The notes under the pieces were generated by a model. It did not search any database and had not been told where the DNA came from. It worked only from the letters and a program-made list of their open reading frames with translations. The translations under genes were made by a program, and so were the position numbers. A DNA stretch of 64,000 nt, taken from IMG/VR virus record IMGVR_UViG_3300010429_001449; one strand, 5' to 3'. Origin of the DNA: a virus. Taxonomy: Duplodnaviria; Caudoviricetes. Each line of letters begins with the position of its first letter. Within the stretch, counting starts at the first letter, position 1. Shown piece after piece: positions 1 through 64,000 of this stretch.

Positions 1-33
1 CTGTTATTATAACAGCAAGAACACGAGTGTCAA
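1..33 (-). promoter_or_regulatory. Cassette promoter repeat copy 1 (truncated by window edge)
   Basis: Minus strand TTGACA(33-28)-16 nt-TATAAT(11-6) with CTGTTAT-A-ATAACAG palindrome core. Confidence 0.85.
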
Positions 34-59
34 GAGTCTTTCGGGGATTAAATGGAAGC

Positions 60-90
60 GGGCATTGTGCTGTCTAAAAGCACAATGCCC
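60..90 (-). terminator. Hairpin, putative terminator
   Basis: GGGCATTGTGCT-7 nt-AGCACAATGCCC perfect 12-bp stem downstream of ORF 117..392; weak U-tract. Confidence 0.5.
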
Positions 91-116
91 TAGTAGAGAA
101 TGGGTTGTTGTTCGCC

Positions 117-392
117 CTACGCCGGAAGCGGGGGCTTTGCCGCCGCCTGTTTCAAGACGGCGAGCAGCTTTTGCATGGTCTTGCGCGGGGCGCGGAGAAA
201 CATGGGGGAGCCGTCCCGCGACTTTGCCGACCGCACGTGTATTGCGATCTCCGGCGAGTCGTGGTCATCAGGGTCGACGTAGACCTCGATATGATCCGCC
301 TGGAAAAATCCGTTGCGACCCCAGCCTTCCACGCCAAGACCCTTTACGTCAATCCGCTTCGCGTCTTCGTGAAACCTGATTCTGTCAACCAT
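117..392 (-). CDS. Hypothetical protein (cassette gene, 91 aa)
   Basis: ATG placed after the GGAG of repeat copy 2. Confidence 0.8.
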   Translation of the reverse strand: MVDRIRFHEDAKRIDVKGLGVEGWGRNGFFQADHIEVYVDPDDHDSPEIAIHVRSAKSRDGSPMFLRAPRKTMQKLLAVLKQAAAKPPLPA

Positions 393-400
393 CTTTCTGT

Positions 401-462
401 CTCCACAAAAGGTTTGTTGAACTGTCCTACTGTTATTATAACAGCAGGGCAGCCGATGTCAA
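401..462 (-). promoter_or_regulatory. Cassette promoter/leader repeat copy 2
   Basis: TTGACA-N16-TATAAT, palindrome over -10, AACAAACCTTTTGTGGAG leader. Confidence 0.9.
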
Positions 463-464
463 GA

Positions 465-779
465 CTACTTCCGTCTCTTTTTCCGTCCCCGCCAGTGTTT
501 CTTTTTCTTGCTCCCGGCGAGACGGTCGATATCGTCGCGTATGCGGTCTTGGGTTGCGCCCTTCTGCGCGTCGTTCGCGCTTTGTCCGGCGGCTATCTCA
601 TCTTGGAAGAGGCGTTGTTCTATCTGGAAGCAAGGGGAGCAGTAGCCTACCCAAACGACGTTATTGGGGGAGCTTCCCTCCACTACCTCACCCACAACGC
701 GCCAATCCTGTTTGGCTTGGCCGATATGGGCGTAGTGGTCTTGTCGATCACAACGCATACAATGAATGACGACGCTCAT
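465..779 (-). CDS. Putative zinc-finger protein with basic C-terminal tail
   Basis: MSVVIHCMRC...CSPC and KKKKHWRGRKKRRK tail; stop abuts -35 of repeat 2; start uncertain. Confidence 0.65.
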   Translation of the reverse strand: MSVVIHCMRCDRQDHYAHIGQAKQDWRVVGEVVEGSSPNNVVWVGYCSPCFQIEQRLFQDEIAAGQSANDAQKGATQDRIRDDIDRLAGSKKKKHWRGRKKRRK

Positions 780-844
780 GTTAATGGCAGACAGCCCGAC
801 GGGGGAAGGTCCACCCCGCCGGGCGTCTGCACCTTTCGTGGAGA

Positions 845-1447
845 TCACTCCGAAAAATCCCAGCCGCAATTACGGCAGCGGTAATGAGTCACTTTGCCCA
901 GCTTACCCAAGACGACGCCGGGGCCTCCGCACTTCGGGCAATCGGGCACAACGTCGTCGTCATCGTCGTCGTTCACGCCTTGCGGGGCGCAATCGTCACA
1001 GTAGCCGGTACACTTGTCTTCCTCTTCGTTTGTGAGATCGTTGCCGCAGACAATGCACCGCGCATCTTCCTCATCGTCATCCGTTCCGGCAAGGAAGTAT
1101 TCCCGGACAACTTTCGGGCCGGGACTCCCGCGATCCAAGTCGCGCAGAGCGCAAGCCGCCCGCGCATCGCCCGGCGTGTCGTACTGAGCAACGGCGTCGT
1201 TGCGCGTGTCTATGACCTGCACTTGAACCGCCGTAACACAGTGAACCGCCACGACTTCCCCACAGTCCGTAACGACTATGACGCGGGGTATTTCTCTGCC
1301 CTTGCAATCGCAAGGCCCGGCGTCTGTCACGGCGTCCAAAATGGTACTGATGTTGGAGCGCATTTCCTCCAGGCTCTCCGGAGAGCCGTCATACGCTTCC
1401 GTCCATTCCCTTATTTCCTTCAATGCTTCTTTCGCGGTCAGTTTCAT
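845..1447 (-). CDS. Acidic protein with C-terminal Zn-ribbon motifs
   Basis: Four CxxC pairs (CIVC, CDDC, CPKC, CRNC); starts after repeat 3 RBS. Confidence 0.8.
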   Translation of the reverse strand: MKLTAKEALKEIREWTEAYDGSPESLEEMRSNISTILDAVTDAGPCDCKGREIPRVIVVTDCGEVVAVHCVTAVQVQVIDTRNDAVAQYDTPGDARAACALRDLDRGSPGPKVVREYFLAGTDDDEEDARCIVCGNDLTNEEEDKCTGYCDDCAPQGVNDDDDDDVVPDCPKCGGPGVVLGKLGKVTHYRCRNCGWDFSE

Positions 1448-1455
1448 CTTTGTCT

Positions 1456-1516
1456 CTCCACAAAAGGCTGTCAGACTGTCCTACTGTTATTATAACAGCA
1501 GGACAGTCTATGTCAA
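1456..1516 (-). promoter_or_regulatory. Cassette promoter/leader repeat copy 3 (longest palindrome)
   Basis: AGACTGTCCTACTGTTAT-T-ATAACAGCAGGACAGTCT, 18-bp arms with one mismatch; TTGACA-N16-TATAAT. Confidence 0.9.
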
Positions 1517-1521
1517 GTCCT

Positions 1522-1890
1522 TTAATCCCACCACAGGCGCAACGCGCCGTTCTCTATGTCGGACTCGTCGGCGTGAAGCGCCTTAGCCTTGTCCGCAACC
1601 TTGCGGAGCAGGGCGGGGTTGCCGCGCCCGTAGAGAACAACCGAGAACTCGCGCCCGACGTGCCAGACAAGCTCGTCGTCGGGATCGAGGGCCACGATTT
1701 CGCGGGCAACGACTTCCGGATAGAATTCGTTGTAGCCGCCGATACGAGAAAGGACGCGCCCCAAACAACTTGTTGGAACGCCGCGCCTGACCGCCCACCC
1801 ATAGATCGGGAACTCCCGGCGGTCGCCGTAGTAACCGGCACTTACCACACGAACACCATCACGTAAAGCGTGACTTGCTACAGTAGGCAT
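1522..1890 (-). CDS. Hypothetical protein (cassette gene, ends LRLWWD)
   Basis: Start moved to ATG 1890 (MPTVASH), downstream of repeat 4 RBS. Confidence 0.8.
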   Translation of the reverse strand: MPTVASHALRDGVRVVSAGYYGDRREFPIYGWAVRRGVPTSCLGRVLSRIGGYNEFYPEVVAREIVALDPDDELVWHVGREFSVVLYGRGNPALLRKVADKAKALHADESDIENGALRLWWD

Positions 1891-1899
1891 CTTTCGAGT

Positions 1900-1958
1900 C
1901 TCCACAAAAGGTTTGTTCTGTCCTACCTTTATTATAACAGCACGACGGCCTATGTCAA
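1900..1958 (-). promoter_or_regulatory. Cassette promoter/leader repeat copy 4
   Basis: TTGACA-N16-TATAAT plus conserved leader. Confidence 0.9.
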
Positions 1959-1960
1959 GA

Positions 1961-2446
1961 CTATTTCTTGAGGCGTTGCTTGTGCAGAGCCATGAGATAG
2001 GCGCTCAGGAGAGGGCCGCGCACCACGTCGTCCAATTTAGCGCGGGTGAGGGAGCTTTCGACGGCTGATACAGGCAGACTCGCGTAGTCCCCTTCTCCGT
2101 TACCGTGGCGGGCGGCTACGCTCTGGTGGTCCGGGCTGATATAGAGATAGAGATCATACGCTTCTTTCGTACCGTCGCTGCGATAGTACGAAGAGTCTGT
2201 GCTGCCGAGATACACGAATCCAGTAGCCTTACAGCCGGGCGTCGCCCAACGAGGCGGGCGGTCAACAACCGCGTCGAGATGGGGCTGCGCCAACTCCACG
2301 AAATTGAGCATGTAAAACGTGCGGTGGATCGCGAGTACCGCGTCATCAACCGCTGCCGTCCCTTGATCATCATCTCTGGGAACTACCGCCCAGTAAATCG
2401 TCTCTACAGCCTTGAGGGCCTTCGTCAGTTCCTCTCTTACACCCAT
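1961..2446 (-). CDS. Hypothetical protein, paralog of 2506..2970
   Basis: Shares FVxLG..YDLYL...DHQ...ARxGNGxGxYxS...VxGPLLxA with the neighbouring gene. Confidence 0.85.
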   Translation of the reverse strand: MGVREELTKALKAVETIYWAVVPRDDDQGTAAVDDAVLAIHRTFYMLNFVELAQPHLDAVVDRPPRWATPGCKATGFVYLGSTDSSYYRSDGTKEAYDLYLYISPDHQSVAARHGNGEGDYASLPVSAVESSLTRAKLDDVVRGPLLSAYLMALHKQRLKK

Positions 2447-2454
2447 TGCCGTCT

Positions 2455-2514
2455 CTCCACAAAAGGGGTTGTTCTGTCCTACCTTTATTATAACGGCAGC
2501 AACGGCTATGTCAA
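2455..2514 (-). promoter_or_regulatory. Cassette promoter/leader repeat copy 5
   Basis: TTGACA-N16-TATAAT plus leader; -35 overlaps the last codons of the upstream gene. Confidence 0.9.
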
Positions 2515-2970
2515 GAGATTTCTTTCGAGAGCAACGAGAAAGGCGGTCAGCAAGGGGCCTTGCACGGCGTTTGCCAGATTGACTTCTGTAAGTGATCGCC
2601 GGATTATCTTGGCGGACATACTCTCGTACTCCCCCGCGCCATTACCGAAACGGGCAAAAATCGTTTGGTGGTCAGCGCCATTAACAAGGTACAGATCGTA
2701 AATGACTTGCGTCCTATAAAGGCCGCTACGCGCCCTACCGAGAAAAACGAACTGCTCCTCTCGTTCGGGACGCCAACGGAAACACTCGCCGGGCAGACGC
2801 GCAGCAAGAGCCGCGTCTCTCAACTCTCGCACATTGAGAGCAAAGAAAGCCTCCAGCATCGCGTTTTCCGCAACGTCAAGGGCCTTCTTCGCGTCTTCGT
2901 TCTGAGACAAATCAAGCGTCCAACGAACGCGCTCTAAAGTCTGTCGCGCCGCGCATAACTGTTCTCGCAT
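2506..2970 (-). CDS. Hypothetical protein, paralog of 1961..2446
   Basis: Paralogous motifs; AGGAGG RBS upstream. Confidence 0.85.
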   Translation of the reverse strand: MREQLCAARQTLERVRWTLDLSQNEDAKKALDVAENAMLEAFFALNVRELRDAALAARLPGECFRWRPEREEQFVFLGRARSGLYRTQVIYDLYLVNGADHQTIFARFGNGAGEYESMSAKIIRRSLTEVNLANAVQGPLLTAFLVALERNLLT

Positions 2971-2976
2971 GACATT

Positions 2977-3024
2977 CCTCCTTTGAACCTATCTGTATTA
3001 TAACAGCGGTGGAGAAAGTGTCAA
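2977..3024 (-). promoter_or_regulatory. Cassette promoter copy 6 (short variant)
   Basis: TTGACA-N16-TATAAT followed by AAGGAGG. Confidence 0.85.
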
Positions 3025-3030
3025 GAGTCT

Positions 3031-3465
3031 TTATTCGACAGATTCGCCTTTTTCGTCAACGGCGGAGGTGATAGTCTGGCCGCGTCCTTGTCCTTTGCGC
3101 GAATCATAGAGAAATAGGACGGGCTTATGCACTTTGACGCACTCGGTAGCTAGGACGGCGAGCAGGAGGTTGACTAAGGTCGGTTTATCAAACGGCCCGC
3201 TGGGGAGATCGCGGCCACGCCGCCAGTCTTCACCGGCGCGGGGCTTGCGGGAGCGCACGGAGCAACTGATGCTACCCGTCTCGACCTGGCCGCACGGAGG
3301 TATTAGCGTGAACACGTACTCGTTAACATCGGTAAAGAGGTGGAAACGGATACGCCCGCGCCGCGAATCAACGTAGGAGAGATCGTTGGCGCGGCAACCG
3401 ACCCGATTGAAAAAGTCCGGGGGGAACCACGATAGGAAAAGTTCCAGGCTTTCGTCGAGAGTCAT
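3031..3465 (-). CDS. Hypothetical phage protein
   Basis: AAGGAG RBS before ATG 3465 (MTLDESL); contains RKPRAGEDWRRGRDLPSGPF; possible TGGACA-N17-TATTAT promoter upstream. Confidence 0.75.
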   Translation of the reverse strand: MTLDESLELFLSWFPPDFFNRVGCRANDLSYVDSRRGRIRFHLFTDVNEYVFTLIPPCGQVETGSISCSVRSRKPRAGEDWRRGRDLPSGPFDKPTLVNLLLAVLATECVKVHKPVLFLYDSRKGQGRGQTITSAVDEKGESVE

Positions 3466-3533
3466 GGGAAATACTCCTTTTGGGCGTAACGCCGTATTGA
3501 AAATAATAGCCCAGGGCGGGGGCGGTGTCCAGT

Positions 3534-3569
3534 TAAACACCGAAAGCCCCGTCGGCGGGGCTTCGGTGG
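3534..3569 (-). terminator. Putative intrinsic terminator
   Basis: CACCGAAGCCCCG-CCGA-CGGGGCTTTCGGTG followed by TTTA, downstream of 3604..4026. Confidence 0.65.
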
Positions 3570-3603
3570 CCTTTGTGGAGGATTCTATACTCCCCCGGTA
3601 ATC

Positions 3604-4026
3604 TCAGAAAGGCGGCTCCTCACGAGCAACAGGCGGCGTCGCAACCGCAAGGCCGTGCCGGAGAAAGAGTTGATGCTTTTCCTCTGCCACGTCCAGACAC
3701 CCGTCGTAACGGGCGCGGATAAGCTCTGCCGCGACATGCCAGAGCGCGTCGGCCAGTCGCCAGAGCGTCCTTTCCTCAAGACTCGGGTCGATGTCAACCA
3801 GAGCAAGCGTCTCTCCCGCATGAACCACGCGCAGCGCGATTACAGGGGGCGTCTCGGAAGGCTCTTCGTCCCAAAACGGGCAGACAAACACAGCCTGAGA
3901 CAACTCGGCAACCGTCGGATGATCCGGCAGGTACGCAGAGTGCCAAACGCGCTCCTCGCCGTCCGCGCCAGGCGTGGTCACAACCACTTCCATGTTGAAG
4001 GTGTCAGCGATATGTACGTGCGGCAT
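3604..4026 (-). CDS. Hypothetical protein (MPHVHIAD...)
   Basis: Start coupled by TAATG to an 11-codon leader ORF (4026..4061). Confidence 0.75.
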   Translation of the reverse strand: MPHVHIADTFNMEVVVTTPGADGEERVWHSAYLPDHPTVAELSQAVFVCPFWDEEPSETPPVIALRVVHAGETLALVDIDPSLEERTLWRLADALWHVAAELIRARYDGCLDVAEEKHQLFLRHGLAVATPPVAREEPPF

Positions 4027-4068
4027 TAGTTGCCCCCTTCCTCTGTGAGCGTCTTGGTCATTTTCTGT

Positions 4069-4128
4069 CTCCACAAAAAGGTTTGTTCTATCCTACCTTT
4101 ATTATAACAGCAGGACAGCCAGTGTCAA
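4069..4128 (-). promoter_or_regulatory. Cassette promoter/leader repeat copy 7
   Basis: TTGACA-N16-TATAAT plus leader. Confidence 0.9.
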
Positions 4129-4136
4129 GGGGAGGT

Positions 4137-4508
4137 TTAACCTAGTTCGGTTGCGTCCACGACACCATCAACCGACACTACAGCACTGCACAAGTGCCAT
4201 TGCAAAGTGCCCATCTTAATCTTGTAAGCCTTACAGAAGAGTTTGACACGATCATACACACCGGCGAGATCGCCCAAATCAAACACGGAAGGGTCAACGA
4301 CAGCGCTCTCCGACGTCGACACGCGGCAATGCGACTTGTCCAGCAAGACGCAGAGACGACCCACATGGTCGCTGTGCAAGATGCCCACACAGATATCATC
4401 CCCGACGGGATAACACCCTATATCCGACTGGTAGTAGTTCAGCGCTTTCACGCTGGCCGCGTCAGTCACAAAGAAACCAAAGAACAATGTCGCGTAACTT
4501 TTCTGCAT
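4137..4508 (-). CDS. Hypothetical protein (MQKSYAT...)
   Basis: ATG after the AGGAG of repeat 8. Confidence 0.75.
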   Translation of the reverse strand: MQKSYATLFFGFFVTDAASVKALNYYQSDIGCYPVGDDICVGILHSDHVGRLCVLLDKSHCRVSTSESAVVDPSVFDLGDLAGVYDRVKLFCKAYKIKMGTLQWHLCSAVVSVDGVVDATELG

Positions 4509-4518
4509 GGCTTTGTCT

Positions 4519-4557
4519 CTCCTACTGCTATTATAACCGCGCAACCGTCTATGTCAA
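4519..4557 (-). promoter_or_regulatory. Cassette promoter copy 8 (short; left half of divergent pair)
   Basis: TTGACA-N16-TATAAT-AGCAGTAGGAG. Confidence 0.85.
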
Positions 4558-4585
4558 GTCTTATTCAGAAAATATTTATCCCCTC

Positions 4586-4643
4586 TTGACAGAGGCCGCG
4601 CCGCCGTTATAATAAAAGTAGATTCAACTAACCTTTTGTGGAG
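4586..4643 (+). promoter_or_regulatory. Cassette promoter/leader copy 9 (plus strand)
   Basis: TTGACA(4586)-N16-TATAAT(4608)...AACCTTTTGTGGAG. Confidence 0.9.
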
Positions 4644-4651
4644 ACAGGACA

Positions 4652-4951
4652 ATGACGAAAGCGAAGCGACGCAAGACGGACCTCTTTCACACGCTCAAGG
4701 ACTACTACCTTGAGGGTCAGTGGTTCCTTGACCGCGTAGGCAATCTGTACATCGTGCCCGCAACCTACGCATCGTGCCAACCGATAATCGGCCCCGGCGA
4801 TGACGACGCCCGCGTCATCGAAGCCCTGGAAGAATCCCGCGCCGCCAATGACGGCGAAGTCACGGAAAGCGTCATGCTCGACTGGGATTTGCTCCCCATA
4901 GGACCAGACGTGCGCCGATTCTCCGAACAGCGGGGTTATTTCTATCTTTAA
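4652..4951 (+). CDS. Hypothetical protein (cassette gene)
   Basis: ATG after repeat 9 RBS; stop abuts -35 of repeat 10. Confidence 0.8.
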   Translation: MTKAKRRKTDLFHTLKDYYLEGQWFLDRVGNLYIVPATYASCQPIIGPGDDDARVIEALEESRAANDGEVTESVMLDWDLLPIGPDVRRFSEQRGYFYL

Positions 4952-4954
4952 CCC

Positions 4955-5014
4955 TTGACATAGGGCGTCCTGCTGTTATAATAACAGTAGGATAGAACAA
5001 ACCTTTTTGTGGAG
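4955..5014 (+). promoter_or_regulatory. Cassette promoter/leader copy 10 (plus strand)
   Basis: TTGACA(4955)-N16-TATAAT(4977), palindrome, AACAAACCTTTTTGTGGAG. Confidence 0.9.
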
Positions 5015-5023
5015 AACAAAGCA

Positions 5024-5221
5024 ATGACGAAAGAAACGACCGTCAAAGAGACGACCGCCAACGACAGGCTGATAGCCGCCGCGCCGGACCTGCTGGAAGC
5101 GTGTAAGCTGGCTTACGCGGCGCTGAAGCCCGGTGATGTTCGCAAGGACTTCAGCGGACACGTTGCGAAAGCCGCTCTGGGCAATGCAATCTACAAGGCG
5201 GAAGGGAAAATACCTCAGTAA
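5024..5221 (+). CDS. Small phage protein with AN(A/D)RLIAAAPDLL motif
   Basis: Motif common in small phage ORFs; ATG 5024 after RBS. Confidence 0.8.
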   Translation: MTKETTVKETTANDRLIAAAPDLLEACKLAYAALKPGDVRKDFSGHVAKAALGNAIYKAEGKIPQ

Positions 5222-5239
5222 CCTTTTTGGAGAGAGACA

Positions 5240-5593
5240 GTGATACACACAGACGACAAAGTAATAGTTACGAGCAGCGTACCGGATGGCTACGCTCGTT
5301 TCGTGAGTGAAGTCGGGATAGTCCTAGACGTTTCCGATGACGGGATTGCACTCGTGGAAGTGTACGACCCCGATTCGGATAACATCGAGGAAGTGCCTTT
5401 CGAGATCGAGCATCTGACCCTTGCCAGCGATGACGATGCAAGGCTGGCGATGTTCCGCCTGCTGGCTAACGCGGCGGCGGACGCGGCGGGCGTGGGCGAG
5501 TGTGACGCCGAGACGCTGGAGAAGATGCTCGACGCGATGCTGAACGTGTACAACAAATCCGATTACATCCTCACCGTCAAGAAAGGGGGCTAA
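5240..5593 (+). CDS. Hypothetical acidic protein
   Basis: GTG preceded by promoter-less leader remnant AACCTTTTTGGAGAG. Confidence 0.75.
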   Translation: MIHTDDKVIVTSSVPDGYARFVSEVGIVLDVSDDGIALVEVYDPDSDNIEEVPFEIEHLTLASDDDARLAMFRLLANAAADAAGVGECDAETLEKMLDAMLNVYNKSDYILTVKKGG

Positions 5594-5594
5594 C

Positions 5595-5831
5595 GTGCCG
5601 CCTACTGTTTTGGTACCCATACAAATGACTCCCGAAATGTGGGAGAGAGTCCGCGAGTCCGCCGACGCTTCCCGCGTAGGGAGCGTGGACGCTGACGACA
5701 AGGCGTACAACGCGAAGCTGGTCGATGACGCGGAGAACTTCCGGCTGACGAGAGCCGTCCGTATGGAAGTCTGCGACTTGGTCTATCTCGCTCTGTTCGG
5801 CGCAAGCCCTCAGCCTGGAGCAAAGATATGA
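5595..5831 (+). CDS. Hypothetical protein
   Basis: Tight operon packing between neighbours. Confidence 0.65.
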   Translation: MPPTVLVPIQMTPEMWERVRESADASRVGSVDADDKAYNAKLVDDAENFRLTRAVRMEVCDLVYLALFGASPQPGAKI

Positions 5832-6028
5832 ACCCGAAATACCCGGAAATTGAAGTAGAGTTGACGGGGCGGGACAGCAACGCCTACGCCATACTAGGCG
5901 GCGTGACCCGCGCCCTACGCCTGGCCGGAGTCTCGAAAGAGGAACAGGAAGCGTTCTGCGCCGAAGCCACAAGCGGCGACTACGATCATCTGCTGCAGAC
6001 AGCTATGCGGTGGGTAACAATCACCTGA
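5828..6028 (+). CDS. Small conserved phage protein
   Basis: LxGxDxNAxAILGxVxxAL...ATSGDYDHLL pattern; ATGA overlap and GGAG RBS. Confidence 0.8.
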   Translation: MNPKYPEIEVELTGRDSNAYAILGGVTRALRLAGVSKEEQEAFCAEATSGDYDHLLQTAMRWVTIT

Positions 6029-6044
6029 AAAGAGGAATCTTCCC

Positions 6045-6833
6045 GTGACATGGAATCCTGAAAGTCTGAAACATCTGAACTCGCTAACCAAGTTTCCGTC
6101 GATTTTCCAACCGTGGGCGGCGGTACAGCAAGACAAGCGACCGTGCTACGTCGGCGACATCATTTCCAACAAGTTCAGCCAATCTGTGTTCCGCGTCACC
6201 GAGAAGGTGGACGGAACCAATGCGCGGCTGATCGTTACGGACGATGGATGGTTCATCGGCGCTAGAGAAGAACTGCTGGCCTACAGCTACGACTTGCTGG
6301 TCCACGAACAGAACTTCATCGTGGAGACCTTGCGGCCTATCGCCGAAGTCGTTGCCCACGGCATTGCCGAAGGCTTGCGGAACGAACCGTTTGGCGCGGT
6401 CGTGCTTTACGGAGAGGTGTTCGGCGACGGTATCCAGAAACGGTACCGTGGACAGCCACGCGGTTTCCGCGTGTTCGCAACCCGACGTTGCATGTGGGAA
6501 GTCTCGCCGAATCCCCAAGTCTGGCGGCAAACCAGCACGGGCTTCGACTTTCGAGGCAGTCTCAATGCGGCGCAAGAATTCGTTGACGCCTACGGGCGCG
6601 GCGTGTTGACTACCGTACCCGACCTAGGTTGGGTTTCCGGCGACGTTCTCGCCGATCCCCGCGCTGCGCTGGCGTGGCTAAGACGGTTTTCCGACTCCCG
6701 CGCCGTGCCGGGCGCTCAGTGCGAAGGCGTAGTGTTACTGAGCGACGGCGACTACACGAAGGCGGACGACGGCAGTCTTCAACGGAACATCCACAAGATC
6801 AAGTTTGAGGATTTTCCGAGGGAGTGGCTATGA
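6045..6833 (+). CDS. ATP-dependent RNA ligase (Rnl2-like nucleotidyltransferase)
   Basis: Motif I TEKVDGTN, YGEVFGDGIQK, FRVF, EGVV, C-terminal KIK. Confidence 0.8.
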   Translation: MTWNPESLKHLNSLTKFPSIFQPWAAVQQDKRPCYVGDIISNKFSQSVFRVTEKVDGTNARLIVTDDGWFIGAREELLAYSYDLLVHEQNFIVETLRPIAEVVAHGIAEGLRNEPFGAVVLYGEVFGDGIQKRYRGQPRGFRVFATRRCMWEVSPNPQVWRQTSTGFDFRGSLNAAQEFVDAYGRGVLTTVPDLGWVSGDVLADPRAALAWLRRFSDSRAVPGAQCEGVVLLSDGDYTKADDGSLQRNIHKIKFEDFPREWL

Positions 6834-7045
6834 AACCGTGTAATCGCTGCGGCAAGTGCTGTAAGGGAAGTCCCTGCGGTCTCGCCGAGAAGCACGGCAT
6901 GGTTCAACCCCCGAACCGTCCTTGCGTCGCCCTAGTAAGGATCGGCGGCTATTATAGCTGCGGTCTGCTTGTGAACGCGAAGCCCCGCGAGGCCGCCGAG
7001 ATCAGGAAGGCCCTGAAGATTGGGGAAGGCTGTCATTTGTGGTGA
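6830..7045 (+). CDS. Small Cys-cluster protein (CxxCxxCC, YkgJ-like metal binding)
   Basis: CNRCGKCC...PC...PC...C; GGGAG RBS. Confidence 0.6.
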   Translation: MKPCNRCGKCCKGSPCGLAEKHGMVQPPNRPCVALVRIGGYYSCGLLVNAKPREAAEIRKALKIGEGCHLW

Positions 7046-7313
7046 CGCCGAGAGCAGCCTTGAGGCCGTCCGATGGAGGCACTTGATGCACGAATCGGGC
7101 GGCCTCTTTTCCATTCAGGAAAACGATGGTAGTCGGGATTTCCAATACGTCATAGAATGCGGCCCGAGCGCGGCCTTGCGGATCGTCGGTATTGAAAAAC
7201 GTAACGTCCGCCGCGACGCCCCATTTGGGGAGTTTGACCGCCATCATGCTTTTGGTACTGGCGCACTTGGGGCAGCCGGGTTTGCCGAAAATGAAAATCT
7301 CTTTGTCGTTCAT
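7002..7313 (-). CDS. Thioredoxin/glutaredoxin-like protein (NrdH-like)
   Basis: IFIFGKPGCPKC active site, cis-Pro IPT; ATGA overlap with the nrdD stop. Confidence 0.85.
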   Translation of the reverse strand: MNDKEIFIFGKPGCPKCASTKSMMAVKLPKWGVAADVTFFNTDDPQGRARAAFYDVLEIPTTIVFLNGKEAARFVHQVPPSDGLKAALGVTTNDSLPQSSGPS

Positions 7314-9418
7314 GCGTGAACCCCTACGTGATACTGTCCTCGCCTGCGAGCGTGAAGCTCTCCAATCTTCGACTGGTTCCACTTGCTCGTGCGGCTGAAG
7401 TAGCCGACGATACGCGACATTCCGTCAACTTCTGTGCAACCACAAAACAGGCACTTCTCGTGGACGCCCACAGACTTACGATGACAGGAGTGGCAGATCG
7501 TGAACTCAGGCGAGATGGTTAGTTGCGCGGTGTTGGTTTTGGCTAACGTCAGATCAACTAGGCGATAGAGACTCTGCGCATCGGGAAGTTTCTCACCAAC
7601 GAAGGCGTGGGTGATTGCGCCCGCGTCGATCATGCCGTGGAACTTGGCCTGCAGCTTGATGCGCGTTACGAGGTCCACGTCGGCGTCGGCGCGGACATGG
7701 ACACTGTTGGTGTAATAGATATCGTCGTTCTCCAGACTGCCGCGTACAACGGACTTGGCCTCCTGGTAACGCGCAACATCCAGCTTGGCGAGCCGCCGAG
7801 TAGCGCTTTCCGCCGGGGATTCCTCTAATGAAAATCCGTAGCCGGTAGCTGCGGTCTCCTTGACACACCGATCCTGCATGTGGGACACGATGTCCAGACC
7901 GAGCATCAGTGCCTCGTTGGACTCGTGCAACTCCTTACCCGTGCAGTGTTTAACGCACTCGTTCAAACCGAGCAGCCCTACGATGTACGTAGCCTTCTTG
8001 AGATCGATGTAAGGCGATCCGTCCGGCGTCTCGCGGCCAACTTGCCAGAGCGGAAGACCCGCGCCCATCAAGGATTGGACGAAGTCGCGCTTGACGCTGT
8101 GCGCCTCGAACGCCAGCGACATGGCGGTATCGATGTGGTGATAAAGCGCTCCCACATCCCCTCCCGCCCGATACGCGGCCTGTGGGAGATTAATCGTGAC
8201 GTTCTGGAAGCCGCAGAAGCGCAGGCGTTCCGGGTGCTTGATCATCTCGATGTCGGTAATGATCGTTTTGAGACGGCAGCAGGCAGCCACGGTCATGGCG
8301 TTGCGGTCGAACACGAAGTACGGAGAGCCGTTCTCGCTGGCGACTTGGCAAGCGTATTCGAGCAGCTTGCGCTGTCTGGCCCGCTTGAACGTCATCTTGT
8401 CGATGTGAATGTCGCATTTCGGGAACGGGAAGATGTTGCCGTCGGCGTCGCCTTCGCGGTACACGTCGAGCAGGGCTTTAGCGAAGCGTTGTACCTCGCG
8501 CTCGTACTCGCCGTAGGTTTTGCCTGTCGGCTTGCCGCCCGGCCCTATAGCCGGAATATTGCGAAGATAAGAAGGGACGCCTAGATGGATGTTGAAGTCC
8601 AAGAAGAGCGTCTGGCCGCCCCGCGAGAAGGCGTTTTGGGAACAGGAGTAGATGAGGTACTGGGCTTCCTGCTTCACTTCCTTGTCGGAAAGGCCGACGA
8701 GGTAAGGGGCATAGAAGATGTTGAGGTAGGCCAACCCGAGCGCCCCGGCGTAGTAAGCCTGCATTGAGGCTAGGAAGGTGTTGAGGTGTCCTGTCAGAAC
8801 GCGGGCGTGTTTGGCGGGGGAACTGGCCGTGGCCAGGTTGTCCAGGCGCAGCCCAAACATCTTCAGCCATTCGAGCGAATGACCCGAGCAGTAGACGCGG
8901 ATGGGGTAGCCGAGATCGTGGAGATAGATACGTCCTTCGCGGTGGGCGTCTGCTATGTGTCGCGGGAAGACGCACTCAAGGGCGTACTGTTTGAAGATGA
9001 TCTCGTTGACCGTCTGCGCCACGGCTTCTGGACTGTTAGCAACGATGTTGCTGTTCTCTTTGTTGGGAGTGCGAATGATGTTGTCCAGGTCGTACTTCGG
9101 AATGCCTATGACGGTCTGCTGGCGCAACTGAGTCGTCAGGCCGCGCTCGAACAACTCGTTGTTGACCAGCGAACGAACGAGAGTCGTGTCTACACGGGCC
9201 ATACCACTTTTGATAATCCGTTCCTCCACGACGCGGGCGATATCAAAAGCGGTCTCGTGGGGCACTCCGGCTTCGCGGCTCAGGGCGTCTGCGATCTTGT
9301 CCCTATCCCAGGGATGGTACTCTTCCGCAGTTGCGCCGTTGACGAGAAGGGAAAGGTCTGTAGCGGACGTTTTGACACGGGTTTTACGGACGGTTATACC
9401 CGCAGCTTGTGGGTTCAT
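7310..9418 (-). CDS. nrdD: Anaerobic (class III) ribonucleoside-triphosphate reductase with ATP cone
   Basis: N-terminal ATP cone, IYLHDL, YCSGHS, FPFP, ACCRL, ESPAES, YYTNS, CxxC..CxxC, glycyl-radical RIVGY. Confidence 0.95.
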   Translation of the reverse strand: MNPQAAGITVRKTRVKTSATDLSLLVNGATAEEYHPWDRDKIADALSREAGVPHETAFDIARVVEERIIKSGMARVDTTLVRSLVNNELFERGLTTQLRQQTVIGIPKYDLDNIIRTPNKENSNIVANSPEAVAQTVNEIIFKQYALECVFPRHIADAHREGRIYLHDLGYPIRVYCSGHSLEWLKMFGLRLDNLATASSPAKHARVLTGHLNTFLASMQAYYAGALGLAYLNIFYAPYLVGLSDKEVKQEAQYLIYSCSQNAFSRGGQTLFLDFNIHLGVPSYLRNIPAIGPGGKPTGKTYGEYEREVQRFAKALLDVYREGDADGNIFPFPKCDIHIDKMTFKRARQRKLLEYACQVASENGSPYFVFDRNAMTVAACCRLKTIITDIEMIKHPERLRFCGFQNVTINLPQAAYRAGGDVGALYHHIDTAMSLAFEAHSVKRDFVQSLMGAGLPLWQVGRETPDGSPYIDLKKATYIVGLLGLNECVKHCTGKELHESNEALMLGLDIVSHMQDRCVKETAATGYGFSLEESPAESATRRLAKLDVARYQEAKSVVRGSLENDDIYYTNSVHVRADADVDLVTRIKLQAKFHGMIDAGAITHAFVGEKLPDAQSLYRLVDLTLAKTNTAQLTISPEFTICHSCHRKSVGVHEKCLFCGCTEVDGMSRIVGYFSRTSKWNQSKIGELHARRRGQYHVGVHA

Positions 9419-9476
9419 CGCGGCCTCCTATTTGTCCCGGTAAGCCATAAAAAGAAGTACGGTTCGGTAGATTTAT

Positions 9477-9505
9477 ACTATACAGCCACGATGTCAAAAA
9501 GTCAA
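9477..9505 (-). promoter_or_regulatory. Putative promoter of nrdD
   Basis: TTGACT-N17-TATAGT. Confidence 0.55.
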
Positions 9506-9813
9506 GCGACGCTCTCAGAATTCGCTTGCTGTCGCTCCAATTCTTCCGGCGTTATTCCCATGAAGGTGGATAGAGACACGAGCATACGGGTCTTATGGAT
9601 AGTTTCCACGGCGATAGCGGTCTCGAACCACAGACGGCCACGGTAAAGAATGGTCGGCATTCGAGCGAAGTACCGGCACTTCGGGCAGACGACAAGAGAG
9701 TCGTCGCCCAAGCGATCTGCAATGTTGGCGACCAATTCTTCCTGGCACATTTTGCAGAAAGCGCCCGTGCGCCGGAAAGAAGTCAGGTTGCCGGAATACA
9801 AGGCGTACGGCAT
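9502..9813 (-). CDS. Hypothetical Zn-finger protein
   Basis: CKMC...CPKC; TAATG coupling with upstream gene. Confidence 0.7.
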   Translation of the reverse strand: MPYALYSGNLTSFRRTGAFCKMCQEELVANIADRLGDDSLVVCPKCRYFARMPTILYRGRLWFETAIAVETIHKTRMLVSLSTFMGITPEELERQQANSESVA

Positions 9814-10307
9814 TAGCCAGCCTCCTGCAAGGCGATGCGAAGAAGTTCTTCGGGCGGCGCGTCAGGATGCTCCGCCTTAACCCTGGCAGCCACGTTCTCC
9901 GCTTCCCTAGTCGCAAACCCCATCTTTTTCAGCGCCGCCACGATGTCAGCAGGCGCTTCCGGGGCCGCTGGCGGGCCTACAGGCGTAGAAACGTTGTTAG
10001 AGGTGTCAGAAGCCCTCTTCGAGGGCTTTCGCTCCCTGGCGGGTCGTTGCGCGGCGTTGTTCACGGCTTTCAGCGAGTCGCAACCGCACTGGAAGCACAG
10101 ATACTGCTTAATGGGGACGCCCTGTTCGAGAGAAAGCCAGCAACCGTCGGGCTGTCCCCAGCCACAGTTCGTGCAAACGCACCGCACCGAGTACTTTTCA
10201 GGTTGAAGGGGCACGTGGTGTTCTCTCTGGATCGGCGGGGGTGTCCGACTTCGATCCAACACCCACGCGGCAGTGAATGCACTCAAGATTTTTTGGATCG
10301 GATTCAA
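9813..10307 (-). CDS. Zn-finger protein with C-terminal RuvA domain III-like module
   Basis: CTNC...CFQC; C-term DIVAALKKMGF..REAENVAARV....EELLRIALQ resembles RuvA_C; GGAGG before TTG. Confidence 0.7.
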   Translation of the reverse strand: MNPIQKILSAFTAAWVLDRSRTPPPIQREHHVPLQPEKYSVRCVCTNCGWGQPDGCWLSLEQGVPIKQYLCFQCGCDSLKAVNNAAQRPARERKPSKRASDTSNNVSTPVGPPAAPEAPADIVAALKKMGFATREAENVAARVKAEHPDAPPEELLRIALQEAG

Positions 10308-10401
10308 CGGGTTCCTCCCACGGATACGCCCACAGCTTGCGCCCGCACTTGCGGCACTTCCCTACGACAACCATCTCGTCCCAAGCATCAAATGCCGCCA
10401 T
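10198..10401 (-). CDS. Small Zn-finger protein (overlaps next gene)
   Basis: CRKC...CIHC; AAGGAG RBS right at the upstream stop. Confidence 0.5.
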   Translation of the reverse strand: MAAFDAWDEMVVVGKCRKCGRKLWAYPWEEPVESDPKNLECIHCRVGVGSKSDTPADPERTPRAPST

Positions 10402-10402
10402 A

Positions 10403-10714
10403 TCACTCTCCTTGCGCGTCGGGAGTAACCACGCCGAGACGGTCGTTGACCGCTTCCACCTTGTCCATATCTACCGTCCGAACCCGGCGCTTGCGGGATA
10501 CGCCGCCAACCACCGTCTTCAATTGCACAAGACGGTTGTTACGCCGCCCGCTGAGCCGCCAGACGGGTTCTCCGGAAAACCGGTCGTCCGGGATGATCTC
10601 GATTGCCGTGACCGTACGCCCGCGACAATCCGAAAGATTCTCTCTGATGTTGATGATGCCACCGTCAACTTCAATGTGCGTCCAACCCAACACGTTTTTC
10701 GAGACCTTAGCCAT
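10403..10714 (-). CDS. Hypothetical protein (cassette gene)
   Basis: ATG after GGAGG of repeat 11. Confidence 0.8.
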   Translation of the reverse strand: MAKVSKNVLGWTHIEVDGGIINIRENLSDCRGRTVTAIEIIPDDRFSGEPVWRLSGRRNNRLVQLKTVVGGVSRKRRVRTVDMDKVEAVNDRLGVVTPDAQGE

Positions 10715-10722
10715 GTCCGTAT

Positions 10723-10781
10723 CCTCCGTAAAAAAGGTTTCTGTCCTACTGTTATTATAACAGCAGGACAGCGTATGTCAA
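10723..10781 (-). promoter_or_regulatory. Cassette promoter/leader copy 11
   Basis: CTGTCCTACTGTTAT-T-ATAACAGCAGGACAG; TTGACA-N16-TATAAT. Confidence 0.9.
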
Positions 10782-10803
10782 GAGAGTTAACAGAGAAAGA
10801 AGC

Positions 10804-11184
10804 TTATCCAGCCGCCTTGATCAACCGCTGGATTTTCGGCGTGACGCATTCCGGCGCGGCGTCCGCCCACTCGATCACGTCATCTAGCGTAACGGTGTCA
10901 GTGCCGGGAACCGTGTAGTCCCAGCCCGCACTTTTGCACATGCGCTTGCACAGGGCAATAATACGGTCCTCTCGATCCAACCACGGCACATTGCCGTATT
11001 GGTCATCCGTCATTATCGCCACCGTATGTCCGGACGATTGGACCTCCCGGATTTCGTAGGTGCGATTCTTTAACACTCTCTCCCACACATGCACCGTCAG
11101 GTTGTTCAGCTTGCCCAGTTCAAACAAACGGGCCGCCGCATTGCTCTGCTGGCGAAATGCTATCGCTGCAAAATCTGTAGACAC
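10804..11184 (-). CDS. Hypothetical protein (cassette gene)
   Basis: GTG 11184 after GGAGG of repeat 12. Confidence 0.75.
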   Translation of the reverse strand: MSTDFAAIAFRQQSNAAARLFELGKLNNLTVHVWERVLKNRTYEIREVQSSGHTVAIMTDDQYGNVPWLDREDRIIALCKRMCKSAGWDYTVPGTDTVTLDDVIEWADAAPECVTPKIQRLIKAAG

Positions 11185-11192
11185 GTTCGTAT

Positions 11193-11246
11193 CCTCCGAA
11201 AAAGGTTTCTCTACCTTTATTATAACAGCGGAAACATCTATGTCAA
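11193..11246 (-). promoter_or_regulatory. Cassette promoter/leader copy 12
   Basis: TTGACA-N16-TATAAT-AAAGGTAG...CCTTTTTCGGAGG. Confidence 0.9.
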
Positions 11247-11254
11247 GACGCATT

Positions 11255-11287
11255 AAAAGAAAAGGGGCCGGGATTTCTCCCGGCCCC
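11255..11287 (-). terminator. Intrinsic terminator
   Basis: GGGGCCGGGA-GAAA-TCCCGGCCCC then TTTTCTTTT. Confidence 0.9.
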
Positions 11288-11301
11288 AATCAGGACGGCG
11301 G

Positions 11302-11883
11302 TTAGGCCGCTTTGCGAGCGGCGGCGTTGATGACTTTTTCGCCGAAGGCGGCGACGAAGGCGGCCCGCAGCTTGGGATCGTTGTGGTACGGATCGCCCTT
11401 CGTAGGCTTGCCCAAGAAGCTGCCGAGCAGAAACATATCGCCAGCGGCGAGACACTTGCCGATTTCCTCTTTGATCCACTTGTCGCGGAGCAGAGCTTCC
11501 CACACCGCGCCGCTCACGTCCTCGAAGTGGCGCTCCGCGACTTGATGAAGGTTGTAGCCGTCCTTGCAGTAGCCGCCCGCCTTGTCTTTGGCGTCCAGGT
11601 GGTCGGGACCGGCTAAATCGGGCGGAACGAACTTGCCGGGATCGGAGTAATCACCGGATATGACGATTTGATCCCCAGCCCAACTGCCGACGACCGGAAG
11701 ATCGTCGACGCCCATAAGATCACCGCCGCCGCGCCCGTTGCCGTCCGCCAGAAGAATGGCGAGACCGAGCATAGTGGCGTTGCCGCTGGAACCGAACTCC
11801 AGCAACTTCAAGCCGTCGCTGAACTTGTGCGGATGAATGAACTGACGCTTGGTCACGTTCACCGGAAAGTAGTACTGACCCAT
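11302..11883 (-). CDS. Conserved phage protein (MGQYY...GSWAGD family)
   Basis: MGQYYFPVN.TK..FIHPH..GLKL.E and GxWAGD motifs; after repeat 13 RBS. Confidence 0.85.
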   Translation of the reverse strand: MGQYYFPVNVTKRQFIHPHKFSDGLKLLEFGSSGNATMLGLAILLADGNGRGGGDLMGVDDLPVVGSWAGDQIVISGDYSDPGKFVPPDLAGPDHLDAKDKAGGYCKDGYNLHQVAERHFEDVSGAVWEALLRDKWIKEEIGKCLAAGDMFLLGSFLGKPTKGDPYHNDPKLRAAFVAAFGEKVINAAARKAA

Positions 11884-11891
11884 CGTTCTGA

Positions 11892-11958
11892 CCTCCACAA
11901 AAGGGAAAAGGTTTGTTCTGTCCTACCTTTATTATAACAGCAGGACAGCCAATGTCAA
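11892..11958 (-). promoter_or_regulatory. Cassette promoter/leader copy 13
   Basis: TTGACA-N16-TATAAT; leader with a small CCTTTT duplication. Confidence 0.9.
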
Positions 11959-11962
11959 GGGA

Positions 11963-12316
11963 TCAACTGGCCGCAAGGCCGAAAAAGACGAAAGGCTTTC
12001 CGCCCTTCTTGGCAAGCTGTTCCAGCAGCCAGCGGGATGTTCCGCAACCGGCTTCCGCGAGCTTCTTGATGCGCGGCACGGAAAGAGGAATGCAGCCGCA
12101 CTCTCCCCACTTATCGAAATCGAAGCCGTGCCTCTCCGCATACTCGAAGGGGTCTTCGCCCGCCGGAACGCGCACGATAGTAAAGCCGTCCGTCGTACTG
12201 ATCGTGCCGTTGTAAAGATCATGCCCGTAATCGTACACAGCGGCACGAACAGCAGCCTTGTAAGCGGCCTCTGCCGTCTTACCCACAGCAGCTTGAACGA
12301 ACTTCTCAGCACCCAT
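11963..12316 (-). CDS. Conserved small phage protein (MGA...YGHxxYNGTIST)
   Basis: ATG after repeat 14 RBS; ends FVFFGLAAS. Confidence 0.85.
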   Translation of the reverse strand: MGAEKFVQAAVGKTAEAAYKAAVRAAVYDYGHDLYNGTISTTDGFTIVRVPAGEDPFEYAERHGFDFDKWGECGCIPLSVPRIKKLAEAGCGTSRWLLEQLAKKGGKPFVFFGLAAS

Positions 12317-12323
12317 CTTTGTT

Positions 12324-12383
12324 CTCCACAAAAAGGTTTGTTCTGTCCTACCTTTATTATAACAGCAGGACAGGCTATGTCAA
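12324..12383 (-). promoter_or_regulatory. Cassette promoter/leader copy 14
   Basis: TTGACA-N16-TATAAT, palindrome, leader. Confidence 0.9.
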
Positions 12384-12390
12384 GAGCAGG

Positions 12391-12422
12391 AAACGAAAAG
12401 GGCCGGGATTTCTCCCGGCCCT
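12391..12422 (-). terminator. Intrinsic terminator (same core as 11255..11287)
   Basis: GGGCCGGGA-GAAA-TCCCGGCCC then TTTTCGTTT. Confidence 0.9.
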
Positions 12423-12428
12423 GGTTGA

Positions 12429-12902
12429 CTACTCGACGCGGGCGGCGACGAGTTTCTTCTGTTCCTTGATCTTGCCGTTGACCCACTTGGCGAAAGCGGG
12501 GCCGTCGCCCTTGAACAGCACCTTCTTACCGGACTCCATGACGGTGACAGTGACGGTGCGAGATACAACGCCACCCGGCTCTCCACAGTACGATCCTCTG
12601 TTGATGACGTACTGGTAGGACGTGTCTTTCCAGTCCTTCTTGGGCCAACGGCCTTCGACGTAAACGTTGCCGACGCAGTCCTTGAGCCGCGCCACAAGCT
12701 GCGCCGCCAAACAGCCCATGCCGTTGGCGACCTTGCCCAACCGGTCACTGTCGCCGCTGCCAAGTCCGTTGATGATCTGCACCTTCCCCAGCAACGCGGC
12801 AAGGTCTTCGCCGTGCCTTTCGGGATTACCGTCAAACTGACGGTAGAGCGTCATCACGTGCCGCTTGCCGTCCATCACAACTGTCAGTGATCGCGTTCCC
12901 AT
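12429..12902 (-). CDS. Conserved phage protein (MGTRS...YxxxDGxP family)
   Basis: MGTRSLT..YRQFDGNP...ANGMGCLAAQLVA; ATG 12902 after repeat 15 RBS. Confidence 0.85.
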   Translation of the reverse strand: MGTRSLTVVMDGKRHVMTLYRQFDGNPERHGEDLAALLGKVQIINGLGSGDSDRLGKVANGMGCLAAQLVARLKDCVGNVYVEGRWPKKDWKDTSYQYVINRGSYCGEPGGVVSRTVTVTVMESGKKVLFKGDGPAFAKWVNGKIKEQKKLVAARVE

Positions 12903-12910
12903 CTTTACGA

Positions 12911-13009
12911 CCTCCACAAAAAGGTTTGTTTTGTCCATCCGTCCTACCTCTATTATAACAGCAGGACGGCCTATGTCAAGTATTATAACAGCGAAACCGC
13001 CGTTGTCAA
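12911..13009 (-). promoter_or_regulatory. Cassette promoter/leader copy 15 with a second tandem promoter
   Basis: Two consecutive TTGACA-N16-TATAAT units (13009-12982 and 12979-12952). Confidence 0.9.
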
Positions 13010-13018
13010 TACAGAAAA

Positions 13019-13105
13019 TGGTAGGGATGGGGGGATTCGCACCCCCAAGGGCATTGCGCCCACGGCGTCTTAAGCGCCGTGCGTTTGCTGTTTCGCCACA
13101 TCCCC
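13019..13105 (-). tRNA. trnL: tRNA-Leu(UAA)
   Basis: Cloverleaf with long variable arm, CT-TAA-GA loop, encoded CCA; non-canonical A18/G55. Confidence 0.85.
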
Positions 13106-13450
13106 AGCGGACGCCAGCGGCGCGAACTTTAAGTCCGGTATGAGACCTTTGGCCGCGTGATAGGCGAACGACATAAGTTCCGGAGGCATGTCTTCGCCTG
13201 GATGCCCCGTGTTGATGATATCGAAACCAAACCCGCGCACGAGATAAACGAAGCGGCGCGTTTCCTCGGCGGTCAACCACTCGGTCTTCTCGTCGAACGC
13301 GACCATGATCCGTGCGCCCTTGTCCACAGAGGAGGCTTGATAGTCCCTCCACAGGTCAAGGAGCCACTGTCGATGCTTTTTGGAGAGCTTAGGACGGAGT
13401 TCGTCCAGCATCTCGGCGTAACGCTTGGCAGTATGCTTTGGTTCGTGCAT
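13070..13450 (-). CDS. Hypothetical protein; 3' end runs into tRNA-Leu
   Basis: 126-aa ORF filling the gap; stop codon is the tRNA anticodon. Confidence 0.55.
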   Translation of the reverse strand: MHEPKHTAKRYAEMLDELRPKLSKKHRQWLLDLWRDYQASSVDKGARIMVAFDEKTEWLTAEETRRFVYLVRGFGFDIINTGHPGEDMPPELMSFAYHAAKGLIPDLKFAPLASAGDVAKQQTHGA

Positions 13451-13527
13451 GTGAAAGACGGGGGCGCGGACAGCCGTCGGGTAGGTCTCGGGAATGACTT
13501 GTTAACTTTTGCCCGCGCCCCACGAAA

Positions 13528-14067
13528 CTAAACTGACGCTTCTATCGCGTCGCTGCACTTGGGCGAAGAAGGCGGCGGCTCTGGCGGTTCTGCCGGAGGC
13601 AACTCCGCGAGGGGCACTACGGCTGGCGCGGGCTTCGGCTCTTCCAGGCCAACAACCACGCCGCTGACAGAGAACACGGCGGCGGGCTGCGATAAGACGA
13701 ACTTGGGGTCTTTCCGCGCCGCTTTGATCTCCTCGGCGAGCACGGCGCGAGGATCGGTCGTTTGATAAAACTTGGGGTTGACGCTGTACTCGACGTTGAA
13801 TGTCAGTGTGAGACGAAGAGGCACTCCGCCGCCGTCCTCCGTGACGCGAGTGATAATCGCTTCCGGAACGAGACTGGCAATGGGGAGCGAGAGCGCCTGA
13901 ACAAACTGGCCCTGGATACTGAGAGGCCGTTCCAATGCCACGATGCAAATGCCCTGCGACACCTGCTGCGGGTTCTGCGTGTGGATCGTTGCCGCCGCGC
14001 CGTGCCACGGCTGGTAAGGGTCGTTGATCGTAACCCTTGCGCCCATCTGAACTTGTTCTTGAAGCAT
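13528..14067 (-). CDS. Hypothetical protein with Pro-rich C-terminus
   Basis: AAAGGA RBS; 179 aa. Confidence 0.7.
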   Translation of the reverse strand: MLQEQVQMGARVTINDPYQPWHGAAATIHTQNPQQVSQGICIVALERPLSIQGQFVQALSLPIASLVPEAIITRVTEDGGGVPLRLTLTFNVEYSVNPKFYQTTDPRAVLAEEIKAARKDPKFVLSQPAAVFSVSGVVVGLEEPKPAPAVVPLAELPPAEPPEPPPSSPKCSDAIEASV

Positions 14068-14091
14068 AACGCATTCCTTTCTGTCGAGAAA

Positions 14092-14167
14092 TGGTACTCG
14101 CGCCGGGACTTGAACCCGGAATCTCCGGTTTAGGAAACCGACGCCTTGTCCGTTGGGCTACGCGAGT
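14092..14167 (-). tRNA. trnR: tRNA-Arg(CCU)
   Basis: ACTCGCG/CGCGAGT acceptor, TT-CCT-AA, TTCAAGT T-loop, CCA. Confidence 0.9.
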
Positions 14168-14179
14168 TTGGTAATCTTG

Positions 14180-14256
14180 TGGTACCCCGGACGGGATTCG
14201 GACCCGTAGTCTCGGCCTTGAGAGGGCCGCGTCTTAGCCAACTAGACCACCGGGGC
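14180..14256 (-). tRNA. trnE: tRNA-Glu(CUC)
   Basis: CT-CTC-AA loop, T-loop TCCGAAT, CCA. Confidence 0.9.
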
Positions 14257-14257
14257 A

Positions 14258-14545
14258 TCATGGATGTTGTCCATCGTACTTCGCCAAAAACTCGGTCAAC
14301 CAATCGGGCGGCATGTTCATCGTAGCCATGAACTCCTGTAAGTCCTTAACTTCAACACGCCGCGCCCGCCGCGAGCCACGCGGCAGGTAGTGAAACTTCA
14401 ACAGGCCGTTGTTTGTCCAGCCATGTACTGTCGGAATGGTCGTGCGGCAGATGTCGGCAACTTGACCCGTCGAAAGGATTCCGCGCCGCACCTGCCGAGT
14501 AAACCGCTTCAAACAATCCGTCGCTTCCGCACGTTCATTCGCCAT
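14258..14545 (-). CDS. Helix-turn-helix DNA-binding protein (excisionase/MerR-like)
   Basis: LSTGQVADICRTTIPTVHGW..GLLK...PRGS..RRV...DLQEF; GAGGAG RBS. Confidence 0.8.
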   Translation of the reverse strand: MANERAEATDCLKRFTRQVRRGILSTGQVADICRTTIPTVHGWTNNGLLKFHYLPRGSRRARRVEVKDLQEFMATMNMPPDWLTEFLAKYDGQHP

Positions 14546-14569
14546 AACAGCGTCTCCTCAACCTCGAAA

Positions 14570-14646
14570 TGGTAGGCCCGTCCGGCTACGATCCGGAAAC
14601 CTCCTGCTTGTAGGGCAGGCGCTCTAGCCAATTGAGCTACGGGCCT
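14570..14646 (-). tRNA. trnV: tRNA-Val(UAC), non-canonical (C33, A54/U58)
   Basis: CC-TAC-AA loop, T-loop ATCGTAG, CCA. Confidence 0.8.
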
Positions 14647-14648
14647 AC

Positions 14649-14723
14649 TGGAGAGCGCGGAGGGAATTCCACCCTCGTAAAACAGCTTTGCAGGCTGTTG
14701 CAATAGTGCTCTGCCACGCGCTC
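14649..14723 (-). tRNA. trnC: tRNA-Cys(GCA), non-canonical elbow
   Basis: CT-GCA-AA, U73 discriminator, CCA; D-loop AC and T-loop TGGAATT. Confidence 0.8.
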
Positions 14724-14739
14724 ATTATCACCGCAAGGA

Positions 14740-14829
14740 TGGTGGAACGGGGAGGACTCGAACCTCCAGTTGGCCCTTTCGGTACCGCCAGATTTACAGT
14801 CTGGTCCGCTGCCATTGCGGGACCGTTCC
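14740..14829 (-). tRNA. trnY: tRNA-Tyr(GUA)
   Basis: CT-GTA-AA, long variable arm, TTCGAGT, CCA. Confidence 0.9.
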
Positions 14830-14832
14830 ACA

Positions 14833-15057
14833 TCAACGACGAACCACGCTTGCAGCACGACAAGCTGGACAAATCCACTTGATCCCGACCTTCACCCACT
14901 TCCCCTTCTCGGCGTCCTGAACGGCTTGTTCCGGCGTCGGGCGCATAGGCGTGTACTCAAGGCAGTCTTCCGCGCCCGTATGTGAACACTGAATATAGTA
15001 TCCGCACTCACTGATGTGCTCGACGCCCAACTGCTGTACGTCATGCTCGTTCATCAC
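14833..15057 (-). CDS. Small Cys-containing hypothetical protein within the tRNA array
   Basis: GGAGG RBS; GW...WICPAC ending. Confidence 0.65.
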   Translation of the reverse strand: MMNEHDVQQLGVEHISECGYYIQCSHTGAEDCLEYTPMRPTPEQAVQDAEKGKWVKVGIKWICPACRAASVVRR

Positions 15058-15073
15058 AACCTCCGAGAGGAAG

Positions 15074-15163
15074 TGGCGGACGGAGGGGGACTTGAACCCC
15101 CAGAACCGTGTTAGGGTTCTCCAGATTTCGAGGCTGGTGCCTTGCCAATTAGGCTACCCGTCC
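15074..15163 (-). tRNA. trnS: tRNA-Ser(CGA)
   Basis: CT-CGA-AA, long variable arm, G73, CCA. Confidence 0.9.
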
Positions 15164-15175
15164 GTACGAAAAGAG

Positions 15176-15266
15176 TGGCGGAAGGAGGGGGACTCGAACC
15201 CCCAAGAGAGCTTTTGGCCCTCCGACGGTTTAGCAAACCGTTGCCTTGCCATTAGGCAATCCTTCC
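15176..15266 (-). tRNA. trnS: tRNA-Ser(GCU)
   Basis: TT-GCT-AA, long variable arm, G73, CCA. Confidence 0.9.
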
Positions 15267-15267
15267 G

Positions 15268-15343
15268 TGGCGGTCTGTAGGGGAACTCGAACCCCTTCCT
15301 TCTGGTTGACAACCAGACATGCAATCCTTTACACCAACAGACC
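15268..15343 (-). tRNA. trnD: tRNA-Asp(GUC)
   Basis: TT-GTC-AA, G73, CCA. Confidence 0.9.
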
Positions 15344-15349
15344 AGAAAC

Positions 15350-15460
15350 TGGTGGGCGGCTGGCCGGATTCACACCGACATTCTCACCGAGAAGGATCGT
15401 TGTTGCAGACCACTTCCTTCTAATTGTGAGACCTTACCAGGCTGCAAAATGCAGCCGCCC
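15350..15460 (-). ncRNA. tRNA-like RNA A (9-bp closing stem, T-arm, ACCA end, elongated central arm)
   Basis: GGGCGGCTG/CAGCCGCCC-ACCA; GTCGG-TGTGAAT-CCGGC; D-loop-like GCAGCCTGGT; TCTCAC..AGAAGGA/TCCTTCT..GTGAGA stem. Confidence 0.7.
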
Positions 15461-15471
15461 GAAAACTGTTC

Positions 15472-15585
15472 GCGGCTGGCCGGGTTCATCCGTTCCGCCT
15501 TTGGGTTTGTGGCGGGTAGCTACTCCCGCTCTCACGCGCCCTGGTACGCTCCGTAGGGCATACGATCCCAAGATTACGCAGCCGC
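15472..15585 (-). ncRNA. tRNA-like RNA B (degenerate family member)
   Basis: GCGGCTG/CAGCCGC closing stem preceded by CCGGC as in RNA A. Confidence 0.5.
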
Positions 15586-15596
15586 TAAAGATTGCG

Positions 15597-15759
15597 TGGC
15601 GACTGGCCGGTTTCCTCACCCGGCTCCCATTTGGTCACGGACGGCCCAATGTTGGCTTCACAGAAGCTCCGAACCAAGAGCAATATGTTCACAGCTTCTC
15701 AGCAACTCTGACGCGCCGCGTTGAATTGCAACCAGACGATTGCTTCGTCTCAGTCGCCA
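15597..15759 (-). ncRNA. tRNA-like RNA C
   Basis: TGGCGACTG/CAGTCGCCA closing stem; GGA-GCCGG-GTGAGGAAA-CCGGC arm; 5' hairpin AGACGA/TCGTCT. Confidence 0.65.
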
Positions 15760-15767
15760 AAAATGAC

Positions 15768-15841
15768 TGGCCAAACGGGGAGGAGTCGAACCCCCCTCTC
15801 CCGTTGTACATCGGGTGTTCTGCCATCTGAACTACCGTTTG
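15768..15841 (-). tRNA. tRNA with aberrant 8-nt anticodon loop (identity undetermined)
   Basis: Normal acceptor, D and T arms and CCA; anticodon arm CCCG-ATGTACAA-CGGG. Confidence 0.7.
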
Positions 15842-15850
15842 GTCGAAACC

Positions 15851-16020
15851 GCTGACTGGCAGGATTCCCCACCCTGCTCCGCACGGAAGCATTGCGCGTT
15901 ATTCCGTGGCATCGGGCCGTCTCACTGTCCCCCGGCTTCCACCGAGTCGCGGCTCGTCTCTGAACTAACGGTTCTCGTCGTCCAGACTCTTACCCGACCA
16001 GCGCACTGGCCGCAGTCAGC
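15851..16020 (-). ncRNA. tRNA-like RNA D (paralog of RNA C)
   Basis: GCTGACTG/CAGTCAGC closing stem; GGA-GCAGG-GTGGGGAAT-CCTGC arm; 5' hairpin CGGCCAG/CTGGTCG. Confidence 0.65.
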
Positions 16021-16026
16021 AGAAAC

Positions 16027-16171
16027 TGGCTGCTCGCGGGGAGGATTTGAACCCCCGTCCACAGACCCAAGCGTCTGGCGACGCTTGTTCGCGGCGCGGC
16101 CTACCCCGCCAGAGGCATGACCGCTTAGCCCGCAGCCTGCGTGTTTTAAGCCAGACCTAAACTACGCGAGC
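16027..16171 (-). ncRNA. tRNA-like RNA E with a structured insert replacing the anticodon loop
   Basis: GCTCGCG/CGCGAGC acceptor, D-arm, GGGGG-TTCAAAT-CCTCC T-arm, 3' CCA; about 65-nt insert. Confidence 0.7.
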
Positions 16172-16271
16172 GCAGCAATGTCAAAGAGCGGTACGACAAC
16201 TCAGGTCATCTTACCATCCTCCGCAAGAAATGTCTCGGCGAAACAGCAAAGACAATCACTCACGTCTGACA

Positions 16272-16304
16272 CTGTTATTATAACAGCGGGGAGGAAGATG
16301 TCAA
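16272..16304 (-). promoter_or_regulatory. Promoter of tRNA/ncRNA array (same class as cassette promoters)
   Basis: TTGACA-N16-TATAAT with CTGTTAT-A-ATAACAG core. Confidence 0.85.
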
Positions 16305-16317
16305 GAGATTTTTCCGA

Positions 16318-16665
16318 TTAATCGTTGGTTCCTTCAATGATAGTTACGCGCTTCTTGCGGACACCGGCTGCTTCCTCTTGGAGTTTGCGGTGGAGGTCGC
16401 CCTGTTTGCCGTCGAGACGGTACTCGAAGCCGACGACGTTCATGCAGTTGGAGTTGGTACACATCCAGATGTTCCGCTTGACGGGGATTAGGTTCTTACG
16501 CTTGTCGCGTGAGAGACCTGGAACAGTCCTGGCGAAGACCATGTTCGCGTGGCAAAGGGGGCAGGCCACGCCCTTGCGCAAATTGAAGTTGACGCGCTTA
16601 ACCGCCGAGTTGGTCTTCGGCGGGGCGTCCGTTTTGCCCTTGCTCAGACGGCCTTTGTGACTCAT
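16318..16665 (-). CDS. Basic Zn-ribbon protein
   Basis: CPLC...WMCTNSNC; GGAG before ATG 16665. Confidence 0.7.
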   Translation of the reverse strand: MSHKGRLSKGKTDAPPKTNSAVKRVNFNLRKGVACPLCHANMVFARTVPGLSRDKRKNLIPVKRNIWMCTNSNCMNVVGFEYRLDGKQGDLHRKLQEEAAGVRKKRVTIIEGTND

Positions 16666-16936
16666 CAGAAAGCTCCACGCCCATTTCTTGCGCGGCATCC
16701 TTCACCGCGTGGGCGAATTCTTCAGATGTGAAAACGCCTTTTTCTATCAACAGGGACACGAGAGCAACGCGACTGACCACATTGACATTGGTAATGCGTG
16801 CAGTCGTCGCCAGAGTTCTACGAACTTCTGTGTCGGAGGCCAGCAGCCGCTGGAGCAACTGGGCCACCGCTACAGACGGGCGGCCACCGCTGCGGCCAAC
16901 TCCTCCCGGCTCATTTTGATCACACATCGTTCGCAC
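16598..16936 (-). CDS. Hypothetical protein
   Basis: ALVSLLIEKGVFTSEEF pattern; operon packing; start uncertain. Confidence 0.6.
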   Translation of the reverse strand: MRTMCDQNEPGGVGRSGGRPSVAVAQLLQRLLASDTEVRRTLATTARITNVNVVSRVALVSLLIEKGVFTSEEFAHAVKDAAQEMGVELSDESQRPSEQGQNGRPAEDQLGG

Positions 16937-17283
16937 GCCACCAGAACATGGTCCTTTGTCCAGACGGCCTTGTCGCTATCCTTACGCGGCTTCCTGTGAC
17001 AGAAAGGACAGGTCTTAGACGGATCGTTGTCATCAATAGCTTGGAGAGCCAGCTTGGCCGCCTCCACGTGGGGGCCTTCAACGCCCAAGTTGACCAGCGT
17101 TTGAAGAATCTCCACCCCCGCCACAAATAGGCCCAAGCCGGTTTTGACTTCTGTCGGCGAGAAGACTACGCGGGCGGATACTTCGCCGTCCGGGTTGTTA
17201 GACACGGTAACAGCCGTTACGAAGTCGCCCTCATAACTGCGTTCGGTCCTACGATCTTTGAGAGTTACCTTAACAGAACTCAT
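16870..17283 (-). CDS. Hypothetical protein with C-terminal ClpX-type Zn finger
   Basis: CPFC...VACERC; AGGAG RBS. Confidence 0.65.
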   Translation of the reverse strand: MSSVKVTLKDRRTERSYEGDFVTAVTVSNNPDGEVSARVVFSPTEVKTGLGLFVAGVEILQTLVNLGVEGPHVEAAKLALQAIDDNDPSKTCPFCHRKPRKDSDKAVWTKDHVLVACERCVIKMSREELAAAVAARL

Positions 17284-17738
17284 CAGCTTTCTCCTATGCC
17301 TAGCGAAACTGTAGCCCCACACGAGGGACAACGCAAGAAAACACCATCTCCAATCTGGGTCAGAGGAATGTTCTCCGGCCACAGTTCAGAGCACGACGAA
17401 CAGCCAGCGGAGATCGCCCCGACCTTCTCCATGCGCTCGGATTGGAAATCCCGCAGGGATTCCAGCAAGCCGGGCGAGATGGGTCGACGCTCCGATTCTT
17501 CCTCTTTGATGCGACTGATCAGATCGATGGCCTCCCTGCGCGAGAGCGACGCCAGCCAGAACACGGGAGCCATACGAGAAAGCTCCAGGAAGCTGATGAT
17601 GCTCGGCGCGAACAGACCCTTCGTGATTTGCCAGTGATTGTACAGGAAGAAGAACTGCTTGTAAGTGATTCCCTGCGCGGGGAACCCGCCGGAAAACCAC
17701 GAGTCGTTTCGTTTGTTTCTGTGAACTCGCGCCATCAC
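17283..17738 (-). CDS. Hypothetical protein with C-terminal Zn ribbon
   Basis: CSSC...CPSCG; coupled to neighbours. Confidence 0.65.
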   Translation of the reverse strand: MMARVHRNKRNDSWFSGGFPAQGITYKQFFFLYNHWQITKGLFAPSIISFLELSRMAPVFWLASLSRREAIDLISRIKEEESERRPISPGLLESLRDFQSERMEKVGAISAGCSSCSELWPENIPLTQIGDGVFLRCPSCGATVSLGIGES

Positions 17739-18226
17739 GCGATCCCCCGATAATAAGGCGGCGGTGCGGCGTTGCGGAAGCCGTGTAACTCGACGATGTG
17801 AACCATGATCTTGAAGCCGGTCTTAGGCATGTAGATGCGCCAGACGCCCTCTTTGGGGAACGGGCAAACAATGCGCTTGTCCACCCCAGTGGCCTTGATG
17901 TGTGCGCCGATAATGCTCTGGCCGCTCATGTCGTAAGGATCGTCCTTCGGCAGATCAATGAAAATGTAGTACGTGTGCAACCACAGACCCAGACGGCTGA
18001 TTTCGCGTCGAGCCTCGGAAAGTGTAACAACAGTGCCTGGCCGATCATCCGTCGTCATGTCCACGTGCTTGCAGCGGTGACGGTACGCGTTGCCCTGGCA
18101 CGAACACTCACCCGTCGATTGGACGGTGTAGGTCGCGTCATGGACGAGTTTCGTTCCGTCAGGAGAGATGTTGAACTTCAACACGTGCGCCACGCCATCC
18201 CGGAAACCGGTAGGCTCGAAGTACAC
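17735..18226 (-). CDS. SWIM zinc-finger protein
   Basis: YTV....CSC.......CKH; start uncertain. Confidence 0.7.
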   Translation of the reverse strand: MYFEPTGFRDGVAHVLKFNISPDGTKLVHDATYTVQSTGECSCQGNAYRHRCKHVDMTTDDRPGTVVTLSEARREISRLGLWLHTYYIFIDLPKDDPYDMSGQSIIGAHIKATGVDKRIVCPFPKEGVWRIYMPKTGFKIMVHIVELHGFRNAAPPPYYRGIA

Positions 18227-18236
18227 GTGCTGCGGC

Positions 18237-19085
18237 TCAACCTTCTTCCGCTTCGCCTTCTTCGGACTCTTCTCCGTCGTCTGCGGCGGCGAAGGCTGCG
18301 AGGGCGTTTTCTCCGTAGAGGACACGGACATCGTCTCCGGGTTCGAGAGCAATGACTTTGACACCAAACGTGCGCTCCAAACTGAGGCACAGTTTGCTAA
18401 GAGATTCCTTACGCCCATCCCATGCCTCAGCGTTGAAAGCAGTACAAATGCAAGCCAGGAGATGACCAGGTTTGTCGGACTCGGCTATGGTACGAGCACG
18501 CGCTTCTGCCTCCTGCCAGACAGCAAGCTGCTCCGCAAACAATGGAAAACGCAGAATCTTGACAGGATGATCCGGCGTCGGCCTTTCCGTCTTCTTGTCT
18601 GCCACGGCTGTCTCCAGCGCTTGGTTCACTTGCTCCTTGACCTGTTCCAGAGAAAGGTCTTGCGCCGTCTCCAACCACTCCTTTGCCGTATCTTCGTCCT
18701 TCAACAAACCGGCGTCGGCGAGTTTGCGCAGGCTGTTGGCCTTCGTCGTCGAGATAGTGCCCATCTCCTCTTTCGTGAGAGGGGTATTGTCTCGCAGCGA
18801 CCGGAATATCTGGACGTAGGTGTAACCCTGTCGTCCAGGCATTCCCAGTTCTTTCTCGCAGTACTCGTCGAAGGAGTTCCAACCATAGTCGTTGTAGAAC
18901 GACTTCTTGATAATGTGATCCAGCGTCTCCGCCAACGCCACATTCAGAACTCTCGAAGCGAAATACAAGGCGCGGGCGCGATCACGCACCTCCTCGGACG
19001 ACAACGACTCCAGGTCAACCTCGTCGGGAACACCGGGCACCAACTCTTTCTTCTGGACTGCTGGTAACATCTTTTCGTCTGGCAT
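18237..19085 (-). CDS. Hypothetical DNA-binding protein (DUF3102-like helical domain)
   Basis: YGWNSFDEYCEKELG pattern; 282 aa. Confidence 0.7.
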   Translation of the reverse strand: MPDEKMLPAVQKKELVPGVPDEVDLESLSSEEVRDRARALYFASRVLNVALAETLDHIIKKSFYNDYGWNSFDEYCEKELGMPGRQGYTYVQIFRSLRDNTPLTKEEMGTISTTKANSLRKLADAGLLKDEDTAKEWLETAQDLSLEQVKEQVNQALETAVADKKTERPTPDHPVKILRFPLFAEQLAVWQEAEARARTIAESDKPGHLLACICTAFNAEAWDGRKESLSKLCLSLERTFGVKVIALEPGDDVRVLYGENALAAFAAADDGEESEEGEAEEG

Positions 19086-19487
19086 TTACACCGCTCCCAC
19101 AGATCGCCCCTCGCGGAGAGCAGTTCTGACATCGTTCCAATGGACCCACACGGTGTGTAGTGAATGTCCTGTCATCTTCGCAACCTCGGCGTGCGGCTTT
19201 CGAGCAATCCTCGGACTTAAGAAAAAGTCCGGAATGGACTTGTAGCCTAGACCCTTCACTACTTCCGCGAAAGTAGGCTGCCGAGGCTTCACGTCCAGCT
19301 TTTTGATCACCCTTCTCACCGTTTCAGCCGAGAACTTCTTGTCGTCGCCTGCCAACAGCATCGCAATCTCCGGGGCCGTCTTTCGCTGCTCCACCGCTAG
19401 GTGTTTCAGAACGGCTCCTAACTCACTTGTTCCCAGATGACGCTCCCCCCAAGTCTGAGCCGCGATCACAAACGCTGTGCGTCTCAT
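19086..19487 (-). CDS. Putative HTH protein
   Basis: AAGGAG RBS; TAPEIAMLL..SAETVRR and HAEVAKMTGHSLHTV. Confidence 0.65.
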   Translation of the reverse strand: MRRTAFVIAAQTWGERHLGTSELGAVLKHLAVEQRKTAPEIAMLLAGDDKKFSAETVRRVIKKLDVKPRQPTFAEVVKGLGYKSIPDFFLSPRIARKPHAEVAKMTGHSLHTVWVHWNDVRTALREGRSVGAV

Positions 19488-20073
19488 GCACGGTCTCCTT
19501 TTCTGAAAGGGACTTGGGAGCACCCAAAGCTTCCGGGTTGTCACACCAACCCAGAAAATCACGAAATACGCAGATGAATAGCGAACTCGCGCCATCCTCC
19601 TGCGTAACATCACGCCCGTCATCAAAACGCATGACCGGGAGCGCGGGCTTGCCCACACGATCACACAACCACCGCCATTCTCTGCGGCCCATCACCAGGA
19701 GGTGCTTGCCGCTCCTTACGGAAATGACCAGCCATCGCATTTTGCGTCCGCTGAGAACAACCTCGACTTGACCGAGTTCATTCCACCACCGGACAATCGG
19801 ATGATTGCCGGGCGATGCTACCAGCAGTCCAAACAAATCCTCTCGGTCGAACTCGCTGGGGCGACACTTGGCGTCCACCGCGAATGGAAATCCTTCCGCA
19901 GCCGGTTTGGCCGCCACAATATCGGCCTCAGCTTTTGCGCGAGGGAATGCGCCGGAGCAGGCGATGCGGGCGAATGCGTCTCGGTCTCCGCACCACCACT
20001 CGCCCAGTTCGTGGGCGAGCTTTAGCTCGAACGCTTTCCAAGTACCAGTGCCTTGATTACCCTTGCGCGACAT
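19423..20073 (-). CDS. Holliday-junction resolvase-like PD-(D/E)XK nuclease
   Basis: K.FE..LA..L..W...FAR...SGA...ADI...FAVDAK. Confidence 0.75.
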   Translation of the reverse strand: MSRKGNQGTGTWKAFELKLAHELGEWWCGDRDAFARIACSGAFPRAKAEADIVAAKPAAEGFPFAVDAKCRPSEFDREDLFGLLVASPGNHPIVRWWNELGQVEVVLSGRKMRWLVISVRSGKHLLVMGRREWRWLCDRVGKPALPVMRFDDGRDVTQEDGASSLFICVFRDFLGWCDNPEALGAPKSLSEKETVHETHSVCDRGSDLGGASSGNK

Positions 20074-20995
20074 CTTTCTGCCACTCCTCTACCAACTCAT
20101 CGACGTAATCATCGTCAAAACAACGAGACGCCCAAGGGCAGGAGCGCGTGTCGCACCCCAACAGTCTGGGCGGGAAATTTCTGTTCTTTTCGGCGGCGCG
20201 ATACTGACGGAGCAGAGCGAGCGTGCGCTCGACCAGGGCTTCGTCGTAGTCGATGACGAACTCCTTGACGAGCGCGGGGTCTTCGTTGCCTTTGTCGATG
20301 TAAACGATCCGCGCCTGCGTCAGCTTGAGCGGACGCATGTAAAGATTGGCCTGGAGCACGTGCGCGTCATACGGCTTCTTGAGAAACTGGTACGACTTGG
20401 GACCGGCAGACTTCAATTCGAGGATTGAAAAAGGCGAAGTGGCCAATACGCCGTCTGTGTGCCCGATATAGCCGGTATCCTCGTCCTTCACTCCCATCTC
20501 GACGTAATGCCAGTAACCGCCTCTCGGACACAACTGGCAGTGCCGCTCAACAACACTGTCGTCCGGCCAAATGCACTTGCACGTCTTGACATCCGCGCAC
20601 TTCTCGCACGGGCCGGAAGGCATCTTGACCCACAGGTCGCGGTCGAAACCGCCTACCCTGTGGCCGCACCGCTTGCATTCCCAGACACCGAGCAGGAGTC
20701 CTGCGGGGCCAAGATACTGATTCTGAAACAGATCGTGCAACGCCGAGCCGAAGTTGAACCGCGCCATCGTCAACGCATCAACGTCCTTGACGCCATCTAT
20801 AGGGTCAAGCAGCGAGAACAACTTTTTGCGCGGACAAAAGCCGTAGAGTTCAGAACAATGCAGCCCCGGCGCACGATTAGTAGGAACCCAGTTCAGCGTA
20901 CGAAGCACTTGCTTCAGGGCGTCAGATATCAACGAGGACGGTTCAGGGGTTGTACTTTCAACGAGGTCGCCTAGCACATCTGTCACGTCGGACAT
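20057..20995 (-). CDS. Cas4-like / PD-(D/E)XK exonuclease
   Basis: CPRK, GSALH, GHTDG, ILELKS, QANLYM, C-terminal C...CPW..C. Confidence 0.85.
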   Translation of the reverse strand: MSDVTDVLGDLVESTTPEPSSLISDALKQVLRTLNWVPTNRAPGLHCSELYGFCPRKKLFSLLDPIDGVKDVDALTMARFNFGSALHDLFQNQYLGPAGLLLGVWECKRCGHRVGGFDRDLWVKMPSGPCEKCADVKTCKCIWPDDSVVERHCQLCPRGGYWHYVEMGVKDEDTGYIGHTDGVLATSPFSILELKSAGPKSYQFLKKPYDAHVLQANLYMRPLKLTQARIVYIDKGNEDPALVKEFVIDYDEALVERTLALLRQYRAAEKNRNFPPRLLGCDTRSCPWASRCFDDDYVDELVEEWQKDVAQG

Positions 20996-21016
20996 TCATG
21001 TTTCCTTTCACAAGAT

Positions 21017-21044
21017 ATTATATCCGAGGTATTGGTAATGTCAA
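21017..21044 (-). promoter_or_regulatory. Promoter
   Basis: TTGACA-N16-TATAAT without the palindrome. Confidence 0.8.
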
Positions 21045-21493
21045 GACTGTTTTGCGCAGTCTTGTTTTTCTTGCTGGTCTTCCCACGAGAGAAGTAGCCG
21101 GGTTAGGACGGGGAGGGGAATCATTACCCACTGTTTGCCGACGGCTACGGGAAGCTGTTGAAACTCGACGGCCAACGCGGGAAGCTGGCTCTCGCGCTCC
21201 GCCTCGATGAACAGCTTGGTGAGCCAGTCGGACTTGACGCTGAGCGAGCGGAACTGAGTAGTTTTGCACTCAAGCTTGAAAAAGCGGGTGATGACATCGC
21301 CTTTGTGTCCGTCGAACGCGCCGGAGGCTGGCTGGACGCGCCCGACCATTGCCTCGGCGACGCGCTCCTGGTGACGGCGGGCGGCCTCGTTGTTACGGAA
21401 CTGCTTGGCGTGAGAGCGTTTGTTGGACGATTTATCGCGGTCACGCTTGTCTCCGGTGTGTTCCAACAGCTTGCTCTGATCAATGGGAGGCAT
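21041..21493 (-). CDS. Second resolvase-like PD-(D/E)XK nuclease
   Basis: E..VA...G...PASGA....KGDV....FKLECKTT. Confidence 0.8.
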   Translation of the reverse strand: MPPIDQSKLLEHTGDKRDRDKSSNKRSHAKQFRNNEAARRHQERVAEAMVGRVQPASGAFDGHKGDVITRFFKLECKTTQFRSLSVKSDWLTKLFIEAERESQLPALAVEFQQLPVAVGKQWVMIPLPVLTRLLLSWEDQQEKQDCAKQS

Positions 21494-22817
21494 CTTCCAA
21501 CTCCTCTTCTACTTTGCCTAAGCGCTCCTGGAACAAGGTCGTACGGACCTTCCACCAGAGTTGCAGGTCTTTCTCGATGCGGGCTGCTACGTCGGAAGAC
21601 GAAAGGATCAAGCCCTTCTTGAGGCAGGCTTCGTGAGCAGTAGCTACGTCCGTCAGCGCGGCGTCATTGAGAAGCTCCTGGCCGAGAGGAAGAGTCTCTA
21701 TGAGTTTGCCGTCCTCGTTGGCGGACAACGCCCATCCGGACTTCTGCATGGCTTTGGCGACCACCATCGGCTCGTTAGTCCAACCGGGAGGATGACCGTC
21801 GTAATTGTCGTGCCAGAGACGGAAGCTGCCTACGCGCTTGGGCGGCATCCCCGTTTTGTTCTTGGTGACGACGAACGAGAAGAGGGAGAGTACGGGATCG
21901 TCGTTGGGAGAGTACGTCTTGTTGCGCCGCATCCTGAGTTCGGCGCTCGACACGAACTCCTGGCCGCGCCCGCCCGGACGGACGATAGGATCGCCGAACA
22001 TCAGACCGACCTTCTCTCGAACTTGATTAATGAAAATCTGTGTCAGCACGCGACCGTCCTTACGGAGGTCGTCACTGTTCTGGAGACTGACAGCCTGGCG
22101 CATTAACCGGTTGACCAGGCGGGCCTGAACGCCTACCTGCATCTTCTCGGCGGTGTCCTGAATCTCGCCTAGAGGCGTCAGGGCCGCTATAGAGTCAATT
22201 ACGGAGATGTCGACGTCCAACTCCCTCAATGTCAGTTCGTAAGCGTCTATGGCCTGCTCAGCATACTCAGGACGCGAAACGTCAACGTACTCAGCGTCCA
22301 CCCCCAGCAAGGCTGCCCATGTGTTGGAGTAAACGCCCTCCATGTCGACCCAGAACGCCCGGTGAGGATTGAAAAAGCCGCACACAGGGCAGGACATCTC
22401 GAAGTCGCCGCAGTTCTCCCGCATCACCTTGATCTTCTTGTCGCTGCACTTTTCGCAGACTTCCTTCTTGGAACGAGAGCCGCACGTGGGGCAGCGCAGC
22501 AACGGCTTGGACAGGTCTTGCAACATCAAGGTGTTGTGGACACGGCAAATCATCTGCGACATAGCCACCAGCTTCAACAGCAGGAGAGTCTTGCTGCTTG
22601 AGTACTCGCCAAAACAACTGCCTATGCGCCCCTTTGGAAATCCTCCGCCAAGGGCGTAGTCCACGGCGAATATCCCGGTAGGCAACCACGGAATGTCGGA
22701 GTAAGGATTCTCGTCGGCAGGCATCAGTATGTTCTTGCCGTGCTTCCGAGCCAACTTCGTGGCGAGAGCCTTTAGCCGCTCCCGGTGCGTATCATGTCTG
22801 TTTTCTTCCTTGGCCAT
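21480..22817 (-). CDS. recA: RecA/UvsX-family recombinase with Cys-rich insertion
   Basis: PTGIFAVDYALGGGFPKGRI, GEYSSSKT, VIDSIAAL, G.QARL, FINQVREKVG, PGG, VTKNK. Confidence 0.92.
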   Translation of the reverse strand: MAKEENRHDTHRERLKALATKLARKHGKNILMPADENPYSDIPWLPTGIFAVDYALGGGFPKGRIGSCFGEYSSSKTLLLLKLVAMSQMICRVHNTLMLQDLSKPLLRCPTCGSRSKKEVCEKCSDKKIKVMRENCGDFEMSCPVCGFFNPHRAFWVDMEGVYSNTWAALLGVDAEYVDVSRPEYAEQAIDAYELTLRELDVDISVIDSIAALTPLGEIQDTAEKMQVGVQARLVNRLMRQAVSLQNSDDLRKDGRVLTQIFINQVREKVGLMFGDPIVRPGGRGQEFVSSAELRMRRNKTYSPNDDPVLSLFSFVVTKNKTGMPPKRVGSFRLWHDNYDGHPPGWTNEPMVVAKAMQKSGWALSANEDGKLIETLPLGQELLNDAALTDVATAHEACLKKGLILSSSDVAARIEKDLQLWWKVRTTLFQERLGKVEEELEDASH

Positions 22818-23460
22818 CCGTTAGCTCCGCACATTCAAAGCCCGGCAAGGGCGGTGTCTGTTGAAGATTGTAGAAACGCCCGGCAGCCACTCTGTACCGC
22901 TTGGGCGTCAAAGGCTCCCGCGTCTCCGCTAACACGGCTTTGTGTACCTCTCCGTAATAGTTCATCCAAGCATCATACAACTGCTTGTAGGGAGCAAACA
23001 TTTCGGGCGTATAGGTTGTGCTTTGGAGGACGTTCCTAGCTCCTTCCAACATAGCCAGGATTTGCTCTCCGATACAATCGGGGACGCCGCGAGAGGTGCG
23101 GTATTGAGCAAGTCCGATGCAATCGGGGACGCAGTAAGAGGCGCGATAGCGAGCAAGCTTGGCGCACAACGGAGGAAACTCGGCGTTCAGACGATCCTGG
23201 ATGAGCGCGTCAATCGCCGGGTCGCTGAGGGGATGAACATAGGTAATGAAAATCTTTACGGCGTCTCTGTAACGGCGCAACCCGCAGAGGATGCGCTCCT
23301 GCAAGTCCGGCACGGAACTGCGAGGAACCAGGTAGACCTGTGGGCGGATCGGGATGCCGCACGGCTTGAGGCGGCTGTTCATACGATGCGCCGTCCAAGG
23401 CCGTTTGGCCGGATAGGAGTACGTCACCAGCGCCCACCGCGTGTCGCCAAGATCAGTCAT
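22792..23460 (-). CDS. Hypothetical protein
   Basis: 222-aa ORF in operon. Confidence 0.7.
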   Translation of the reverse strand: MTDLGDTRWALVTYSYPAKRPWTAHRMNSRLKPCGIPIRPQVYLVPRSSVPDLQERILCGLRRYRDAVKIFITYVHPLSDPAIDALIQDRLNAEFPPLCAKLARYRASYCVPDCIGLAQYRTSRGVPDCIGEQILAMLEGARNVLQSTTYTPEMFAPYKQLYDAWMNYYGEVHKAVLAETREPLTPKRYRVAAGRFYNLQQTPPLPGFECAELTDGQGRKQT

Positions 23461-23701
23461 CGCCGTTCTCTCTCTTTTGGAGGGCGCGAACCTTTTCTTT
23501 TACCGCGTCAATCTCGCTGCGCACGCGGTCGAAACAGAATTCCTTGCCAGCCAAGAAAGCAGCGTCTCGCGCCTCCGGCGTGTCCGCGCAGGGCATCCTA
23601 ACGCTCACGTCAACACGAAAAGAGTTGAAGTTAGGAAGTCCCAAAGTCCTTCCAATCGCCACTTCCACGTGAGAACTTTTGGGGTCTGACGGCTCGGCCA
23701 T
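23453..23701 (-). CDS. Conserved small phage protein
   Basis: GRTLGLPNFNSFRVDV pattern (xTxNLGNYESxRVD-like). Confidence 0.75.
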   Translation of the reverse strand: MAEPSDPKSSHVEVAIGRTLGLPNFNSFRVDVSVRMPCADTPEARDAAFLAGKEFCFDRVRSEIDAVKEKVRALQKRENGDD

Positions 23702-23852
23702 CTTCCAATTCTCCCGATTCAATTGACTCGAAAACCACGCGCTTGCCTTCACCGAACCCCACTGGCTCCGTGATCGTCACCGAAACGGCGTAAACAGGGT
23801 TCTGAGCGTGAATGATAATGTTGCCGGGACGTAAGAGGGAGCTACCCGCCAT
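23631..23852 (-). CDS. Hypothetical protein
   Basis: TAATG coupling with upstream gene. Confidence 0.45.
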   Translation of the reverse strand: MAGSSLLRPGNIIIHAQNPVYAVSVTITEPVGFGEGKRVVFESIESGELEDGRAVRPQKFSRGSGDWKDFGTS

Positions 23853-24439
23853 TACGCACCCCGTTCCTTCGCCCGATCTCTCGATTCCCGTACGCGGTCG
23901 CGGACAAACTCCTTCTTGAACTCTTTCTTGACGGCGTCGAAGAAGGCGGCTCGCCCAAGACACAGGTAAGGACGTAGACGATACATTCGCTGAACGTAGT
24001 CAGGAGTAAACCACCGGCGCACAAGCGGAGCACCCGGATAATTGGCCTCCGTCAAAAAGTCGGGACCGGGTATCAAGCCGTCCGTCGCCCATCCAGCTAC
24101 CGTACGTGGAGCTACGTCCAGCGCCGCAGCTACCGCCGCCGGGGAGACCAGTAACTTCGCCTCACCCTGGAGCTTGACCACGATCTCGCGGTGCTGACAC
24201 GTGCTTAGGTCGAAATTGGGCGTGGCAGCTATCTCAGCCTGCGCGGCCTCAAACAACTTCCGCTTCTTGCCCTCGCGCCACTCGCGCTCCCGGCGCAACA
24301 CCGCCTTGCGGTAGTCGTCGCTCTTCCAGTAACGATCCTTGCGATGCTGCGATATCTCGGCCTTGTGCTCAGAGTAGTAACTCGCGTTATACTCGGGGGT
24401 GTTACGGCTCTTGTTTGCAGACTTACTTTTTCTTCCCAT
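23852..24439 (-). CDS. MerR-like HTH DNA-binding protein
   Basis: VAAALDVAPRTVAGW..GLIP...RRWFT. Confidence 0.75.
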   Translation of the reverse strand: MGRKSKSANKSRNTPEYNASYYSEHKAEISQHRKDRYWKSDDYRKAVLRREREWREGKKRKLFEAAQAEIAATPNFDLSTCQHREIVVKLQGEAKLLVSPAAVAAALDVAPRTVAGWATDGLIPGPDFLTEANYPGAPLVRRWFTPDYVQRMYRLRPYLCLGRAAFFDAVKKEFKKEFVRDRVRESRDRAKERGA

Positions 24440-24458
24440 CTTGGAGTCTCCTAGTCCT

Positions 24459-24486
24459 AGTATAACAGATTATACGGATTTGTCAA
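24459..24486 (-). promoter_or_regulatory. Promoter (TATACT class)
   Basis: TTGACA-N16-TATACT with TG extension. Confidence 0.8.
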
Positions 24487-24709
24487 GACCCGGCACGGGG
24501 AATTCCGCGAACTCGGCGGTATCTCCGGCTTCGAGCCTGCGCTGAAGGTCGTCGGTGAGGACGAAGGTGAAGTTGATGGGGATTTTCGCATTTGGCGGCC
24601 CATTCAGGAAGGCGCGGATGTTCTCATCCACCTTCGAGCCGCGCACGAAACGAGAGAACTGCCAAGCCATCCAGCGCTTGACCAGATCAACCTGTTCTTG
24701 CTTTGCCAT
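24470..24709 (-). CDS. Hypothetical protein
   Basis: AAGGAG RBS, TAATG coupling with helicase. Confidence 0.7.
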   Translation of the reverse strand: MAKQEQVDLVKRWMAWQFSRFVRGSKVDENIRAFLNGPPNAKIPINFTFVLTDDLQRRLEAGDTAEFAEFPVPGLDKSV

Positions 24710-26148
24710 TAGAAGTCTCCTTCGAGAGAAACAGAAGCGTAGTCGGGGGCGACCTTGACGTTGTAGCCCAGCCGCTCGTACTGCTTGAGGCGCTTTTTGC
24801 CCCAATCAAGACAAAGAGGTATGTCGTCTACGGGGTCCACGACCACGGGCGTCTTCTTGCCGTCGTGGTTGCGGAGAATACGACCTGTCGCCTGCTCAAC
24901 GTCAGCCATCGGCGTTGCGAGGTACAGCGTGTCCATAGCGGGGATGTCCAAGCCCTCGGCGGCCATCGAGTACGTGCCGAAGATGGCGTCGCACTGTGCG
25001 CTGGCATCCAGGTCCGCCTGCTTCATCTGGCCGACGTAAAAGCCGGAGGTGTAACGCCCACTGCACCCGGAATGGAACATGGAGCGGAGAATGTCGAGGT
25101 GTTCCCGCCTAGCGGACAGAATGAAAATCTTGCGACCCTTGGCGCAGGCAGCCAACATCTCGGAAACGAGCCATTCGTTGCGCGGCTCGACCTTCACGAG
25201 CAGGTTGAGGAACGTGGCGAGGAAGGTTGTCTCTTCTCGACCCCCGGCAGCCTTGCGATGATACCGCGCTTCAGGGACGTAAGTGTGTCGCTGCACCTGA
25301 TAGACGTTCGGCACCAGCCCGTAAGACCACCCTTTGGCAAGGACATCGCCTATCGTCAGGGACAAAACCTTGGTCAGGCCATCCTTGCGACGCGGCGTCG
25401 CGCTGACGCCGATTCTGTACGCGGCGGGGAACAACGCGGAAACGCGGCACCACTTCTCGGCAGCAAGACGATGCACCTCGTCCGCCAAAATGACGCCGGG
25501 CCACGTAAACAATTCGGGGGGATACTCGCGGGACAACAACGACTGGATCATGGCGACTACGACCTTCTTGCCCTCGAACTGACACTTCTTCTGCTGCACG
25601 AGACCGATGTCGCCCTTCTCCATATCCGTGAACTTGAGAAGCTCCCGCACCCACTGCTTTTGAAGAAAACCCTTGTTCACAAGCACCAGGGTTGATAATC
25701 CGAGCCGCGAGGCAATCTTCAAGGACATGCACGTCTTTCCGCTCCCGCACGGGGCGCTGAGGATGCCGCCCTTCATGCTGCCCGGCTGCGACGCCAACCT
25801 CGCCAGAAACGTCTCGATAAGGCCATCTTGGAACTTTTTCTTAGAAGTTTCTTGAGACTGAACGTCCTCGCGGAAGGAAAAGGCGACCGGCTGACCGAGA
25901 GACGGGGCTTGTCGAATTTCGACGCGACCGCTGTTCGTCCAGGCGGAAAGGTCGTAGCCGCGAGGAAGCAGCAGCCCTCCGTCCTCGGATTCCTCATACA
26001 GACGGACCGGCGCTTTCTTGCCGAAGCCATAATCTTTCTTGAAATAGGTACGAAAAGTAAGGTCGTCCTCAATCCGACAAGCGTCTAGGGGCGTAACAGC
26101 CTCGGCAGGCACGCGAGCGACGGAGTCTATGATGATGGTGGGCGTCAT
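24709..26148 (-). CDS. Superfamily 2 DNA helicase (UvsW/XPB-like)
   Basis: APCGSGKT, DEVH, SATPRRKDG, EGLDIP, QATGRILR. Confidence 0.92.
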   Translation of the reverse strand: MTPTIIIDSVARVPAEAVTPLDACRIEDDLTFRTYFKKDYGFGKKAPVRLYEESEDGGLLLPRGYDLSAWTNSGRVEIRQAPSLGQPVAFSFREDVQSQETSKKKFQDGLIETFLARLASQPGSMKGGILSAPCGSGKTCMSLKIASRLGLSTLVLVNKGFLQKQWVRELLKFTDMEKGDIGLVQQKKCQFEGKKVVVAMIQSLLSREYPPELFTWPGVILADEVHRLAAEKWCRVSALFPAAYRIGVSATPRRKDGLTKVLSLTIGDVLAKGWSYGLVPNVYQVQRHTYVPEARYHRKAAGGREETTFLATFLNLLVKVEPRNEWLVSEMLAACAKGRKIFILSARREHLDILRSMFHSGCSGRYTSGFYVGQMKQADLDASAQCDAIFGTYSMAAEGLDIPAMDTLYLATPMADVEQATGRILRNHDGKKTPVVVDPVDDIPLCLDWGKKRLKQYERLGYNVKVAPDYASVSLEGDF

Positions 26149-28073
26149 TTCTTCTTTGCCGCCTCCTCTCTGTCCTCAGCATCCTTCTTGGCTTTGAGCC
26201 AGTCAAGACCCACGCCGCCCCCGGCAACCAGCGGAACAGACAAAGGTAACGCACTACACATCTCGTGAGAGATCATCGCGCAGACTTCCTCGGCGGCCTC
26301 AGCTACGCACTCCGTCACCAATTCATCATGCACTTGATTGACAATGTGTATGTCGCACTTGGCCCACGCTCGTTCAGCACGCACGCGCCGACGAATGTTC
26401 CGCATGGCGAGCTTGATCATGTCGGCGGCACTGCCTTGAACGGTGAAGTTAACCCCAATCCGGAACGCCGACCCTGGATTCTGACTGAACAAATACGCCA
26501 AGTCCCGCACCCGACCAGTCAAACTCAACACGTAACCTTTGTCCCGAATCTGTTTGAAAATCTTCTCGTGATACTCCGCAATGCCAGGATACTTCTCAAA
26601 AAACGCTGTGTGCCAGTCAATACACTCCTCCACAGGACGCTCAATACGCGCCTTCAACCACAAGAAGTCTTTAAGTCCTTGTGGCGTCTGACCATACAAC
26701 AAACCGAAGTTTACGTTCTTGGCTATCGTCCGAGGAAACTTGGGATCACCGCTCTTTTCCGCCAGGGCGAGGCGTGTGGTTTCGTGGAGATCAATGGCGT
26801 TGGGGTTCGTCGCGGCGTCGATGTAGACCTTGCGCATGGATGGATCATTGCATTGATGGGCCATTATGCGCAGTTCGAGTTGGCTATAGTCGTGGACGAG
26901 AAGGACTTTGCCGGGTGGCGCGACGAACGCGGCTTTGATTGGATATGTGTACTGCCATTTGAAACCGCCCGCTCTCGGTATGTTTTCGATGTTAGGGTGC
27001 CTGCTGCTGAAACGGCCTGTAGCAGTGCCCGCCTGCCAGAAGTCGGAGTGGATGCGCCCCGTGCCGGAGTTCATGGCCTGCTTGCGCAAACCACGGACAT
27101 ACGTCCCAATCATCTTCTCGCGGCCCTTCCAGGCAAGATATTTGTCTACAAAGTTCGGCTTGTCGGGGTCTTTGGAAACCAATGTGGCCAACAAACCTTT
27201 GTCTACAGGGTAAGTCCCGGCCTTCGTCCGCTCCGTACCGGGAGGCGGAGACATTCCGAACTTGTCGTAAACGATGTAGGCGACCTGCTGAGGACTGCCT
27301 AAGTTGAACGGCTCGCCCGCTATCTCGTGTAGCTCGGCCTTGAGCGCGTCCATCTCGTCAACAATCTCGTCCTCGGCTTTGTTCAGGAAGTTGACGTCGA
27401 TGCCAATGCCGTGATACTCCATCTCAGCAATCAGCCGCGTGATCTCCATCTCAACGGCCCAGAACCATCTCAGGGTGCGCGGCTTCTTCTCCAGGGCGGG
27501 CAGTAACTTCTCACGCCAGACGCGCAGCGTCCAACGAGCATCGTCTGCGGCATACTCGTCTTCGCTTTTGATAATGTGCTCCATCCCCGGCAACGCCTCG
27601 CCCGCGAGAGCAGTCTGACGGTATTCGGGAAGAATCACGTCATAGAGGTCGTAAATGAGACCGCCCTTGCCCTTCAAACGCAGACGAGACGTTCCGGCGC
27701 GAGTCTCATCAACCATGTAGGCCGCTACCCAGGTGTCAGCATACTTGCAGAGAACCTCTATCCCCATCCGCATAAGAAACTGCAAGTCGAACGCCCCATT
27801 GTGCATAACAACAAGCTTGTCGCGCAGCGAGAGTATCCCCTTGACGTAACGCATTACGTCATCAAAGCGATACGCCCGGCTGCTGAGAACCGGGATATAC
27901 CACGCCCGATCCCCAGCAGCCAAGGCAACGCCGCGTATCGAGTCCTTGTGAGGACTCAGACCGGTGGTCTCCAAGTCGAATGAAAATACGCCATGTCGAG
28001 CAAGGACATCATCGATCTCGGACGTTAGCAGGGCGAAATTATTCGTCGTAATCAACGATGCCGCCGTCGTCAT
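26145..28073 (-). CDS. polA: Family A DNA polymerase with 3'-5' exonuclease
   Basis: FDLETTG, HNGAFD, TATGRFSS..PN, DYSQLELR, R..AK..NFGLLYG, VQGSAAD, VHDE. Confidence 0.95.
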   Translation of the reverse strand: MTTAASLITTNNFALLTSEIDDVLARHGVFSFDLETTGLSPHKDSIRGVALAAGDRAWYIPVLSSRAYRFDDVMRYVKGILSLRDKLVVMHNGAFDLQFLMRMGIEVLCKYADTWVAAYMVDETRAGTSRLRLKGKGGLIYDLYDVILPEYRQTALAGEALPGMEHIIKSEDEYAADDARWTLRVWREKLLPALEKKPRTLRWFWAVEMEITRLIAEMEYHGIGIDVNFLNKAEDEIVDEMDALKAELHEIAGEPFNLGSPQQVAYIVYDKFGMSPPPGTERTKAGTYPVDKGLLATLVSKDPDKPNFVDKYLAWKGREKMIGTYVRGLRKQAMNSGTGRIHSDFWQAGTATGRFSSRHPNIENIPRAGGFKWQYTYPIKAAFVAPPGKVLLVHDYSQLELRIMAHQCNDPSMRKVYIDAATNPNAIDLHETTRLALAEKSGDPKFPRTIAKNVNFGLLYGQTPQGLKDFLWLKARIERPVEECIDWHTAFFEKYPGIAEYHEKIFKQIRDKGYVLSLTGRVRDLAYLFSQNPGSAFRIGVNFTVQGSAADMIKLAMRNIRRRVRAERAWAKCDIHIVNQVHDELVTECVAEAAEEVCAMISHEMCSALPLSVPLVAGGGVGLDWLKAKKDAEDREEAAKKK

Positions 28074-28875
28074 CGGCACCCTTATCCTTACCAGCACCGG
28101 CCTTCTTCTTGTCACGGTACCACGTCAGGCCGTCCGAACACTTGACCGAGGACAACATCTTGCGGAGAACGTCCGGCTCCTTCGGCTTGAACATCTCGCG
28201 GTAGAAAGCCAACGCCTCGTCCGCCCTCATGCCGAAAGGCCGCAAGTCCAACGGATACTTGCTGTCAGCCTCCGGCCACAACCCCTTCTCCCGAAGATAG
28301 CCTTCAATGCTCTCCAACTTCTGCTCAGGCATGAAGTCAGAACCAGCACGCGCCGCCTTCATGTCGTGGCGGGCAACGCTGAACAACCAACCTTGAAGGT
28401 TGTTCAACCGCTTGTAGCGGGATTGAATAACGTTCAGGGCTTCGTTCACGGCAGGCAGAATGCTTACCTGCGGACGAATCACTTCCTTGCCGGTCTCAGG
28501 ATCGCGCCACCGCGCTATGTCGATGACGGAAAAGATGCCGACAAACTGGGACGTGAATCCGTTGGCGCACAAGACACACCCGCCACGCTGCGATACGCAA
28601 GGCTCGTGAACAGGATGCTTCCAGTCACCGTCCTTAACGATGTTGTGGAAACGCAAACAGAACGGAATCACGTCGTTCCCGTTCTCCGTCTTCCACGTAA
28701 AGTCGTCAAGGAAAATGATCTGCCGGGACTTGTCCTCCTCCGGCGACGATACGCCTACCCAAAACCAGCGACGCTTACCGTCCTGCGCCCGCCTCTCCTC
28801 CTGCCGAGCCTGCTCGGCCTCCTTCGCCCCCCAACCAGACGAATACCAGTGCCCGTCTACCTTGTCCGTACTCAT
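28039..28875 (-). CDS. Single-stranded DNA-binding protein (gp32-like)
   Basis: RRWFW, IFLDD, H...C......CVLC Zn site, acidic C-terminus, position beside polymerase. Confidence 0.65.
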   Translation of the reverse strand: MSTDKVDGHWYSSGWGAKEAEQARQEERRAQDGKRRWFWVGVSSPEEDKSRQIIFLDDFTWKTENGNDVIPFCLRFHNIVKDGDWKHPVHEPCVSQRGGCVLCANGFTSQFVGIFSVIDIARWRDPETGKEVIRPQVSILPAVNEALNVIQSRYKRLNNLQGWLFSVARHDMKAARAGSDFMPEQKLESIEGYLREKGLWPEADSKYPLDLRPFGMRADEALAFYREMFKPKEPDVLRKMLSSVKCSDGLTWYRDKKKAGAGKDKGADDDGGIVDYDE

Positions 28876-29094
28876 GAGTTACTCCTAGTGGCTTAAGCCA
28901 CACAAAAACGTGCCTGCGGCACAAAAGAAGTTGCGGCAACGTTGCCGCACACCAAACGAAAATGCTCGGGTTTTGTAGAGTTTGGAAATCCGTATTGCGG
29001 CAATTTCGAGAAAAATTGCCGTATCCCACTTGAGCGTCCTATACGCATCGGCTAAAGACCTCGAAAAGAACCTCGGCTGCCATCGATATGCCTT

Positions 29095-29122
29095 AGTATA
29101 ACAGCAGCGAGGCGAGTGTCAA
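29095..29122 (-). promoter_or_regulatory. Promoter (TATACT class)
   Basis: TTGACA-N16-TATACT. Confidence 0.8.
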
Positions 29123-30114
29123 GCCTTTTTTGGGCGAATGTAGGTGGATTTGGACAAAACGGACTGAAATTCGTCGGCACTAACACAGTCGCCGGGGTCT
29201 TTGCGGCCAGGGATGTGGGGTACGTCGAAGAGCTTCAGGCGGCGACCGAGGGCGTGGCTCAACAACAAACGGGCGTCGTTACCGGCCTTGTCGCGGTCTG
29301 TAGAGATGTAAACGGGCTTGTCCCAGAAAGCCAGCTTCTCGACGCGAACCTGAGTGACAGACGTGCCCATCATGCCCAAGACGTTCCGGAAACCTAACGA
29401 CCATAGCTTCAAAACGTCCATAGGCCCTTCAACAAGAATGATGCGCGGCTTGTCCAAGTCCAACAGATGCTCGCCAAAAAAGAAACGGCCTTTGTTGAAC
29501 CCGGAATAGTCCCGATACTTGGGAACACAATCCGCCTCCCAATCCCCTAAGTAACGACCTAGTACACCGACCAACGCCTTGTCCTTCTGCCGTCGTACTG
29601 GAAATACGACCCGCCGCTGAAATTCGTCGTAAAGAGCCGAGAACAACCGACATGTGGCCTCGTCTATCCCACGATCCTTTATGAGATACGGGTGGATGGC
29701 GCGGCGAAAATTGGCCAAAAACTCCTCCGGCCAGACAGAGTCGTCACTAACACCAGGCTGCGTCGCCTCCAGCGAGGCTACGTGCTTCCTGCCTGCGCGA
29801 AGCCACATCCCCGGAAGGTTCTCCGCCTCAGCCAACCGAACTTGCTCCACGAGACCTTCGGGTACAGAACCCTTAATCTTTTTTTCCAGTTCGGCAAGAA
29901 CGCTCACGAGGACCCCGTCGGTATGGCAGGTGAAGCATTGGACGAGGGAGCGGTCTGAGTCGGAGAAGGAGATGGACATTGACGGGTTATCGTCTTTGCC
30001 GGAGGCGTGGTGTATGGGGGCGAAGGGGCAGGGGATGGAGATATTTCCGTTGGATTCGGAGATTTTGGTGATGCCTAGGGTATGGACGAGTTCTAGGAGG
30101 GATGTTTTGTTCAT
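29119..30114 (-). CDS. dnaG: DNA primase (Zn finger plus TOPRIM)
   Basis: CPF..HH..D.NPS..CFTC, RVVFP, PKY, LVEGPMD, DRDKAG, KDPGD. Confidence 0.92.
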   Translation of the reverse strand: MNKTSLLELVHTLGITKISESNGNISIPCPFAPIHHASGKDDNPSMSISFSDSDRSLVQCFTCHTDGVLVSVLAELEKKIKGSVPEGLVEQVRLAEAENLPGMWLRAGRKHVASLEATQPGVSDDSVWPEEFLANFRRAIHPYLIKDRGIDEATCRLFSALYDEFQRRVVFPVRRQKDKALVGVLGRYLGDWEADCVPKYRDYSGFNKGRFFFGEHLLDLDKPRIILVEGPMDVLKLWSLGFRNVLGMMGTSVTQVRVEKLAFWDKPVYISTDRDKAGNDARLLLSHALGRRLKLFDVPHIPGRKDPGDCVSADEFQSVLSKSTYIRPKKA

Positions 30115-30140
30115 GGTAGTGGGGTGCGCCGCACGAGGTC

Positions 30141-31832
30141 TTAGCGGACTATTTCGGGGTCATCGGGGCTGTTGTCGTTGTCGTTGTCGTTTTGGTTTGG
30201 GTTGAGGGGGCGTTTTTTGTTTTTGAGAGGGGGGCGCGGCTCGTGATCCTCTGTTGGTGGGGGTGGCGGCGCGGGGGCGTCGTCGTTCTCGATTTCTCCG
30301 TCGTCCTCTACGTCGGTGGTATCTGGTTCCGGAGTAGAGGGGGCGTTTTCTTGAGACCCGCTAGAGGGGGCGTCCGCGCCCGGGTCGCCGTCTGGCTTGG
30401 GAGTTTCGTCGCTCCCGGAAACGTCCTTTTGGGCGTCTGAAGGAGTTGCGCCGCCGGAGACAACGTACAGATTCAGGTTGCCTTGATCCGATGACTTGGC
30501 GGCATCGGGCGATCTGGGGGGTACTAGGCCGGAAACGGTTGGCGAGGAGGGCGCGTGTGACGTGATCTTGGTGCCGGGCTGGGGGGCGTTGTTGACGAGG
30601 TGGCCGTCTTTCATGTAGCCGATTTCGTCGAAGTTCACCGTCACAAGATTCCAGTGGATCATAATGTCCTTGTAGTCGGCGGCGTCGCGGCCTTCCATCA
30701 TACTTATCAGGCAGCGGTTCTGCCCGCGAAGGTCGGGCGGACGAAGAATGCCCAGAACCATGTCCGCGTTCTGCGGAATTTCGTAGGCCAGGCCGATGTT
30801 GGCGGTGTCGCCCGCCGTAGCATCCTTCTTCTGCTTTCGGTTGAATTGCGTAGAGCAAACGATGGGGATGTTCCTGCGGATGGCGAGCTTTTGGAGTTCG
30901 TCGATGACCGCCGCCATACTTTCCCACCGGGATTGCTTGGAAGACCCTTCGTTTGGCTTCATTCTGTAGATGGCGTCGATGATGACGATATCCGGCTTGA
31001 CCTCGCTCATCATCAGTTCCACGTCACAGGGGCGCGAGACGCAGCCTGTCCCCGCGAGGTGCGGGCTTTTGTCGTCACACTTCAAGGATTTGATCTGAGA
31101 CGTGTAACTATCCACGTCGTCCTGAGTCAGCCGCCCCTTCAAGATTCCTTCGTACGGAACACGGAAATGAATGGCGTCGAAGCGGGCCGCGATGCGCTCT
31201 ATGCGCATCTCCATACTGACGAACAGGACTTTGAGATTCATGCGATAGAAGTGTGACATCAAATAGGTCATTATGAACGTCTTGCCCATTTTGAGTGCGC
31301 CAGCGAAAACCCACAGTTCTCCCGGACGAACGCCGTTGCAACAGGCGTTCAACGTCGCCCACGGCATGAGGTATCCAGGAACCTCTCCATTTCTACGCAT
31401 CTCCATAACGGCTTCGTAACGAGCGTCCGCCGTGGCGATAAGATCGATGAAGTCGCGTTCGATGATGCGAGTCGTCTCTGCCTTGGTCAGCGCGGCTTTT
31501 ATCTTGTCGATGCAGTCGTCGAGTTTGCCTTGCCCCAAGTCTTCGGAAGCGACGGAGAGTTCTTCGGAAAGGGTGTTCGTTATGAACCGCTCCTTGATGA
31601 GCTTCGCGTAGTAAGCGAAAGGTTCGGGGGCCGGGACGAGAAACTCTTCTCCGAACTTTTCTTGAATAGTTTGTTTCGCCGGAACAACGTCGTGTTCGCG
31701 GACGTGGGTCAGAATGAACGTTATGGCTTCTCGTTCCTTGCCGTAGAACATTTCGACGCGCAAGTTGTGCTTGTGGAACTCCGCCAAGCCGTGTTCCAAG
31801 GTTTTCGAGATGATGCTATGACCCATTCCCAT
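30141..31832 (-). CDS. dnaB: DnaB-like replicative helicase with disordered C-terminal tail
   Basis: GELWVFAG..KMGKT, FVSMEM, IIDAIY, STQFNR, IPQNAD. Confidence 0.92.
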   Translation of the reverse strand: MGMGHSIISKTLEHGLAEFHKHNLRVEMFYGKEREAITFILTHVREHDVVPAKQTIQEKFGEEFLVPAPEPFAYYAKLIKERFITNTLSEELSVASEDLGQGKLDDCIDKIKAALTKAETTRIIERDFIDLIATADARYEAVMEMRRNGEVPGYLMPWATLNACCNGVRPGELWVFAGALKMGKTFIMTYLMSHFYRMNLKVLFVSMEMRIERIAARFDAIHFRVPYEGILKGRLTQDDVDSYTSQIKSLKCDDKSPHLAGTGCVSRPCDVELMMSEVKPDIVIIDAIYRMKPNEGSSKQSRWESMAAVIDELQKLAIRRNIPIVCSTQFNRKQKKDATAGDTANIGLAYEIPQNADMVLGILRPPDLRGQNRCLISMMEGRDAADYKDIMIHWNLVTVNFDEIGYMKDGHLVNNAPQPGTKITSHAPSSPTVSGLVPPRSPDAAKSSDQGNLNLYVVSGGATPSDAQKDVSGSDETPKPDGDPGADAPSSGSQENAPSTPEPDTTDVEDDGEIENDDAPAPPPPPTEDHEPRPPLKNKKRPLNPNQNDNDNDNSPDDPEIVR

Positions 31833-32427
31833 CGGAGTCTCCCTTCGTCCAATCTTGTCCCGACACCAGCAACAACGAACCGGCGTTCATCAGCATCGAC
31901 CACACAGAGGGGTAGAGTTCACTGAATTTTACGGGAGCCAGAGGGGTTGTTACGACTGTAGAGAGCATCTTGTTGTAGCGGCGGCGCACCATGTTCTCGA
32001 CGTGCTGCTCTCCGAATCGGCCTACCGTGTCGGGGGAACCAACGTCATCGAGAATGAGCAGGTCTATACGCTCGCAGTAACCCCACACGTCGCAACCGTC
32101 CTCGATTTCTTTGCCGGTTTCTTTGGCTTCGAGGAGGTCATTTGGACGAATTATGTAGGCGCTGCCGCCGTACCGGAAGACGTGCTTGCCTAGAATCACC
32201 GCCGCCGCCGTCTTGCCGGAGAAGCTGGGCCCGCTGATGATGAGGCATCGCCCGTCGTTGATGAAAGAACAGATTTCTTGGCAAAGGCCGGTCAGCACTT
32301 TCCCGTAGTTCGCTTCGATCTTGGCGGGATCGGCGTTCCAGAAACGCCGCCCGCAATTCATCGCAATCATGTGGTCAACCGTAACCGGATGATCCCACTT
32401 CTCCCAGATTCGGAAACCGTCTGTCAT
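31816..32427 (-). CDS. DnaC/IstB-like AAA+ helicase loader
   Basis: GPSFSGKT, DLLILDDVG, RRRYN..STVVTT. Confidence 0.85.
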   Translation of the reverse strand: MTDGFRIWEKWDHPVTVDHMIAMNCGRRFWNADPAKIEANYGKVLTGLCQEICSFINDGRCLIISGPSFSGKTAAAVILGKHVFRYGGSAYIIRPNDLLEAKETGKEIEDGCDVWGYCERIDLLILDDVGSPDTVGRFGEQHVENMVRRRYNKMLSTVVTTPLAPVKFSELYPSVWSMLMNAGSLLLVSGQDWTKGDSDGNGS

Positions 32428-33638
32428 TGTCGACTCCTTCTCAGTTCTTCAAGCATTTGCTCCGCCGTGCGCACGCCCCAGTTGTTGGGTGATGTAAAGT
32501 CGAACGCCTCAACAGAGGAACCTAGAACGTCCGCCGCGAGGGTCTCCTTCATCGAGTCCAACATCCATATCGCCGGAAACTTCGCGTTTCTACAAAGCAG
32601 GTGCCGGGCGCAAAGAACATCCCAGTAATCAATCAAGTGCTTCGCAAGGGCGACAGCCTTCTTCTCGTCCCCGCCGCAGAAGGTTAGAACATTCTTCAAC
32701 TGACTGCGCTGCTTGTGAGTCAATGATGCAGCGACGTAAGCGCCGGGGAACTTCTGATGAAACAACATATTGAACGCATCGCCCAACCGCCGCTCCGCGC
32801 AACCTACGCTCTTACGCGGCAACGGAGCAGACGGATTCTCCTCCATCCCTAACAACGCGCCCTTGGCCGCGCTCCCCCTATCCTCTTTCACTCTTTTCCT
32901 CAACGCCTCCGCTGCCGTTTGTTTTGCCCTCTCGCCCGCTGTTTTTGTCTCTGAAACACCTTCAACTGGGGGCGTCCGACGCGCAGCGTCGGCGACCCCC
33001 CAGTTCTGATTCTCTCTTGTTGTCGTTGTACTGTTAATGTTCGGCGAGGGGTCTGTTGTCGTAACTGGTTTACCGGCCTCGCTTAATGCCTCGGTTTTTT
33101 CGGAGGATGAGGTCAGGTTTGACCTCATCCCAGGGGGGATCATGTCAGATTTGAGATCACCCATCAGGTCAGGTTTGACCTCATCCCCCCCTCCAGTAGG
33201 GGGGATCAGGTCAGATTTGACCTCATCCCCCTCCGAGGGTGTTTTGAGGTCTTCTTTCGGAGGTCTGTTGTCGCCCCAAGCACGTCTTTCGACCTCGTCG
33301 GTCCAAGCGGCGTCGTATGGGTCTTCCTGCGCGAAGGAGTAGACGTTGCGGCGTCCGGAGGACGTTGCTTCAACGCCTACCACCAACAGCTTCTTCTCGA
33401 CAAGCTCCGCCAGAGTTCTTCTCACCGTGCTGACACTCCAACCCATATCGGATGCGATTGCTTCTTGTGTCTGCCAGCAGCGGCCCCGCCCGTGCAGGCG
33501 GTGCATCATAAACGTGTGTAACCGAGCGGCCTTGTCGGAAAGGTTCGGATCAAGCAGAACCTTCATCGAAGCCAACGCCCAAAACTGCATCACGCCCGCG
33601 CCGGGCGTAGGGACAGCACTAGCCATTTCAGCCTCCAA
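32424..33638 (-). CDS. Phage replication initiator (N-terminal wHTH, lambda O-like layout)
   Basis: CWQTQEAIASDMGWSVSTVRRTLAELVEKKLL...RNVY; internal DNA repeats; upstream of DnaC-like gene. Confidence 0.8.
   Translation of the reverse strand: MEAEMASAVPTPGAGVMQFWALASMKVLLDPNLSDKAARLHTFMMHRLHGRGRCWQTQEAIASDMGWSVSTVRRTLAELVEKKLLVVGVEATSSGRRNVYSFAQEDPYDAAWTDEVERRAWGDNRPPKEDLKTPSEGDEVKSDLIPPTGGGDEVKPDLMGDLKSDMIPPGMRSNLTSSSEKTEALSEAGKPVTTTDPSPNINSTTTTRENQNWGVADAARRTPPVEGVSETKTAGERAKQTAAEALRKRVKEDRGSAAKGALLGMEENPSAPLPRKSVGCAERRLGDAFNMLFHQKFPGAYVAASLTHKQRSQLKNVLTFCGGDEKKAVALAKHLIDYWDVLCARHLLCRNAKFPAIWMLDSMKETLAADVLGSSVEAFDFTSPNNWGVRTAEQMLEELRRSRQ
33105..33228. repeat. Four palindromic iterons, putative replication origin
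   Basis: GGATSAGGTCAGRTTTGACCTCATCC-like units at about 33105, 33137, 33161 and 33203. Confidence 0.8.
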
Positions 33639-33646
33639 CAGCCCCG

Positions 33647-33714
33647 CTGAGCAAAAAATTATGCTTAAAAGGGTGTAAAGTTTCGCACGGTTTTAAGCAT
33701 AATTTTTTGCTCAG
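33647..33714. repeat. AT-rich perfect 24-bp inverted repeat with 20-nt spacer
   Basis: CTGAGCAAAAAATTATGCTTAAAA / TTTTAAGCATAATTTTTTGCTCAG. Confidence 0.9.
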
Positions 33715-34079
33715 GACTTTCCCGGTCCTTGTTCGGGGCCTGTTTCGTTTTCGATCTCGATGTCTTTGAATCGGTCTGGCGTGTGGTTTGGGCAGACGCC
33801 TACGATTCGAGGGAATAGCGAGCCGGTAGCACTAACGAGCATTACAGACGGTTCGCCGCAGATGAAGCAGAACCGCTTGAACAAATCTTCCGTAAGTGGG
33901 CCTTCGTAAAAGGGGAATGACCCGCCGCGATAGGGGTCTGCGCAGTCATTTCTGCCGCAGCCGGGGCAATCGTTTGGTTGTTTTGCGTAGACGCGGGCGA
34001 GCTTCAGGCACATTGAACACACCCACATAGGGTTATTCTTGAAGTCTGGTACTGGAAGCGAGAAGTATTCGTCGTTCAT
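33711..34079 (-). CDS. Cys-rich Zn-finger protein
   Basis: CSMC, CPGC, CFICG, CPNH. Confidence 0.7.
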   Translation of the reverse strand: MNDEYFSLPVPDFKNNPMWVCSMCLKLARVYAKQPNDCPGCGRNDCADPYRGGSFPFYEGPLTEDLFKRFCFICGEPSVMLVSATGSLFPRIVGVCPNHTPDRFKDIEIENETGPEQGPGKS

Positions 34080-34080
34080 T

Positions 34081-34677
34081 TCAGCCTTTGTAGTCGCGCC
34101 ACAACTCGCCGTTTCGTGTCGCTTCGACGACTCTTACCGCAGCGCGTAAGTCGCGCAGGACGTACTCTTTGCGGATTTCGGGGTGGGGGCGGAAGAAGGA
34201 GGCGGGATGCCACGTAATGATTGCCGGGATGACCAGACTCGGCGTGATGAAGGCGCGAAACACATCGCCGTGCGCCTTATCCAGAGTCCCGTACTTCTTC
34301 CGGCCTACCAAACAGTGTGCGGCAATCGCGCCAAGACACACGATGACTTTCGGTTTGATCGTTTTGAGTTCGCGCATCAGGAACCCGCTGCACGCGCCTA
34401 TCTCGCCCGCCAGCGGAGTTCGGTTGTCTGTTGGTCGGCAGCGACAGACATTCGTGATGTACACATCGCTTCGAGTTATCTTTGCCTTTCGCAGGAACTC
34501 GTCGAGCAGATAACCGGCCTTGCCGACGAACGGTTTTCCTTGTTCCACTTCGTGTTCGCCCGGCGCTTCTCCCACCAGCACTATTTCTGCGGAAGTGTTT
34601 CCGTCACCAGGCACTTTCCTCAGAACTTCGCGGTGGAGCGAGCACCGTTGGCAGGCTTGCAATTCGGTATCAAACAT
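34081..34677 (-). CDS. udg: Uracil-DNA glycosylase, family 4 (Fe-S)
   Basis: CQRCSL, VGEAPG..E...GKPFVGKAG, TNVCRCRP..NRTP, WHPA. Confidence 0.93.
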   Translation of the reverse strand: MFDTELQACQRCSLHREVLRKVPGDGNTSAEIVLVGEAPGEHEVEQGKPFVGKAGYLLDEFLRKAKITRSDVYITNVCRCRPTDNRTPLAGEIGACSGFLMRELKTIKPKVIVCLGAIAAHCLVGRKKYGTLDKAHGDVFRAFITPSLVIPAIITWHPASFFRPHPEIRKEYVLRDLRAAVRVVEATRNGELWRDYKG

Positions 34678-34680
34678 GAT

Positions 34681-35121
34681 TCAGTTCGTTAACGGATCGG
34701 TAACAATCCGCGATAAGACCGTGGGTAGTATTTCATCCAGTTGATCGCGGTCGAATGCCACTTCGTGACCAACACAAGGTTCTGGTTCTCGCCGGAGAAT
34801 AGGCCAGAACGACGCCTGCCGCTGTAATCCGCTCTCGATATACATTACGAGCGCGTCGAACTCCTTTTGCGGCGCGTCGGGGTCTGTACACTCTACCGTG
34901 TCCTCAAACACGAAGACCAGCAGCAGTACGCCTTTTTCGCGGCAGAAAGTCCGCAATTGCTCTACGAATTTGTCCTTCGGAAGCATCGGCGGAAACGCCA
35001 TCATATAAGGACTCTCATTGAAGGCGTAGAATTGTGCTGGGGCGCTGCCTTCCTGCATAAACGTATCGAGCAGGGTCTTTTTTACGGCCTCTGCGCAGCG
35101 TTTCATAAGGTTCACGGACAT
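34681..35121 (-). CDS. Hypothetical protein
   Basis: GGGAG RBS downstream of a TATACT promoter. Confidence 0.7.
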   Translation of the reverse strand: MSVNLMKRCAEAVKKTLLDTFMQEGSAPAQFYAFNESPYMMAFPPMLPKDKFVEQLRTFCREKGVLLLVFVFEDTVECTDPDAPQKEFDALVMYIESGLQRQASFWPILRREPEPCVGHEVAFDRDQLDEILPTVLSRIVTDPLTN

Positions 35122-35147
35122 CGATTTCTCCCGGCGAAACCTCACTT

Positions 35148-35175
35148 AGTATAATCGCAGGGCGTCAAATGTCAA
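35148..35175 (-). promoter_or_regulatory. Promoter of replication operon (TATACT class)
   Basis: TTGACA-N16-TATACT. Confidence 0.8.
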
Positions 35176-35178
35176 GGG

Positions 35179-35742
35179 CTACCAACGCAGCCCGATGATA
35201 TGAAAGCCGCAAATCACGCCTCTTTCCTCCATCTCGTAGCCTACGAACGGCCCCATCTCTATACCAAGCAGTGTAGGAAACTCTCGATCCAGTGCTACAA
35301 ATAGTGCTGTCCTGTTCTCGGAGTACGCCAAGCCCGGCGCTAAAGAAAATTTTCCGATTTCTGGAATTTCTACGCGAAAAAACTCGAAAGAGGCTGTTGC
35401 CAGCGCGTCTTGTCGGTGCGTGTACAGCGCCCCGGCGTGCGCTTCCGGAACAACAAGAGAGGCTCCTTCGTCGGAGCCTCTCTCTGTTGCAGGCTCATCC
35501 GCGACCCATCCGGGCGACAGACGCAAGGCAGTCGGAGGCGCGGCATCCTTGCTTGTCTTCTCCCGATGTTCTTGAATGACCCGTTGTTCCTTTGGCGTAA
35601 GCAGATGTACTTTGCGATTGCCGATGCAGCCGCTAAGGAGCAGGGGCAGCAGGGGCAGCAGGAGCATCGCCACCGGCGGGAGCCGCAGGCTCAGCGGGCG
35701 CACTGGGCGTCGTATCCGCTGTAGAGTGTGTAGCTTCATCAT
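35179..35742 (-). CDS. Putative lipoprotein (spanin-like position)
   Basis: Basic N-region, LLLPLLPLLLSG-C lipobox, C-terminal amphipathic beta strands ending in W. Confidence 0.7.
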   Translation of the reverse strand: MMKLHTLQRIRRPVRPLSLRLPPVAMLLLPLLPLLLSGCIGNRKVHLLTPKEQRVIQEHREKTSKDAAPPTALRLSPGWVADEPATERGSDEGASLVVPEAHAGALYTHRQDALATASFEFFRVEIPEIGKFSLAPGLAYSENRTALFVALDREFPTLLGIEMGPFVGYEMEERGVICGFHIIGLRW

Positions 35743-36061
35743 CGGGGGTTCCGTTGTTGTGTGAAACGTCCACCAAGGCCGCTGCGGCGGGCCAGAAGCG
35801 ACGCAGAAGGGCCTTAATGACCTGATCCACCACCGCTATCAATCCGACCGTTGTAGCCCACGACAGAGCCTCTGAGAAGGGAATCTTCTGCCAAGCGGCT
35901 ACCAGACCCACCACGGCTCCGATAGGCAGCTTCGTGATAAGGGTCTTCCACTCGAACTTTTCGAGAGGCGTATTCTTGACGTAGCCGATCAAAACGAGGA
36001 TTACGCCAGACATTACGCCCTGCAACAGACTGAGAAGGAGTTGTTGAGTTTCCGGACTCAT
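35633..36061 (-). CDS. Putative holin
   Basis: Three hydrophobic segments then basic LLRRF; AGGAGG RBS; ATGA coupling to the protease. Confidence 0.65.
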   Translation of the reverse strand: MSPETQQLLLSLLQGVMSGVILVLIGYVKNTPLEKFEWKTLITKLPIGAVVGLVAAWQKIPFSEALSWATTVGLIAVVDQVIKALLRRFWPAAAALVDVSHNNGTPDDEATHSTADTTPSAPAEPAAPAGGDAPAAPAAPAP

Positions 36062-36951
36062 GGTCGTGGACCTCCTAGTATTGCGGTTGTTTCCAGACCG
36101 GGCGCGGCCAGCAGAAGCGGGTCTTGCCCGTAGTTAATCTTGAGCGTGTCTGCCGTCTCTTTGACGATCAAGCCTGTCGGCAGCGTGCCGTTGTTGATTT
36201 GCTGGAGCATTATGTAAGAGAAAGCGCCCCGGTAAACGCCGCCCATCTTTGTCTCGGCGGCGGTTTGGTTGTCTTGGCACGCGGCGATGCTGATGACGTT
36301 CTTGCGTTCCTGCCGAAGGGTTGTGCCGAGGCGGTGAATCGGGAGCGTTTTGCCTTCCGCACGCACTTGGATGTCGAACGGCGGGGCCAAGAAACGAGAC
36401 AGGCGTTCCGGTTCTTCTGCGGGCTGACCCGCCGGGTCGTTGCGCGTTAAAGTTCCGGAATGGCAGCAGTCGAAGATCATCCAGGCGAACGCTTCGGGAT
36501 GCAGCTTCTCCAAGCACTCGGCGATTTCGTCGTCCAGAAGGGCGTAATCCCACGACATGTCAACCGGGCAGATACACTCGTCAAGACGGTCTTCCAGTTC
36601 GTCTCCGTCGCGGTCGCGCAGACGAGAGCCGTGCCCAGAGTAAACGAACGCGATCTCGTCGCCCTTCTTAGTGCCCTCGCACAACCAACGCAAGCGAGTA
36701 AGGATGTTTTCCTTCGTTGCCCGCTCGTTGAGCAGCACCCTTGTGTCGTAGTCGAACTTTTTGGTCAGCGTAGACCACCACTCTTTTGAGTCGTTGACAC
36801 ACCCCCGGAGGGCGTTCCCTCCAGGATAGGCGTCAATCCCAACTACAAGCGCCTTTCGCGTTCCTGCAAACCGAAAATCAGGAGGAGCGTCTTTTGCGGA
36901 CTCGGGCGATTTGGCGCGGTTGGTTCCAAACAGTCTGGCGAACAATCCCAT
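36058..36951 (-). CDS. Caspase-family (peptidase C14, metacaspase-like) protease
   Basis: KALVVGIDAY, LRGCVND, YSGHGS (His), FDCCHSG (Cys), AACQDNQTA.E, GAFS. Confidence 0.93.
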   Translation of the reverse strand: MGLFARLFGTNRAKSPESAKDAPPDFRFAGTRKALVVGIDAYPGGNALRGCVNDSKEWWSTLTKKFDYDTRVLLNERATKENILTRLRWLCEGTKKGDEIAFVYSGHGSRLRDRDGDELEDRLDECICPVDMSWDYALLDDEIAECLEKLHPEAFAWMIFDCCHSGTLTRNDPAGQPAEEPERLSRFLAPPFDIQVRAEGKTLPIHRLGTTLRQERKNVISIAACQDNQTAAETKMGGVYRGAFSYIMLQQINNGTLPTGLIVKETADTLKINYGQDPLLLAAPGLETTAILGGPRP

Positions 36952-37038
36952 TGATCATGATCCTCCACAAACAGTAATGCGGCGGACATCGCCGCGATCT
37001 GCCGACATTATAGCACAAAACAGCCCAGAAGTGTTGTG

Positions 37039-38757
37039 CTAGTTTAGTCCTGTGATGCGCTCTATGTGAGTAAGCGGATCATCGTAACCATCGCAAAACA
37101 CCACTAGAGGATAGGGCACGGTAATATCAGAGTTAAGATCGCCCGTTTTCTGTAATCCTATTGTGATTCGGCGGTCGGAGAGTATGGTGTCGTTGCCCGC
37201 CGTAATCGGAGCTTCAAACGTGTATGTACGGATAGTTTCTCGGTTGTACGTATTATCGAGTTCTTCCCGGATGGCGTGATTCAAGAAAGCGCGGCCAAAA
37301 CTTCCTTGCGGAACGATTGTCCACGCGCTTCTGAAAATGTTGGACCACAGAACCAGACTTGATCTCGCCGACAACATCGAGCGGAATCGCCCCACTGTAT
37401 GAAAGAAGTCTGAGTTCAGACCAACCACTATCCGCCAAAACGGAGGAATAACAGGGTTTAGGTTGACGGGTACAAGTTTTGACCGCGACGCTCCTAGCGA
37501 AAACGCAAAGTCGGACCACGCAAGATAAGGGTACGGCGTTCCGGGAGGCGGCGTGAGAGCAACGCACGCGCACATCGTGTCCGGCGGGCCTTCTGGAAAC
37601 GTAGACCAATTGCCGAAAGTGGCCTCGTCTATAAGAGAAGGCACGGTTGAACTGGACCAATCGGGATCGCCCGAGTACATGACCTTGGTCCCTACTTGGT
37701 AGAAGGGGCGGATGACGTAGGTGGTTCCTCCATCAATCCGCTTTACGTAAACGCAACCTACGCGCCTGCGGTATGTGTATGTGCCGGGCGGAAGGAACGC
37801 ATCGCCGTTAGCCTTCTTAAGATAGCCGTACAGCGTAGATGTTTCTTGACCCGGAAGCAAGCTGCCGTCGGCCAACAGATAAATCCAGTACCATCCCGTG
37901 GGCGACGACGGGCAATCCTGTCTACCATTAACGCCGATCACGCTCGGATTTATGGTCACAACGTTTGTCGCGTTGAAGATCACACTTCCCGTTCCGTCAA
38001 CGCAGACCGTGCCCGGCATGATTCGGATCAAGTTGTCGCTCGACTCGCCGAACATCGTAACATTGGCCACGGCTCTCTGGATTGCTGTAGCCGTAGAAAC
38101 GGTGTTGATGGTTTTGTACAGCGGGTCAGAAACCTTGTTGATGCCCTGCGGATATACGCCTCTCACGAAAACGGCGTCATCAACACTGAAGTTGATTGTT
38201 TCCGCGCCGGTAGAACGGGCTATGACCGCTCCGAAGACCTGCCCTTCGCCGCCGTCCGTCAAGCTATCACGAATTTCTTTGGTGACGCTCATCAGCTTCC
38301 AGTCGCCGGAAGCGTCTTCCAACCAACGACCGTCGCTCCACGGAGGCGAGTAAGCAACATCGTTGCCGCCCGAGTCGTGGTCCTGCAGCATCAGATGAAC
38401 TTTGCCTTGATCAGCGACGTTTGTAACCTTCACCCACGCGGAGAACGAGGCGTACTCTGTCTGAACTTCTTTCCACTGAGGATCACCCAACACCGTCTTA
38501 AGACCGCCTTGTTGCCCTGCGCCGCCGGTAGTCACGGCAACGTCGGCTACTGTCCCGCTGCTGTATCTGGCTGCTCCGCCGCCGCTGTTCTGTGTGACTA
38601 TTACGCCAGTAGCGGTGCCAGGATAGATAAGCCAATCCACAGGCAGTCCCAACGCCCACGCCTCTACGCCGCCGTTGTTTATGAGCGACTCCGGATAAAC
38701 TTCCCGGATTCTGGCTCCGTAGGCCCGTTCTAGTTTTTGCCAGCTTGCTTTATCCAT
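37039..38757 (-). CDS. Tail fibre / receptor-binding protein with carbohydrate-binding-like domain
   Basis: LINNGG.EAW..P.DW N-domain; WYWIYL..RRRVG fibre segment; end of tail module. Confidence 0.65.
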   Translation of the reverse strand: MDKASWQKLERAYGARIREVYPESLINNGGVEAWALGLPVDWLIYPGTATGVIVTQNSGGGAARYSSGTVADVAVTTGGAGQQGGLKTVLGDPQWKEVQTEYASFSAWVKVTNVADQGKVHLMLQDHDSGGNDVAYSPPWSDGRWLEDASGDWKLMSVTKEIRDSLTDGGEGQVFGAVIARSTGAETINFSVDDAVFVRGVYPQGINKVSDPLYKTINTVSTATAIQRAVANVTMFGESSDNLIRIMPGTVCVDGTGSVIFNATNVVTINPSVIGVNGRQDCPSSPTGWYWIYLLADGSLLPGQETSTLYGYLKKANGDAFLPPGTYTYRRRVGCVYVKRIDGGTTYVIRPFYQVGTKVMYSGDPDWSSSTVPSLIDEATFGNWSTFPEGPPDTMCACVALTPPPGTPYPYLAWSDFAFSLGASRSKLVPVNLNPVIPPFWRIVVGLNSDFFHTVGRFRSMLSARSSLVLWSNIFRSAWTIVPQGSFGRAFLNHAIREELDNTYNRETIRTYTFEAPITAGNDTILSDRRITIGLQKTGDLNSDITVPYPLVVFCDGYDDPLTHIERITGLN

Positions 38758-38766
38758 CGTTTTTTC

Positions 38767-39501
38767 CTAAACCTGAACGACGCCTGCGCGAGACGACAGG
38801 CTGTCAACTCCCACAATGTCATTCGCCGCGTTAGGTACCAAGCGTATCACAAGGAAGCAGGTCTTTCCACCTTCGTATGTTCCTGTCAACAGGCTGCGAT
38901 CCAGCGTAACCTCGGTTCTCGTCGGAGAGGTCTGAGGCGCTGTTGCCAGCGTCTGTTTGACGCCGGACGTGTCCCACACTTCCTTGATAGACCACGTTGG
39001 AGTGCCGTTGAACGCCCGAGCATAGAAACGGAAGGCCGACCCCGGAGGGGCGGTAGCGGAACTCTTGAACGTCGAGAAGTTGGCGGGAAGATCGAAAGAA
39101 ACGAGCATCTCTACTGGATCGGTGTTCAGGAACTCTACGGCGAGGTAATTGGCAACGTCGGTCTCGTCGAAATGGTTGTAGCGAGAGAAGGACGCGCCGG
39201 GATTGCCTCGGACTTCTACGCGCCCGACAACGTCGGTGTCCTCGATCTCCGTGATTGTGCTGGTGGCCTGCTTCATCGAGACGTAGGCTTGGTATGTTCC
39301 CGAAGTTGTCTCTTGCCCGTCGATGATGACTTGAGCACTTCCTTCGTTGATTTTGGTCTGGAGTTGCGCAGAGGTGTTGATCGTCCGGGACGACATCTTA
39401 TCGGTGATATCCGTATCACTTCCGGCGGGGAAAGTAATGGATGTTCCCCAGTCGTCTATCGTGAACGGACTCGTCGACAGATTTCTAATGACGTTACCCA
39501 T
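38767..39501 (-). CDS. Putative virion structural protein
   Basis: Thr/Ser-rich beta protein in tail operon. Confidence 0.6.
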   Translation of the reverse strand: MGNVIRNLSTSPFTIDDWGTSITFPAGSDTDITDKMSSRTINTSAQLQTKINEGSAQVIIDGQETTSGTYQAYVSMKQATSTITEIEDTDVVGRVEVRGNPGASFSRYNHFDETDVANYLAVEFLNTDPVEMLVSFDLPANFSTFKSSATAPPGSAFRFYARAFNGTPTWSIKEVWDTSGVKQTLATAPQTSPTRTEVTLDRSLLTGTYEGGKTCFLVIRLVPNAANDIVGVDSLSSRAGVVQV

Positions 39502-40751
39502 TAGAGGATGACCGGTCTCCCGATGTTAACCTCAAGGTCTTGTTGAGTGGCCGCGAAGCCCACTCTCTGGAGCCAGACTGTTCCCGGCGGCCAGAAAGGC
39601 GCACCCCACAACAGCGCGGAGAACAGAGCGTCGGTGTAGTAAATCGGCGGGGGCGGAGGCGGCCCCGGAAGATAGACGGCGTTTACGGAAGAAAACTGAA
39701 AGATCATGCCTGGAACAGGGCAGAGGCCGGGGTAAGGCGGCGGGAGTATTCCTGCGGCGTAAACAGCCTCGCCGGGATTCATAGGCGCTGGGCCGCCCGG
39801 TCCCGGAAATTTGTAGTAAAGGTCGCCCGCCCAGTTGGGGTTGGTGATCAGACCCTCGAATTGAACTCGCGTCGGGTTGGGAACGGAGGGGCCTAGGATC
39901 GTATCCAGAGCGAAACCAGCTACGGTACCAACTTGTCCGGCAATTCCTATGTCCGCCTGTACAACTCCGACACCTGACTGCGACACCAGATCATAAGCAA
40001 AGACAGGAGCGGCAGTTGCCAAGCTTACGTAGTCTACGCCCGACTGCGTCGTCGGCATCGCCGGATCGTAAGGAACGTAGGTAGGCCCGTCGTGAAAGCG
40101 TCCGGCGACGCAAATACCCTCGTCAACAAGGAACGTCACTAAAGGACCGCCCGGCGGTTGAATCACGGCGATACCGCAGATAACAGGCTGTGTGGGATCA
40201 GGGGCGGCAGGCGATCCGATTCCTAACAGATAGTCTTCATCGATGAAAGCCCACGCCACAAGCTTTTCCCATGTTCCGCTGCCGCTGTGGGGCTGCCCGT
40301 AGGTTTTGTGCCACGCGCCCAAGCTGTCGTACCACCACACGAACGGTTGAACCACGCCGCCGGAGGTAGTATAGACGTAAGCCGAAAACGTTAGCGGCTT
40401 ACCCACGAACTCCGAAGGATTGCGAACGCCCTGCCAAATACCGAGATCGACATTTGGTACCGCCGACGGCGAGCCGACGACATTTACTTGCGCAGCCACT
40501 ACGCCAGACCGCGCCGTTCCAGAGCTTTGAACCTGTACCAAGTTGACGGTAGGCCCTGCTTCCGTATTCGTATCCAGAACAAACCAGTAGTCTGCGCAAG
40601 ACGGGTTATTGGCGTGCGGCGTCAAAAGCGGTGGGAACGGGCCGGGTCCGGCAAGCCACGTCTCGTATCCGCCGTTAAAAACCAGCGTTTGCGGAAAGAA
40701 ATCCGCCGACATCATCTGGTTCTGGTGAAGTTTGCTTCTGTCAAGAGCCAT
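39501..40751 (-). CDS. Tail fibre-associated protein with CBM-like domain
   Basis: LVFNGGYETW, LTFSAYV..HSGSGTWEKL; N-terminus resembles 37039..38757. Confidence 0.6.
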   Translation of the reverse strand: MALDRSKLHQNQMMSADFFPQTLVFNGGYETWLAGPGPFPPLLTPHANNPSCADYWFVLDTNTEAGPTVNLVQVQSSGTARSGVVAAQVNVVGSPSAVPNVDLGIWQGVRNPSEFVGKPLTFSAYVYTTSGGVVQPFVWWYDSLGAWHKTYGQPHSGSGTWEKLVAWAFIDEDYLLGIGSPAAPDPTQPVICGIAVIQPPGGPLVTFLVDEGICVAGRFHDGPTYVPYDPAMPTTQSGVDYVSLATAAPVFAYDLVSQSGVGVVQADIGIAGQVGTVAGFALDTILGPSVPNPTRVQFEGLITNPNWAGDLYYKFPGPGGPAPMNPGEAVYAAGILPPPYPGLCPVPGMIFQFSSVNAVYLPGPPPPPPIYYTDALFSALLWGAPFWPPGTVWLQRVGFAATQQDLEVNIGRPVIL

Positions 40752-40754
40752 CTA

Positions 40755-42419
40755 TCATACTCCCAAGTAGTGCGCCTTGAGGTTGATCAAACAGCCAGTT
40801 CCGACGAGAGACGTGTAGATAGTTACGTTCTCGATGTACCAAGACAGGTAGAAGGTCTTGTCTGAGTTTAGCTCCATGCAGAACGGAACGCTGTCGCTGC
40901 CGTAAAAAGTCGGATGTAGCGTATCCGGCTGACCTAATCTTCCTATAGTCAGTAATCTACGCGACGAGCTTGTTGGAGGCGGGGGAACGGCGTGACCCCC
41001 CAAATCTGCGGTATCCGTGGCAAGCTGAACCAAAGACGCAAAAAAGAAATAGCTAGAAGGGCCTTGAATCCCGGTCCTCTGCGAAACAGTAAGCATCAAA
41101 GAGGCTGCGCTGCCGATATCCGAAGGCATGACGCAAGAACAATCGACATACGCGCCGCTAATGGTGGAAACCTTAACTTCGTCGTAAATCAACGCCCCGC
41201 CAGATAAGTAGCGGCAGATTGTCGCTATCCTATCGTAGAAACGAATCTCGCCGTCAGTCTGCGTCATAGCTACCACACTTACCTGCGTGATTCTGACGGC
41301 GCTGATGCAGCGGTGTACCGTAAACCCGCTGACAGACGGAAACGCGGGGTTGTTAGACGGCAGCGTGTCGCTCGCCCACAAACCGTAATCGCCGGATGTA
41401 GGATTGTGAACGAGATAGATGTAAAGCCAGAAATCGTCAGGAGAGTACGTTGCTCTAAGTCCGGCCAGCGATTTGCCTGCCTCCACTCCGCCGGAGGTAG
41501 GAACAAGTGGGTTGAAGTTTGTACTAAGATCAAGCTGCAACTCTTGGTTGCCAGTATTCATAACCACATCAAAGCTATCAGACGGGACAACGCAAAACTT
41601 TCCAAGAGTCAGCCGTTGTTTATTCCAGTCTGCTCCTGAGATAACCGTGCTTAAATTGACATTAGGTGTTACGAGAAGAGGAACGATTGACATGTCGGGG
41701 AAAGAAATATTTACTTCCCCTCCCCCAACAGCGGTTACATACCCTTCTGGGAAGTTTATTTTGGTCGTAGGAACGACCACAACATTGACGCTGTCCGTGA
41801 CAGTCAGTTCAGAAGGGGTGTAAGAGATTATGGCGGTGTTACCGCTACCCGCTGTGACAACTAGCGGGGCGGAAAACACAAGAACTTGCGTCGGATTAAC
41901 GACCACGGTAGGAGATGTTACAGCATCCTGCGTTGCAACAGTTATGATATCCGGGGGCGCGGGGATATCGATTATTGCTTCGTTCGCAGCGCCCAGCGTC
42001 ACGGTAGCATAACCCCCTGCCACCGTAATCTTGTTCGTCCTTAAGATGATAGGCGAAGGTGGAGTTCCGTCCTGCTGAACAGTCAAGTAATCAGGGACTT
42101 CAAACTCCGGGACTTGCGTTTCCTTCAAGCGATGCTCGCGGTCGAAGCGAACGGCGTAGTCGTCTATCTCGTAATCGACAGTCACGTCGGCGGTTGACGT
42201 TGCGTTGAAAGTAAAATCATAGTCGCCGGTGGTGTAGTCTATCGTATTCGTTCCGCCAGGATTGACGTTTCCTTGAAGAACGCCGCTGCCGTTATCGGTT
42301 ACGACACGAACACCGTCCGTGAACCGAACAGAATTGGCGATGACGGGCTTAAAGCGCAGCGTGCCGCTATAACTGGTTGATCCGGAACTTCCTACCGGTT
42401 CATTAATCACATCTGACAT
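40755..42419 (-). CDS. Tail fibre protein
   Basis: N-terminal DNGxG..TIDYxTG repeat, repetitive beta shaft, WLYIYL segment. Confidence 0.65.
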   Translation of the reverse strand: MSDVINEPVGSSGSTSYSGTLRFKPVIANSVRFTDGVRVVTDNGSGVLQGNVNPGGTNTIDYTTGDYDFTFNATSTADVTVDYEIDDYAVRFDREHRLKETQVPEFEVPDYLTVQQDGTPPSPIILRTNKITVAGGYATVTLGAANEAIIDIPAPPDIITVATQDAVTSPTVVVNPTQVLVFSAPLVVTAGSGNTAIISYTPSELTVTDSVNVVVVPTTKINFPEGYVTAVGGGEVNISFPDMSIVPLLVTPNVNLSTVISGADWNKQRLTLGKFCVVPSDSFDVVMNTGNQELQLDLSTNFNPLVPTSGGVEAGKSLAGLRATYSPDDFWLYIYLVHNPTSGDYGLWASDTLPSNNPAFPSVSGFTVHRCISAVRITQVSVVAMTQTDGEIRFYDRIATICRYLSGGALIYDEVKVSTISGAYVDCSCVMPSDIGSAASLMLTVSQRTGIQGPSSYFFFASLVQLATDTADLGGHAVPPPPTSSSRRLLTIGRLGQPDTLHPTFYGSDSVPFCMELNSDKTFYLSWYIENVTIYTSLVGTGCLINLKAHYLGV

Positions 42420-42431
42420 AGCGTCGTTCTC

Positions 42432-45400
42432 CTACACCTTCAGCGTGTAAACATCGGGTACCCCATCCGCCGTCTTGACGTAAATGGCGGCGGGATTAAC
42501 GGACGTGTCGATCCAGACCCATCCGATGGGGTAGCCATCCGGCGGTTGCGTTGCACCGCGACTTCCTATCAACATCGCCATCGTAGCCAGCGGATTCTGG
42601 AATCTCGGAAGGTAAGAGCCGTCCCAATCAATCGGAGCGGCCAAGTTTCCAGCCCAGAAGAAGGCGTTGGATTGGTTCGTCGAAACGTCGGAGAGCCGCG
42701 CAAGTTCGTTGACGCCGCCGCTCCTGCCTCCGTTCGGAACGAACAGAAGGAATTGATCCCACAATTCGGGCGTGAAGTTCAACTGAATCGTGTGGCGGTC
42801 GAGAATGGCATAATCGCGGTAGTCAGACGCGGCTATGGCCTCGTCGTCGCCGACCGTCGGCGGTATCGTGTCTCGGCCCCACATCAACATCTTCCCGTTG
42901 CGGAAGACCAGCAGGCTTCCATCCGAATCGAAGTAGGCTCCGGTAGGTCCGGTATCAGGCAGTTGAATGACCTTTTGCGCGTCAACGTCCTTCAAGAACC
43001 ATTCGGGGGCTATGTCGAGCTTGTAGTAAACGGCGGGCGTGCGCGAAACGCCTAAGTCGTCTCTGACACCGACACGTATGAACGACTGAACTTCTCCCGG
43101 CGACCGTGGCGTCGTGAAGATGATCTGCCCCGGCAACTCGGTGTAGTCCTCAATCGGCCTTTGGAGAATGCCGCCCGAGTAAACCAGAACCGAGCGGTAG
43201 TCCGGAGTGAACGAAAACTGCGTGATTGTGAACGCAACGCAGTGTTCTGTGCCGCCTCCGAAGCCGTAATCGTAATCTTGCGCCGTGTCTGTCGGATCGG
43301 CATCGATATCCTGCCGCGCCGGGATGACCGTCTCGCTTGCTACCGAGTAGACGACGAACAGGACGCGCTCGCCTACGTGCAGGGGGGCTAGGAACTCAAC
43401 GGAGTTCACGGTCAGTTCGATATAATCGACGCCTTCGAGTTGAAGCTGACCATTCCTGTAAACGAACAGGGAGTGGTTGCCCATCACGTAGGCGTATTGA
43501 TCGCCCTGAACGATGATTTGGAGCAACAGCGCATCTCCGTCCACGGGGATGCTTGCCGGGCAGAACGTGATGCTGCTGATAGTTGTTTCTTCGTAGTCGG
43601 TTCCGGGCGTGGCGCACCCGCCCACAGGACCGCCCGTTTGAAGCACGCCGTTGACGTAAACGCGAAGGTGCGCAAGGTCTTGGATGTACTCATACGAAGC
43701 CGGTGGAGGAGTAGGGTTGGCGCAGGTTGGAACGACGCCGCCAATATGAATGAGCGAGTTGTATGTTATGTAGCAGTCAACCAAGTCCGACGAGTTTCCG
43801 AGGGGAACGATTGTTTGGCCTTCGGTATTGATCGTTTGAAGGTCATAAATGACCGGCTCGCCGGGGAAGTCTCCACCGTCGCCGCCCGTTCCGCCGCCCT
43901 TGTTAAGGAACTCGCGCACATCCGTTATGTCGGCTTCTTCCACGATAACAGGATCAATACCGCCTTGTTCCGTTACCTTGACTATGGCGATAGCCAACAT
44001 ACTTACCGGAATGTCGGGGGCATTGAGGCGGGGCGTCCCCGTCCCGAAGGCCACGGGTGTGCCTGGAATCACGGCGATTGTCTCGGTATCCGTGGCCGCC
44101 ACAAGGTCGTAGCGTTCCAACCCAAGACCTACGGGGCTGAACGAACTGCTTCCGGAAGGAACTATCGTGTCGGACACGATATCGAGAACGCGCTTGCCGT
44201 TGCTGGAAACGTAGCGTCCCGACTTGACGGTGATTTTGTTGTTGGGATCGGGGAACGACGGGATGGGCTTGAGCATCAACAGGTGATGACGTTCAACAAC
44301 GTCTTTCAACGTTCCGTCGTCGTTCAGGGACACGCTCAACCGGGCGTCCAGAGACTCCGAGAAGTCGTAGTCGGCTACGATGTTCTGCCCCGGTACGGTA
44401 GGCAGCGTAAACGTAAAGGAGTAGTAGCCCGTGTTGTAATCAATCGTTCCAAGCCCGATACCGCCGGTCAAGCCGCCGGTGCCGTTGTCGGTAATGACCT
44501 GAGACCCGTCTTCCGGTTGTATGACGACGCTGAAGGGAACGATCACCAGATTCTTTAAGTAGCCGGAATAGCTCGATCCCCCTGCGGGGGCCATGTACTC
44601 TCGAACCACCTCGGCGACCGCGCCGTTCGTCATATAAGAAAAATCTGCGGTCACAGCGCCCGTAGCCACGGTAAACGTAACGTCGTAGGCTCCGGTGTCA
44701 TAATTGATCGTGCCGTAACCGTCTCCGAGCATCAGGCCACCACCATTATCAGCAAGCTGCTGCGGCGTCGTAGGGTCGTCGAAGATGACAGAACCCGGCA
44801 CAATGTTCGTCTTACTCAGCGTTCCGGTATAGTTCGTTGCCCCAATGCCTATCGGCTCGCCGGTTACGGCGGCGAGGCCGCCGCCTCTTGCGGCAATGAT
44901 TTCCTCCCACAAAGCAACCAGACCGCGCTGGAAGTTGAAGGGGTTGCCGTCGTGGTACAGGGGGCGAAGGTCCAGAATCTGGCTCTCGTAGATGATTGTT
45001 GCCTGGCGAGCAATCTCGGCCAGCTTGAAGATGTAGTGGTAGTTCCCGTCCGAGTCGGTGTAGTCAGCCGGTTCGAGATAGGTATCGATGTCTTGAACGA
45101 CGTTGATTACCTGTCTAAGCTGGCTGCGTAGCTGCCCGATAGTAGCCACCGACAGACGATGAATAAGGTTAGGGTCTTCGTAGCGGTCGATTTCGTCGAA
45201 AAAGACGTTAAGATAAACGCCGTCCCGCCGCGTTCCGGGGCCGGAGTAGTCGAGATTGATCCGGTAGTAGGTTCCGGCGATCATTCCCAGCGACGTTCCG
45301 TTGACTGTTATTGTCGTTGCGGTGTTGGCTGTTATCGTATAAGGCCCGGACGGGTTGGCCACGTCGGGAACGATGGTTCTGTTCACCAGCGACCCCGCCT

Positions 45401-45839
45401 CGTAGTTGGCAGACGAGTCCGTGATGGTTGTATCTCCGCCGCCCTCGCTGACCGCCGTGATCTGCGGGAAGATAGAAAGCTGGTCTTGCGTTGCTCCAAG
45501 ATTGTTGTAGTTCACGTCTTGGAACAAGACGCAGCCTATTCCTTTGAGGAAGAATCGCCCCGCGACATCGCCCTCCGACTCCGCGCCGGGTGTGCCTGTT
45601 CCGCCTTTGATAGTGAAGTCGTTGGCGGTTGGGATAGCCTCGATCTTGAAGCCGTTATTAGGAGACCCGTCGCCGAGAATCTGGGCAGCGCGGCGAAGTT
45701 GATAGAGGAAGGCTGAGTACGACTCGTTTATGTCGGCGTCCACCATCGCAATGCCTTGCTGGGCAAGCGGGTGGATATAGCGGTTCCTCTCGTTGAACAT
45801 GAACCGCGAGTATTTTCCGGTGTAAGCTCCCATCTTCAA
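42432..45839 (-). CDS. Large tail fibre/baseplate protein with DUF6519-like N-terminus
   Basis: G.YSR..F.....QQG....DADINE; repeated L.VY.NG.LQ..G.DY.E modules. Confidence 0.7.
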   Translation of the reverse strand: MKMGAYTGKYSRFMFNERNRYIHPLAQQGIAMVDADINESYSAFLYQLRRAAQILGDGSPNNGFKIEAIPTANDFTIKGGTGTPGAESEGDVAGRFFLKGIGCVLFQDVNYNNLGATQDQLSIFPQITAVSEGGGDTTITDSSANYEAGSLVNRTIVPDVANPSGPYTITANTATTITVNGTSLGMIAGTYYRINLDYSGPGTRRDGVYLNVFFDEIDRYEDPNLIHRLSVATIGQLRSQLRQVINVVQDIDTYLEPADYTDSDGNYHYIFKLAEIARQATIIYESQILDLRPLYHDGNPFNFQRGLVALWEEIIAARGGGLAAVTGEPIGIGATNYTGTLSKTNIVPGSVIFDDPTTPQQLADNGGGLMLGDGYGTINYDTGAYDVTFTVATGAVTADFSYMTNGAVAEVVREYMAPAGGSSYSGYLKNLVIVPFSVVIQPEDGSQVITDNGTGGLTGGIGLGTIDYNTGYYSFTFTLPTVPGQNIVADYDFSESLDARLSVSLNDDGTLKDVVERHHLLMLKPIPSFPDPNNKITVKSGRYVSSNGKRVLDIVSDTIVPSGSSSFSPVGLGLERYDLVAATDTETIAVIPGTPVAFGTGTPRLNAPDIPVSMLAIAIVKVTEQGGIDPVIVEEADITDVREFLNKGGGTGGDGGDFPGEPVIYDLQTINTEGQTIVPLGNSSDLVDCYITYNSLIHIGGVVPTCANPTPPPASYEYIQDLAHLRVYVNGVLQTGGPVGGCATPGTDYEETTISSITFCPASIPVDGDALLLQIIVQGDQYAYVMGNHSLFVYRNGQLQLEGVDYIELTVNSVEFLAPLHVGERVLFVVYSVASETVIPARQDIDADPTDTAQDYDYGFGGGTEHCVAFTITQFSFTPDYRSVLVYSGGILQRPIEDYTELPGQIIFTTPRSPGEVQSFIRVGVRDDLGVSRTPAVYYKLDIAPEWFLKDVDAQKVIQLPDTGPTGAYFDSDGSLLVFRNGKMLMWGRDTIPPTVGDDEAIAASDYRDYAILDRHTIQLNFTPELWDQFLLFVPNGGRSGGVNELARLSDVSTNQSNAFFWAGNLAAPIDWDGSYLPRFQNPLATMAMLIGSRGATQPPDGYPIGWVWIDTSVNPAAIYVKTADGVPDVYTLKV

Positions 45840-45893
45840 GGCTCCTTCGCCAAGTGTAACACGCCCCTCATCGAGTTACAAGGGGCGGTTCTG

Positions 45894-46982
45894 TTAAAGC
45901 TCTCCTGGAGGTCTGTCGCACTCCAGACATGTTTGTGCGAGCCAATTCCACTGTATGACTACCGGCGCGGTGTCATGGAAATCCGCCCACGACGCCAGCA
46001 GCGTCTTGTACAGCCAATCGGTATAGCCCGGAAACTGCACGTAACCAGTATCTACTAGCGCTGGTCCTAGCGGGGGATTGGCAGGGTTGTCTGTCAACAA
46101 ATTGCTCGGGTAGACTACGACGCGCATAGTACACGGCTTGGTTAGATCGGGGCTGGCGTTATAGACGTGCGTCTCCAAACGATAGACACCATCCGCAGGA
46201 TCAAGAGGATTGCCTGTGTAAGACAGCACGCCTAGCGGTTGTGCGCAGCTAATCAGCCCGGGGCCGCTATCGTCCCACACGCTAACGTACACTTGCGCCG
46301 TGTTGGGGAGCATTAATGTCTGATCGGTAGCCACCTTTACGCCAAGCCAAAGCTGCCCACACTTCGAGTCCCATGCCACCGAGTAAGCTTGGCTATCGAG
46401 GTAAACCGGGTCCGTCGCCGGGATGCCCGGAGGGCACGTCAAGCCTTGATCAGGTATCCACGAAAGGTTGTGGGACTTGAAGCTTAAACCTGCGCCGTGT
46501 ATTCCCGGATCGAGCAGTCTAAATTGATGTTTTATGATGTAGTTGAAACCGTGGCGCGGGAAGAGGGCGGGATCGGTGTGCGGCAATAATGACGGATTCT
46601 GGAAGAGGTAAGCGCTGAGCCGCTCTCCACCGGGGGCGGCCCCCACAGTAACTTTCATGCCCTCGTTAGGAACATAGATGAGCGGAGCGGCGGGGGGCAG
46701 CGCGAGCAGTCCCCACTCGTCCGCGAAGTAAGGAGGCTCAATTCCGTCGTAGTTGCCAAACTGAATAAACCACTCATCGCAAGTATTGAACCCGACTTCC
46801 TCACCCCAGTAACAACGCGGGACGCAGCCTACCTCGATGCTGAAAGTGTCATGACAACCGCGAAACGTCTCCAAACATCTTAACACCAGGAGGGTCTGGG
46901 GCTTGACGCACGCCGGAGCGTAGCGGCGGTAGCTGGCGCACAGCCTCGCTAACTGCTCCTGTGTCAATCCCTTGTAAGCCAT
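45894..46982 (-). CDS. Virion protein, paralog of 46996..48165
   Basis: Shared N-terminus (YxGLTxExLARLCxSYRRYxPACVxP) and C-terminal DTG...FxGYTDW. Confidence 0.75.
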   Translation of the reverse strand: MAYKGLTQEQLARLCASYRRYAPACVKPQTLLVLRCLETFRGCHDTFSIEVGCVPRCYWGEEVGFNTCDEWFIQFGNYDGIEPPYFADEWGLLALPPAAPLIYVPNEGMKVTVGAAPGGERLSAYLFQNPSLLPHTDPALFPRHGFNYIIKHQFRLLDPGIHGAGLSFKSHNLSWIPDQGLTCPPGIPATDPVYLDSQAYSVAWDSKCGQLWLGVKVATDQTLMLPNTAQVYVSVWDDSGPGLISCAQPLGVLSYTGNPLDPADGVYRLETHVYNASPDLTKPCTMRVVVYPSNLLTDNPANPPLGPALVDTGYVQFPGYTDWLYKTLLASWADFHDTAPVVIQWNWLAQTCLECDRPPGEL

Positions 46983-46995
46983 TGCAACAATGCTC

Positions 46996-48165
46996 CTAGA
47001 TGATATCTTGTTTTATGTAGTAACAGCCAAAGTAATTAGGCCCGCCGCCCCACGCATTTGAACTGATGTAGATGTTGTCGACCCAGTCCGTGTAACCGAG
47101 GAACGACAAGACGCCTGTGTCTATCTGAGCCGAGTCCGACTCTCTTGTTGCTACGACCCTAAGACGTGCTGGGGTTAGAAGATCGACAGACGCCTGCCAG
47201 CAATAGACTTCCAAAACATAGAAGTCATTTTGCAGAAAGATGCCGTCGTGCCAATCAAAAGAGTTGGGGTAAAGCTGAGCATGAAGATAGTTCTGGGGTT
47301 GATGCTCCAGTCTGTACCACGTATTGACTGCGCCGTCTCCGCCGGATACACCGTCAACAACCAGAGCCATCTTGCGCTGCCAATAACCCGGCGTCCAAGA
47401 GAGATTTTCCCGGTCGTCGCCGTAAATCGTTATGTCTACTCCGATATTCCAGCACATAGAGTAAGGATTAGGAAACAACGACGGGTCTCTAGCCGCGCCT
47501 ACAGGCGGATAACTCAATTGTCTGCCTGATTCCCAAGCAAGAGGAACCGTAGGAGGAGGTTGGACTGCGCCAGCGGTATCGATCAAATTTCCTATGCTGA
47601 TTTTGTTGTCTTGATAGCGGTTACTTCCTGACGGATTGTTTCTCGGTCCTATCCAAAAACGAAAAGTCCACTTCCAAGAATAACCGTGACGGATAGGACC
47701 TCTGTTCGGAGGCGGATTTCCTACTGCCGGGAAGGGAGTAAGAAACCGGGGGGACTGAAGCAGCCAGCTAAACCAGTATGAGTTGGAGCCCGGGCGAAGT
47801 TCAAGATACTGATTACCTCCGCCGTCATTAACTAAGAAGCCCAGATTGGGATTAGACCACCGCCACCAATCATAATGCACCTCGCCGGGCACGTTGGCGG
47901 GAGGGCCGTCGTTTATAGGTCCGATTGAGGTGTAATCACTGAAATCTTTTAGCCACGGCGTCGGCGGAACAGCTACAAAACAACGCGGTATAAAGGGTTC
48001 GGGAGGCGCTAAGAAAACATCCATTCTAGCCGTGTCCAAAGGACGCGCCGTTTCTACGCACCTCTGAAAAGGCAACGTCATCGGACGAACACACGCTGGA
48101 GTGTAACGGCGGTAGCTCTTGCACAGCCGAGCCAGACTCTCTCGCGTTAATCCTCTGTAGCTCAC
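46996..48165 (-). CDS. Virion protein, paralog of 45894..46982
   Basis: Same shared terminal motifs. Confidence 0.75.
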   Translation of the reverse strand: MSYRGLTRESLARLCKSYRRYTPACVRPMTLPFQRCVETARPLDTARMDVFLAPPEPFIPRCFVAVPPTPWLKDFSDYTSIGPINDGPPANVPGEVHYDWWRWSNPNLGFLVNDGGGNQYLELRPGSNSYWFSWLLQSPRFLTPFPAVGNPPPNRGPIRHGYSWKWTFRFWIGPRNNPSGSNRYQDNKISIGNLIDTAGAVQPPPTVPLAWESGRQLSYPPVGAARDPSLFPNPYSMCWNIGVDITIYGDDRENLSWTPGYWQRKMALVVDGVSGGDGAVNTWYRLEHQPQNYLHAQLYPNSFDWHDGIFLQNDFYVLEVYCWQASVDLLTPARLRVVATRESDSAQIDTGVLSFLGYTDWVDNIYISSNAWGGGPNYFGCYYIKQDII

Positions 48166-48476
48166 GGGGTGTCTTTAGGGCACGGCCCTACTCCGGGGGC
48201 AAACTCGCAAACAAAGCACTCCTTGGACACGTCGATATTGTATTTGGAGCAATGAAAAGTAGGGACAGTCTTGATTTGTCCTCCGCAGCACTCTACGGTC
48301 GTTTCTCCGACAGCGCTTACTGACCGAAATGAACAGAGAGCCTTAATCCTCCCCTCGCGGCCCCGCCGCACCCATTCAAGATACAACTTTTGCTTGAACA
48401 GAGGGTCAGACTGGCACTGATCACAGGTTTCCTTATTAACGAACCGTTGGTATTTAAGACAGACAAGGAGACTCAT
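48162..48476 (-). CDS. Small Cys-rich protein
   Basis: 10 Cys in 104 aa; coupled to both neighbours. Confidence 0.7.
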   Translation of the reverse strand: MSLLVCLKYQRFVNKETCDQCQSDPLFKQKLYLEWVRRGREGRIKALCSFRSVSAVGETTVECCGGQIKTVPTFHCSKYNIDVSKECFVCEFAPGVGPCPKDTP

Positions 48477-49351
48477 GTCCTGAACTCCAAGTCAACGTAG
48501 TAGTGAATCGTCGTCTGGTCGTCTTTCCAAATGCGGTCGTGGCGAATGACGTTGTACATCATTCCGGTGTTAGGATCAGGAGCATCTACGCCGCCAAACA
48601 GCGCGTGCTCCCGGAGGTACATATCGTTGACTTCTGACTGCGTCATTTCGAGGACTGTGTGTATCTCTACGTAATTGGTAGGACCAGAGTCGTATGCCGG
48701 AAGGCCGTGATCTCCGAGCACGAATACGTCCGTCTCATCCAGTTGCGCGGAAAGGCTGCCGTCAAAGTCAATCCTTCCTGTTGCGAAATCGTAAGCATCG
48801 ATGTCAATCTCTGCGCCTGCGTGTGTGCCGGAAACAACTGTGAACTGGTAGCCCTGGAACCAGTTGTCAGGCTCATAACGCCCGACTAAGTTGCCGCCTT
48901 CGTACCGGTAGGGGTCTAGTACGTAAGTAACGCCCTCATTAGGGTCCGACGGGTCCGCCAAGAAACGGAACGAGCCGTATCCATAACGGACGTAGTAGAT
49001 GCTCGATATAGGTGTTCCTATTGCTGTGCGAAAGACTTCGTCGGCCAACGTCGTGTCTATCACCGACGCTTGTGGAGTGCCGCCGGTGTCCCATCCGGCA
49101 TCGCCGCGTCCAAAAGCGTGATACAACAACCCGCGATAAAGCGGGACGGGGCAGGGATCGGCAGTTTCGGCTCCGATAGCCCAAGAAGCAAGAAGGAGAG
49201 CGCCGTTCCACATCAGATTGTTGCGCTTTGGAGGAAGGTGCGTCACCTCGACTCCGTTGGGCGTATTTCGGATAACCACGGCTCGAAAAACACCCTTGAT
49301 CATCTGCGGGGCTGTTATCCGTTGAGGAACAATCGGTTTTATCTTTGCCAT
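48473..49351 (-). CDS. Tail-collar / fibre attachment protein
   Basis: NL...GA.LLA..AFG.G......DT.L..EVFR and LRE.ALFGG pattern. Confidence 0.65.
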   Translation of the reverse strand: MAKIKPIVPQRITAPQMIKGVFRAVVIRNTPNGVEVTHLPPKRNNLMWNGALLLASWAIGAETADPCPVPLYRGLLYHAFGRGDAGWDTGGTPQASVIDTTLADEVFRTAIGTPISSIYYVRYGYGSFRFLADPSDPNEGVTYVLDPYRYEGGNLVGRYEPDNWFQGYQFTVVSGTHAGAEIDIDAYDFATGRIDFDGSLSAQLDETDVFVLGDHGLPAYDSGPTNYVEIHTVLEMTQSEVNDMYLREHALFGGVDAPDPNTGMMYNVIRHDRIWKDDQTTIHYYVDLEFRT

Positions 49352-49362
49352 TTTAGCCTTCT

Positions 49363-51483
49363 TTACGGTCCCACAACTACGACCGGAATGAACTGAGAGT
49401 GCCAACCGGAATAACACGTGTGGTCGGAGACTTTTCTCACACGCACGCGGACAAAGAACGGCACAAGCGGCATAGGACTGATTGTGTGTGCGAAACCCAG
49501 AGGATCGTAAGTCAACCAGGCCGTAACATTTCCGTCGCCAAGCCAATCGAACTGGTACTCGTAGTCCTCATAGCCGCACGGCTTTTCCTCGTCGCCAACC
49601 TCCGTGACGCACGGATTGCAATGAGGCAGAACAGGGAAGGCTCTGAACTCAACACCATCCTCGATATGCGGTAGTGTCAGCCAAACAGGAGCGCTGCATC
49701 CGCACGGCTCAGGCACAACACACGTCAATTGCGGCGCGGGTTCGCAAGGCAGCGGGAAGAACATGCCGAGTTTGTCGCACGTATAGAATGTCAAAGACCA
49801 ATCTATCTCGGACATGTTGATTGCTTGAATGGCTGCCGGACGGCCCCACGTAGAAAGAACACGCACTTTCCAGTAGCGGTGAGGGTCAACTTCCCGTTCA
49901 ATGCGATAAATCTGCCACGGAAGCTTGGCGGGGGATGGTTTAGCGGCGTATCCATCCATCAAATAACGTCCGTTCGCCAGAGTAAGGTTTGTGACAAGCC
50001 CGTTGATAGCGTCTATGTCAACGTAGGTGGCATAAGACCCTACCGCCGTCACTTCTACGCGGTTAACCGCAGAGCCAATGGGAAACCGCGAGGCGCACGC
50101 GGGTTCAAACACCACGAGGGCATCTATCACGTCGACCGCCTGAAACACTTCCTTGATGTTGCCGCTTACGACGCTGAACCAATCGCCTTGCGTGAAGCCA
50201 AGGTTGATCATCGAAGTTGCGCCGGGAAGCAACGGAACGCTGAGCGATCCGGCAGTAGCCTCGTTGTCGACTTGTGAGAGATTGGGAGGAGGGTCTGTAA
50301 GCGTTACAGGCCCGCGCTTTAGCCTGGTGGTTTGGGTCGCAGCGTCAAGCGTAAAATCAGCCACGAAGCGGTCGGGAGTGCCGTAGGTAAACTCTTCTAC
50401 GAAGAAGTAGTTTATGCCGTCATCGGAGTGGGCTATCTCGAATCTGTACAAGCCAAAGTCGGCTTTGACTCTTACGTAACGGACGGCCTTCGCGTCGTCC
50501 AAGGCAAAGACCCACTCCTGCGGAAGGTCTTGCGGCGACGACTGATTAGCTATCCACGACCCATTCTCCATCAGATTAGACGCGCTTGATGCTGCGGTAG
50601 GCGAGAGAGCGTCGCCGAGCGCGGCACCGGCGTATGTCTTCAGAACATCGAAGTACGTTTCGTCGTAGATGTGGCCGACGGGATCGCCGGGAAGTCCGAT
50701 GCGTGTAAGAGCGCGACCCTCAGACATAGCCACTAGACCCCACGGTTCGATCACATCGCCCGAAGACCAGTACTCCGTGTAGTCTTCGACGATTCTGGCA
50801 ATGTCGTCGCCCTCTTGCAGGGCGATTGACGGCGCGGAGCCGAGTTGAACATAGTAGTTGTCAACGCCATCGATGACATCTACTCCTATGGCTATTACGT
50901 CCAGAATCTCGCGCTCGCCTCGGTAGTTCTCCAGCAGCACGTTGATACCAGCTTCAAAACCCTGCGTATCAATGACGTAAACCTTGTCTATGCTCACGCC
51001 AAGCGACGTTACCGTAGAAAAGCCTAGATGCGTGGTCCACGGAACCATATTCGTCCAGAGGATGTTGTGGACGAATTCGTAGGCTTCCGGCGTGATGCCC
51101 GTGGCGAAGTAGCCCACAAGCTCCATTCCCGGCAGCGTACCCTTGCGCCGGTAGAGGGGTACCGCCGTCCTAATCTGCTCTCGTTGCTGATCAACTGAGA
51201 GCGTCGTATCTACTTCAATTCCTACCAATGCGCCGAGTTGCGGCAGGAAGCTCGAATCTATGGTGTCCACGTCCACCATGTTCGGCAGATACGCCGTCAG
51301 TCCACGAATCTCATCAAACATCGGCCCGACAATCTTAAGGAATCGTTCCAGCGATCCCCTAGTTATCGTGCCATTCTCGTCCAGCTTGATGATTTCCCCG
51401 TAGTACGGGGACGTAGTATCCGTGACTTGCTGCTCTTTCAGCGCACGCAAAACAGGGACAGTAAGAAGCGGGTATTGTGGCAT
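49363..51483 (-). CDS. Baseplate wedge protein (P2 gpI-like N-domain)
   Basis: D...FLPQLG.LVG....QQREQI..AV.LYRRKGT. Confidence 0.8.
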   Translation of the reverse strand: MPQYPLLTVPVLRALKEQQVTDTTSPYYGEIIKLDENGTITRGSLERFLKIVGPMFDEIRGLTAYLPNMVDVDTIDSSFLPQLGALVGIEVDTTLSVDQQREQIRTAVPLYRRKGTLPGMELVGYFATGITPEAYEFVHNILWTNMVPWTTHLGFSTVTSLGVSIDKVYVIDTQGFEAGINVLLENYRGEREILDVIAIGVDVIDGVDNYYVQLGSAPSIALQEGDDIARIVEDYTEYWSSGDVIEPWGLVAMSEGRALTRIGLPGDPVGHIYDETYFDVLKTYAGAALGDALSPTAASSASNLMENGSWIANQSSPQDLPQEWVFALDDAKAVRYVRVKADFGLYRFEIAHSDDGINYFFVEEFTYGTPDRFVADFTLDAATQTTRLKRGPVTLTDPPPNLSQVDNEATAGSLSVPLLPGATSMINLGFTQGDWFSVVSGNIKEVFQAVDVIDALVVFEPACASRFPIGSAVNRVEVTAVGSYATYVDIDAINGLVTNLTLANGRYLMDGYAAKPSPAKLPWQIYRIEREVDPHRYWKVRVLSTWGRPAAIQAINMSEIDWSLTFYTCDKLGMFFPLPCEPAPQLTCVVPEPCGCSAPVWLTLPHIEDGVEFRAFPVLPHCNPCVTEVGDEEKPCGYEDYEYQFDWLGDGNVTAWLTYDPLGFAHTISPMPLVPFFVRVRVRKVSDHTCYSGWHSQFIPVVVVGP

Positions 51484-51484
51484 G

Positions 51485-52195
51485 TTATGACGGCTGTCCT
51501 GTGTTGTTGGTGTTGCCTTGTCCGTCCTGGATGCGGTACAGGGCGTCCAGCCATGCGTAGAACATCTTCTGGGCGAAGTAGCCCGTCTCTACCGCCATCA
51601 TCTTGGCTGTTCCGGCAAGCTCCCAGTAACAGTCGAGAGGAAGCTCTGTGCCGGGCGCTCTGTAAAACAGCGCGTAGTAGTAAACCACCAGCGGCTCAAC
51701 CGTTATGGCCGACGTATTGATGACTGCCGAGTCGCCGGACACCATTGGCGCTCCGGCATTCGTGATCGTGAACGAGACGGGGCCGACGAAAGGAACGCCG
51801 ACCGTGCCGACGCCAGACCGTCCTTGCGCCGCGCCGGTGACGTAGAAGGCCGTTGGACTGGTAAAGATGACGCTCCAAGCGTCGGGGGCGTAGGCGGCGT
51901 CAACCGTTACCGTCGAAAAGACAGCGTCTCCGCTCCAAGTGCCAAGTACCGGCGTAGGCTGCTCAATGTCGTTGGTGCGCGTCAAGTCAGCCAGATAGCC
52001 GGGGTCGAAGGCCACGTCCGACTCGAAGATGGTAAGCCCGTCTTTTGCCGTCTCGGGGAAGGACGTTTCTCTCCGAACAATCCTTATGCGGTCAACAGCC
52101 GGAGTAAACGAGTAGTTCCACGTCAGGACAATCTGTGGCCCTTCGTAAGCCCTTCGGGCTATAAGCGGCTGTGTGATTAAGATGATCTCAGACAT
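51485..52195 (-). CDS. Baseplate-associated protein
   Basis: FnIII-like LTW..RIVRR..FP...DG..YYYALF with an inserted domain shared with baseplate J. Confidence 0.65.
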   Translation of the reverse strand: MSEIILITQPLIARRAYEGPQIVLTWNYSFTPAVDRIRIVRRETSFPETAKDGLTIFESDVAFDPGYLADLTRTNDIEQPTPVLGTWSGDAVFSTVTVDAAYAPDAWSVIFTSPTAFYVTGAAQGRSGVGTVGVPFVGPVSFTITNAGAPMVSGDSAVINTSAITVEPLVVYYYALFYRAPGTELPLDCYWELAGTAKMMAVETGYFAQKMFYAWLDALYRIQDGQGNTNNTGQPS

Positions 52196-52197
52196 GG

Positions 52198-53910
52198 CTA
52201 GTCAACGCACCTTCTGGTTGTCACAACCTGTTCGGGGCCTTGCTCGAACGTCAGGGAGAGCGAGCCGAGCGCGAGCAGACAGCTTTCCAGCGGCGTAACG
52301 GCTCCGAGCCTATCCGTAGTACGGAAGCGGGCCTTGTCGCCCGCCAACATAGGATCAGGCCCCGGATTAGTGATCGTGAAGATTATGGTACTGTTGAACT
52401 CGATGCCGACTTGTCCTGTTCCTATCAACCCGGCGTTGGAGCCTCGAACGGCGAAGTTCGTAGCGTCTGTAAACGTTACCTCCCACGCATCGGGGGCGGC
52501 GGTAGGACTTACGTCTATGTCCGAAAGGACCGCATCACCGCGCCACGGACTCAAAACGGGTTGCGGGAGAAGGGTAAAGACCGACAGGTCGGCGGACTCC
52601 ACTCCTTGAACGCCCGTTATCGTGTCGTACACGCTGCTCTGGTGCAACGGAAGGCCAAAGCCTATCAGAGGGCTGTCTTCCTCGAAAATTGCCTGTACAG
52701 CGGCTATAACGGCTGTCTGAACGGTATCCAGATCGAAGCCGTCAAGAACACGCACTTTCCCTTCAATCCGAACTTGCTCCGTGCAGAATCCCGCCACAGT
52801 CACGACCGTACAAGAACTCTTGCGCCCTTCGAGGAACTCGTAGATTTGTTGCTGCAGCAACGATGTTGGTTGCCCGCCGCCCGCAGGGTAGACGTAGAGG
52901 CGGATTGTGCAGCAGCCGCTCTCGATGTTATGCGCGTCATGCACAATGGCGCGGGCCTTCTTGATCTGGGAGAACTCAGCCAGAACCAGATTCTCATAAT
53001 CCTCCGGCGTGACGGCTCGGTAGAGGGCGCGGAGCGATGCCGGGCCGAGAATCTTAGCCTCTTCAATCGTCTCGCCGTCTCTGCCGCCCGACGCTGCGCT
53101 GGGATTGTTTACCGTAACGCCCGCCGGAACAGCCGTTACGAACGTCGTCAGCGTCGCCGCTCCGACGTTTCCGGCAGCGCCGACTCCAATGCGGTAAACG
53201 ACTCTGACAATCGCGCCAGCCGCAGGAATCTTGCCTTTGGCTCCGTCACCCAAACGAATATCGAGCGTGCCGTCCAGACCTTCGACGACGACGTAATCGC
53301 GGCTCGACTCCGTAGAGTCAAGGAACGAATCTACCTCCGTCCATAGAACCTCGCCCGATCCTTCGTCTATGTAAACATCGATGCTGTCCAAGTAGACGCC
53401 GCTTCGCGTCAGCGAGAACGTCAGGAACGTCCTGCTTTCCAGGATGTTGTAGAGGTCTTCGACCGTCTGACCTTCTTCTGCGCCTACCGTCTCCGAGTCA
53501 CCCGCTGCGATTGTGACCTCGGCGGTCGTCTCGAAGTACGTGATCGTGTCTCCAGACGTTTGAACGCGGGTACCAGACGGAACTACGACAGAAGAGGTGG
53601 AGCCGTTGGCTATTACGAGATCAACCGAGGCGGGCGTAGGCCCGTCCATCTCGTAGTCAATCAGCTTTACCATATTGGCTACGGACGTGCGAGAAAGCGC
53701 CGTCGGAAGGAAGCACTCGTTAGCGGCGCGGTCGATGTAGAAATGCAATCCGTCAGCGACGTAGGCGAACAGTTCAAGCAACACTATTCCATTGTTAGAG
53801 GCGTTGTGATCTGTCCACTCGGGGTTAAAGTACGGGATCGCCGCGAGCAAAGAGGCGCGGATGCCGTCAAAATCTCTGGAGGTGTAATCTATCTGTATCT
53901 GCTTTGACAT
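52198..53910 (-). CDS. Baseplate J-like wedge protein
   Basis: IDYTSRDF..WTD..GIVLLELFAY..ANE.F, G..GNV, GG.D.E, RAVT.EDY. Confidence 0.92.
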   Translation of the reverse strand: MSKQIQIDYTSRDFDGIRASLLAAIPYFNPEWTDHNASNNGIVLLELFAYVADGLHFYIDRAANECFLPTALSRTSVANMVKLIDYEMDGPTPASVDLVIANGSTSSVVVPSGTRVQTSGDTITYFETTAEVTIAAGDSETVGAEEGQTVEDLYNILESRTFLTFSLTRSGVYLDSIDVYIDEGSGEVLWTEVDSFLDSTESSRDYVVVEGLDGTLDIRLGDGAKGKIPAAGAIVRVVYRIGVGAAGNVGAATLTTFVTAVPAGVTVNNPSAASGGRDGETIEEAKILGPASLRALYRAVTPEDYENLVLAEFSQIKKARAIVHDAHNIESGCCTIRLYVYPAGGGQPTSLLQQQIYEFLEGRKSSCTVVTVAGFCTEQVRIEGKVRVLDGFDLDTVQTAVIAAVQAIFEEDSPLIGFGLPLHQSSVYDTITGVQGVESADLSVFTLLPQPVLSPWRGDAVLSDIDVSPTAAPDAWEVTFTDATNFAVRGSNAGLIGTGQVGIEFNSTIIFTITNPGPDPMLAGDKARFRTTDRLGAVTPLESCLLALGSLSLTFEQGPEQVVTTRRCVD

Positions 53911-53916
53911 TTGTGT

Positions 53917-54414
53917 TTACTGTCCCTCCACGTACTGTTGCCCGGTCGTCATGGCGGATTCGTAGATGGGCTGATTCTCTCCGAGAGCCTCGCGCTGCGT
54001 AGGATCAATGTAGTAAGGCCACACGAGGTTGCCTGTAACATTGGTCTTGATGATTCGGAACTCCACCATGATTTGAAGGATGCCTTTGTCCCGGTAGGTT
54101 CGATCTACTTGGATCGGGCCGACTTCTATACGCGGTTCCCATCGTTGAATGGACTGCCGCACAAGAAAGTCGATGTAGGCGTCCAAGCGGGGATCATTCG
54201 GCTCGAAGAGCAGTTGCCGCAGATTGGTTCCGAAAGTCCGGCGCATCGGTCTGGACCCCGGCGTGCAGCCGAGAATCTGTTGAACGCTCTGCCGAACCAG
54301 TTCGACTGCCTCGGAGTCGCGCAGGCCGCCTAGGTCGGTGAGGCCGCCGTTGCTTCCGAAGCGGAAGGGGAAGGACGGCCCGCGACCTAGAAATCGTCTG
54401 GTTTCAACCGGCAT
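53917..54414 (-). CDS. gp25/gpW baseplate sheath initiator
   Basis: LGRG..FPF, VRQS..IL..PG.R.MR..FG..L..LLFEP, WEPRI, NLVWPYY. Confidence 0.92.
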   Translation of the reverse strand: MPVETRRFLGRGPSFPFRFGSNGGLTDLGGLRDSEAVELVRQSVQQILGCTPGSRPMRRTFGTNLRQLLFEPNDPRLDAYIDFLVRQSIQRWEPRIEVGPIQVDRTYRDKGILQIMVEFRIIKTNVTGNLVWPYYIDPTQREALGENQPIYESAMTTGQQYVEGQ

Positions 54415-54859
54415 GTGTCTTATCTCCGGCGGCGGTCTCGCGCAGCATGTTGGCGAGCGACGACGCTACGCTGCGCGACATCAACACCGCGCTAATCTCT
54501 ACTGTAAGGTCGTGCTTCTCTTGAAGCAAGTCAGAAGGCTTCAATTCGGCCAAACGTTTTCGCAAAAGAATCTGTCTTTCAGCCAAAAAGCTCTCTAGGA
54601 GCGGCAGTTCCGGGATGTTGTTACCGTTCTGGCGCGTCTTGTTCAGGTAGTCCATGACGGCGCTGATGGTCTCTACCTGAGCGCTCAAGACCTCCCTGCG
54701 CCGGTTTGTATCATCAATCCGTTGCTTGACCCGCTCCAACCGCTTTTGTAACTGGTTGATGTAGTCGGGCGTGGCGACGGTATGGATGTCCGCCACGAGT
54801 TGTTCCATCAACTCGCGGACGCGAGGCGGCGCTCCGTGTAGTAGCTTTTCAAGTGACAT
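54404..54859 (-). CDS. Coiled-coil hypothetical protein
   Basis: Heptad-rich ORF in tail operon. Confidence 0.65.
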   Translation of the reverse strand: MSLEKLLHGAPPRVRELMEQLVADIHTVATPDYINQLQKRLERVKQRIDDTNRRREVLSAQVETISAVMDYLNKTRQNGNNIPELPLLESFLAERQILLRKRLAELKPSDLLQEKHDLTVEISAVLMSRSVASSLANMLRETAAGDKTHAG

Positions 54860-54861
54860 CG

Positions 54862-55719
54862 TCACAAACCTATCTGATGCAACACGTCTTTTGCTTGATG
54901 CTGCGACTGCTCCATAATGTCCTGGTCAGCCTCTGCGTTGGCATCGAGGTCTGATCCCGTATTCTTTTGCAGACCAAGAAGATGCAACAAACTGTCCAAA
55001 AGGGTGTTGATGAACGCGAAGATAGAGTTGATCACGTCTGCCACTGGGTTAAGAATAGCCGTCAGTGTTGTGGCAACGGCTTGTAGCGACTGCTTAGCCA
55101 CGTTCATCAGAACATTGTATATGCCTGACGCGAAAGCGATAGCCGCGTTGATCTTGTCGAACGGGTTTTTGCACTCGCTTATCTGAGAAAAACCGAGGTC
55201 GTCCAAGGTCTCTTTGGACTTTTTCAGAGCCTCCCAAGCATCCTCTATCTCGGCCATAGCATTCAAGGAGCTTGCCGCCAACACCTTAGTGGCATTGATT
55301 AGCGGAGCGAACACGGATTCTGCCACGCTGGTTGCTTCGCTGGCATGTTGAAGGTGGAAATCGACTCCGCTCTCCTGCGTGTCGGCTTCGGCTATTCTTT
55401 CGGCGTTAGCCTGCATGTCTTGTAGCTGGCTCGTTCTTTCAGCACGCTTGCCTTTCGTGCATGTCTGTGGCGCACTCAGCGCGTCGGAGCCGAACACAGG
55501 AAACGGCGGGAGGATTTCGGATAGGCCGAAAATGCTCAGGAAGCCATTAATCAAGTCTTCGATAGGCTTGAGTAGTGTGTACAAGACTTCGTTGAGAAGC
55601 CCCACCAGTAACGACCAGATGAAGCTTTCCGCATCGTCCTTATTCAAAGCCTTGTCGATCCAGCTAGTAAGGTCTATCTGCGCAGCTTTTAGCTTCGACA
55701 CGCTACAACCAGTAGCCAT
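54862..55719 (-). CDS. Helical hypothetical protein downstream of spike
   Basis: GGAG RBS; amphipathic helices. Confidence 0.7.
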   Translation of the reverse strand: MATGCSVSKLKAAQIDLTSWIDKALNKDDAESFIWSLLVGLLNEVLYTLLKPIEDLINGFLSIFGLSEILPPFPVFGSDALSAPQTCTKGKRAERTSQLQDMQANAERIAEADTQESGVDFHLQHASEATSVAESVFAPLINATKVLAASSLNAMAEIEDAWEALKKSKETLDDLGFSQISECKNPFDKINAAIAFASGIYNVLMNVAKQSLQAVATTLTAILNPVADVINSIFAFINTLLDSLLHLLGLQKNTGSDLDANAEADQDIMEQSQHQAKDVLHQIGL

Positions 55720-55730
55720 TATTCCATCTC

Positions 55731-56615
55731 CTAAGCAGAAACCTCATCCACAGGATGACCGATTCTGATGTCCTTACCCCTCGCGTAACGCACACTATTC
55801 TTGCCGATAATGTCTCGCTTATCTCCTACGACAGTTCGGCCAAAGTCCTTTTGATGAATCCATTGAGTCTCCCCACGAACCAAACAGTAGAAATTCCCGT
55901 CTACTTCCAGGCGGTAATCTCCTAGAGTACGAAGCGTGGCGTTGCCCTCTACAACAATGTCTTGATCTCCGTAGACGTGCAGTCTGTCATCGCCAGTGCC
56001 GGTCGCGCCAGCTTCGACAGTCACCCACCGTTGATTCTTGTGTCGCTCGACCATCGTCCCGTCTGGATGACGTTCTTGCCATGTCTGTGTCGGGTGCCAG
56101 ACGTGAACGCGCTCTTGTCCTTCGGTGTCGTCGATTTCAATCCTGATACCAGACTTTGTCACAAGGACGCGGTTGGATGGGTACTTAGCTGCGTAAGGAG
56201 GCGGCGGTTCCGAAAGAGTAGGCCCTGCCGCGCTTCGCATCGTATCCGTGCCTTTCGGACCGAGCTTGGCGGATTCGTCCGTTTTCCCGCCTGCGTCTAC
56301 GCCTTTAGCGAGAAGAGGTATGTCTGAAACGCCTTTAGGAAAACCCCACCAACCTCCCCACCAGACAGGGTTGCAACTGCTGCCGTTCTCGAAGAAGACC
56401 CATACAGTAGCGTCTTTATCCGGAATCTTGAACTCGCCGAGACCCTCGCCGGTCAGTGCGCCACAGGCGGGCAGCGACCAATCTGAGATAAGGTCTTTAC
56501 CATAAACAGCAGGGATGATAAGGCGGAGACGACCCGTTTTGTGGGGATCGTTGTTGTCGTAAACAATAGCCTTGTATTGACCGTAGTAAGTGCCTCTGGC
56601 CTTATCCGGACACAT
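55731..56615 (-). CDS. Baseplate spike (gp5/VgrG/gpV OB-fold plus beta-helix), no lysozyme domain
   Basis: YYG.Y.A.V.DN.DP...GRL...P, P.....VWVFFE.G...PVW.G, SG..IE.DDT.G.ER. Confidence 0.9.
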   Translation of the reverse strand: MCPDKARGTYYGQYKAIVYDNNDPHKTGRLRLIIPAVYGKDLISDWSLPACGALTGEGLGEFKIPDKDATVWVFFENGSSCNPVWWGGWWGFPKGVSDIPLLAKGVDAGGKTDESAKLGPKGTDTMRSAAGPTLSEPPPPYAAKYPSNRVLVTKSGIRIEIDDTEGQERVHVWHPTQTWQERHPDGTMVERHKNQRWVTVEAGATGTGDDRLHVYGDQDIVVEGNATLRTLGDYRLEVDGNFYCLVRGETQWIHQKDFGRTVVGDKRDIIGKNSVRYARGKDIRIGHPVDEVSA

Positions 56616-56853
56616 CTATCACCCTCCCACAGGCAGGGCATGTTCTTTTGATCGAGGTCTCGTTCGTTCCGGCCTTGAACCCAACAACAACGTGCATCAG
56701 CTTCCCGCAATCCGGGCAGCGTTTATTGGTATTGGGATCGTAGGCTTTGGCAAGAAGACGCTTGACATCGTCCTGCGTCTGCTTCGGCGGGCGAACATCG
56801 CCGGACGATCTAACCTGCCGCCGTAACGACTTGTCACCACAACAGTTGGCCAT
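56602..56853 (-). CDS. Small Zn-ribbon protein
   Basis: CPDCG...CPACG. Confidence 0.65.
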   Translation of the reverse strand: MANCCGDKSLRRQVRSSGDVRPPKQTQDDVKRLLAKAYDPNTNKRCPDCGKLMHVVVGFKAGTNETSIKRTCPACGRVIDVSG

Positions 56854-58212
56854 TTAAGTCAGTGCTCCCACTAGCCGCAACACAGTTGCGACACCCTCGC
56901 TAATCAATGTACCAAGAGGACGCCTTCCTGCCAAGAGACTATCACCGGCTTTTTCTCGATAAGTCCTAGAAAGCTCGAATTCAGTCACGTACTCGCCGCG
57001 CATATAACGATGCGTCACGGACGTAACGTAGTAGTAGCCACCGTGCCTCCCCGCATTAACCACCAAGACAACTTGACGCGGGGCCAATTTCTCTAAGCCA
57101 AACGTCATTCCAGACGCCTCCATAAACCACTTGGAGGCGTCGGCTCTTCCCTGCAGCCAGGGAACGATATGAGAAAGCTCATTGCCCGACACAGTAGTTT
57201 CAACCTCGTACTGTACCGGAACGTCCGCTCCTTCGCCTATCCTTGTGGCTTCTGCAGAAGACTGGATTATTCCTTTGCTCGCGCTCTTGAGTAGCGTTGT
57301 AATATTGTCGTCCTTGTCCATCAGGGCAACGGCATTGACAGGTTCTCTTGGGTTGGCGTAGTCAATCTGGTCGGTCTTGAACTGAACTCCGCGCATGAAC
57401 ACGTCTGACGACACCGAGAAATCAGCTACGTTGGACTGGTTGCCGCTCAGCAAAACGAAAGTAAACTGAGAAGGAATCATTCTCGGTTTGTGAAAGTGCA
57501 GAACAGCCTTTTTTCCTATTCCACCGCCCTCCACGAAGAGAGCATAGCCAAAACGTTCGGCCAAATAGTCCAAGAAGGCCCAGTCAGTACGATTGACTTG
57601 CGGCTGCATAGGCAGAGGCATACCCGTATTCTCTATCTCCGTGTCCAAGTCATACATAGCCGCGATGTCTCTGACGATGGTTTCGGCTTTTATCCCATCT
57701 TTAGGCGTCCCCCACATCCGTCTCTTTTCCGTGGCGGCCAGCTTAAACTGTTCTCCAAAACAGACCAGAGACATCATTACCTGCCCCTGATTATTGACAG
57801 AGAACTTAGGCTTGTGCGTGTAGAACGCGCCGCCAACCTGCTCAAGCCCGGTTGCGGGATAACCCATTCTGATTTCGACCTTGCGCCATTCTTCTAACGC
57901 GGGGTCGTTAACCCACTCAGCATCGGGTTGAACAATATCAATGAAGGCTATCGGAGCGGAGTGATCGTGGACAAGACGCACCTCTACTTTGTTGACGACC
58001 ACGTTGTCATTGAAAGAGATTTTGCCATACCCTTCGATCTCCAGGGCTACTAGAGGGCTAGTTCGGTCTGCGCGAGAAACTTTTCCGGTTTCGGCGTCTG
58101 AAATATGCGTCAAAGGATCACGGTAAGAATCAACCGGACCCGAATCGCGTGACACGGGTTCAGCCGCTCTTACCACATCAGAAACCGTACTTACTATATC
58201 CAAGAGACCCAT
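56854..58212 (-). CDS. Baseplate hub (late control D / gp27-like)
   Basis: EIRMGY, IA..Y.L, Q...TDWAFL..LA.R.G, G.YYVTSV.H. Confidence 0.85.
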   Translation of the reverse strand: MGLLDIVSTVSDVVRAAEPVSRDSGPVDSYRDPLTHISDAETGKVSRADRTSPLVALEIEGYGKISFNDNVVVNKVEVRLVHDHSAPIAFIDIVQPDAEWVNDPALEEWRKVEIRMGYPATGLEQVGGAFYTHKPKFSVNNQGQVMMSLVCFGEQFKLAATEKRRMWGTPKDGIKAETIVRDIAAMYDLDTEIENTGMPLPMQPQVNRTDWAFLDYLAERFGYALFVEGGGIGKKAVLHFHKPRMIPSQFTFVLLSGNQSNVADFSVSSDVFMRGVQFKTDQIDYANPREPVNAVALMDKDDNITTLLKSASKGIIQSSAEATRIGEGADVPVQYEVETTVSGNELSHIVPWLQGRADASKWFMEASGMTFGLEKLAPRQVVLVVNAGRHGGYYYVTSVTHRYMRGEYVTEFELSRTYREKAGDSLLAGRRPLGTLISEGVATVLRLVGALT

Positions 58213-58520
58213 TACCTTCTTGTCCTCCTGACCAACGCCCGCGTCGGAACAATCAATCTCGATCCTATTTTAATATCCCAGGGGAAAAGGATGTTGTTGA
58301 CCTCCGCTATCATCCACCACAATTGCTCCATGCCGCCATAAGCCAAAGCCAAAGCATCTAAGTCTTGCGGCCCCTCAACAACGTGCTCCACCCAGTCGTC
58401 TTCGGTATCATCGACAGTCATAGGCGTCTGCGGCTGCACCCATCGTTTGACAGACCCATCGCTTAGAGTGATGCCGATGAAATTCGCTCCGTCATATCTT
58501 GAATTCCGAAAGACAGGCAT
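58212..58520 (-). CDS. LysM/gpX-like baseplate protein
   Basis: SRY...LD.LA..YG....WW.IAEVN.I..P..I..G..LIVP. Confidence 0.88.
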   Translation of the reverse strand: MPVFRNSRYDGANFIGITLSDGSVKRWVQPQTPMTVDDTEDDWVEHVVEGPQDLDALALAYGGMEQLWWMIAEVNNILFPWDIKIGSRLIVPTRALVRRTRR

Positions 58521-58530
58521 AGCACGCTCC

Positions 58531-59433
58531 TTACTCGGCGGTTTCCGCCATTGTTACACCCGTTTCTCTAGTCGTTCCCGTCTGCAAAGCTACATCTTTT
58601 CCCCAGCTAACGGGCCTAAGCTCAGGGAAGAACACTTGCTCCTTTATAGTAAGCGAGACATAGGCGCGGAGAGGAATCAGATGATCCGGAGACCATTTGA
58701 CGTGCTCTATAGTAAGGTCATCCACGACTCCGACCATATAATCAGCCCATATGAGTAAGAGGACTGGAGGTCGCCACCGATTAGCCAAATCAGCGGGGCC
58801 AGCAGGAGTGAATTTAGGCATCTTTCCAGTGCTTTTCAGCCGGAGCCACTCCAACGATCCGTTTACGTCCTTGAACCCCATCTTTGTCCGCGCCGCCAAG
58901 TCCTCGCCCCAATCGTTGAACAGCAGCTTGAACCCCATAGTACGAGGTTTGTTCCATTTGTAGATCAGACCTTGCTGGAACTTAGGCAAAATAGCCGCTT
59001 CAGGAACAGAGTAGTCCGGTTCGAGCACTTCAGTCAGTTCTTCTGGATTGTAATGACAAGCAAGCACGCCCGGTAGCTGGTATTTGTTTCCGAGGAAGTT
59101 GATGCCGGAGTTGTACATCCAATTGCTGAACTCAAGCGTGAGGCTGTTCACCATCCCAAGATCAACGATGAGCAGCTTGTCGAATGCGCCGACTTGACGA
59201 AAATCGTTTCCTTCGGGCGAGGCCCCGTCATAGAAACTTCGAGTATGCTGCGCTAAGAGTCCAGCACGAGTTGTGAATTTTTCGTACGCACTTAGGGAAG
59301 ACGCTGCCTCAGCATCATCTGAAAACTTTGACCGAGGATCATCCATCTCAGCCAAACCGGCTCCCGCCGCGATATCTCCATAGACATTTATAAGTCCAAA
59401 ACCAGCACGTTCTAGCCAAGTACGCACACCCAT
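58531..59433 (-). CDS. Tail tube initiator (CIS_tube-like), paralog 1
   Basis: YNPE.L....Y...F.LLFND...PPVL.L.W...GVV..L.I......P.RA.VSL.I.E. Confidence 0.75.
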   Translation of the reverse strand: MGVRTWLERAGFGLINVYGDIAAGAGLAEMDDPRSKFSDDAEAASSLSAYEKFTTRAGLLAQHTRSFYDGASPEGNDFRQVGAFDKLLIVDLGMVNSLTLEFSNWMYNSGINFLGNKYQLPGVLACHYNPEELTEVLEPDYSVPEAAILPKFQQGLIYKWNKPRTMGFKLLFNDWGEDLAARTKMGFKDVNGSLEWLRLKSTGKMPKFTPAGPADLANRWRPPVLLLIWADYMVGVVDDLTIEHVKWSPDHLIPLRAYVSLTIKEQVFFPELRPVSWGKDVALQTGTTRETGVTMAETAE

Positions 59434-60378
59434 TTAAGTGCCTCCTCCGGTCTCAGTTGCTTCTGTTGATTCGGTGGTTAAGGGTCTGCTGTACCGATAT
59501 GCGACAGTGTACTGATCCTTGCCGAAGCTGGCAGACGTTACGCCGGGGAAGAACACCTGTTCGTCGATGCTTAGAGACGCCGTAGCCCGAATAGGAATCA
59601 AACCTTGTGGGGACCACTTCATGTGTTTTATCGTGAGCGTCCGTATTACGCCTACCAAACGTCCGTTGACGCTTTGTCCTCCCCACAAAACCATCAAGAC
59701 GGGAGGCTTCCACCGATTGGCCAAATCAACAGGATTCCATGTTTTGGTTTTAGGCTTTCCTCCCGCAGGGGACGGCTTAATACCTCTAGCCTTGCTGCGC
59801 AACCAAGATATAGACGAGTTGACGTTTCTGAATCCCATACTGGAGTACACCTCGCTGCCCCAATCGTTGAGCAGAATCTCAAACGAAAGATTTGTAGGTC
59901 GGTTCCACTTATAAATAAGTCCCTGAGAGAAGCTGCTCGTTATCGCAGCTTCAGGAACACTGTACTCCGGTTTGATATGCTCAACGACCCTTTCAGGATT
60001 GTACTGGCAGATGAAAATGCGGTTGTTGACTCTCGTTGCGCCGCTTCTAGCATCAGTACTGGACTTGCCCAACGAGTCTATTGATTCCTCGCTGAAATCA
60101 GCAAGGTCTATCAACGTCAGTTTGTTGAGCAGCCGCGTTCCTCGGAAGTTCAACGGATCAGAGGGAGGAGCCGCGTCGAGAAATTCCTTGGTAGCGTCCG
60201 CTATCTTATCAAAACGAGATACAAGCGTAGCCCAGTCGAGACGGTTTGATGCGGGGTCTCTGGTAGGAGTTTCATCAGTAGCGGCACCGCCTCCCCGCGA
60301 TAACAGCGTTCGCATAGCCGCTCCGGGGCTATCAAACATTCTGTCAGATGATCGATCAACTAGCTCACGCTCTGCCAT
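59434..60378 (-). CDS. Tail tube initiator (CIS_tube-like), paralog 2
   Basis: Same motifs; shares YSVPEAAI, QGLIYKWN, DLANRW, EQVFFP with paralog 1. Confidence 0.75.
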   Translation of the reverse strand: MAERELVDRSSDRMFDSPGAAMRTLLSRGGGAATDETPTRDPASNRLDWATLVSRFDKIADATKEFLDAAPPSDPLNFRGTRLLNKLTLIDLADFSEESIDSLGKSSTDARSGATRVNNRIFICQYNPERVVEHIKPEYSVPEAAITSSFSQGLIYKWNRPTNLSFEILLNDWGSEVYSSMGFRNVNSSISWLRSKARGIKPSPAGGKPKTKTWNPVDLANRWKPPVLMVLWGGQSVNGRLVGVIRTLTIKHMKWSPQGLIPIRATASLSIDEQVFFPGVTSASFGKDQYTVAYRYSRPLTTESTEATETGGGT

Positions 60379-63375
60379 TTAGCCGACTCCTACACCGCGT
60401 TGAGGACGCCTCGGCGCTTCGTAACGCCGCATCAATTCAACAGCCTCGTGCTTGGCAACGGCTTCGGCAATCTTGCGACCGTCGAGCATTACAGGGACCG
60501 TTATCGTTATTGTCGGGGCAGAACCTCCTCGTACAGCTTCTCTAGGCGCACCAGAATCTGCGCCGCTAGACACGGTGAAAGTCATTGCGGGTTGAAACAC
60601 AATGCGCGGGGCAACATCTCTCTTGAAACCATCCTCGGCCCCGCCGCGATTGACAGGAGTGAATGTTGTCCTGCTCTTATCCTCGCGCTCAAACAAACTC
60701 GCAGGAATTACCCACTCCGGTTCTCTTTCGGCGATGATAGCTAAAGTAGGCTTAGTCACCAGCGACGGATCACCGAGCATGGGAATCTGTTTCTGCGTCT
60801 CCGGACCTTCAAACAGAACTAGGTTGGCCATCTGCGGAGACATCTTGGTTGTTGTTCTGGCGATGCGTTTCAGCATCGTCTCAATTTGGCCAAACCCAGC
60901 GGATAGCGCGGTCAGAGACGGTTTTATTTCATCGACGCCTTCTCTGATATGAAGGAAAGACGATCTAGCAAATGGTGCAGCCCCCGCCTTGCTCATCTCT
61001 TCCGTGACTTTCCGTGCTTCACCTTGAACTTCGCGCAGCGCTTCTGCGGAAGTCTTGCCCTGCTTGTACACCATATCGAAGTACTTCTCTTGGAGACCGA
61101 CGGGAAGCTGGCCCAGCTTGTCGAGAAGATGATCGTGTGTAGCAATGAGAAGACGGTCGGACGCCATTATCTGTTCGTTAGTCCGCACCAAACCATCTTT
61201 CAGACGCTCTTGAGCTTCAGCCATTCGTTGCGCTTTGGTTGTGGTTCCAAAAAAAGCTGCTCCGATAGCAATAATACCACCTATGATCAGACCGAGACCG
61301 GGCAGTAGCATAGTCAAGGCTGTGGCTAATGAAACTGTAGCAACGGTAGAGGCTACTGTTGCAACTAGATGAATACCCAGCGCCACAGTTAAACCACCTA
61401 TGACCGCAGAAGCTACTCTTCCCGCCGCGCCCATAGATGACAGATAAAGCCCTAGTACGGCTACTGCTGCGCCTAACATTGTTAGCCGTAAGCTGATCGG
61501 GTCTAGCGACATCCTAAACGCCATTATTACCGGGATAACCGCGAGCACCGCATAGCCAAGACCACTAATGCCTTCGTTGGACAACACCATAAAAGCGGCA
61601 GTTAGAGCGCCCAAAATGGGAGTAGAAGTTCTGAGCGCCACAAACAAGCCAACAACGGCTGGCATTAATATTTCTGCGGCCCGCTTTGTGTCGCCAAGCG
61701 CCGTACCAAGTAAAGCGAAGGCCACCGCAGCAACAGTGACTGTTACACCCACACTGGACATTACTGCCCCACCGCCGGTCAGCGTCGTAAGAAGGAACGT
61801 AACGGCTGAACCTACGGCTGTAATGATTGGCGGAAGAAGAATGAACACTCCGCTCAAAGATGCGGCAGTTAACAAAGACTGCCTTATAGGTTCGGGCAAG
61901 TCCGTTATAGTCTTCGTAAGACCCTTAATCACGTCGGCTACCGCCTTGACGATGGGCGTAAAGGCTTCTCCCAGAACGATATTCAGATTGTCCAACACGC
62001 CCCGAAGTGTAACCAAGCTGTTTCGGAGAGTGTTGTTTTGTCTCTCAACCTCTTTCTGGTGCGCCAGCCACGCGGCTTCTTCGCTGCCCGTTTCTGCTAA
62101 TGTCTTTCTGTAGACATCAAACGTTCTGTTTAGCTCTCTCAGCAGAGGAACGTCTCTTTCTACAGAGAATCCCATCTGCTCGAACAAAAGAACGGCATCA
62201 ATAGCCCCAGGACCGCCCCAATCTATCTTGTCGACTTGTTCGGCGAACATCCTTATGGCATTTTCGGGTTTGGTCCACATAGCACTGTAGAACTCTGCTT
62301 GACCTGCCATAAATGGCATTAACGCTCCAGGCGTCAGATACATCTGTCTTATAAGACGATTCTGTATAGACGCCACTTCTTGGGAGCGGTCGCCCAACAT
62401 AGTAGCTGCGCCAGCAAGGGACAACAGACCTTCTTTAGAGATGCCCGCAAACTCCGCCATGACGGACGTGGCTCGAACGAATTGGCCGAGTTTTTCTACC
62501 GACTGTCCTGTAACTGCTGTTACGTGCTCTATGCTCAACTGGAGTTCATTAAGTTCTCCGGTAGACGCGCCAACATCCGTCAACGAAACAACGATGTCTC
62601 TAAAGCCTTTGGCCGCCCTTGCCGTTCCCTCGCCGGTAAAAATGCCCATGCGGAAAGCCGCATCTGCAAAAGCCGTGAGAGATTCCTGTCCCCGGATACC
62701 CGCAGGTATGAACTCTCGCATAGTGAGCAGCGCAGTTATGGCGTTTTGTTCCGTTCGCAGGAACGTCTCGCCCAACTCACTGCTGCTTATTCCTAATGCG
62801 CCCGTCACATTGCGAAGGCGAAGAACCGTAATCTCATACTCGGAATAGGCCGGAATCAATACGCCTAGAACATAAGCTACGCTCGCGTACTTTTTCGCTA
62901 AGTCTTCGATAAGACCCAGATCGGTAGGTGTAGGAACAACAGGCTTCTTCTGCGGAGTAGGATAAGGGCCGGGCGGCGGACCAGGAGGTGGACCTGTAGG
63001 CGAAACAGACGGGCCGGGAGGAAGCTGCGGAGGCGGTAGTGATCCCGAAGGAACTACAAGCCCCGCAGGTCCGGGCGTCCATCCGGGAGGCGCGGGCGGA
63101 GCCGGAGGAGCCGCTGGCGCGGCGGCGGGACTTGTCGGGGCAATGACTGGAGGACGCGGCGCAGCCGCTGTTGCAGCGAGATTGGAGTACTGAGCGAGTA
63201 ACGACGAGACTTGCGAGGCGTTCGATTCGATAGAGAGGTTAAGCGATCTGAGAGTCTGGCCCAGACCAGCCGCAGCCGTGTTGGACTGCGACAGATTCTG
63301 CACCAGACTCCCGGCATCCTGAGCAACGTCTCGGATGTTGCTTACGACTTCTATCAGGAAGCGTCGCTTAGCCAT
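60379..63375 (-). CDS. Tape measure protein
   Basis: 998 aa, helical Ala-rich with hydrophobic middle, C-terminal PTLAIIAE..PE.VIP and V.LDGRKIA; follows chaperone genes. Confidence 0.88.
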   Translation of the reverse strand: MAKRRFLIEVVSNIRDVAQDAGSLVQNLSQSNTAAAGLGQTLRSLNLSIESNASQVSSLLAQYSNLAATAAAPRPPVIAPTSPAAAPAAPPAPPAPPGWTPGPAGLVVPSGSLPPPQLPPGPSVSPTGPPPGPPPGPYPTPQKKPVVPTPTDLGLIEDLAKKYASVAYVLGVLIPAYSEYEITVLRLRNVTGALGISSSELGETFLRTEQNAITALLTMREFIPAGIRGQESLTAFADAAFRMGIFTGEGTARAAKGFRDIVVSLTDVGASTGELNELQLSIEHVTAVTGQSVEKLGQFVRATSVMAEFAGISKEGLLSLAGAATMLGDRSQEVASIQNRLIRQMYLTPGALMPFMAGQAEFYSAMWTKPENAIRMFAEQVDKIDWGGPGAIDAVLLFEQMGFSVERDVPLLRELNRTFDVYRKTLAETGSEEAAWLAHQKEVERQNNTLRNSLVTLRGVLDNLNIVLGEAFTPIVKAVADVIKGLTKTITDLPEPIRQSLLTAASLSGVFILLPPIITAVGSAVTFLLTTLTGGGAVMSSVGVTVTVAAVAFALLGTALGDTKRAAEILMPAVVGLFVALRTSTPILGALTAAFMVLSNEGISGLGYAVLAVIPVIMAFRMSLDPISLRLTMLGAAVAVLGLYLSSMGAAGRVASAVIGGLTVALGIHLVATVASTVATVSLATALTMLLPGLGLIIGGIIAIGAAFFGTTTKAQRMAEAQERLKDGLVRTNEQIMASDRLLIATHDHLLDKLGQLPVGLQEKYFDMVYKQGKTSAEALREVQGEARKVTEEMSKAGAAPFARSSFLHIREGVDEIKPSLTALSAGFGQIETMLKRIARTTTKMSPQMANLVLFEGPETQKQIPMLGDPSLVTKPTLAIIAEREPEWVIPASLFEREDKSRTTFTPVNRGGAEDGFKRDVAPRIVFQPAMTFTVSSGADSGAPREAVRGGSAPTITITVPVMLDGRKIAEAVAKHEAVELMRRYEAPRRPQRGVGVG

Positions 63376-63379
63376 TGCC

Positions 63380-63610
63380 CTATCCCAACGGGGTTGATTG
63401 CTGTCCCTTGTATGCGTCGTTCACCGCGTCGGCGTACTCTTCGCATTTCTCGTACCACCAAGCCCGCTCATCATCTGGCATCAGCATTATCTCCGTGTAG
63501 GAGAAATGCAGCACCTGAGCGATAAGGAAGGCTTGGTAGTTGACTTCGTCTACGCTTAGCTGGGCTTCTCTTGCCGCTTCCTCCTCGTTACCTCCGGATC
63601 GAAGAAAAAA
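63380..63610 (-). CDS. Tail assembly chaperone C-terminal (-1 frameshift) extension
   Basis: LH.SY.EI..MP..ER.WW pattern in the -1 frame after the T TTT TTC slippery site. Confidence 0.75.
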   Translation of the reverse strand, partial: FFLRSGGNEEEAAREAQLSVDEVNYQAFLIAQVLHFSYTEIMLMPDDERAWWYEKCEEYADAVNDAYKGQQSTPLG

Positions 63611-64000
63611 TCCGCGCTCTGGAAAACCATCTGGTTTTCCGCGCCGCAATTGGGACAGCGAACCGGTTCGCTGAAATCGGGTCCGGGTTGGTGCGAGTAG
63701 AACTCGCTCTGGATGAAATCAAGAGCGGGCAGCGGCAGGTTCTCAAAGAGATTGGCTTCAACCTCCATCTGAGAAGCGCCGTTGAAAGAGATCAAACAAC
63801 GCCCAAGCAGCGTGTAAACGCTGGCCACGGGGTTGGCCCGCATGGATTTGGCGATTACGGCTTGATCCGCGCCCGTGGGGAAACGAAACACGGCTTCGAC
63901 ACCGTATTCCTCCGACTGAACCTTAAACACGCGCTGAGGCCGTCCTTGACCGTCCTGAACGACTTCAACATCCTTGGGCATCGGGTAGACCGGCACGTCG
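63556..64000 (-). CDS. Tail assembly chaperone (5' part outside window)
   Basis: FRFPTGADQ..LL.RC..L...D.....PG.D....CPNCG....DFF, upstream of tape measure. Confidence 0.8.
   Translation of the reverse strand, partial: DVPVYPMPKDVEVVQDGQGRPQRVFKVQSEEYGVEAVFRFPTGADQAVIAKSMRANPVASVYTLLGRCLISFNGASQMEVEANLFENLPLPALDFIQSEFYSHQPGPDFSEPVRCPNCGAENQMVFQSADFFFDPEVTRRKRQEKPS

Follow-up and report, generated by a model that had tools for sequence, protein, structure and literature searches.

An array of putative PeSL-type expression cassettes in the probable early region of an uncultured jumbo phage

PeSL (promoter-early stem-loop) cassettes are known in the T4-type phages RB49/phi1, PST/T4, and nt-1/KVP40 (Arbiol et al. 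2010, PMC2839356; Comeau et al. 2014, PMC4122927). Their stem-loop, which includes G-T pairs, lies mostly between the promoter boxes or overlaps the -10 box and has measured terminator activity in RB49/phi1, while PeSL crossovers have been mapped between the -10 box and the ATG (PMC2839356, PMC4122927). The cassette layout of the locus analyzed here has thus already been described for T4-type phages; the locus adds a good further example to a known kind. We read it, with a probability of about 0.65, as a rapidly changing region of early genes in an uncultured jumbo phage, made up of PeSL-type expression cassettes.

Integron cassettes are promoterless and are read from one common promoter, and the early region of T7 has few promoters at one end and dedicated RNase III sites between its genes. 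Excised circular cassettes closed at a hybrid unit (mini-circles) also belong to the PeSL picture. A host-takeover module of SPO1, with products that shut down functions of the host, was reportedly described by Stewart et al. in 1998. An early-gene table for SPO1 is also available (PMC13401047).

Placement and anatomy of the promoter units

The window, i.e., the whole 64,000-nt stretch of DNA that was analyzed, corresponds to C1:33158-97157 of a 268,817-bp contig (~77% complete) of an uncultured jumbo phage with a G+C content of 56%. Two genes, one of them NrdD, suggest Planctomycetota-like hosts. The motif TTGACA-N16-TATAAT has 18 exact matches in the window vs. 0 in 100 shuffles, and 16 of the 18 lie within positions 1-13009, 14 of them on the minus strand and 2 on the plus strand. 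The whole contig contains 88 promoter sites with at most one mismatch, and the spacer measures 16 nt in 85 of these. Between 5 and 47 kb of the contig, 45 units are packed into ~42 kb, an unusually large and regular case, whereas the 37 sites past 57 kb have the same promoter core without the common leader.

All 15 repeat starts listed in the initial annotation map to an exact promoter; 16 promoters are counted here because its entry at 12911 contains two in tandem. The array does run off the left window edge, as that annotation had stated, and reaches ~28 kb further. The contacts it quoted between stop codons and -35 boxes (465/462, 1522/1516, 1961/1958, 4951/4955, and 11963/11958) and the stop at 2506 within a promoter are correct, and its one or a few small ORFs per repeat correspond to 1-6 mostly ORFan genes per unit. 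The features are as follows, with the exact promoter of each unit in brackets; L133 is the only sizeable relative (the only one with a long contig), with ~65% protein identity and a 76% identical NrdD.

6-33, minus: P33 promoter; leader and gene (427-aa Ntn-hydrolase-like protein) continue beyond the left window edge
60-90, minus: intrinsic-terminator-like hairpin between gene 117-392 and P33
393-462, minus: P462 unit (435-462), heads gene 117-392 (91 aa)
1448-1516, minus: P1516 unit (1489-1516), heads 845-1447 (200 aa, weak HNH-like C-terminus) and 465-869
1891-1958, minus: P1958 unit (1931-1958), heads gene 1522-1890 (122 aa)
2447-2514, minus: P2514 unit (2487-2514), heads 1961-2446 (161 aa); promoter contains the stop of the upstream gene (2506)
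2971-3024, minus: P3024 unit (2997-3024) with a short, atypical leader, heads gene 2506-2970 (154 aa)
3534-3603, minus: intergenic stretch between genes 3604-4026 and 3031-3465, conserved in L133
4026-4061, minus: relic ORF of 11 codons behind P4128
4062-4128, minus: P4128 unit (4101-4128), heads the relic ORF, then 3604-4026 and 3031-3465
4509-4557, minus: P4557 unit (4530-4557) with a truncated leader (21 nt), heads gene 4137-4508 (123 aa)
4586-4651, plus: P4586f unit (4586-4613), divergent from P4557 with 28 nt between the two promoters, heads gene 4652-4951 (99 aa)
4955-5023, plus: P4955f unit (4955-4982), heads 5024-5221, 5240-5593, 5595-5831, 5828-6028, 6045-6833 (RNA ligase), and 6830-7045
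5222-5239, plus: orphan 3' part of a leader without promoter, after the stop of 5024-5221 and before 5240-5593
7002-10307, minus: conserved core within the array, comprising 9813-10307 (RuvA_C-like), 9502-9813, NrdD 7310-9418, and 7002-7313
10715-10781, minus: P10781 unit (10754-10781), heads 10403-10714 (103 aa), then the NrdD operon; hairpin of 14 pairs, then a T run
11185-11246, minus: P11246 unit (11219-11246) with a short leader, heads gene 10804-11184 (126 aa)
11264-11287, minus: intrinsic terminator upstream of P11246
11884-11958, minus: P11958 unit (11931-11958), heads 11302-11883 (193 aa, conserved in L133)
12317-12383, minus: P12383 unit (12356-12383), heads 11963-12316 (117 aa, absent from L133)
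12399-12422, minus: intrinsic terminator upstream of P12383, a near copy of 11264-11287
12903-12979, minus: P12979 unit (12952-12979), heads 12429-12902 (157 aa, absent from L133)
12982-13009, minus: P13009, an exact solo promoter without its own leader; its -10 lies only 2 nt before the next -35
16277-16304, minus: exact promoter heading the tRNA/small-RNA array; same core, different downstream sequence
21017-21044: further exact copy of the promoter
21480-22817, minus: RecA-like recombinase gene

A unit spans ~70 nt and consists of a TTGACA -35 box, a 16-nt spacer, a TGT-extended -10 box, a conserved start region, and a U-rich leader, which in most units ends in a GGAG ribosome site 6-9 nt upstream of the start codon. 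The stop codon of the preceding gene lies at or within the next unit, and the ribosome site and start codon lie at the 3' end of the unit. The distance from the -10 box to the start codon is 38-47 nt in 10 window units and shorter in 3 (2997-3024, 4530-4557, and 11219-11246); the remaining 3 are 4101-4128, with a standard leader, 12952-12979, with its start set at 12902, and the leaderless 12982-13009. The promoter at 16277-16304 can be used as a non-cassette control because its L133 orthologue retains the private downstream sequence.

About two-thirds of the window units contain an inverted repeat, the arms of which are located in the spacer and the first transcribed bases, with the -10 box in the loop. 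This palindrome at the cassette boundaries is imperfect and folds better on one strand; the folding energy is ≤ -10 kcal/mol in 10 of the 16 window units and lowest for P1516 (-26.3 kcal/mol). The arms fit their own partners better than those of other units, as swapped pairs matched the native ones in only 0 (contig), 1 (window), and 3 (L133) of 5000 permutations each. In register, 74% of the cells are paired vs. 33-56% with the partner slid, with pair variation among the window hairpins being limited and much of the pairing a property of the consensus. Classical terminators number three for the 16 window units, and only one promoter hairpin, 10741-10771, passes the terminator pattern; the promoter hairpins are candidate terminators only, because the T run starts only ~8 nt past the hairpin.

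The leader also has complements elsewhere in the genome. An ~87-nt gene without an ORF, outside the window at 226156-226242 of the contig (minus strand), is equipped with a separate promoter (TTGACA-N16-TATACT), a closing stem of 11 bp, and a U7 tail, and a 22-nt stretch of it is complementary to the start region and ribosome site of the cassette leader. A second, 12-nt complement of the common leader/ribosome site, conserved in L133, is carried by the transcript of the intergenic stretch 3534-3603 (window ~3545-3590) directly upstream of a terminator hairpin. The leader might owe its uniformity to serving as a common handle by which a phage antisense RNA silences the whole early set at once, a tentative reading that we consider rather improbable.

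Gene turnover and cargo across related phages

L133 retains the gene backbone of the array region. Across the array stretch, 10 of the 25 window genes (40%) and 8 of the 23 L133 genes have no partner, whereas the adjoining block at 16318-20995, with no promoter inside, comprises nine genes collinear with L133, none of which is absent (0/9); the rapid gene turnover expected for the array is thus borne out. Relative to L133, whole promoter-plus-gene cassettes have been gained or lost, cargo has been swapped beneath orthologous promoters, and several units contain rearrangement scars; we read the solo promoter P13009 as one such scar. Gene 2506-2970 is a tandem paralogue of 1961-2446 (37% identity), both being absent from L133. 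The relic ORF at 4026-4061 is the remnant of a 129-aa gene that is intact in L133 and arose via an internal deletion at a short shared base stretch. In a further relative, L155, gene 5240-5593 is preceded by a full promoter-leader unit, in contrast to the orphan leader part found here.

The check proposed in the initial annotation, namely, whether breakpoints between relatives fall inside the repeat, gave a divided answer for 10 rearrangements: four are repeat-bounded at both ends and three at one end, but three at neither, i.e., a gene missing inside an operon, the replacement of an operon end, and the internal deletion that left the 11-codon relic. Approximately 60% of the gene boundaries carry a unit, and four double-bounded events in 10 are close to chance. 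Since nearly all intergenic DNA here is repeat, breakpoint position proves little, and breakpoints inside the repeat are also expected from selection against broken genes. Clean repeat-by-repeat crossovers cannot be mapped to the base because the sole long-contig relative is so distant (~65% protein identity), and no within-population variants were seen among three other assemblies of the phage, which are 100% identical over up to 22 kb.

A PHROG family is absent for 16 of the 20 cargo genes scanned, and the precomputed Pfam annotation is blank for most of the cargo. What can be identified tends towards defence and counter-defence, namely, the RNA ligase in the window and a methyltransferase and nucleases in L133. 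The L133 slot under the promoter orthologous to P4557 holds an EcoRI-type methyltransferase, a 103-aa gene, and a GmrSD/HNH nuclease. Another, replaced slot of the L133 array contains a LAGLIDADG endonuclease gene. This leaning agrees with the bank of early host-takeover or anti-defence genes that had been proposed; we infer such a bank with caution, because most of the cargo (16/20) lacks any family.

In the 269-kb contig, PF00589 (tyrosine recombinase) gave no match, with positive controls matching, and a Pfam search found no serine recombinase. The earlier statement that no site-specific recombinase is in the window thus extends to the whole contig for the tyrosine and serine types, and the RecA-like gene is present at 21480-22817. 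By analogy, we infer "early" timing and "host sigma70" use for the units. Host RNA polymerase would fire every unit at the start of infection, and in read-through RNA from an upstream cassette the hairpin may form and attenuate or punctuate that RNA, as was measured for the PeSL stem-loops of RB49/phi1. The common ~70 nt would provide many sites at which phage homologous recombination could exchange, duplicate, or delete cassettes while leaving expression intact. The recombination could be executed by the RecA-like protein, aided by homing-endonuclease breaks, with ordinary illegitimate deletions and insertions operating in parallel.

Recombination between units and competing explanations

TAGGN is the start-region sequence of 13 of 15 window units, and at orthologous sites 11 of 12 L133 units have TAGTG; both variants occur in the contig of the window, but in separate zones. 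Unit similarity declines with distance (Mantel r 0.22, 0/5000 permutations), neighbours being more alike. This shows the units to be homogenised within a genome region and to evolve in concert. A block-wise leader variant, its zoning, and the decay with distance need either copying between units or repeated duplication, and this clear signature is indirect but independent evidence of recombination between such units.

These patterns bear on the possibility, which we regard as unlikely but worth weighing, that the units, as very strong early promoters and ribosome sites, owe their similarity simply to selection for maximal expression and have no role in recombination. Turnover would then proceed via illegitimate recombination and homing endonucleases, and breakpoints would fall in units as nothing else is intergenic. 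Such an account fits the contig-wide use of the same core, including the 37 leaderless sites, the three events of 10 that touch no unit, one being a plain deletion at a short shared base stretch, the LAGLIDADG gene at a replaced L133 slot, and double-bounded events no commoner than chance. However, conservation extends to the spacer and first transcribed bases, which promoter strength by itself would not hold constant, and this account is further opposed by the 2-nt leader variant that differs block-wise between phages and is zoned within one genome, by the distance decay, and by the tandem paralogous cassettes at 1961-3024.

It is very improbable that the unit is a MITE-like element, a small mobile promoter that copies itself in front of genes. 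The presence of the same unit ahead of unrelated genes, the internal palindrome, and the solo or partial copies at 12982-13009 and 5222-5239 would suit such an element, but the unit alignments reveal no terminal inverted repeats or target-site duplications, the contig yielded neither a tyrosine nor a serine recombinase, no copies were found in other IMG/VR phages, and every unit fits exactly into the gap from a stop codon to a start codon. An extremely small chance is given to an integron-like system, in which the strand-biased palindrome would be an attC-type site, folded and cut by a site-specific recombinase. The better fold of the imperfect palindrome on one strand at every cassette boundary speaks for it; against it, Pfam detects no tyrosine or serine recombinase in 269 kb (contig ~77% complete), promoters are carried by the cassettes themselves, a working -10 box lies at the centre of the palindrome, and PeSLs show the same feature without an integrase (PMC2839356, PMC4122927). 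PeSL-type cassettes are our preferred reading. Among the phage's many unknown genes, the units single out those that are probably the first to be expressed, and they flag variable slots for defence/counter-defence swaps, such as the slot of the relative that holds a methyltransferase and a GmrSD-type nuclease.

Comparison with described systems

In the T7 early region, hairpins between cistrons punctuate read-through early transcripts, as proposed here; however, every hairpin of the present array wraps a promoter. Integrons likewise are banks of single-gene cassettes that can be exchanged and whose boundaries are imperfect palindromes, but the integron-like character initially suggested fails, since Pfam searches of the contig found no integrase, attI and attC are missing, every cassette comes with a promoter, and here the promoter itself forms the palindrome. 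The likeness to the SPO1 host-takeover region holds for the gene arrangement: many clustered short genes, mostly of unknown function, (nearly) each have a strong host-sigma promoter and a strong ribosome site, with early expression presumed for the phage studied here. The SPO1 module differs in being part of the terminal redundancy, and it is not described as a family of repeats that have a leader or hairpin in common.

The likeness to T4-type PeSLs is upheld for each feature of the unit, i.e., a strong sigma70-like promoter, a stem-loop over the -10 box with G-T pairs, then the ribosome site and start codon, with the upstream stop codon at the unit edge and units dense among small ORFans. It extends to the insertion, deletion, and replacement of cassettes between relatives and to apparent scars between the -10 box and the ribosome site. 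In contrast to the T4-type examples, the phage is not T4-like according to capsid and portal Pfam models and has 56% G+C, the stem is not of the GGGG...CCCC type, the leader varies far less, and the units have no A+T-rich block upstream of the -35 box because genes abut it. The locus would thus extend the PeSL design beyond T4-type coliphages and vibriophages to an unrelated, G+C-richer, uncultured jumbo phage.

Extent of the array and anatomy of its units

The cassettes at 1-13009 belong to a real, large and very regular, presumably early array of the PeSL type (promoter-early stem-loop cassettes of T4-type phages; Arbiol et al. 2010, PMC2839356; Comeau et al. 2014, PMC4122927), which is carried here by a phage that is no relative of the T4 group. 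A motif search for the exact promoter TTGACA-N16-TATAAT returned 18 sites in the window, with no site in any of 100 shuffles; 16 of the 18 fall within 1-13009, 14 of them on the minus strand. These 16 correspond to the 15 repeat starts of the initial annotation, the last of which covers two tandem promoters, and the juxtapositions of stop codons and -35 boxes that it listed agree with the gene ends. Its suggestion that the array runs off the left edge is likewise borne out. In the 268,817-bp virus contig that contains the window (C1, with the window at C1:33158-97157), 88 promoter sites are found when up to one mismatch is allowed, with a 16-nt spacer in 85; the 45 sites between 5 and 47 kb have a leader in common, so that the array reaches about 28 kb further left, and the 37 sites beyond 57 kb share the promoter core alone, with TATACT as the -10 in 30 of 37.

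Three regional promoter variants are seen along the contig, all with the 16-nt spacer: a TATATT form of the -10 that is concentrated at 5-21 kb, a TATAAT form at 10-54 kb and a TATACT form that extends from 57 kb to the contig end, the last with another base preference after the -35 and without a common leader. They may represent different temporal classes.

Alignment and repeat families indicated that similarity among the units continues downstream of the promoter. The stretch in common takes in the TGT-extended -10, the conserved start region, a leader rich in U and a GGAG located 6-9 nt 5' of the start codon. Units head one to six genes, 25 genes being counted between 1 and 13009.

Features of the array region (window positions; C1, contig positions)
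4586 and 4955, plus strand: plus-strand promoter sites from the motif search
4530-4557 and 4586-4613: divergent promoter pair
845-1447: gene with a weak match to an HNH-like tail
6045-6833: RNA ligase gene
7310-9418: NrdD gene
60-90, 11264-11287 and 12399-12422: the only three classical terminators
C1:226156-226276 (= L157:5157-5277), beyond the window, on the minus strand: candidate small RNA of about 87 nt (226156-226242) together with a strong promoter of its own

Besides NrdD and the RNA ligase, a RuvA_C-like protein is the third identified product of 1-13009; a PHROGs scan of 20 cargo genes left 16 without a family, and the database's precomputed Pfam marks are blank for most genes of the region. 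Terminator-like sites are not enriched (20 found, 18 expected), and away from the three classical terminators the upstream gene stops 2-8 nt from the -35 or inside the promoter. An Rfam search of 1-17000 returned tRNAs only. Three paralogous genes (29-44% identity) are scattered in the left part of the array, at C1:2994-3632, 11390-11989 and 20249-20920, and each copy adjoins a promoter unit.

Relatives and gene turnover

Among GenBank phages, megablast with 1-13100 gave no match and the best tblastn identity was only 31%; IMG/VR gave no match to NrdD, and unrelated single matches only to two promoter/leader patterns. Models of T4-type capsid and portal proteins, run without a positive control, matched nothing in the contig, which is about 77% complete. 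A metagenome scan with NrdD yielded one true relative, L133, comprising 22.1 kb of a 30.5-kb contig (NrdD 76% identical, 57% G+C), which bears 13 promoters of the window's type together with its leader. The other 18 loci of that scan are probably cellular, since they have 60-70% G+C and lack such promoters. A third lineage, L155, is represented by 4.2 kb (NrdD 77%). In three other samples, contigs that encode the identical NrdD match this one at 100% over stretches of up to 22 kb and thus add no variants; a further locus, L156, is 99.9% identical to L133.

The promoter unit at the left edge of the window (6-33, minus strand) heads a 427-aa gene (C1:31838-33121) that resembles AAT/CBAH-type Ntn-hydrolases, and a search for relatives with this gene gave short contigs only. 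The nearest clusters to its protein are from Planctomycetota, as are the cellular NrdD proteins nearest to that of the window (59-63% identity, anammox bacteria included), which is a hint as to the host.

The block 16318-20995 corresponds gene for gene to L133 54-3955, with nine genes and no internal promoter, and the backbone gene order of the array is also conserved. Nevertheless, L133 lacks a counterpart of 10 of the 25 window genes of the array, and 8 of 23 L133 genes are in turn unmatched in this part of the window.

Gene gains, losses and replacements among the window, L133 and L155
Event 1, units at both ends: window genes 12429-12902 and 11963-12316; in L133, a LAGLIDADG-type endonuclease gene and a 24-codon copy of the 5' end of the next gene
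Event 2, units at both ends: window 4137-4508 (one 123-aa ORFan); three genes in L133 (L133:13880-16403)
Event 3, units at both ends: two tandem paralogous cassettes, 1961-3024, window only
Event 4, units at both ends: one cassette, L133 18335-18754, L133 only
Event 5, unit at one end: window genes 10804-11184 and 10403-10714; one 100-aa gene in L133
Event 6, unit at one end: homologue of 5828-6028 in a different L133 slot; the left junction retains the first five bases of a -35
Event 7, unit at one end: gene 5240-5593, missing from L133
Event 8, no unit at either end: gene 5595-5831, missing from L155
Event 9, no unit at either end: RNA ligase and 6830-7045; in L133, a gene with a homologue 3 kb to the left of the window
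Event 10, no unit at either end: a 129-aa L133 gene, reduced by internal deletion to an 11-codon relic in the window (4026-4061)

The initial annotation had regarded the region as a shuffleable bank of early genes whose breakpoints in relatives would lie inside the repeat. This held at both ends for four of the ten events and at one end for three, and the remaining three have no unit at either end. Four double-bounded events are close to chance, as a unit is present at about 60% of gene boundaries. Moreover, nearly all intergenic DNA is unit, so that any breakpoint that spares genes must fall in one; the position of breakpoints therefore cannot separate exchange promoted by the repeats from selection for intergenic breakpoints. 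Mechanisms other than the proposed repeat-mediated shuffling clearly act here as well.

Several events carry further detail. At L133:7044-8145, a promoter unit, a diverged 24-codon copy of a gene start, the LAGLIDADG-like gene (7209-8075), a second unit and the full gene follow one another. This order suggests a homing-endonuclease insertion by which a promoter and gene start were brought in or duplicated. The slot L133:13880-16403, under the orthologue of promoter 4530-4557, holds an EcoRI-type adenine methyltransferase (E 9e-133), a 103-aa gene and a GmrSD_N plus HNH nuclease. Gene 5240-5593 is preceded by a promoterless leader remnant (5222-5239) in the window and by a full unit in L155. 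The RNA ligase, missing from L133, is 82% identical in DNA between L155:2590-3373 and window 6051-6831, and the adjacent NrdD only 72%, values consistent with a more recent exchange of the ligase. The tRNA arrays also differ in content (window 13019-15841, L133:4672-6557): tRNA-Ser(CGA) and tRNA-Leu(UAA) occur in the window only, the tRNA-Glu anticodon is CTC in the window but TTC in L133, and a 117-aa gene (L133:4066-4419) is found in L133 only.

Indirect evidence of exchange among the units

Concerted evolution is a better test of exchange than breakpoint position. Of 15 window units, 13 have TAGGN immediately 3' of the -10 and none has TAGTG, whereas the orthologous L133 sites read TAGTG in 11 of 12 cases and TAGGA in none. 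Both variants work in this phage, and its contig is zoned accordingly, with TAGTG at 5-23.5 kb and TAGGA at 29-46 kb. For ten or more orthologous sites to switch as a block, units must have been copied from one another or many changes must have occurred in parallel. The finding of both variants within a single genome speaks against a changed trans-acting reader. Units that lie further apart in the genome also differ more in sequence (Mantel r 0.22; 0 of 5000 permutations), and the tRNA-array promoter (16277-16304) has a private downstream sequence in common with its L133 orthologue, which indicates that promoters outside the family evolve ordinarily. A comparison in fixed register separated orthologous from paralogous units only slightly (0.41 and 0.43), since the register is displaced by a 2-nt indel; counting variants is the clearer measure. 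These patterns constitute indirect evidence that units recombine with or convert each other, and they make repeat-mediated shuffling plausible, with support that is indirect and not at base resolution.

As for the machinery, a RecA-like gene is present at 21480-22817. The initial annotation saw no site-specific recombinase in the window, and Pfam tyrosine and serine recombinase models match nothing in the whole contig. An attC-like reading of the unit palindrome was rejected on the same searches, and the integron-like label finds no support.

Leader complements and the hairpin at the -10

A complement of the leader was confirmed in the spacer 3534-3603 between two cassette genes, where a 12-nt anti-ribosome-site block immediately precedes a terminator hairpin; block and terminator form the conserved core of the spacer in L133 (L133:17285-17345), in which changes in the terminator stem are compensated. 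A scan for orphan leaders revealed, at contig 226217-226240, an antisense copy of 22 nt that stands directly after a TTGACA-N16-TATACT promoter and complements the common early leader and ribosome site. The candidate RNA containing it, just downstream of tRNA genes, has an 11-bp closing stem, a U7 tail and z = -4.3; Rfam gave no match for it, and the protein collection contains no relatives of the gene next to it. Pairing at -18 kcal/mol or below is predicted for 36 of 45 early leaders, compared with 2 of 36 other promoter-proximal regions, which, since the stretch is a reverse copy of the consensus, speaks for a capacity to pair and not for function.

Within the unit itself, the last 12 nt of the spacer are complementary to the 12 nt that begin 2 nt after the -10, leaving a 7-nt loop that contains the -10. 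Folding restricted to the arms gave -10 kcal/mol or less in 10 of 16 window units, with a minimum of -26. Own arm pairs outperform swapped arms, the native value being reached in 0 of 5000 permutations for the contig (45 units), 1 of 5000 for the window and 3 of 5000 for L133, and fixed-register pairing occurs in 74% of cells, compared with 33-56% when the partner is slid. Window hairpins have one pair type at most positions, and compensated pairs are clearest in other parts of the array. Folding favours the sense over the antisense strand, a bias that base composition may account for, as promoters outside the array share it.

A classical terminator was rejected for most units, in which the T run begins about 8 nt past the stem. 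The E. coli LexA box has N8 spacing; the inner palindrome CTGT-N7-ACAG was rejected as such a box owing to its N7 spacing and to the covarying outer arms, which argue for base pairing and against a fixed protein site. In the PeSL paper, stem-loops lie most often between the -35 and -10 or overlap the -10, G-T pairs are marked, and one stem-loop lowered reporter expression like a strong terminator; thus, the unit hairpin is not new but an already described feature of PeSL cassettes.

Follow-up and report, generated by a model that had tools for sequence, protein, structure and literature searches.

The window, by which we mean the whole analysed stretch of 64,000 nucleotides, is part of a 268,817-bp virus contig (CheckV completeness 77%), and the habitat of this phage of ~269 kb is anaerobic digesters. 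At the downstream end of a run of tail and baseplate genes lies a tail-fibre-like gene, whose product could be assigned to neither a Pfam nor a PHROG family. Just after it three genes follow one another, all on the minus strand and at the places given in a preliminary description of this DNA: a metacaspase-type protease, a small holin-like membrane protein and a lipoprotein (Table 1). The membrane-protein start codon overlaps the caspase stop codon, and an AGGAGG sequence is placed 8 nt upstream of that start, within the caspase codons for LGGPRP. The lipoprotein gene in turn overlaps the membrane-protein gene by 110 nt, or by 35 nt when counted from the later start. By consensus scan, a terminator-like hairpin lies ahead of the module and a promoter-like site follows it.

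Table 1. Features of the three-gene module and its surroundings in the window
Feature	Position	Strand	Basis or remark
Tail-fibre-like gene, 572 aa	37039..38757	-	context, outside the module; precedes the caspase gene
Terminator-like hairpin between the tail-fibre-like and caspase genes	36979..36995	-	consensus scan only
Metacaspase-type C14 cysteine protease, 297 aa	36058..36951	-	PF00656 match, dyad, fold
N-terminal extension of the caspase, aa 1-30: short hydrophobic peptide MGLFARLFG, then Pro/Ala/Ser-rich linker	36862..36951	-	
Codon of catalytic His107	36631-36633	-	caspase gene
Codon of catalytic Cys163	36463-36465	-	caspase gene
ATGA overlap of caspase stop and membrane-protein start	36058..36061	-	read from sequence
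Holin-like membrane protein, 142 aa	35633..36061	-	hydropathy, alignments, family search
Lipoprotein, 187 aa; 162 aa from alternative start 35667	35179..35742	-	ORF and lipobox
Lipobox Cys39 of the lipoprotein	35626-35628	-	LLSGC
Dual-coding overlap: membrane-protein tail and lipoprotein signal peptide in two frames of the same DNA	35633..35742	-	
Promoter-like site TTGACA-16-TATACT (11/12), right after the lipoprotein stop, ahead of replication-side genes	35148..35175	-	consensus scan only

A diderm bacterium is indicated as the host by two sigma-70 genes of the contig and by the lipobox lipoprotein with its aromatic last residue; a host with a proteinaceous or S-layer envelope, suggested earlier, found no support. 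A TnpB copy tried as another host clue was uninformative, its sole match being one of 38 residues to a Methanosarcina MAG. With the tail-fibre-like protein or the caspase alone as query, no close relatives of the phage were found in IMG/VR, and the UDG as query led to distant phages only. RNA-library contigs match parts of the caspase and membrane-protein genes; such contigs cannot show transcription, so no use was made of them.

Products of the three genes

The protease matches Pfam PF00656 with 92.6 bits (E 3.9e-26), above the curated cut-off of 21.4, and is the only caspase in the contig. Both His107 (YSGHGS) and Cys163 (DCCHSG) are invariant in an alignment of 17 sequences (A1), which agrees with the preliminary description of a C14 peptidase with an intact His/Cys dyad. 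A profile of the family matches the PDB metacaspases Yca1 and CgMCA-I at E about 1e-52. Searching with the AF2 model (pLDDT 80.3, pTM 0.81), Foldseek ranked AtMC4 and AtMC9 first and retrieved GSU0716 too, with probability 1.00 and TMq up to 0.70; on this model the protein is predicted to adopt the caspase-hemoglobinase fold. The same fold and dyad characterize type I metacaspases and prokaryotic orthocaspases (Peptidase C14B), e.g. yeast Yca1 (4f6o), Candida glabrata MCA-I (7qp0), T. brucei MCA2 (4af8) and Geobacter GSU0716 (3bij). The conserved acidic cluster RDRDGDELEDRLDE (D113-D124) aligns around RDRDGDE..D..DE, at the level of the cluster, with the equivalent stretch of Yca1 and CgMCA-I. 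Unlike these enzymes, the window protease is encoded by a phage and coupled translationally to a small membrane protein, and a 30-aa hydrophobic-plus-linker N-terminus replaces the prodomain of eukaryotic metacaspases. Its best structural matches in BFVD, the giant-virus metacaspases (Fadolivirus, Clandestinovirus, Medusavirus) and the ascovirus executioner caspase, are also virus-encoded caspase-fold proteins, but they belong to viruses of eukaryotes; no phage protein was found among the significant BFVD matches.

Bacterial homologues in alignment A1 begin 1-3 residues before KALLVGIN and have no N-terminal extension. In the window protein the extension is modelled with pLDDT <50, and its first residues, MGLFARLFGTN, are hydrophobic; the amphipathic character proposed before is not supported, the helical hydrophobic moment being reached by 839 of 1000 shuffled sequences, which we count among the points against the lysis reading. 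Comparable hydrophobic N-termini are present in L001 and L117, and true transmembrane (TM) anchors in L023 and L025. The caspase has no signal peptide. Pfam recognizes in it the C14 protease only, with no glycosidase, amidase or peptidoglycan-endopeptidase family and no wall-binding domain.

Hydropathy of the 142-aa protein reveals one strong segment (8-26) and two weaker ones (40-56, 62-78), all of them within the conserved core of residues 1-100, which is followed by a variable acidic Pro/Ala tail (alignments A6 and A13). Between the last segment and the acidic tail lies KALLRR, and Arg87-Arg88, after the third segment, is invariant among close relatives. Together with the ATGA overlap, these features agree with the earlier wording of a translationally coupled, three-TM holin-like gene, and in size, TM segments and charged hydrophilic C-terminus the protein is what is expected of a holin. 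Its family counts 128 representatives (E<=1e-3 among 1.84 billion proteins), mostly of 85-140 aa. Lys plus Arg amount to 3.2 in loop 1 and 2.3 after segment 3, against 0.6 and 0.4 on the other side, so the topology is predicted as N-out/C-in, with some uncertainty because the third hydrophobic segment carries charged residues. An N-terminal signal peptide added in variants L117 and P0135 fits the N-out topology, and some long variants possess a helical domain of ~120 aa on the presumed cytoplasmic side.

Against PF16083 (Phage_holin_3_3) the protein scores 16.1 bits (E 0.012), below the cut-off of 28.4, and feature and structure leads in the Atlas, which are leads only, go to holin superfamily III. 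It has no PHROG match and reached no described holin family above cut-off, and in tblastn against GenBank phages both this protein and the lipoprotein gave chance-level matches only. Its designation as holin-like rests on size, hydropathy, charge pattern and sub-threshold similarity, and this weakens the lysis interpretation. Class I holins (lambda S105) and those of superfamily III (P1 LydA, PF16083) are likewise small, phage-borne and built of three hydrophobic segments, with the N-out/C-in arrangement predicted here, basic residues following the last segment and a hydrophilic tail that varies. The window protein differs from them by the lack of a dual-start motif and of an adjacent endolysin and by its score under the Pfam cut-off, and some members of its family by the extra signal peptide or the helical domain. 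No other convincing holin, spanin or endolysin cluster was noticed among the predicted membrane proteins of the contig.

The third gene encodes a lipoprotein, as had been stated, with the lipobox LLSGC and a mature part of about 148 aa, of which the C-terminal half appears strand-rich by sequence and ends with ...HIIGLRW. L002, L110, L117 and L120 encode homologues that likewise have a lipobox and end with W or F. Low-confidence structural leads in the Atlas go to outer-membrane beta-barrels; an AF2 model calculated from three sequences (pLDDT 35) was unusable. An overlap of the two genes is seen again in L002 (80 nt), L110 (44 nt) and L120 (35 nt), and within the dual-coding region it is the lipobox that is conserved and not the membrane-protein tail.

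A lipoprotein gene that starts within the 3' end of a membrane-protein gene and runs beyond it, in four lineages, is the "overlapped" layout of a two-component spanin with inner- and outer-membrane subunits, as P2 LysB/LysC, and the caspase could then be an accessory to outer-membrane disruption. The conserved lipobox suits an outer-membrane subunit, and P0144 combines, on a single chain, the membrane core with a subsequent lipobox-like segment and a long helical stretch. We consider this explanation improbable, since an inner-membrane subunit should have a single N-terminal TM segment and a long charged coiled coil in the periplasm, whereas here there are three hydrophobic segments and no such coil, and the charge distribution puts its C-terminus, together with the helical domain of the long variants, in the cytoplasm. 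Moreover, outer-membrane spanin subunits are short and proline-rich, unlike the mature lipoprotein.

Conservation of the module across phages

The trio is found in the same order in four lineages: the window, L001/L002, L110/L112 and L117, so the linkage of caspase and holin-like genes, recommended earlier for checking in related phages, is conserved. In comparison with the window, identity in L001/L002 is 55% for the caspase and 55% each for the membrane protein and the lipoprotein, and in L110/L112 68% for the membrane protein and 51% for the lipoprotein, the caspase ending there with the same LGGPRP. In L117 the caspase, membrane protein and lipoprotein are 41%, 50% and 27% identical (E 5e-56, 1e-29 and 5e-8). 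The caspase/membrane-protein junction is a GTGA overlap in L002 and L110/L112, and a 2-nt gap in L117. A fifth lineage, L120, has the membrane-protein/lipoprotein pair with overlapping genes and without the caspase. Taken together, these comparisons support the view that the three genes belong together as a tightly coupled, conserved module. We read it as a late module directed at the host envelope when infection ends, i.e. a lysis-type cassette with a protease, to which we assign a probability of about 45%.

Canonical Gram-negative lysis cassettes (holin, endolysin, and Rz/Rz1 or LysB/LysC spanins) likewise form a compact block with overlapping frames at the end of the late genes, with a lipoprotein gene starting within the preceding membrane-protein gene. 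The window module differs in having no peptidoglycan hydrolase, a cysteine protease in the position of the soluble enzyme, and a large, apparently strand-rich lipoprotein. Defence operons composed of a bacterial gasdermin and a caspase-like protease offer another parallel, as there too a caspase-fold protease stands beside a membrane-active protein with a potentially removable C-terminal tail. In the window, in contrast, the neighbour is an integral three-TM membrane protein, the partners of the caspase have no Pfam or PADLOC match, no gasdermin-fold pore former lies next to it, and the element is a phage and not a defence island.

The protease might also stand beside membrane genes by chance and serve counter-defence or host takeover, cleaving host immune or housekeeping proteins. 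At least 138 viral contigs do carry caspase genes, in widely differing surroundings, and the closest homologues of the window caspase are bacterial, some of them located in toxin-antitoxin-rich regions. However, the start/stop overlap is kept in three lineages and adjacency in the fourth at only 41-50% identity, which argues for joint function with the membrane protein, and two caspase clades located beside membrane or lysis genes acquired a hydrophobic N-terminal extension independently of each other. We therefore find a chance neighbourhood very doubtful.

Directly before the module, here as well as in L001 and L117, stands the tail-fibre-like gene (in L001/L002 a homologous gene of 575 aa). 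This position is also typical of superinfection-exclusion lipoproteins, which weakens the lysis interpretation. The membrane protein and the outer-membrane lipoprotein would then block other phages, like the T5 Llp and Cor lipoproteins, with the caspase as an added effector, e.g. killing or disarming the cell on superinfection. The pair without the caspase in L120, the confinement of both proteins to one phage group, as is often the case for accessory genes, and a match of the window caspase to the generic PADLOC caspase model (E 7.3e-19) are in line with such competition between phages. On the other hand, neither protein resembles any annotated exclusion protein, related caspases adjoin endolysins and not receptor-binding genes, and we know of no exclusion system in which a cytoplasmic protease is so tightly coupled to a membrane protein, as is the case here in four lineages. 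Exclusion thus seems rather unlikely to us.

Phage caspases in lysis cassettes and the search for an endolysin

Some related phage caspases are found in genuine lysis cassettes. They form a separate clade, in which the gene overlaps a canonical endolysin (amidase_2 or T4-type lysozyme) and is followed by a lipoprotein and then, where the locus shows it, by a small two-TM protein. The L031 caspase start is overlapped by an amidase_2 (PDB PGRP E 3.7e-8, T7 lysozyme 6.8e-5), named N-acetylmuramoyl-L-alanine amidase by NCBI, and a lipoprotein and a 61-aa two-TM protein come after the caspase. In L038 a T4-lysozyme-like gene (E 2.8e-11) overlaps the start of the caspase and a lipoprotein its end. 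The cassettes of L026 and L038 are situated just upstream of genes read as terminase; a gene upstream of the L026 caspase that resembled an M15 peptidase has no PDB match and was left unassigned. Caspases of this clade carry N-terminal TM anchors, or hydrophobic peptides with Pro linkers, and the positive charges after the anchor would place the protease domain on the cytoplasmic side.

These cassettes of uncultured phages (L026/L031, L034/L035, L038) share with the window a hydrophobic-N-terminus metacaspase beside a lipoprotein, in several cases small membrane proteins, and in L031 and L038 start/stop overlaps with neighbouring genes. They differ from it by the canonical endolysin at the caspase start in L031 and L038, and by lipoproteins and membrane proteins of other families. 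We found no published description of caspases in phage lysis modules. In the tree, the window caspase falls outside this clade, and no lysis-like genes adjoin those of its nearest viral relatives (L036, L041-L043); we count both facts against the lysis reading. The same is true of caspase neighbours in about 20 phage lineages, where HNH and further nucleases predominate, along with various accessory genes (PHROG), and no lysis family is enriched among the PHROG matches listed.

The preliminary description had noted no peptidoglycan hydrolase in the window and advised a search of the rest of the genome. Pfam hmmscan of 269 ORFs of >=115 aa revealed none in the window or in the 269-kb contig, which is about 77% complete. 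The finding named beforehand as refuting the initial proposal, a canonical endolysin-holin cassette elsewhere in the genome, was thus not encountered in this contig. Apart from this hmmscan, for which matches were listed in full for ORFs of 115-340 aa, the result is based on local phmmer: four endolysin examples had no six-frame match on the contig, while the caspase used as positive control matched. Six-frame profile searches for peptidoglycan-hydrolase and peptidoglycan-binding families were set aside, as the PF00656 control likewise missed the caspase. The sole spike-type Pfam match is Phage_base_V. Pfam found no peptidoglycan hydrolase beside the membrane-protein gene here, in L001 or in L117, and none was recognized in L118, where the family member lies three genes upstream of terminase, in L119 or in L120.

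Could the caspase take the place of the endolysin, passing through the holin and destroying a wall made of protein or the peptides of the sacculus, with no need for a peptidoglycan hydrolase? Besides the searches above, it lacks a signal peptide, like holin-dependent endolysins, and some of its bacterial homologues (35-39% identical) have a C-terminal PG_binding_1 domain, likewise without a signal peptide; these fusions lie in chromosomal, not prophage-like contexts. Against this, the relatives in clear lysis cassettes have a canonical endolysin right beside them, the window caspase itself has no peptidoglycan-binding domain, and the domain is cytoplasmic to judge by the membrane anchors of related phage caspases. 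To our knowledge, no C14 peptidase cuts peptidoglycan. A hydrolase could also lie in the missing part of the genome, belong to a novel family invisible to Pfam, or reside in an ORF of <115 aa or as a weak match inside one of >340 aa. Such a replacement is in our opinion very unlikely. Accordingly, of the initial proposal the lysis-like character of the cassette is supported by the related caspases in true lysis cassettes, but the substitution of the endolysin by a caspase is not.

Possible role of the protease in phage release

Lysis by tailed phages is understood as the succession of a holin, a peptidoglycan hydrolase and an outer-membrane step. Within a lysis-type module the metacaspase most likely assists or regulates lysis by proteolysis, working on the inner side of the membrane, and does not degrade the wall. 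The 142-aa protein would act as a class-I-like holin, with three membrane segments, the N-terminus outside and the basic C-terminal flank inside, and the lipoprotein, once exported and lipidated, would reach the outer membrane. The metacaspase, its translation coupled to that of the holin-like protein, would stay cytoplasmic because it has no signal peptide, and is probably tethered at the membrane via its short hydrophobic N-terminal peptide. Most likely it cuts after Arg or Lys, as other metacaspases do. It could trim the cytoplasmic tail of the holin at the conserved Arg-Arg; host proteins that maintain the envelope are alternative targets. Its activity may be switched on upon permeabilization of the membrane and entry of Ca2+.

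The lysis interpretation is also weakened by the fact that no endolysin adjoins the module here, in L001 or in L117; as the searches did not reveal one elsewhere in the contig either, no complete lysis system is recognizable. A bolder proposal is that this jumbo phage bursts its host without any peptidoglycan hydrolase: triggering of the holin would let Ca2+ reach the membrane-bound metacaspase, which would cleave proteins of envelope maintenance or of wall synthesis, or the holin, and lysis would follow with the help of an outer-membrane pore-like lipoprotein. We hold this to be quite unlikely; if true, it would mean that a large dsDNA phage lyses its host by a protease-based pathway.

The membrane-protein family with its 128 representatives and the lipoprotein family are otherwise without annotation. 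A caspase-family protease in the lysis gene set, recruited at least twice and translationally coupled to a holin-like gene, would mean that phage release includes an unstudied step of proteolysis, and would link a protease family of cell death to virus-driven lysis in bacteria. The missing endolysin raises the question whether release can proceed without one, and the protease itself raises those of its targets and of its gating by membrane permeabilization.

The virus record and its caspase

The virus record, of which the window is bases 33158-97157, is linear, 268,817 bp long and 77% complete according to CheckV. Its G+C content is 55.5%, a terminal repeat is absent, and roughly three quarters of the genes lie on the minus strand. 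In the window, a contractile-tail module comprising tape measure, baseplate wedge (PHROG 219, E 9e-41), gp25, sheath, tube and Phage_base_V spike is followed by tail-fibre-like genes, by the caspase, membrane-protein and lipoprotein genes (see table), placed as in the preliminary description, and then by replication genes (UDG, DnaC-like protein, DnaB, Toprim primase and PolA). Identical sequence was found in three anaerobic-digester metagenome studies, and the anaerobic ribonucleotide reductase and two sigma-70-type factors encoded on the contig fit an anaerobic bacterial host. From an activated-sludge RNA library come short contigs identical to parts of the caspase and membrane-protein genes; they show presence, not transcription.

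Coordinates of the features discussed (positions in the window or, for L-handles, in the phage or bacterial locus compared)
Feature	Sequence	Position	Strand	Basis
Caspase gene	window	36058-36951	-	Pfam Peptidase_C14
Membrane-protein gene (142 aa)	window	35633-36061	-	hydropathy
Lipoprotein gene	window	35179-35742	-	lipobox LLSGC
tRNA of undetermined type, anticodon gtac	window	15768-15841	-	ARAGORN
Cluster of ten tRNA genes	window	13019-15841		
Separate 72-aa ORF	L117	5468-5686		
Single-domain receiver gene	L117	3703-4083		
Single-domain receiver gene	L120	559-1014		
ResIII helicase gene (882 aa) with intein-splicing domain	L001	13831-14002 onward		precomputed Pfam hits

The tRNA with the four-base anticodon, at the edge of its cluster, could be frameshift-suppressor-like or a miscall. 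Outside the window, at 133-269 kb of the genome, we noticed three TnpB/IS605-type genes, at least nine DNA methyltransferase domains, a LemA-TPM pair, pyruvoyl arginine decarboxylase, Thg1, NAPRTase, and PI3/PI4-kinase-like, Ser/Thr-kinase-like, PP2C and Kelch-repeat proteins.

The caspase matches Pfam Peptidase_C14 with E 3.9e-26, and in an alignment with 16 homologues its dyad, His107 and Cys163, is invariant, as is the acidic stretch RDRxGDELxDxxDE. The alignment profile matches metacaspases of solved structure, of both type I and type II (CgMCA-I, Yca1, AtMC4, TbMCA2 and AtMC9; E 1e-38 to 1e-52), and Geobacter GSU0716 (E 7e-27), structures which also match the AlphaFold model (pLDDT 80, pTM 0.81) with TMq up to 0.70. 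Taken together, these matches identify it as an intact metacaspase-type enzyme, the only one on the contig, and bear out the C14 peptidase with complete His/Cys dyad first described. By analogy, it should cleave after Arg or Lys and may require Ca2+. In BFVD its structural matches are caspases of giant viruses and ascoviruses, and none is a phage protein.

Bacterial homologues start 1-3 residues ahead of the first strand in the alignment; the phage caspase, which lacks a signal peptide, is longer at its N-terminus by 30 residues, made up of a short hydrophobic peptide plus a Pro/Ala/Ser linker. The reading of this N-terminus as amphipathic did not hold, as 839 of 1000 shuffles reached the same hydrophobic moment. 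Five Desulfobacterales homologues (P0054, P0079, P0080, P0089 and P0104; loci L113 and L115) have a C-terminal PG_binding_1 domain and no signal peptide, and such a homologue in Desulfonema limicola has a Peptidase_M15_4 gene three genes away.

Membrane protein, lipoprotein and conservation of the trio

The membrane-protein gene starts at an ATG that shares bases with the caspase stop (ATGA) and is preceded, 8 nt upstream, by AGGAGG; its product contains three hydrophobic segments, one strong and two weaker, then KALLRR and a variable acidic Pro/Ala tail, in agreement with the coupled three-segment gene of the preliminary description. The lipoprotein predicted there is likewise recovered, with a basic n-region, the lipobox, an apparently strand-rich C-terminal half and a terminal Trp; the DNA coding for its signal peptide lies wholly within the final 110 nt of the membrane-protein gene and is read in another frame. 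An overlapped spanin pair is an improbable reading of this arrangement. For the lipoprotein, the ESM Atlas suggested, at low confidence, that it resembles outer-membrane beta-barrels.

Word-indexed search of 5.8 billion proteins with either protein returned only its close relatives, and exhaustive profile search of 1.84 billion representatives yielded a membrane-protein family of 128 members at E<=1e-3, nearly all of 85-140 aa and matching the whole three-segment core. Among 77 aligned members, loop 1 contains 3.2 Lys+Arg on average and the region after segment 3 has 2.3, against 0.6 for the N-terminus and 0.4 for loop 2; this distribution, like the variants with an added N-terminal signal peptide, fits an N-out/C-in topology. 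The sole Pfam lead is a sub-threshold match to Phage_holin_3_3, and ESM Atlas feature and structure searches gave phage proteins and, of the clusters that carry a name, holin superfamily III families alone, leads rather than proof. Arg87-Arg88, following the third segment, does not vary among close relatives, and the distant phage locus L117 retains RR.

Four long family members (P0138, P0139, P0143 and P0149; 210-230 aa) have a helical domain of about 120 aa beyond the third segment; a similar 72-aa ORF stands separately between the membrane-protein and lipoprotein genes of L117, which suggests a split or fusion. The distant member P0144 (282 aa) joins membrane core, lipobox-like segment (LTAIFSGGC) and long helical region in one chain; this is a true fusion unless an overlapping lipoprotein gene has been read through.

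Synteny of the caspase and the holin-like gene, when checked in related phages, proved to be kept: the trio occurs in the same order in three further lineages. In L001/L002 each protein is 55% identical to its counterpart, the genes overlap by GTGA and by 80 nt, and the flanks are those of the window, a tail-fibre-like gene upstream and UDG/DnaB/PolA downstream. L110/L112 are short contigs opening in the caspase C-terminus (...LGGPRP), followed by a GTGA overlap, the membrane protein and an overlapping lipoprotein. In the much more distant L117, the module again lies close behind a large tail-fibre-like gene, with identities of 41% for the caspase (E 5e-56), 50% for the membrane core (E 1e-29) and 27% for the lipoprotein C-terminal half (E 5e-8). 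The context of P0143, judged by gene layout alone, is the same: a 281-aa gene shares 4 nt with the membrane-protein gene, whose end is overlapped by a 182-aa gene. A single-domain response-regulator receiver gene lies just upstream of the module in L117, L120 and the P0143 context; the genome of the window has a receiver-domain gene elsewhere.

L120 encodes the membrane-protein/lipoprotein pair in overlapping genes and no caspase, and L118 and L119 a membrane-protein homologue with neither partner, in L118 three genes upstream of terminase. The pair is thus the core of the module, to which the caspase is often added, in tight coupling. It is rather unlikely that the trio is a pair for superinfection exclusion plus an effector.

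Endolysin search and phage caspases elsewhere

In agreement with the preliminary description, which recognized no peptidoglycan hydrolase, hmmscan of every ORF of 115 aa or longer (269, in four sets) gave none among the families listed, the list being complete for the first 57 kb and reaching E 7.5e-8, 2.2e-5 and 3.5e-5 in the three other sets. None appeared in a rescan of 146 ORFs of 115-340 aa beyond 57 kb (E<=0.01; lists complete or nearly so), and local phmmer with four endolysin examples, covering every six-frame ORF of 60 aa or more, had no hit at E<=10, in contrast to the caspase profile, which recovered its own gene. The search covers Pfam families on a contig from which about 23% of the genome is missing (CheckV), and weak domains in large proteins may escape it.

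At least 138 stretches in IMG/VR encode caspase relatives, in varied contexts. That the trio's caspase is an unrelated counter-defence protease is improbable. The caspases of one clade (13 rows, SH-aLRT 91) bear at the N-terminus either a TM anchor or a hydrophobic peptide with a Pro linker, and positive charges behind the anchors would place the protease domain in the cytoplasm. Several members lie in lysis or lysis-like cassettes. In L031, an amidase_2 gene overlaps the caspase start (PDB PGRPs, E 3.7e-8; T7 lysozyme, 6.8e-5; NCBI name N-acetylmuramoyl-L-alanine amidase), and a lipoprotein and a 61-aa two-TM protein follow; in L038, the caspase gene is overlapped at its start by a T4-lysozyme-like gene (E 2.8e-11) and at its end by a lipoprotein gene. 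In L027, L028, L034, L035 and L073, the caspase has other lipoproteins or small membrane proteins as neighbours, and no endolysin was recognized. L026 shares the caspase lineage of L031 (at least 80% identity), and its upstream slot holds, in place of amidase_2, an unrelated 152-aa protein without PDB match (L026:319-777 versus L031:5549-5992), which looks like a swap at one fixed position. The cassettes of L026 and L038 lie just upstream of genes read as terminase.

The window caspase falls outside this clade and groups with those of L036 and L041-L043, which have neither N-terminal extension nor lysis-like neighbours; therefore the association with membrane or lysis genes and the hydrophobic N-terminus arose at least twice.

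Proposed function

We give a probability of about 0.45 to the trio being a lysis-type envelope module, the part of the original proposal that we retain. Its other part, that the caspase truly replaces the endolysin, is improbable, since relatives of the caspase sit beside canonical endolysins; for the same reason the protease would add a step to lysis and not degrade the wall. Within a lysis-type module, we infer that the 142-aa protein would act as a class-I-like holin, the lipoprotein would reside in the outer membrane, and the metacaspase would be cytoplasmic, probably membrane-associated, and made in step with the holin. A plausible target is the holin's own cytoplasmic flank, given the conservation of Arg87-Arg88; host envelope-maintenance proteins are others, and Ca2+ entry upon permeabilization could be the switch.

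Full-text literature searches turned up no publication that describes a caspase within a phage lysis cassette, and a sponge virome preprint mentions viral metacaspases as auxiliary genes only (10.64898/2026.01.21.700432). What is new here is a putative lysis-type cassette which, lacking a recognizable endolysin, carries a metacaspase coupled to its other genes.
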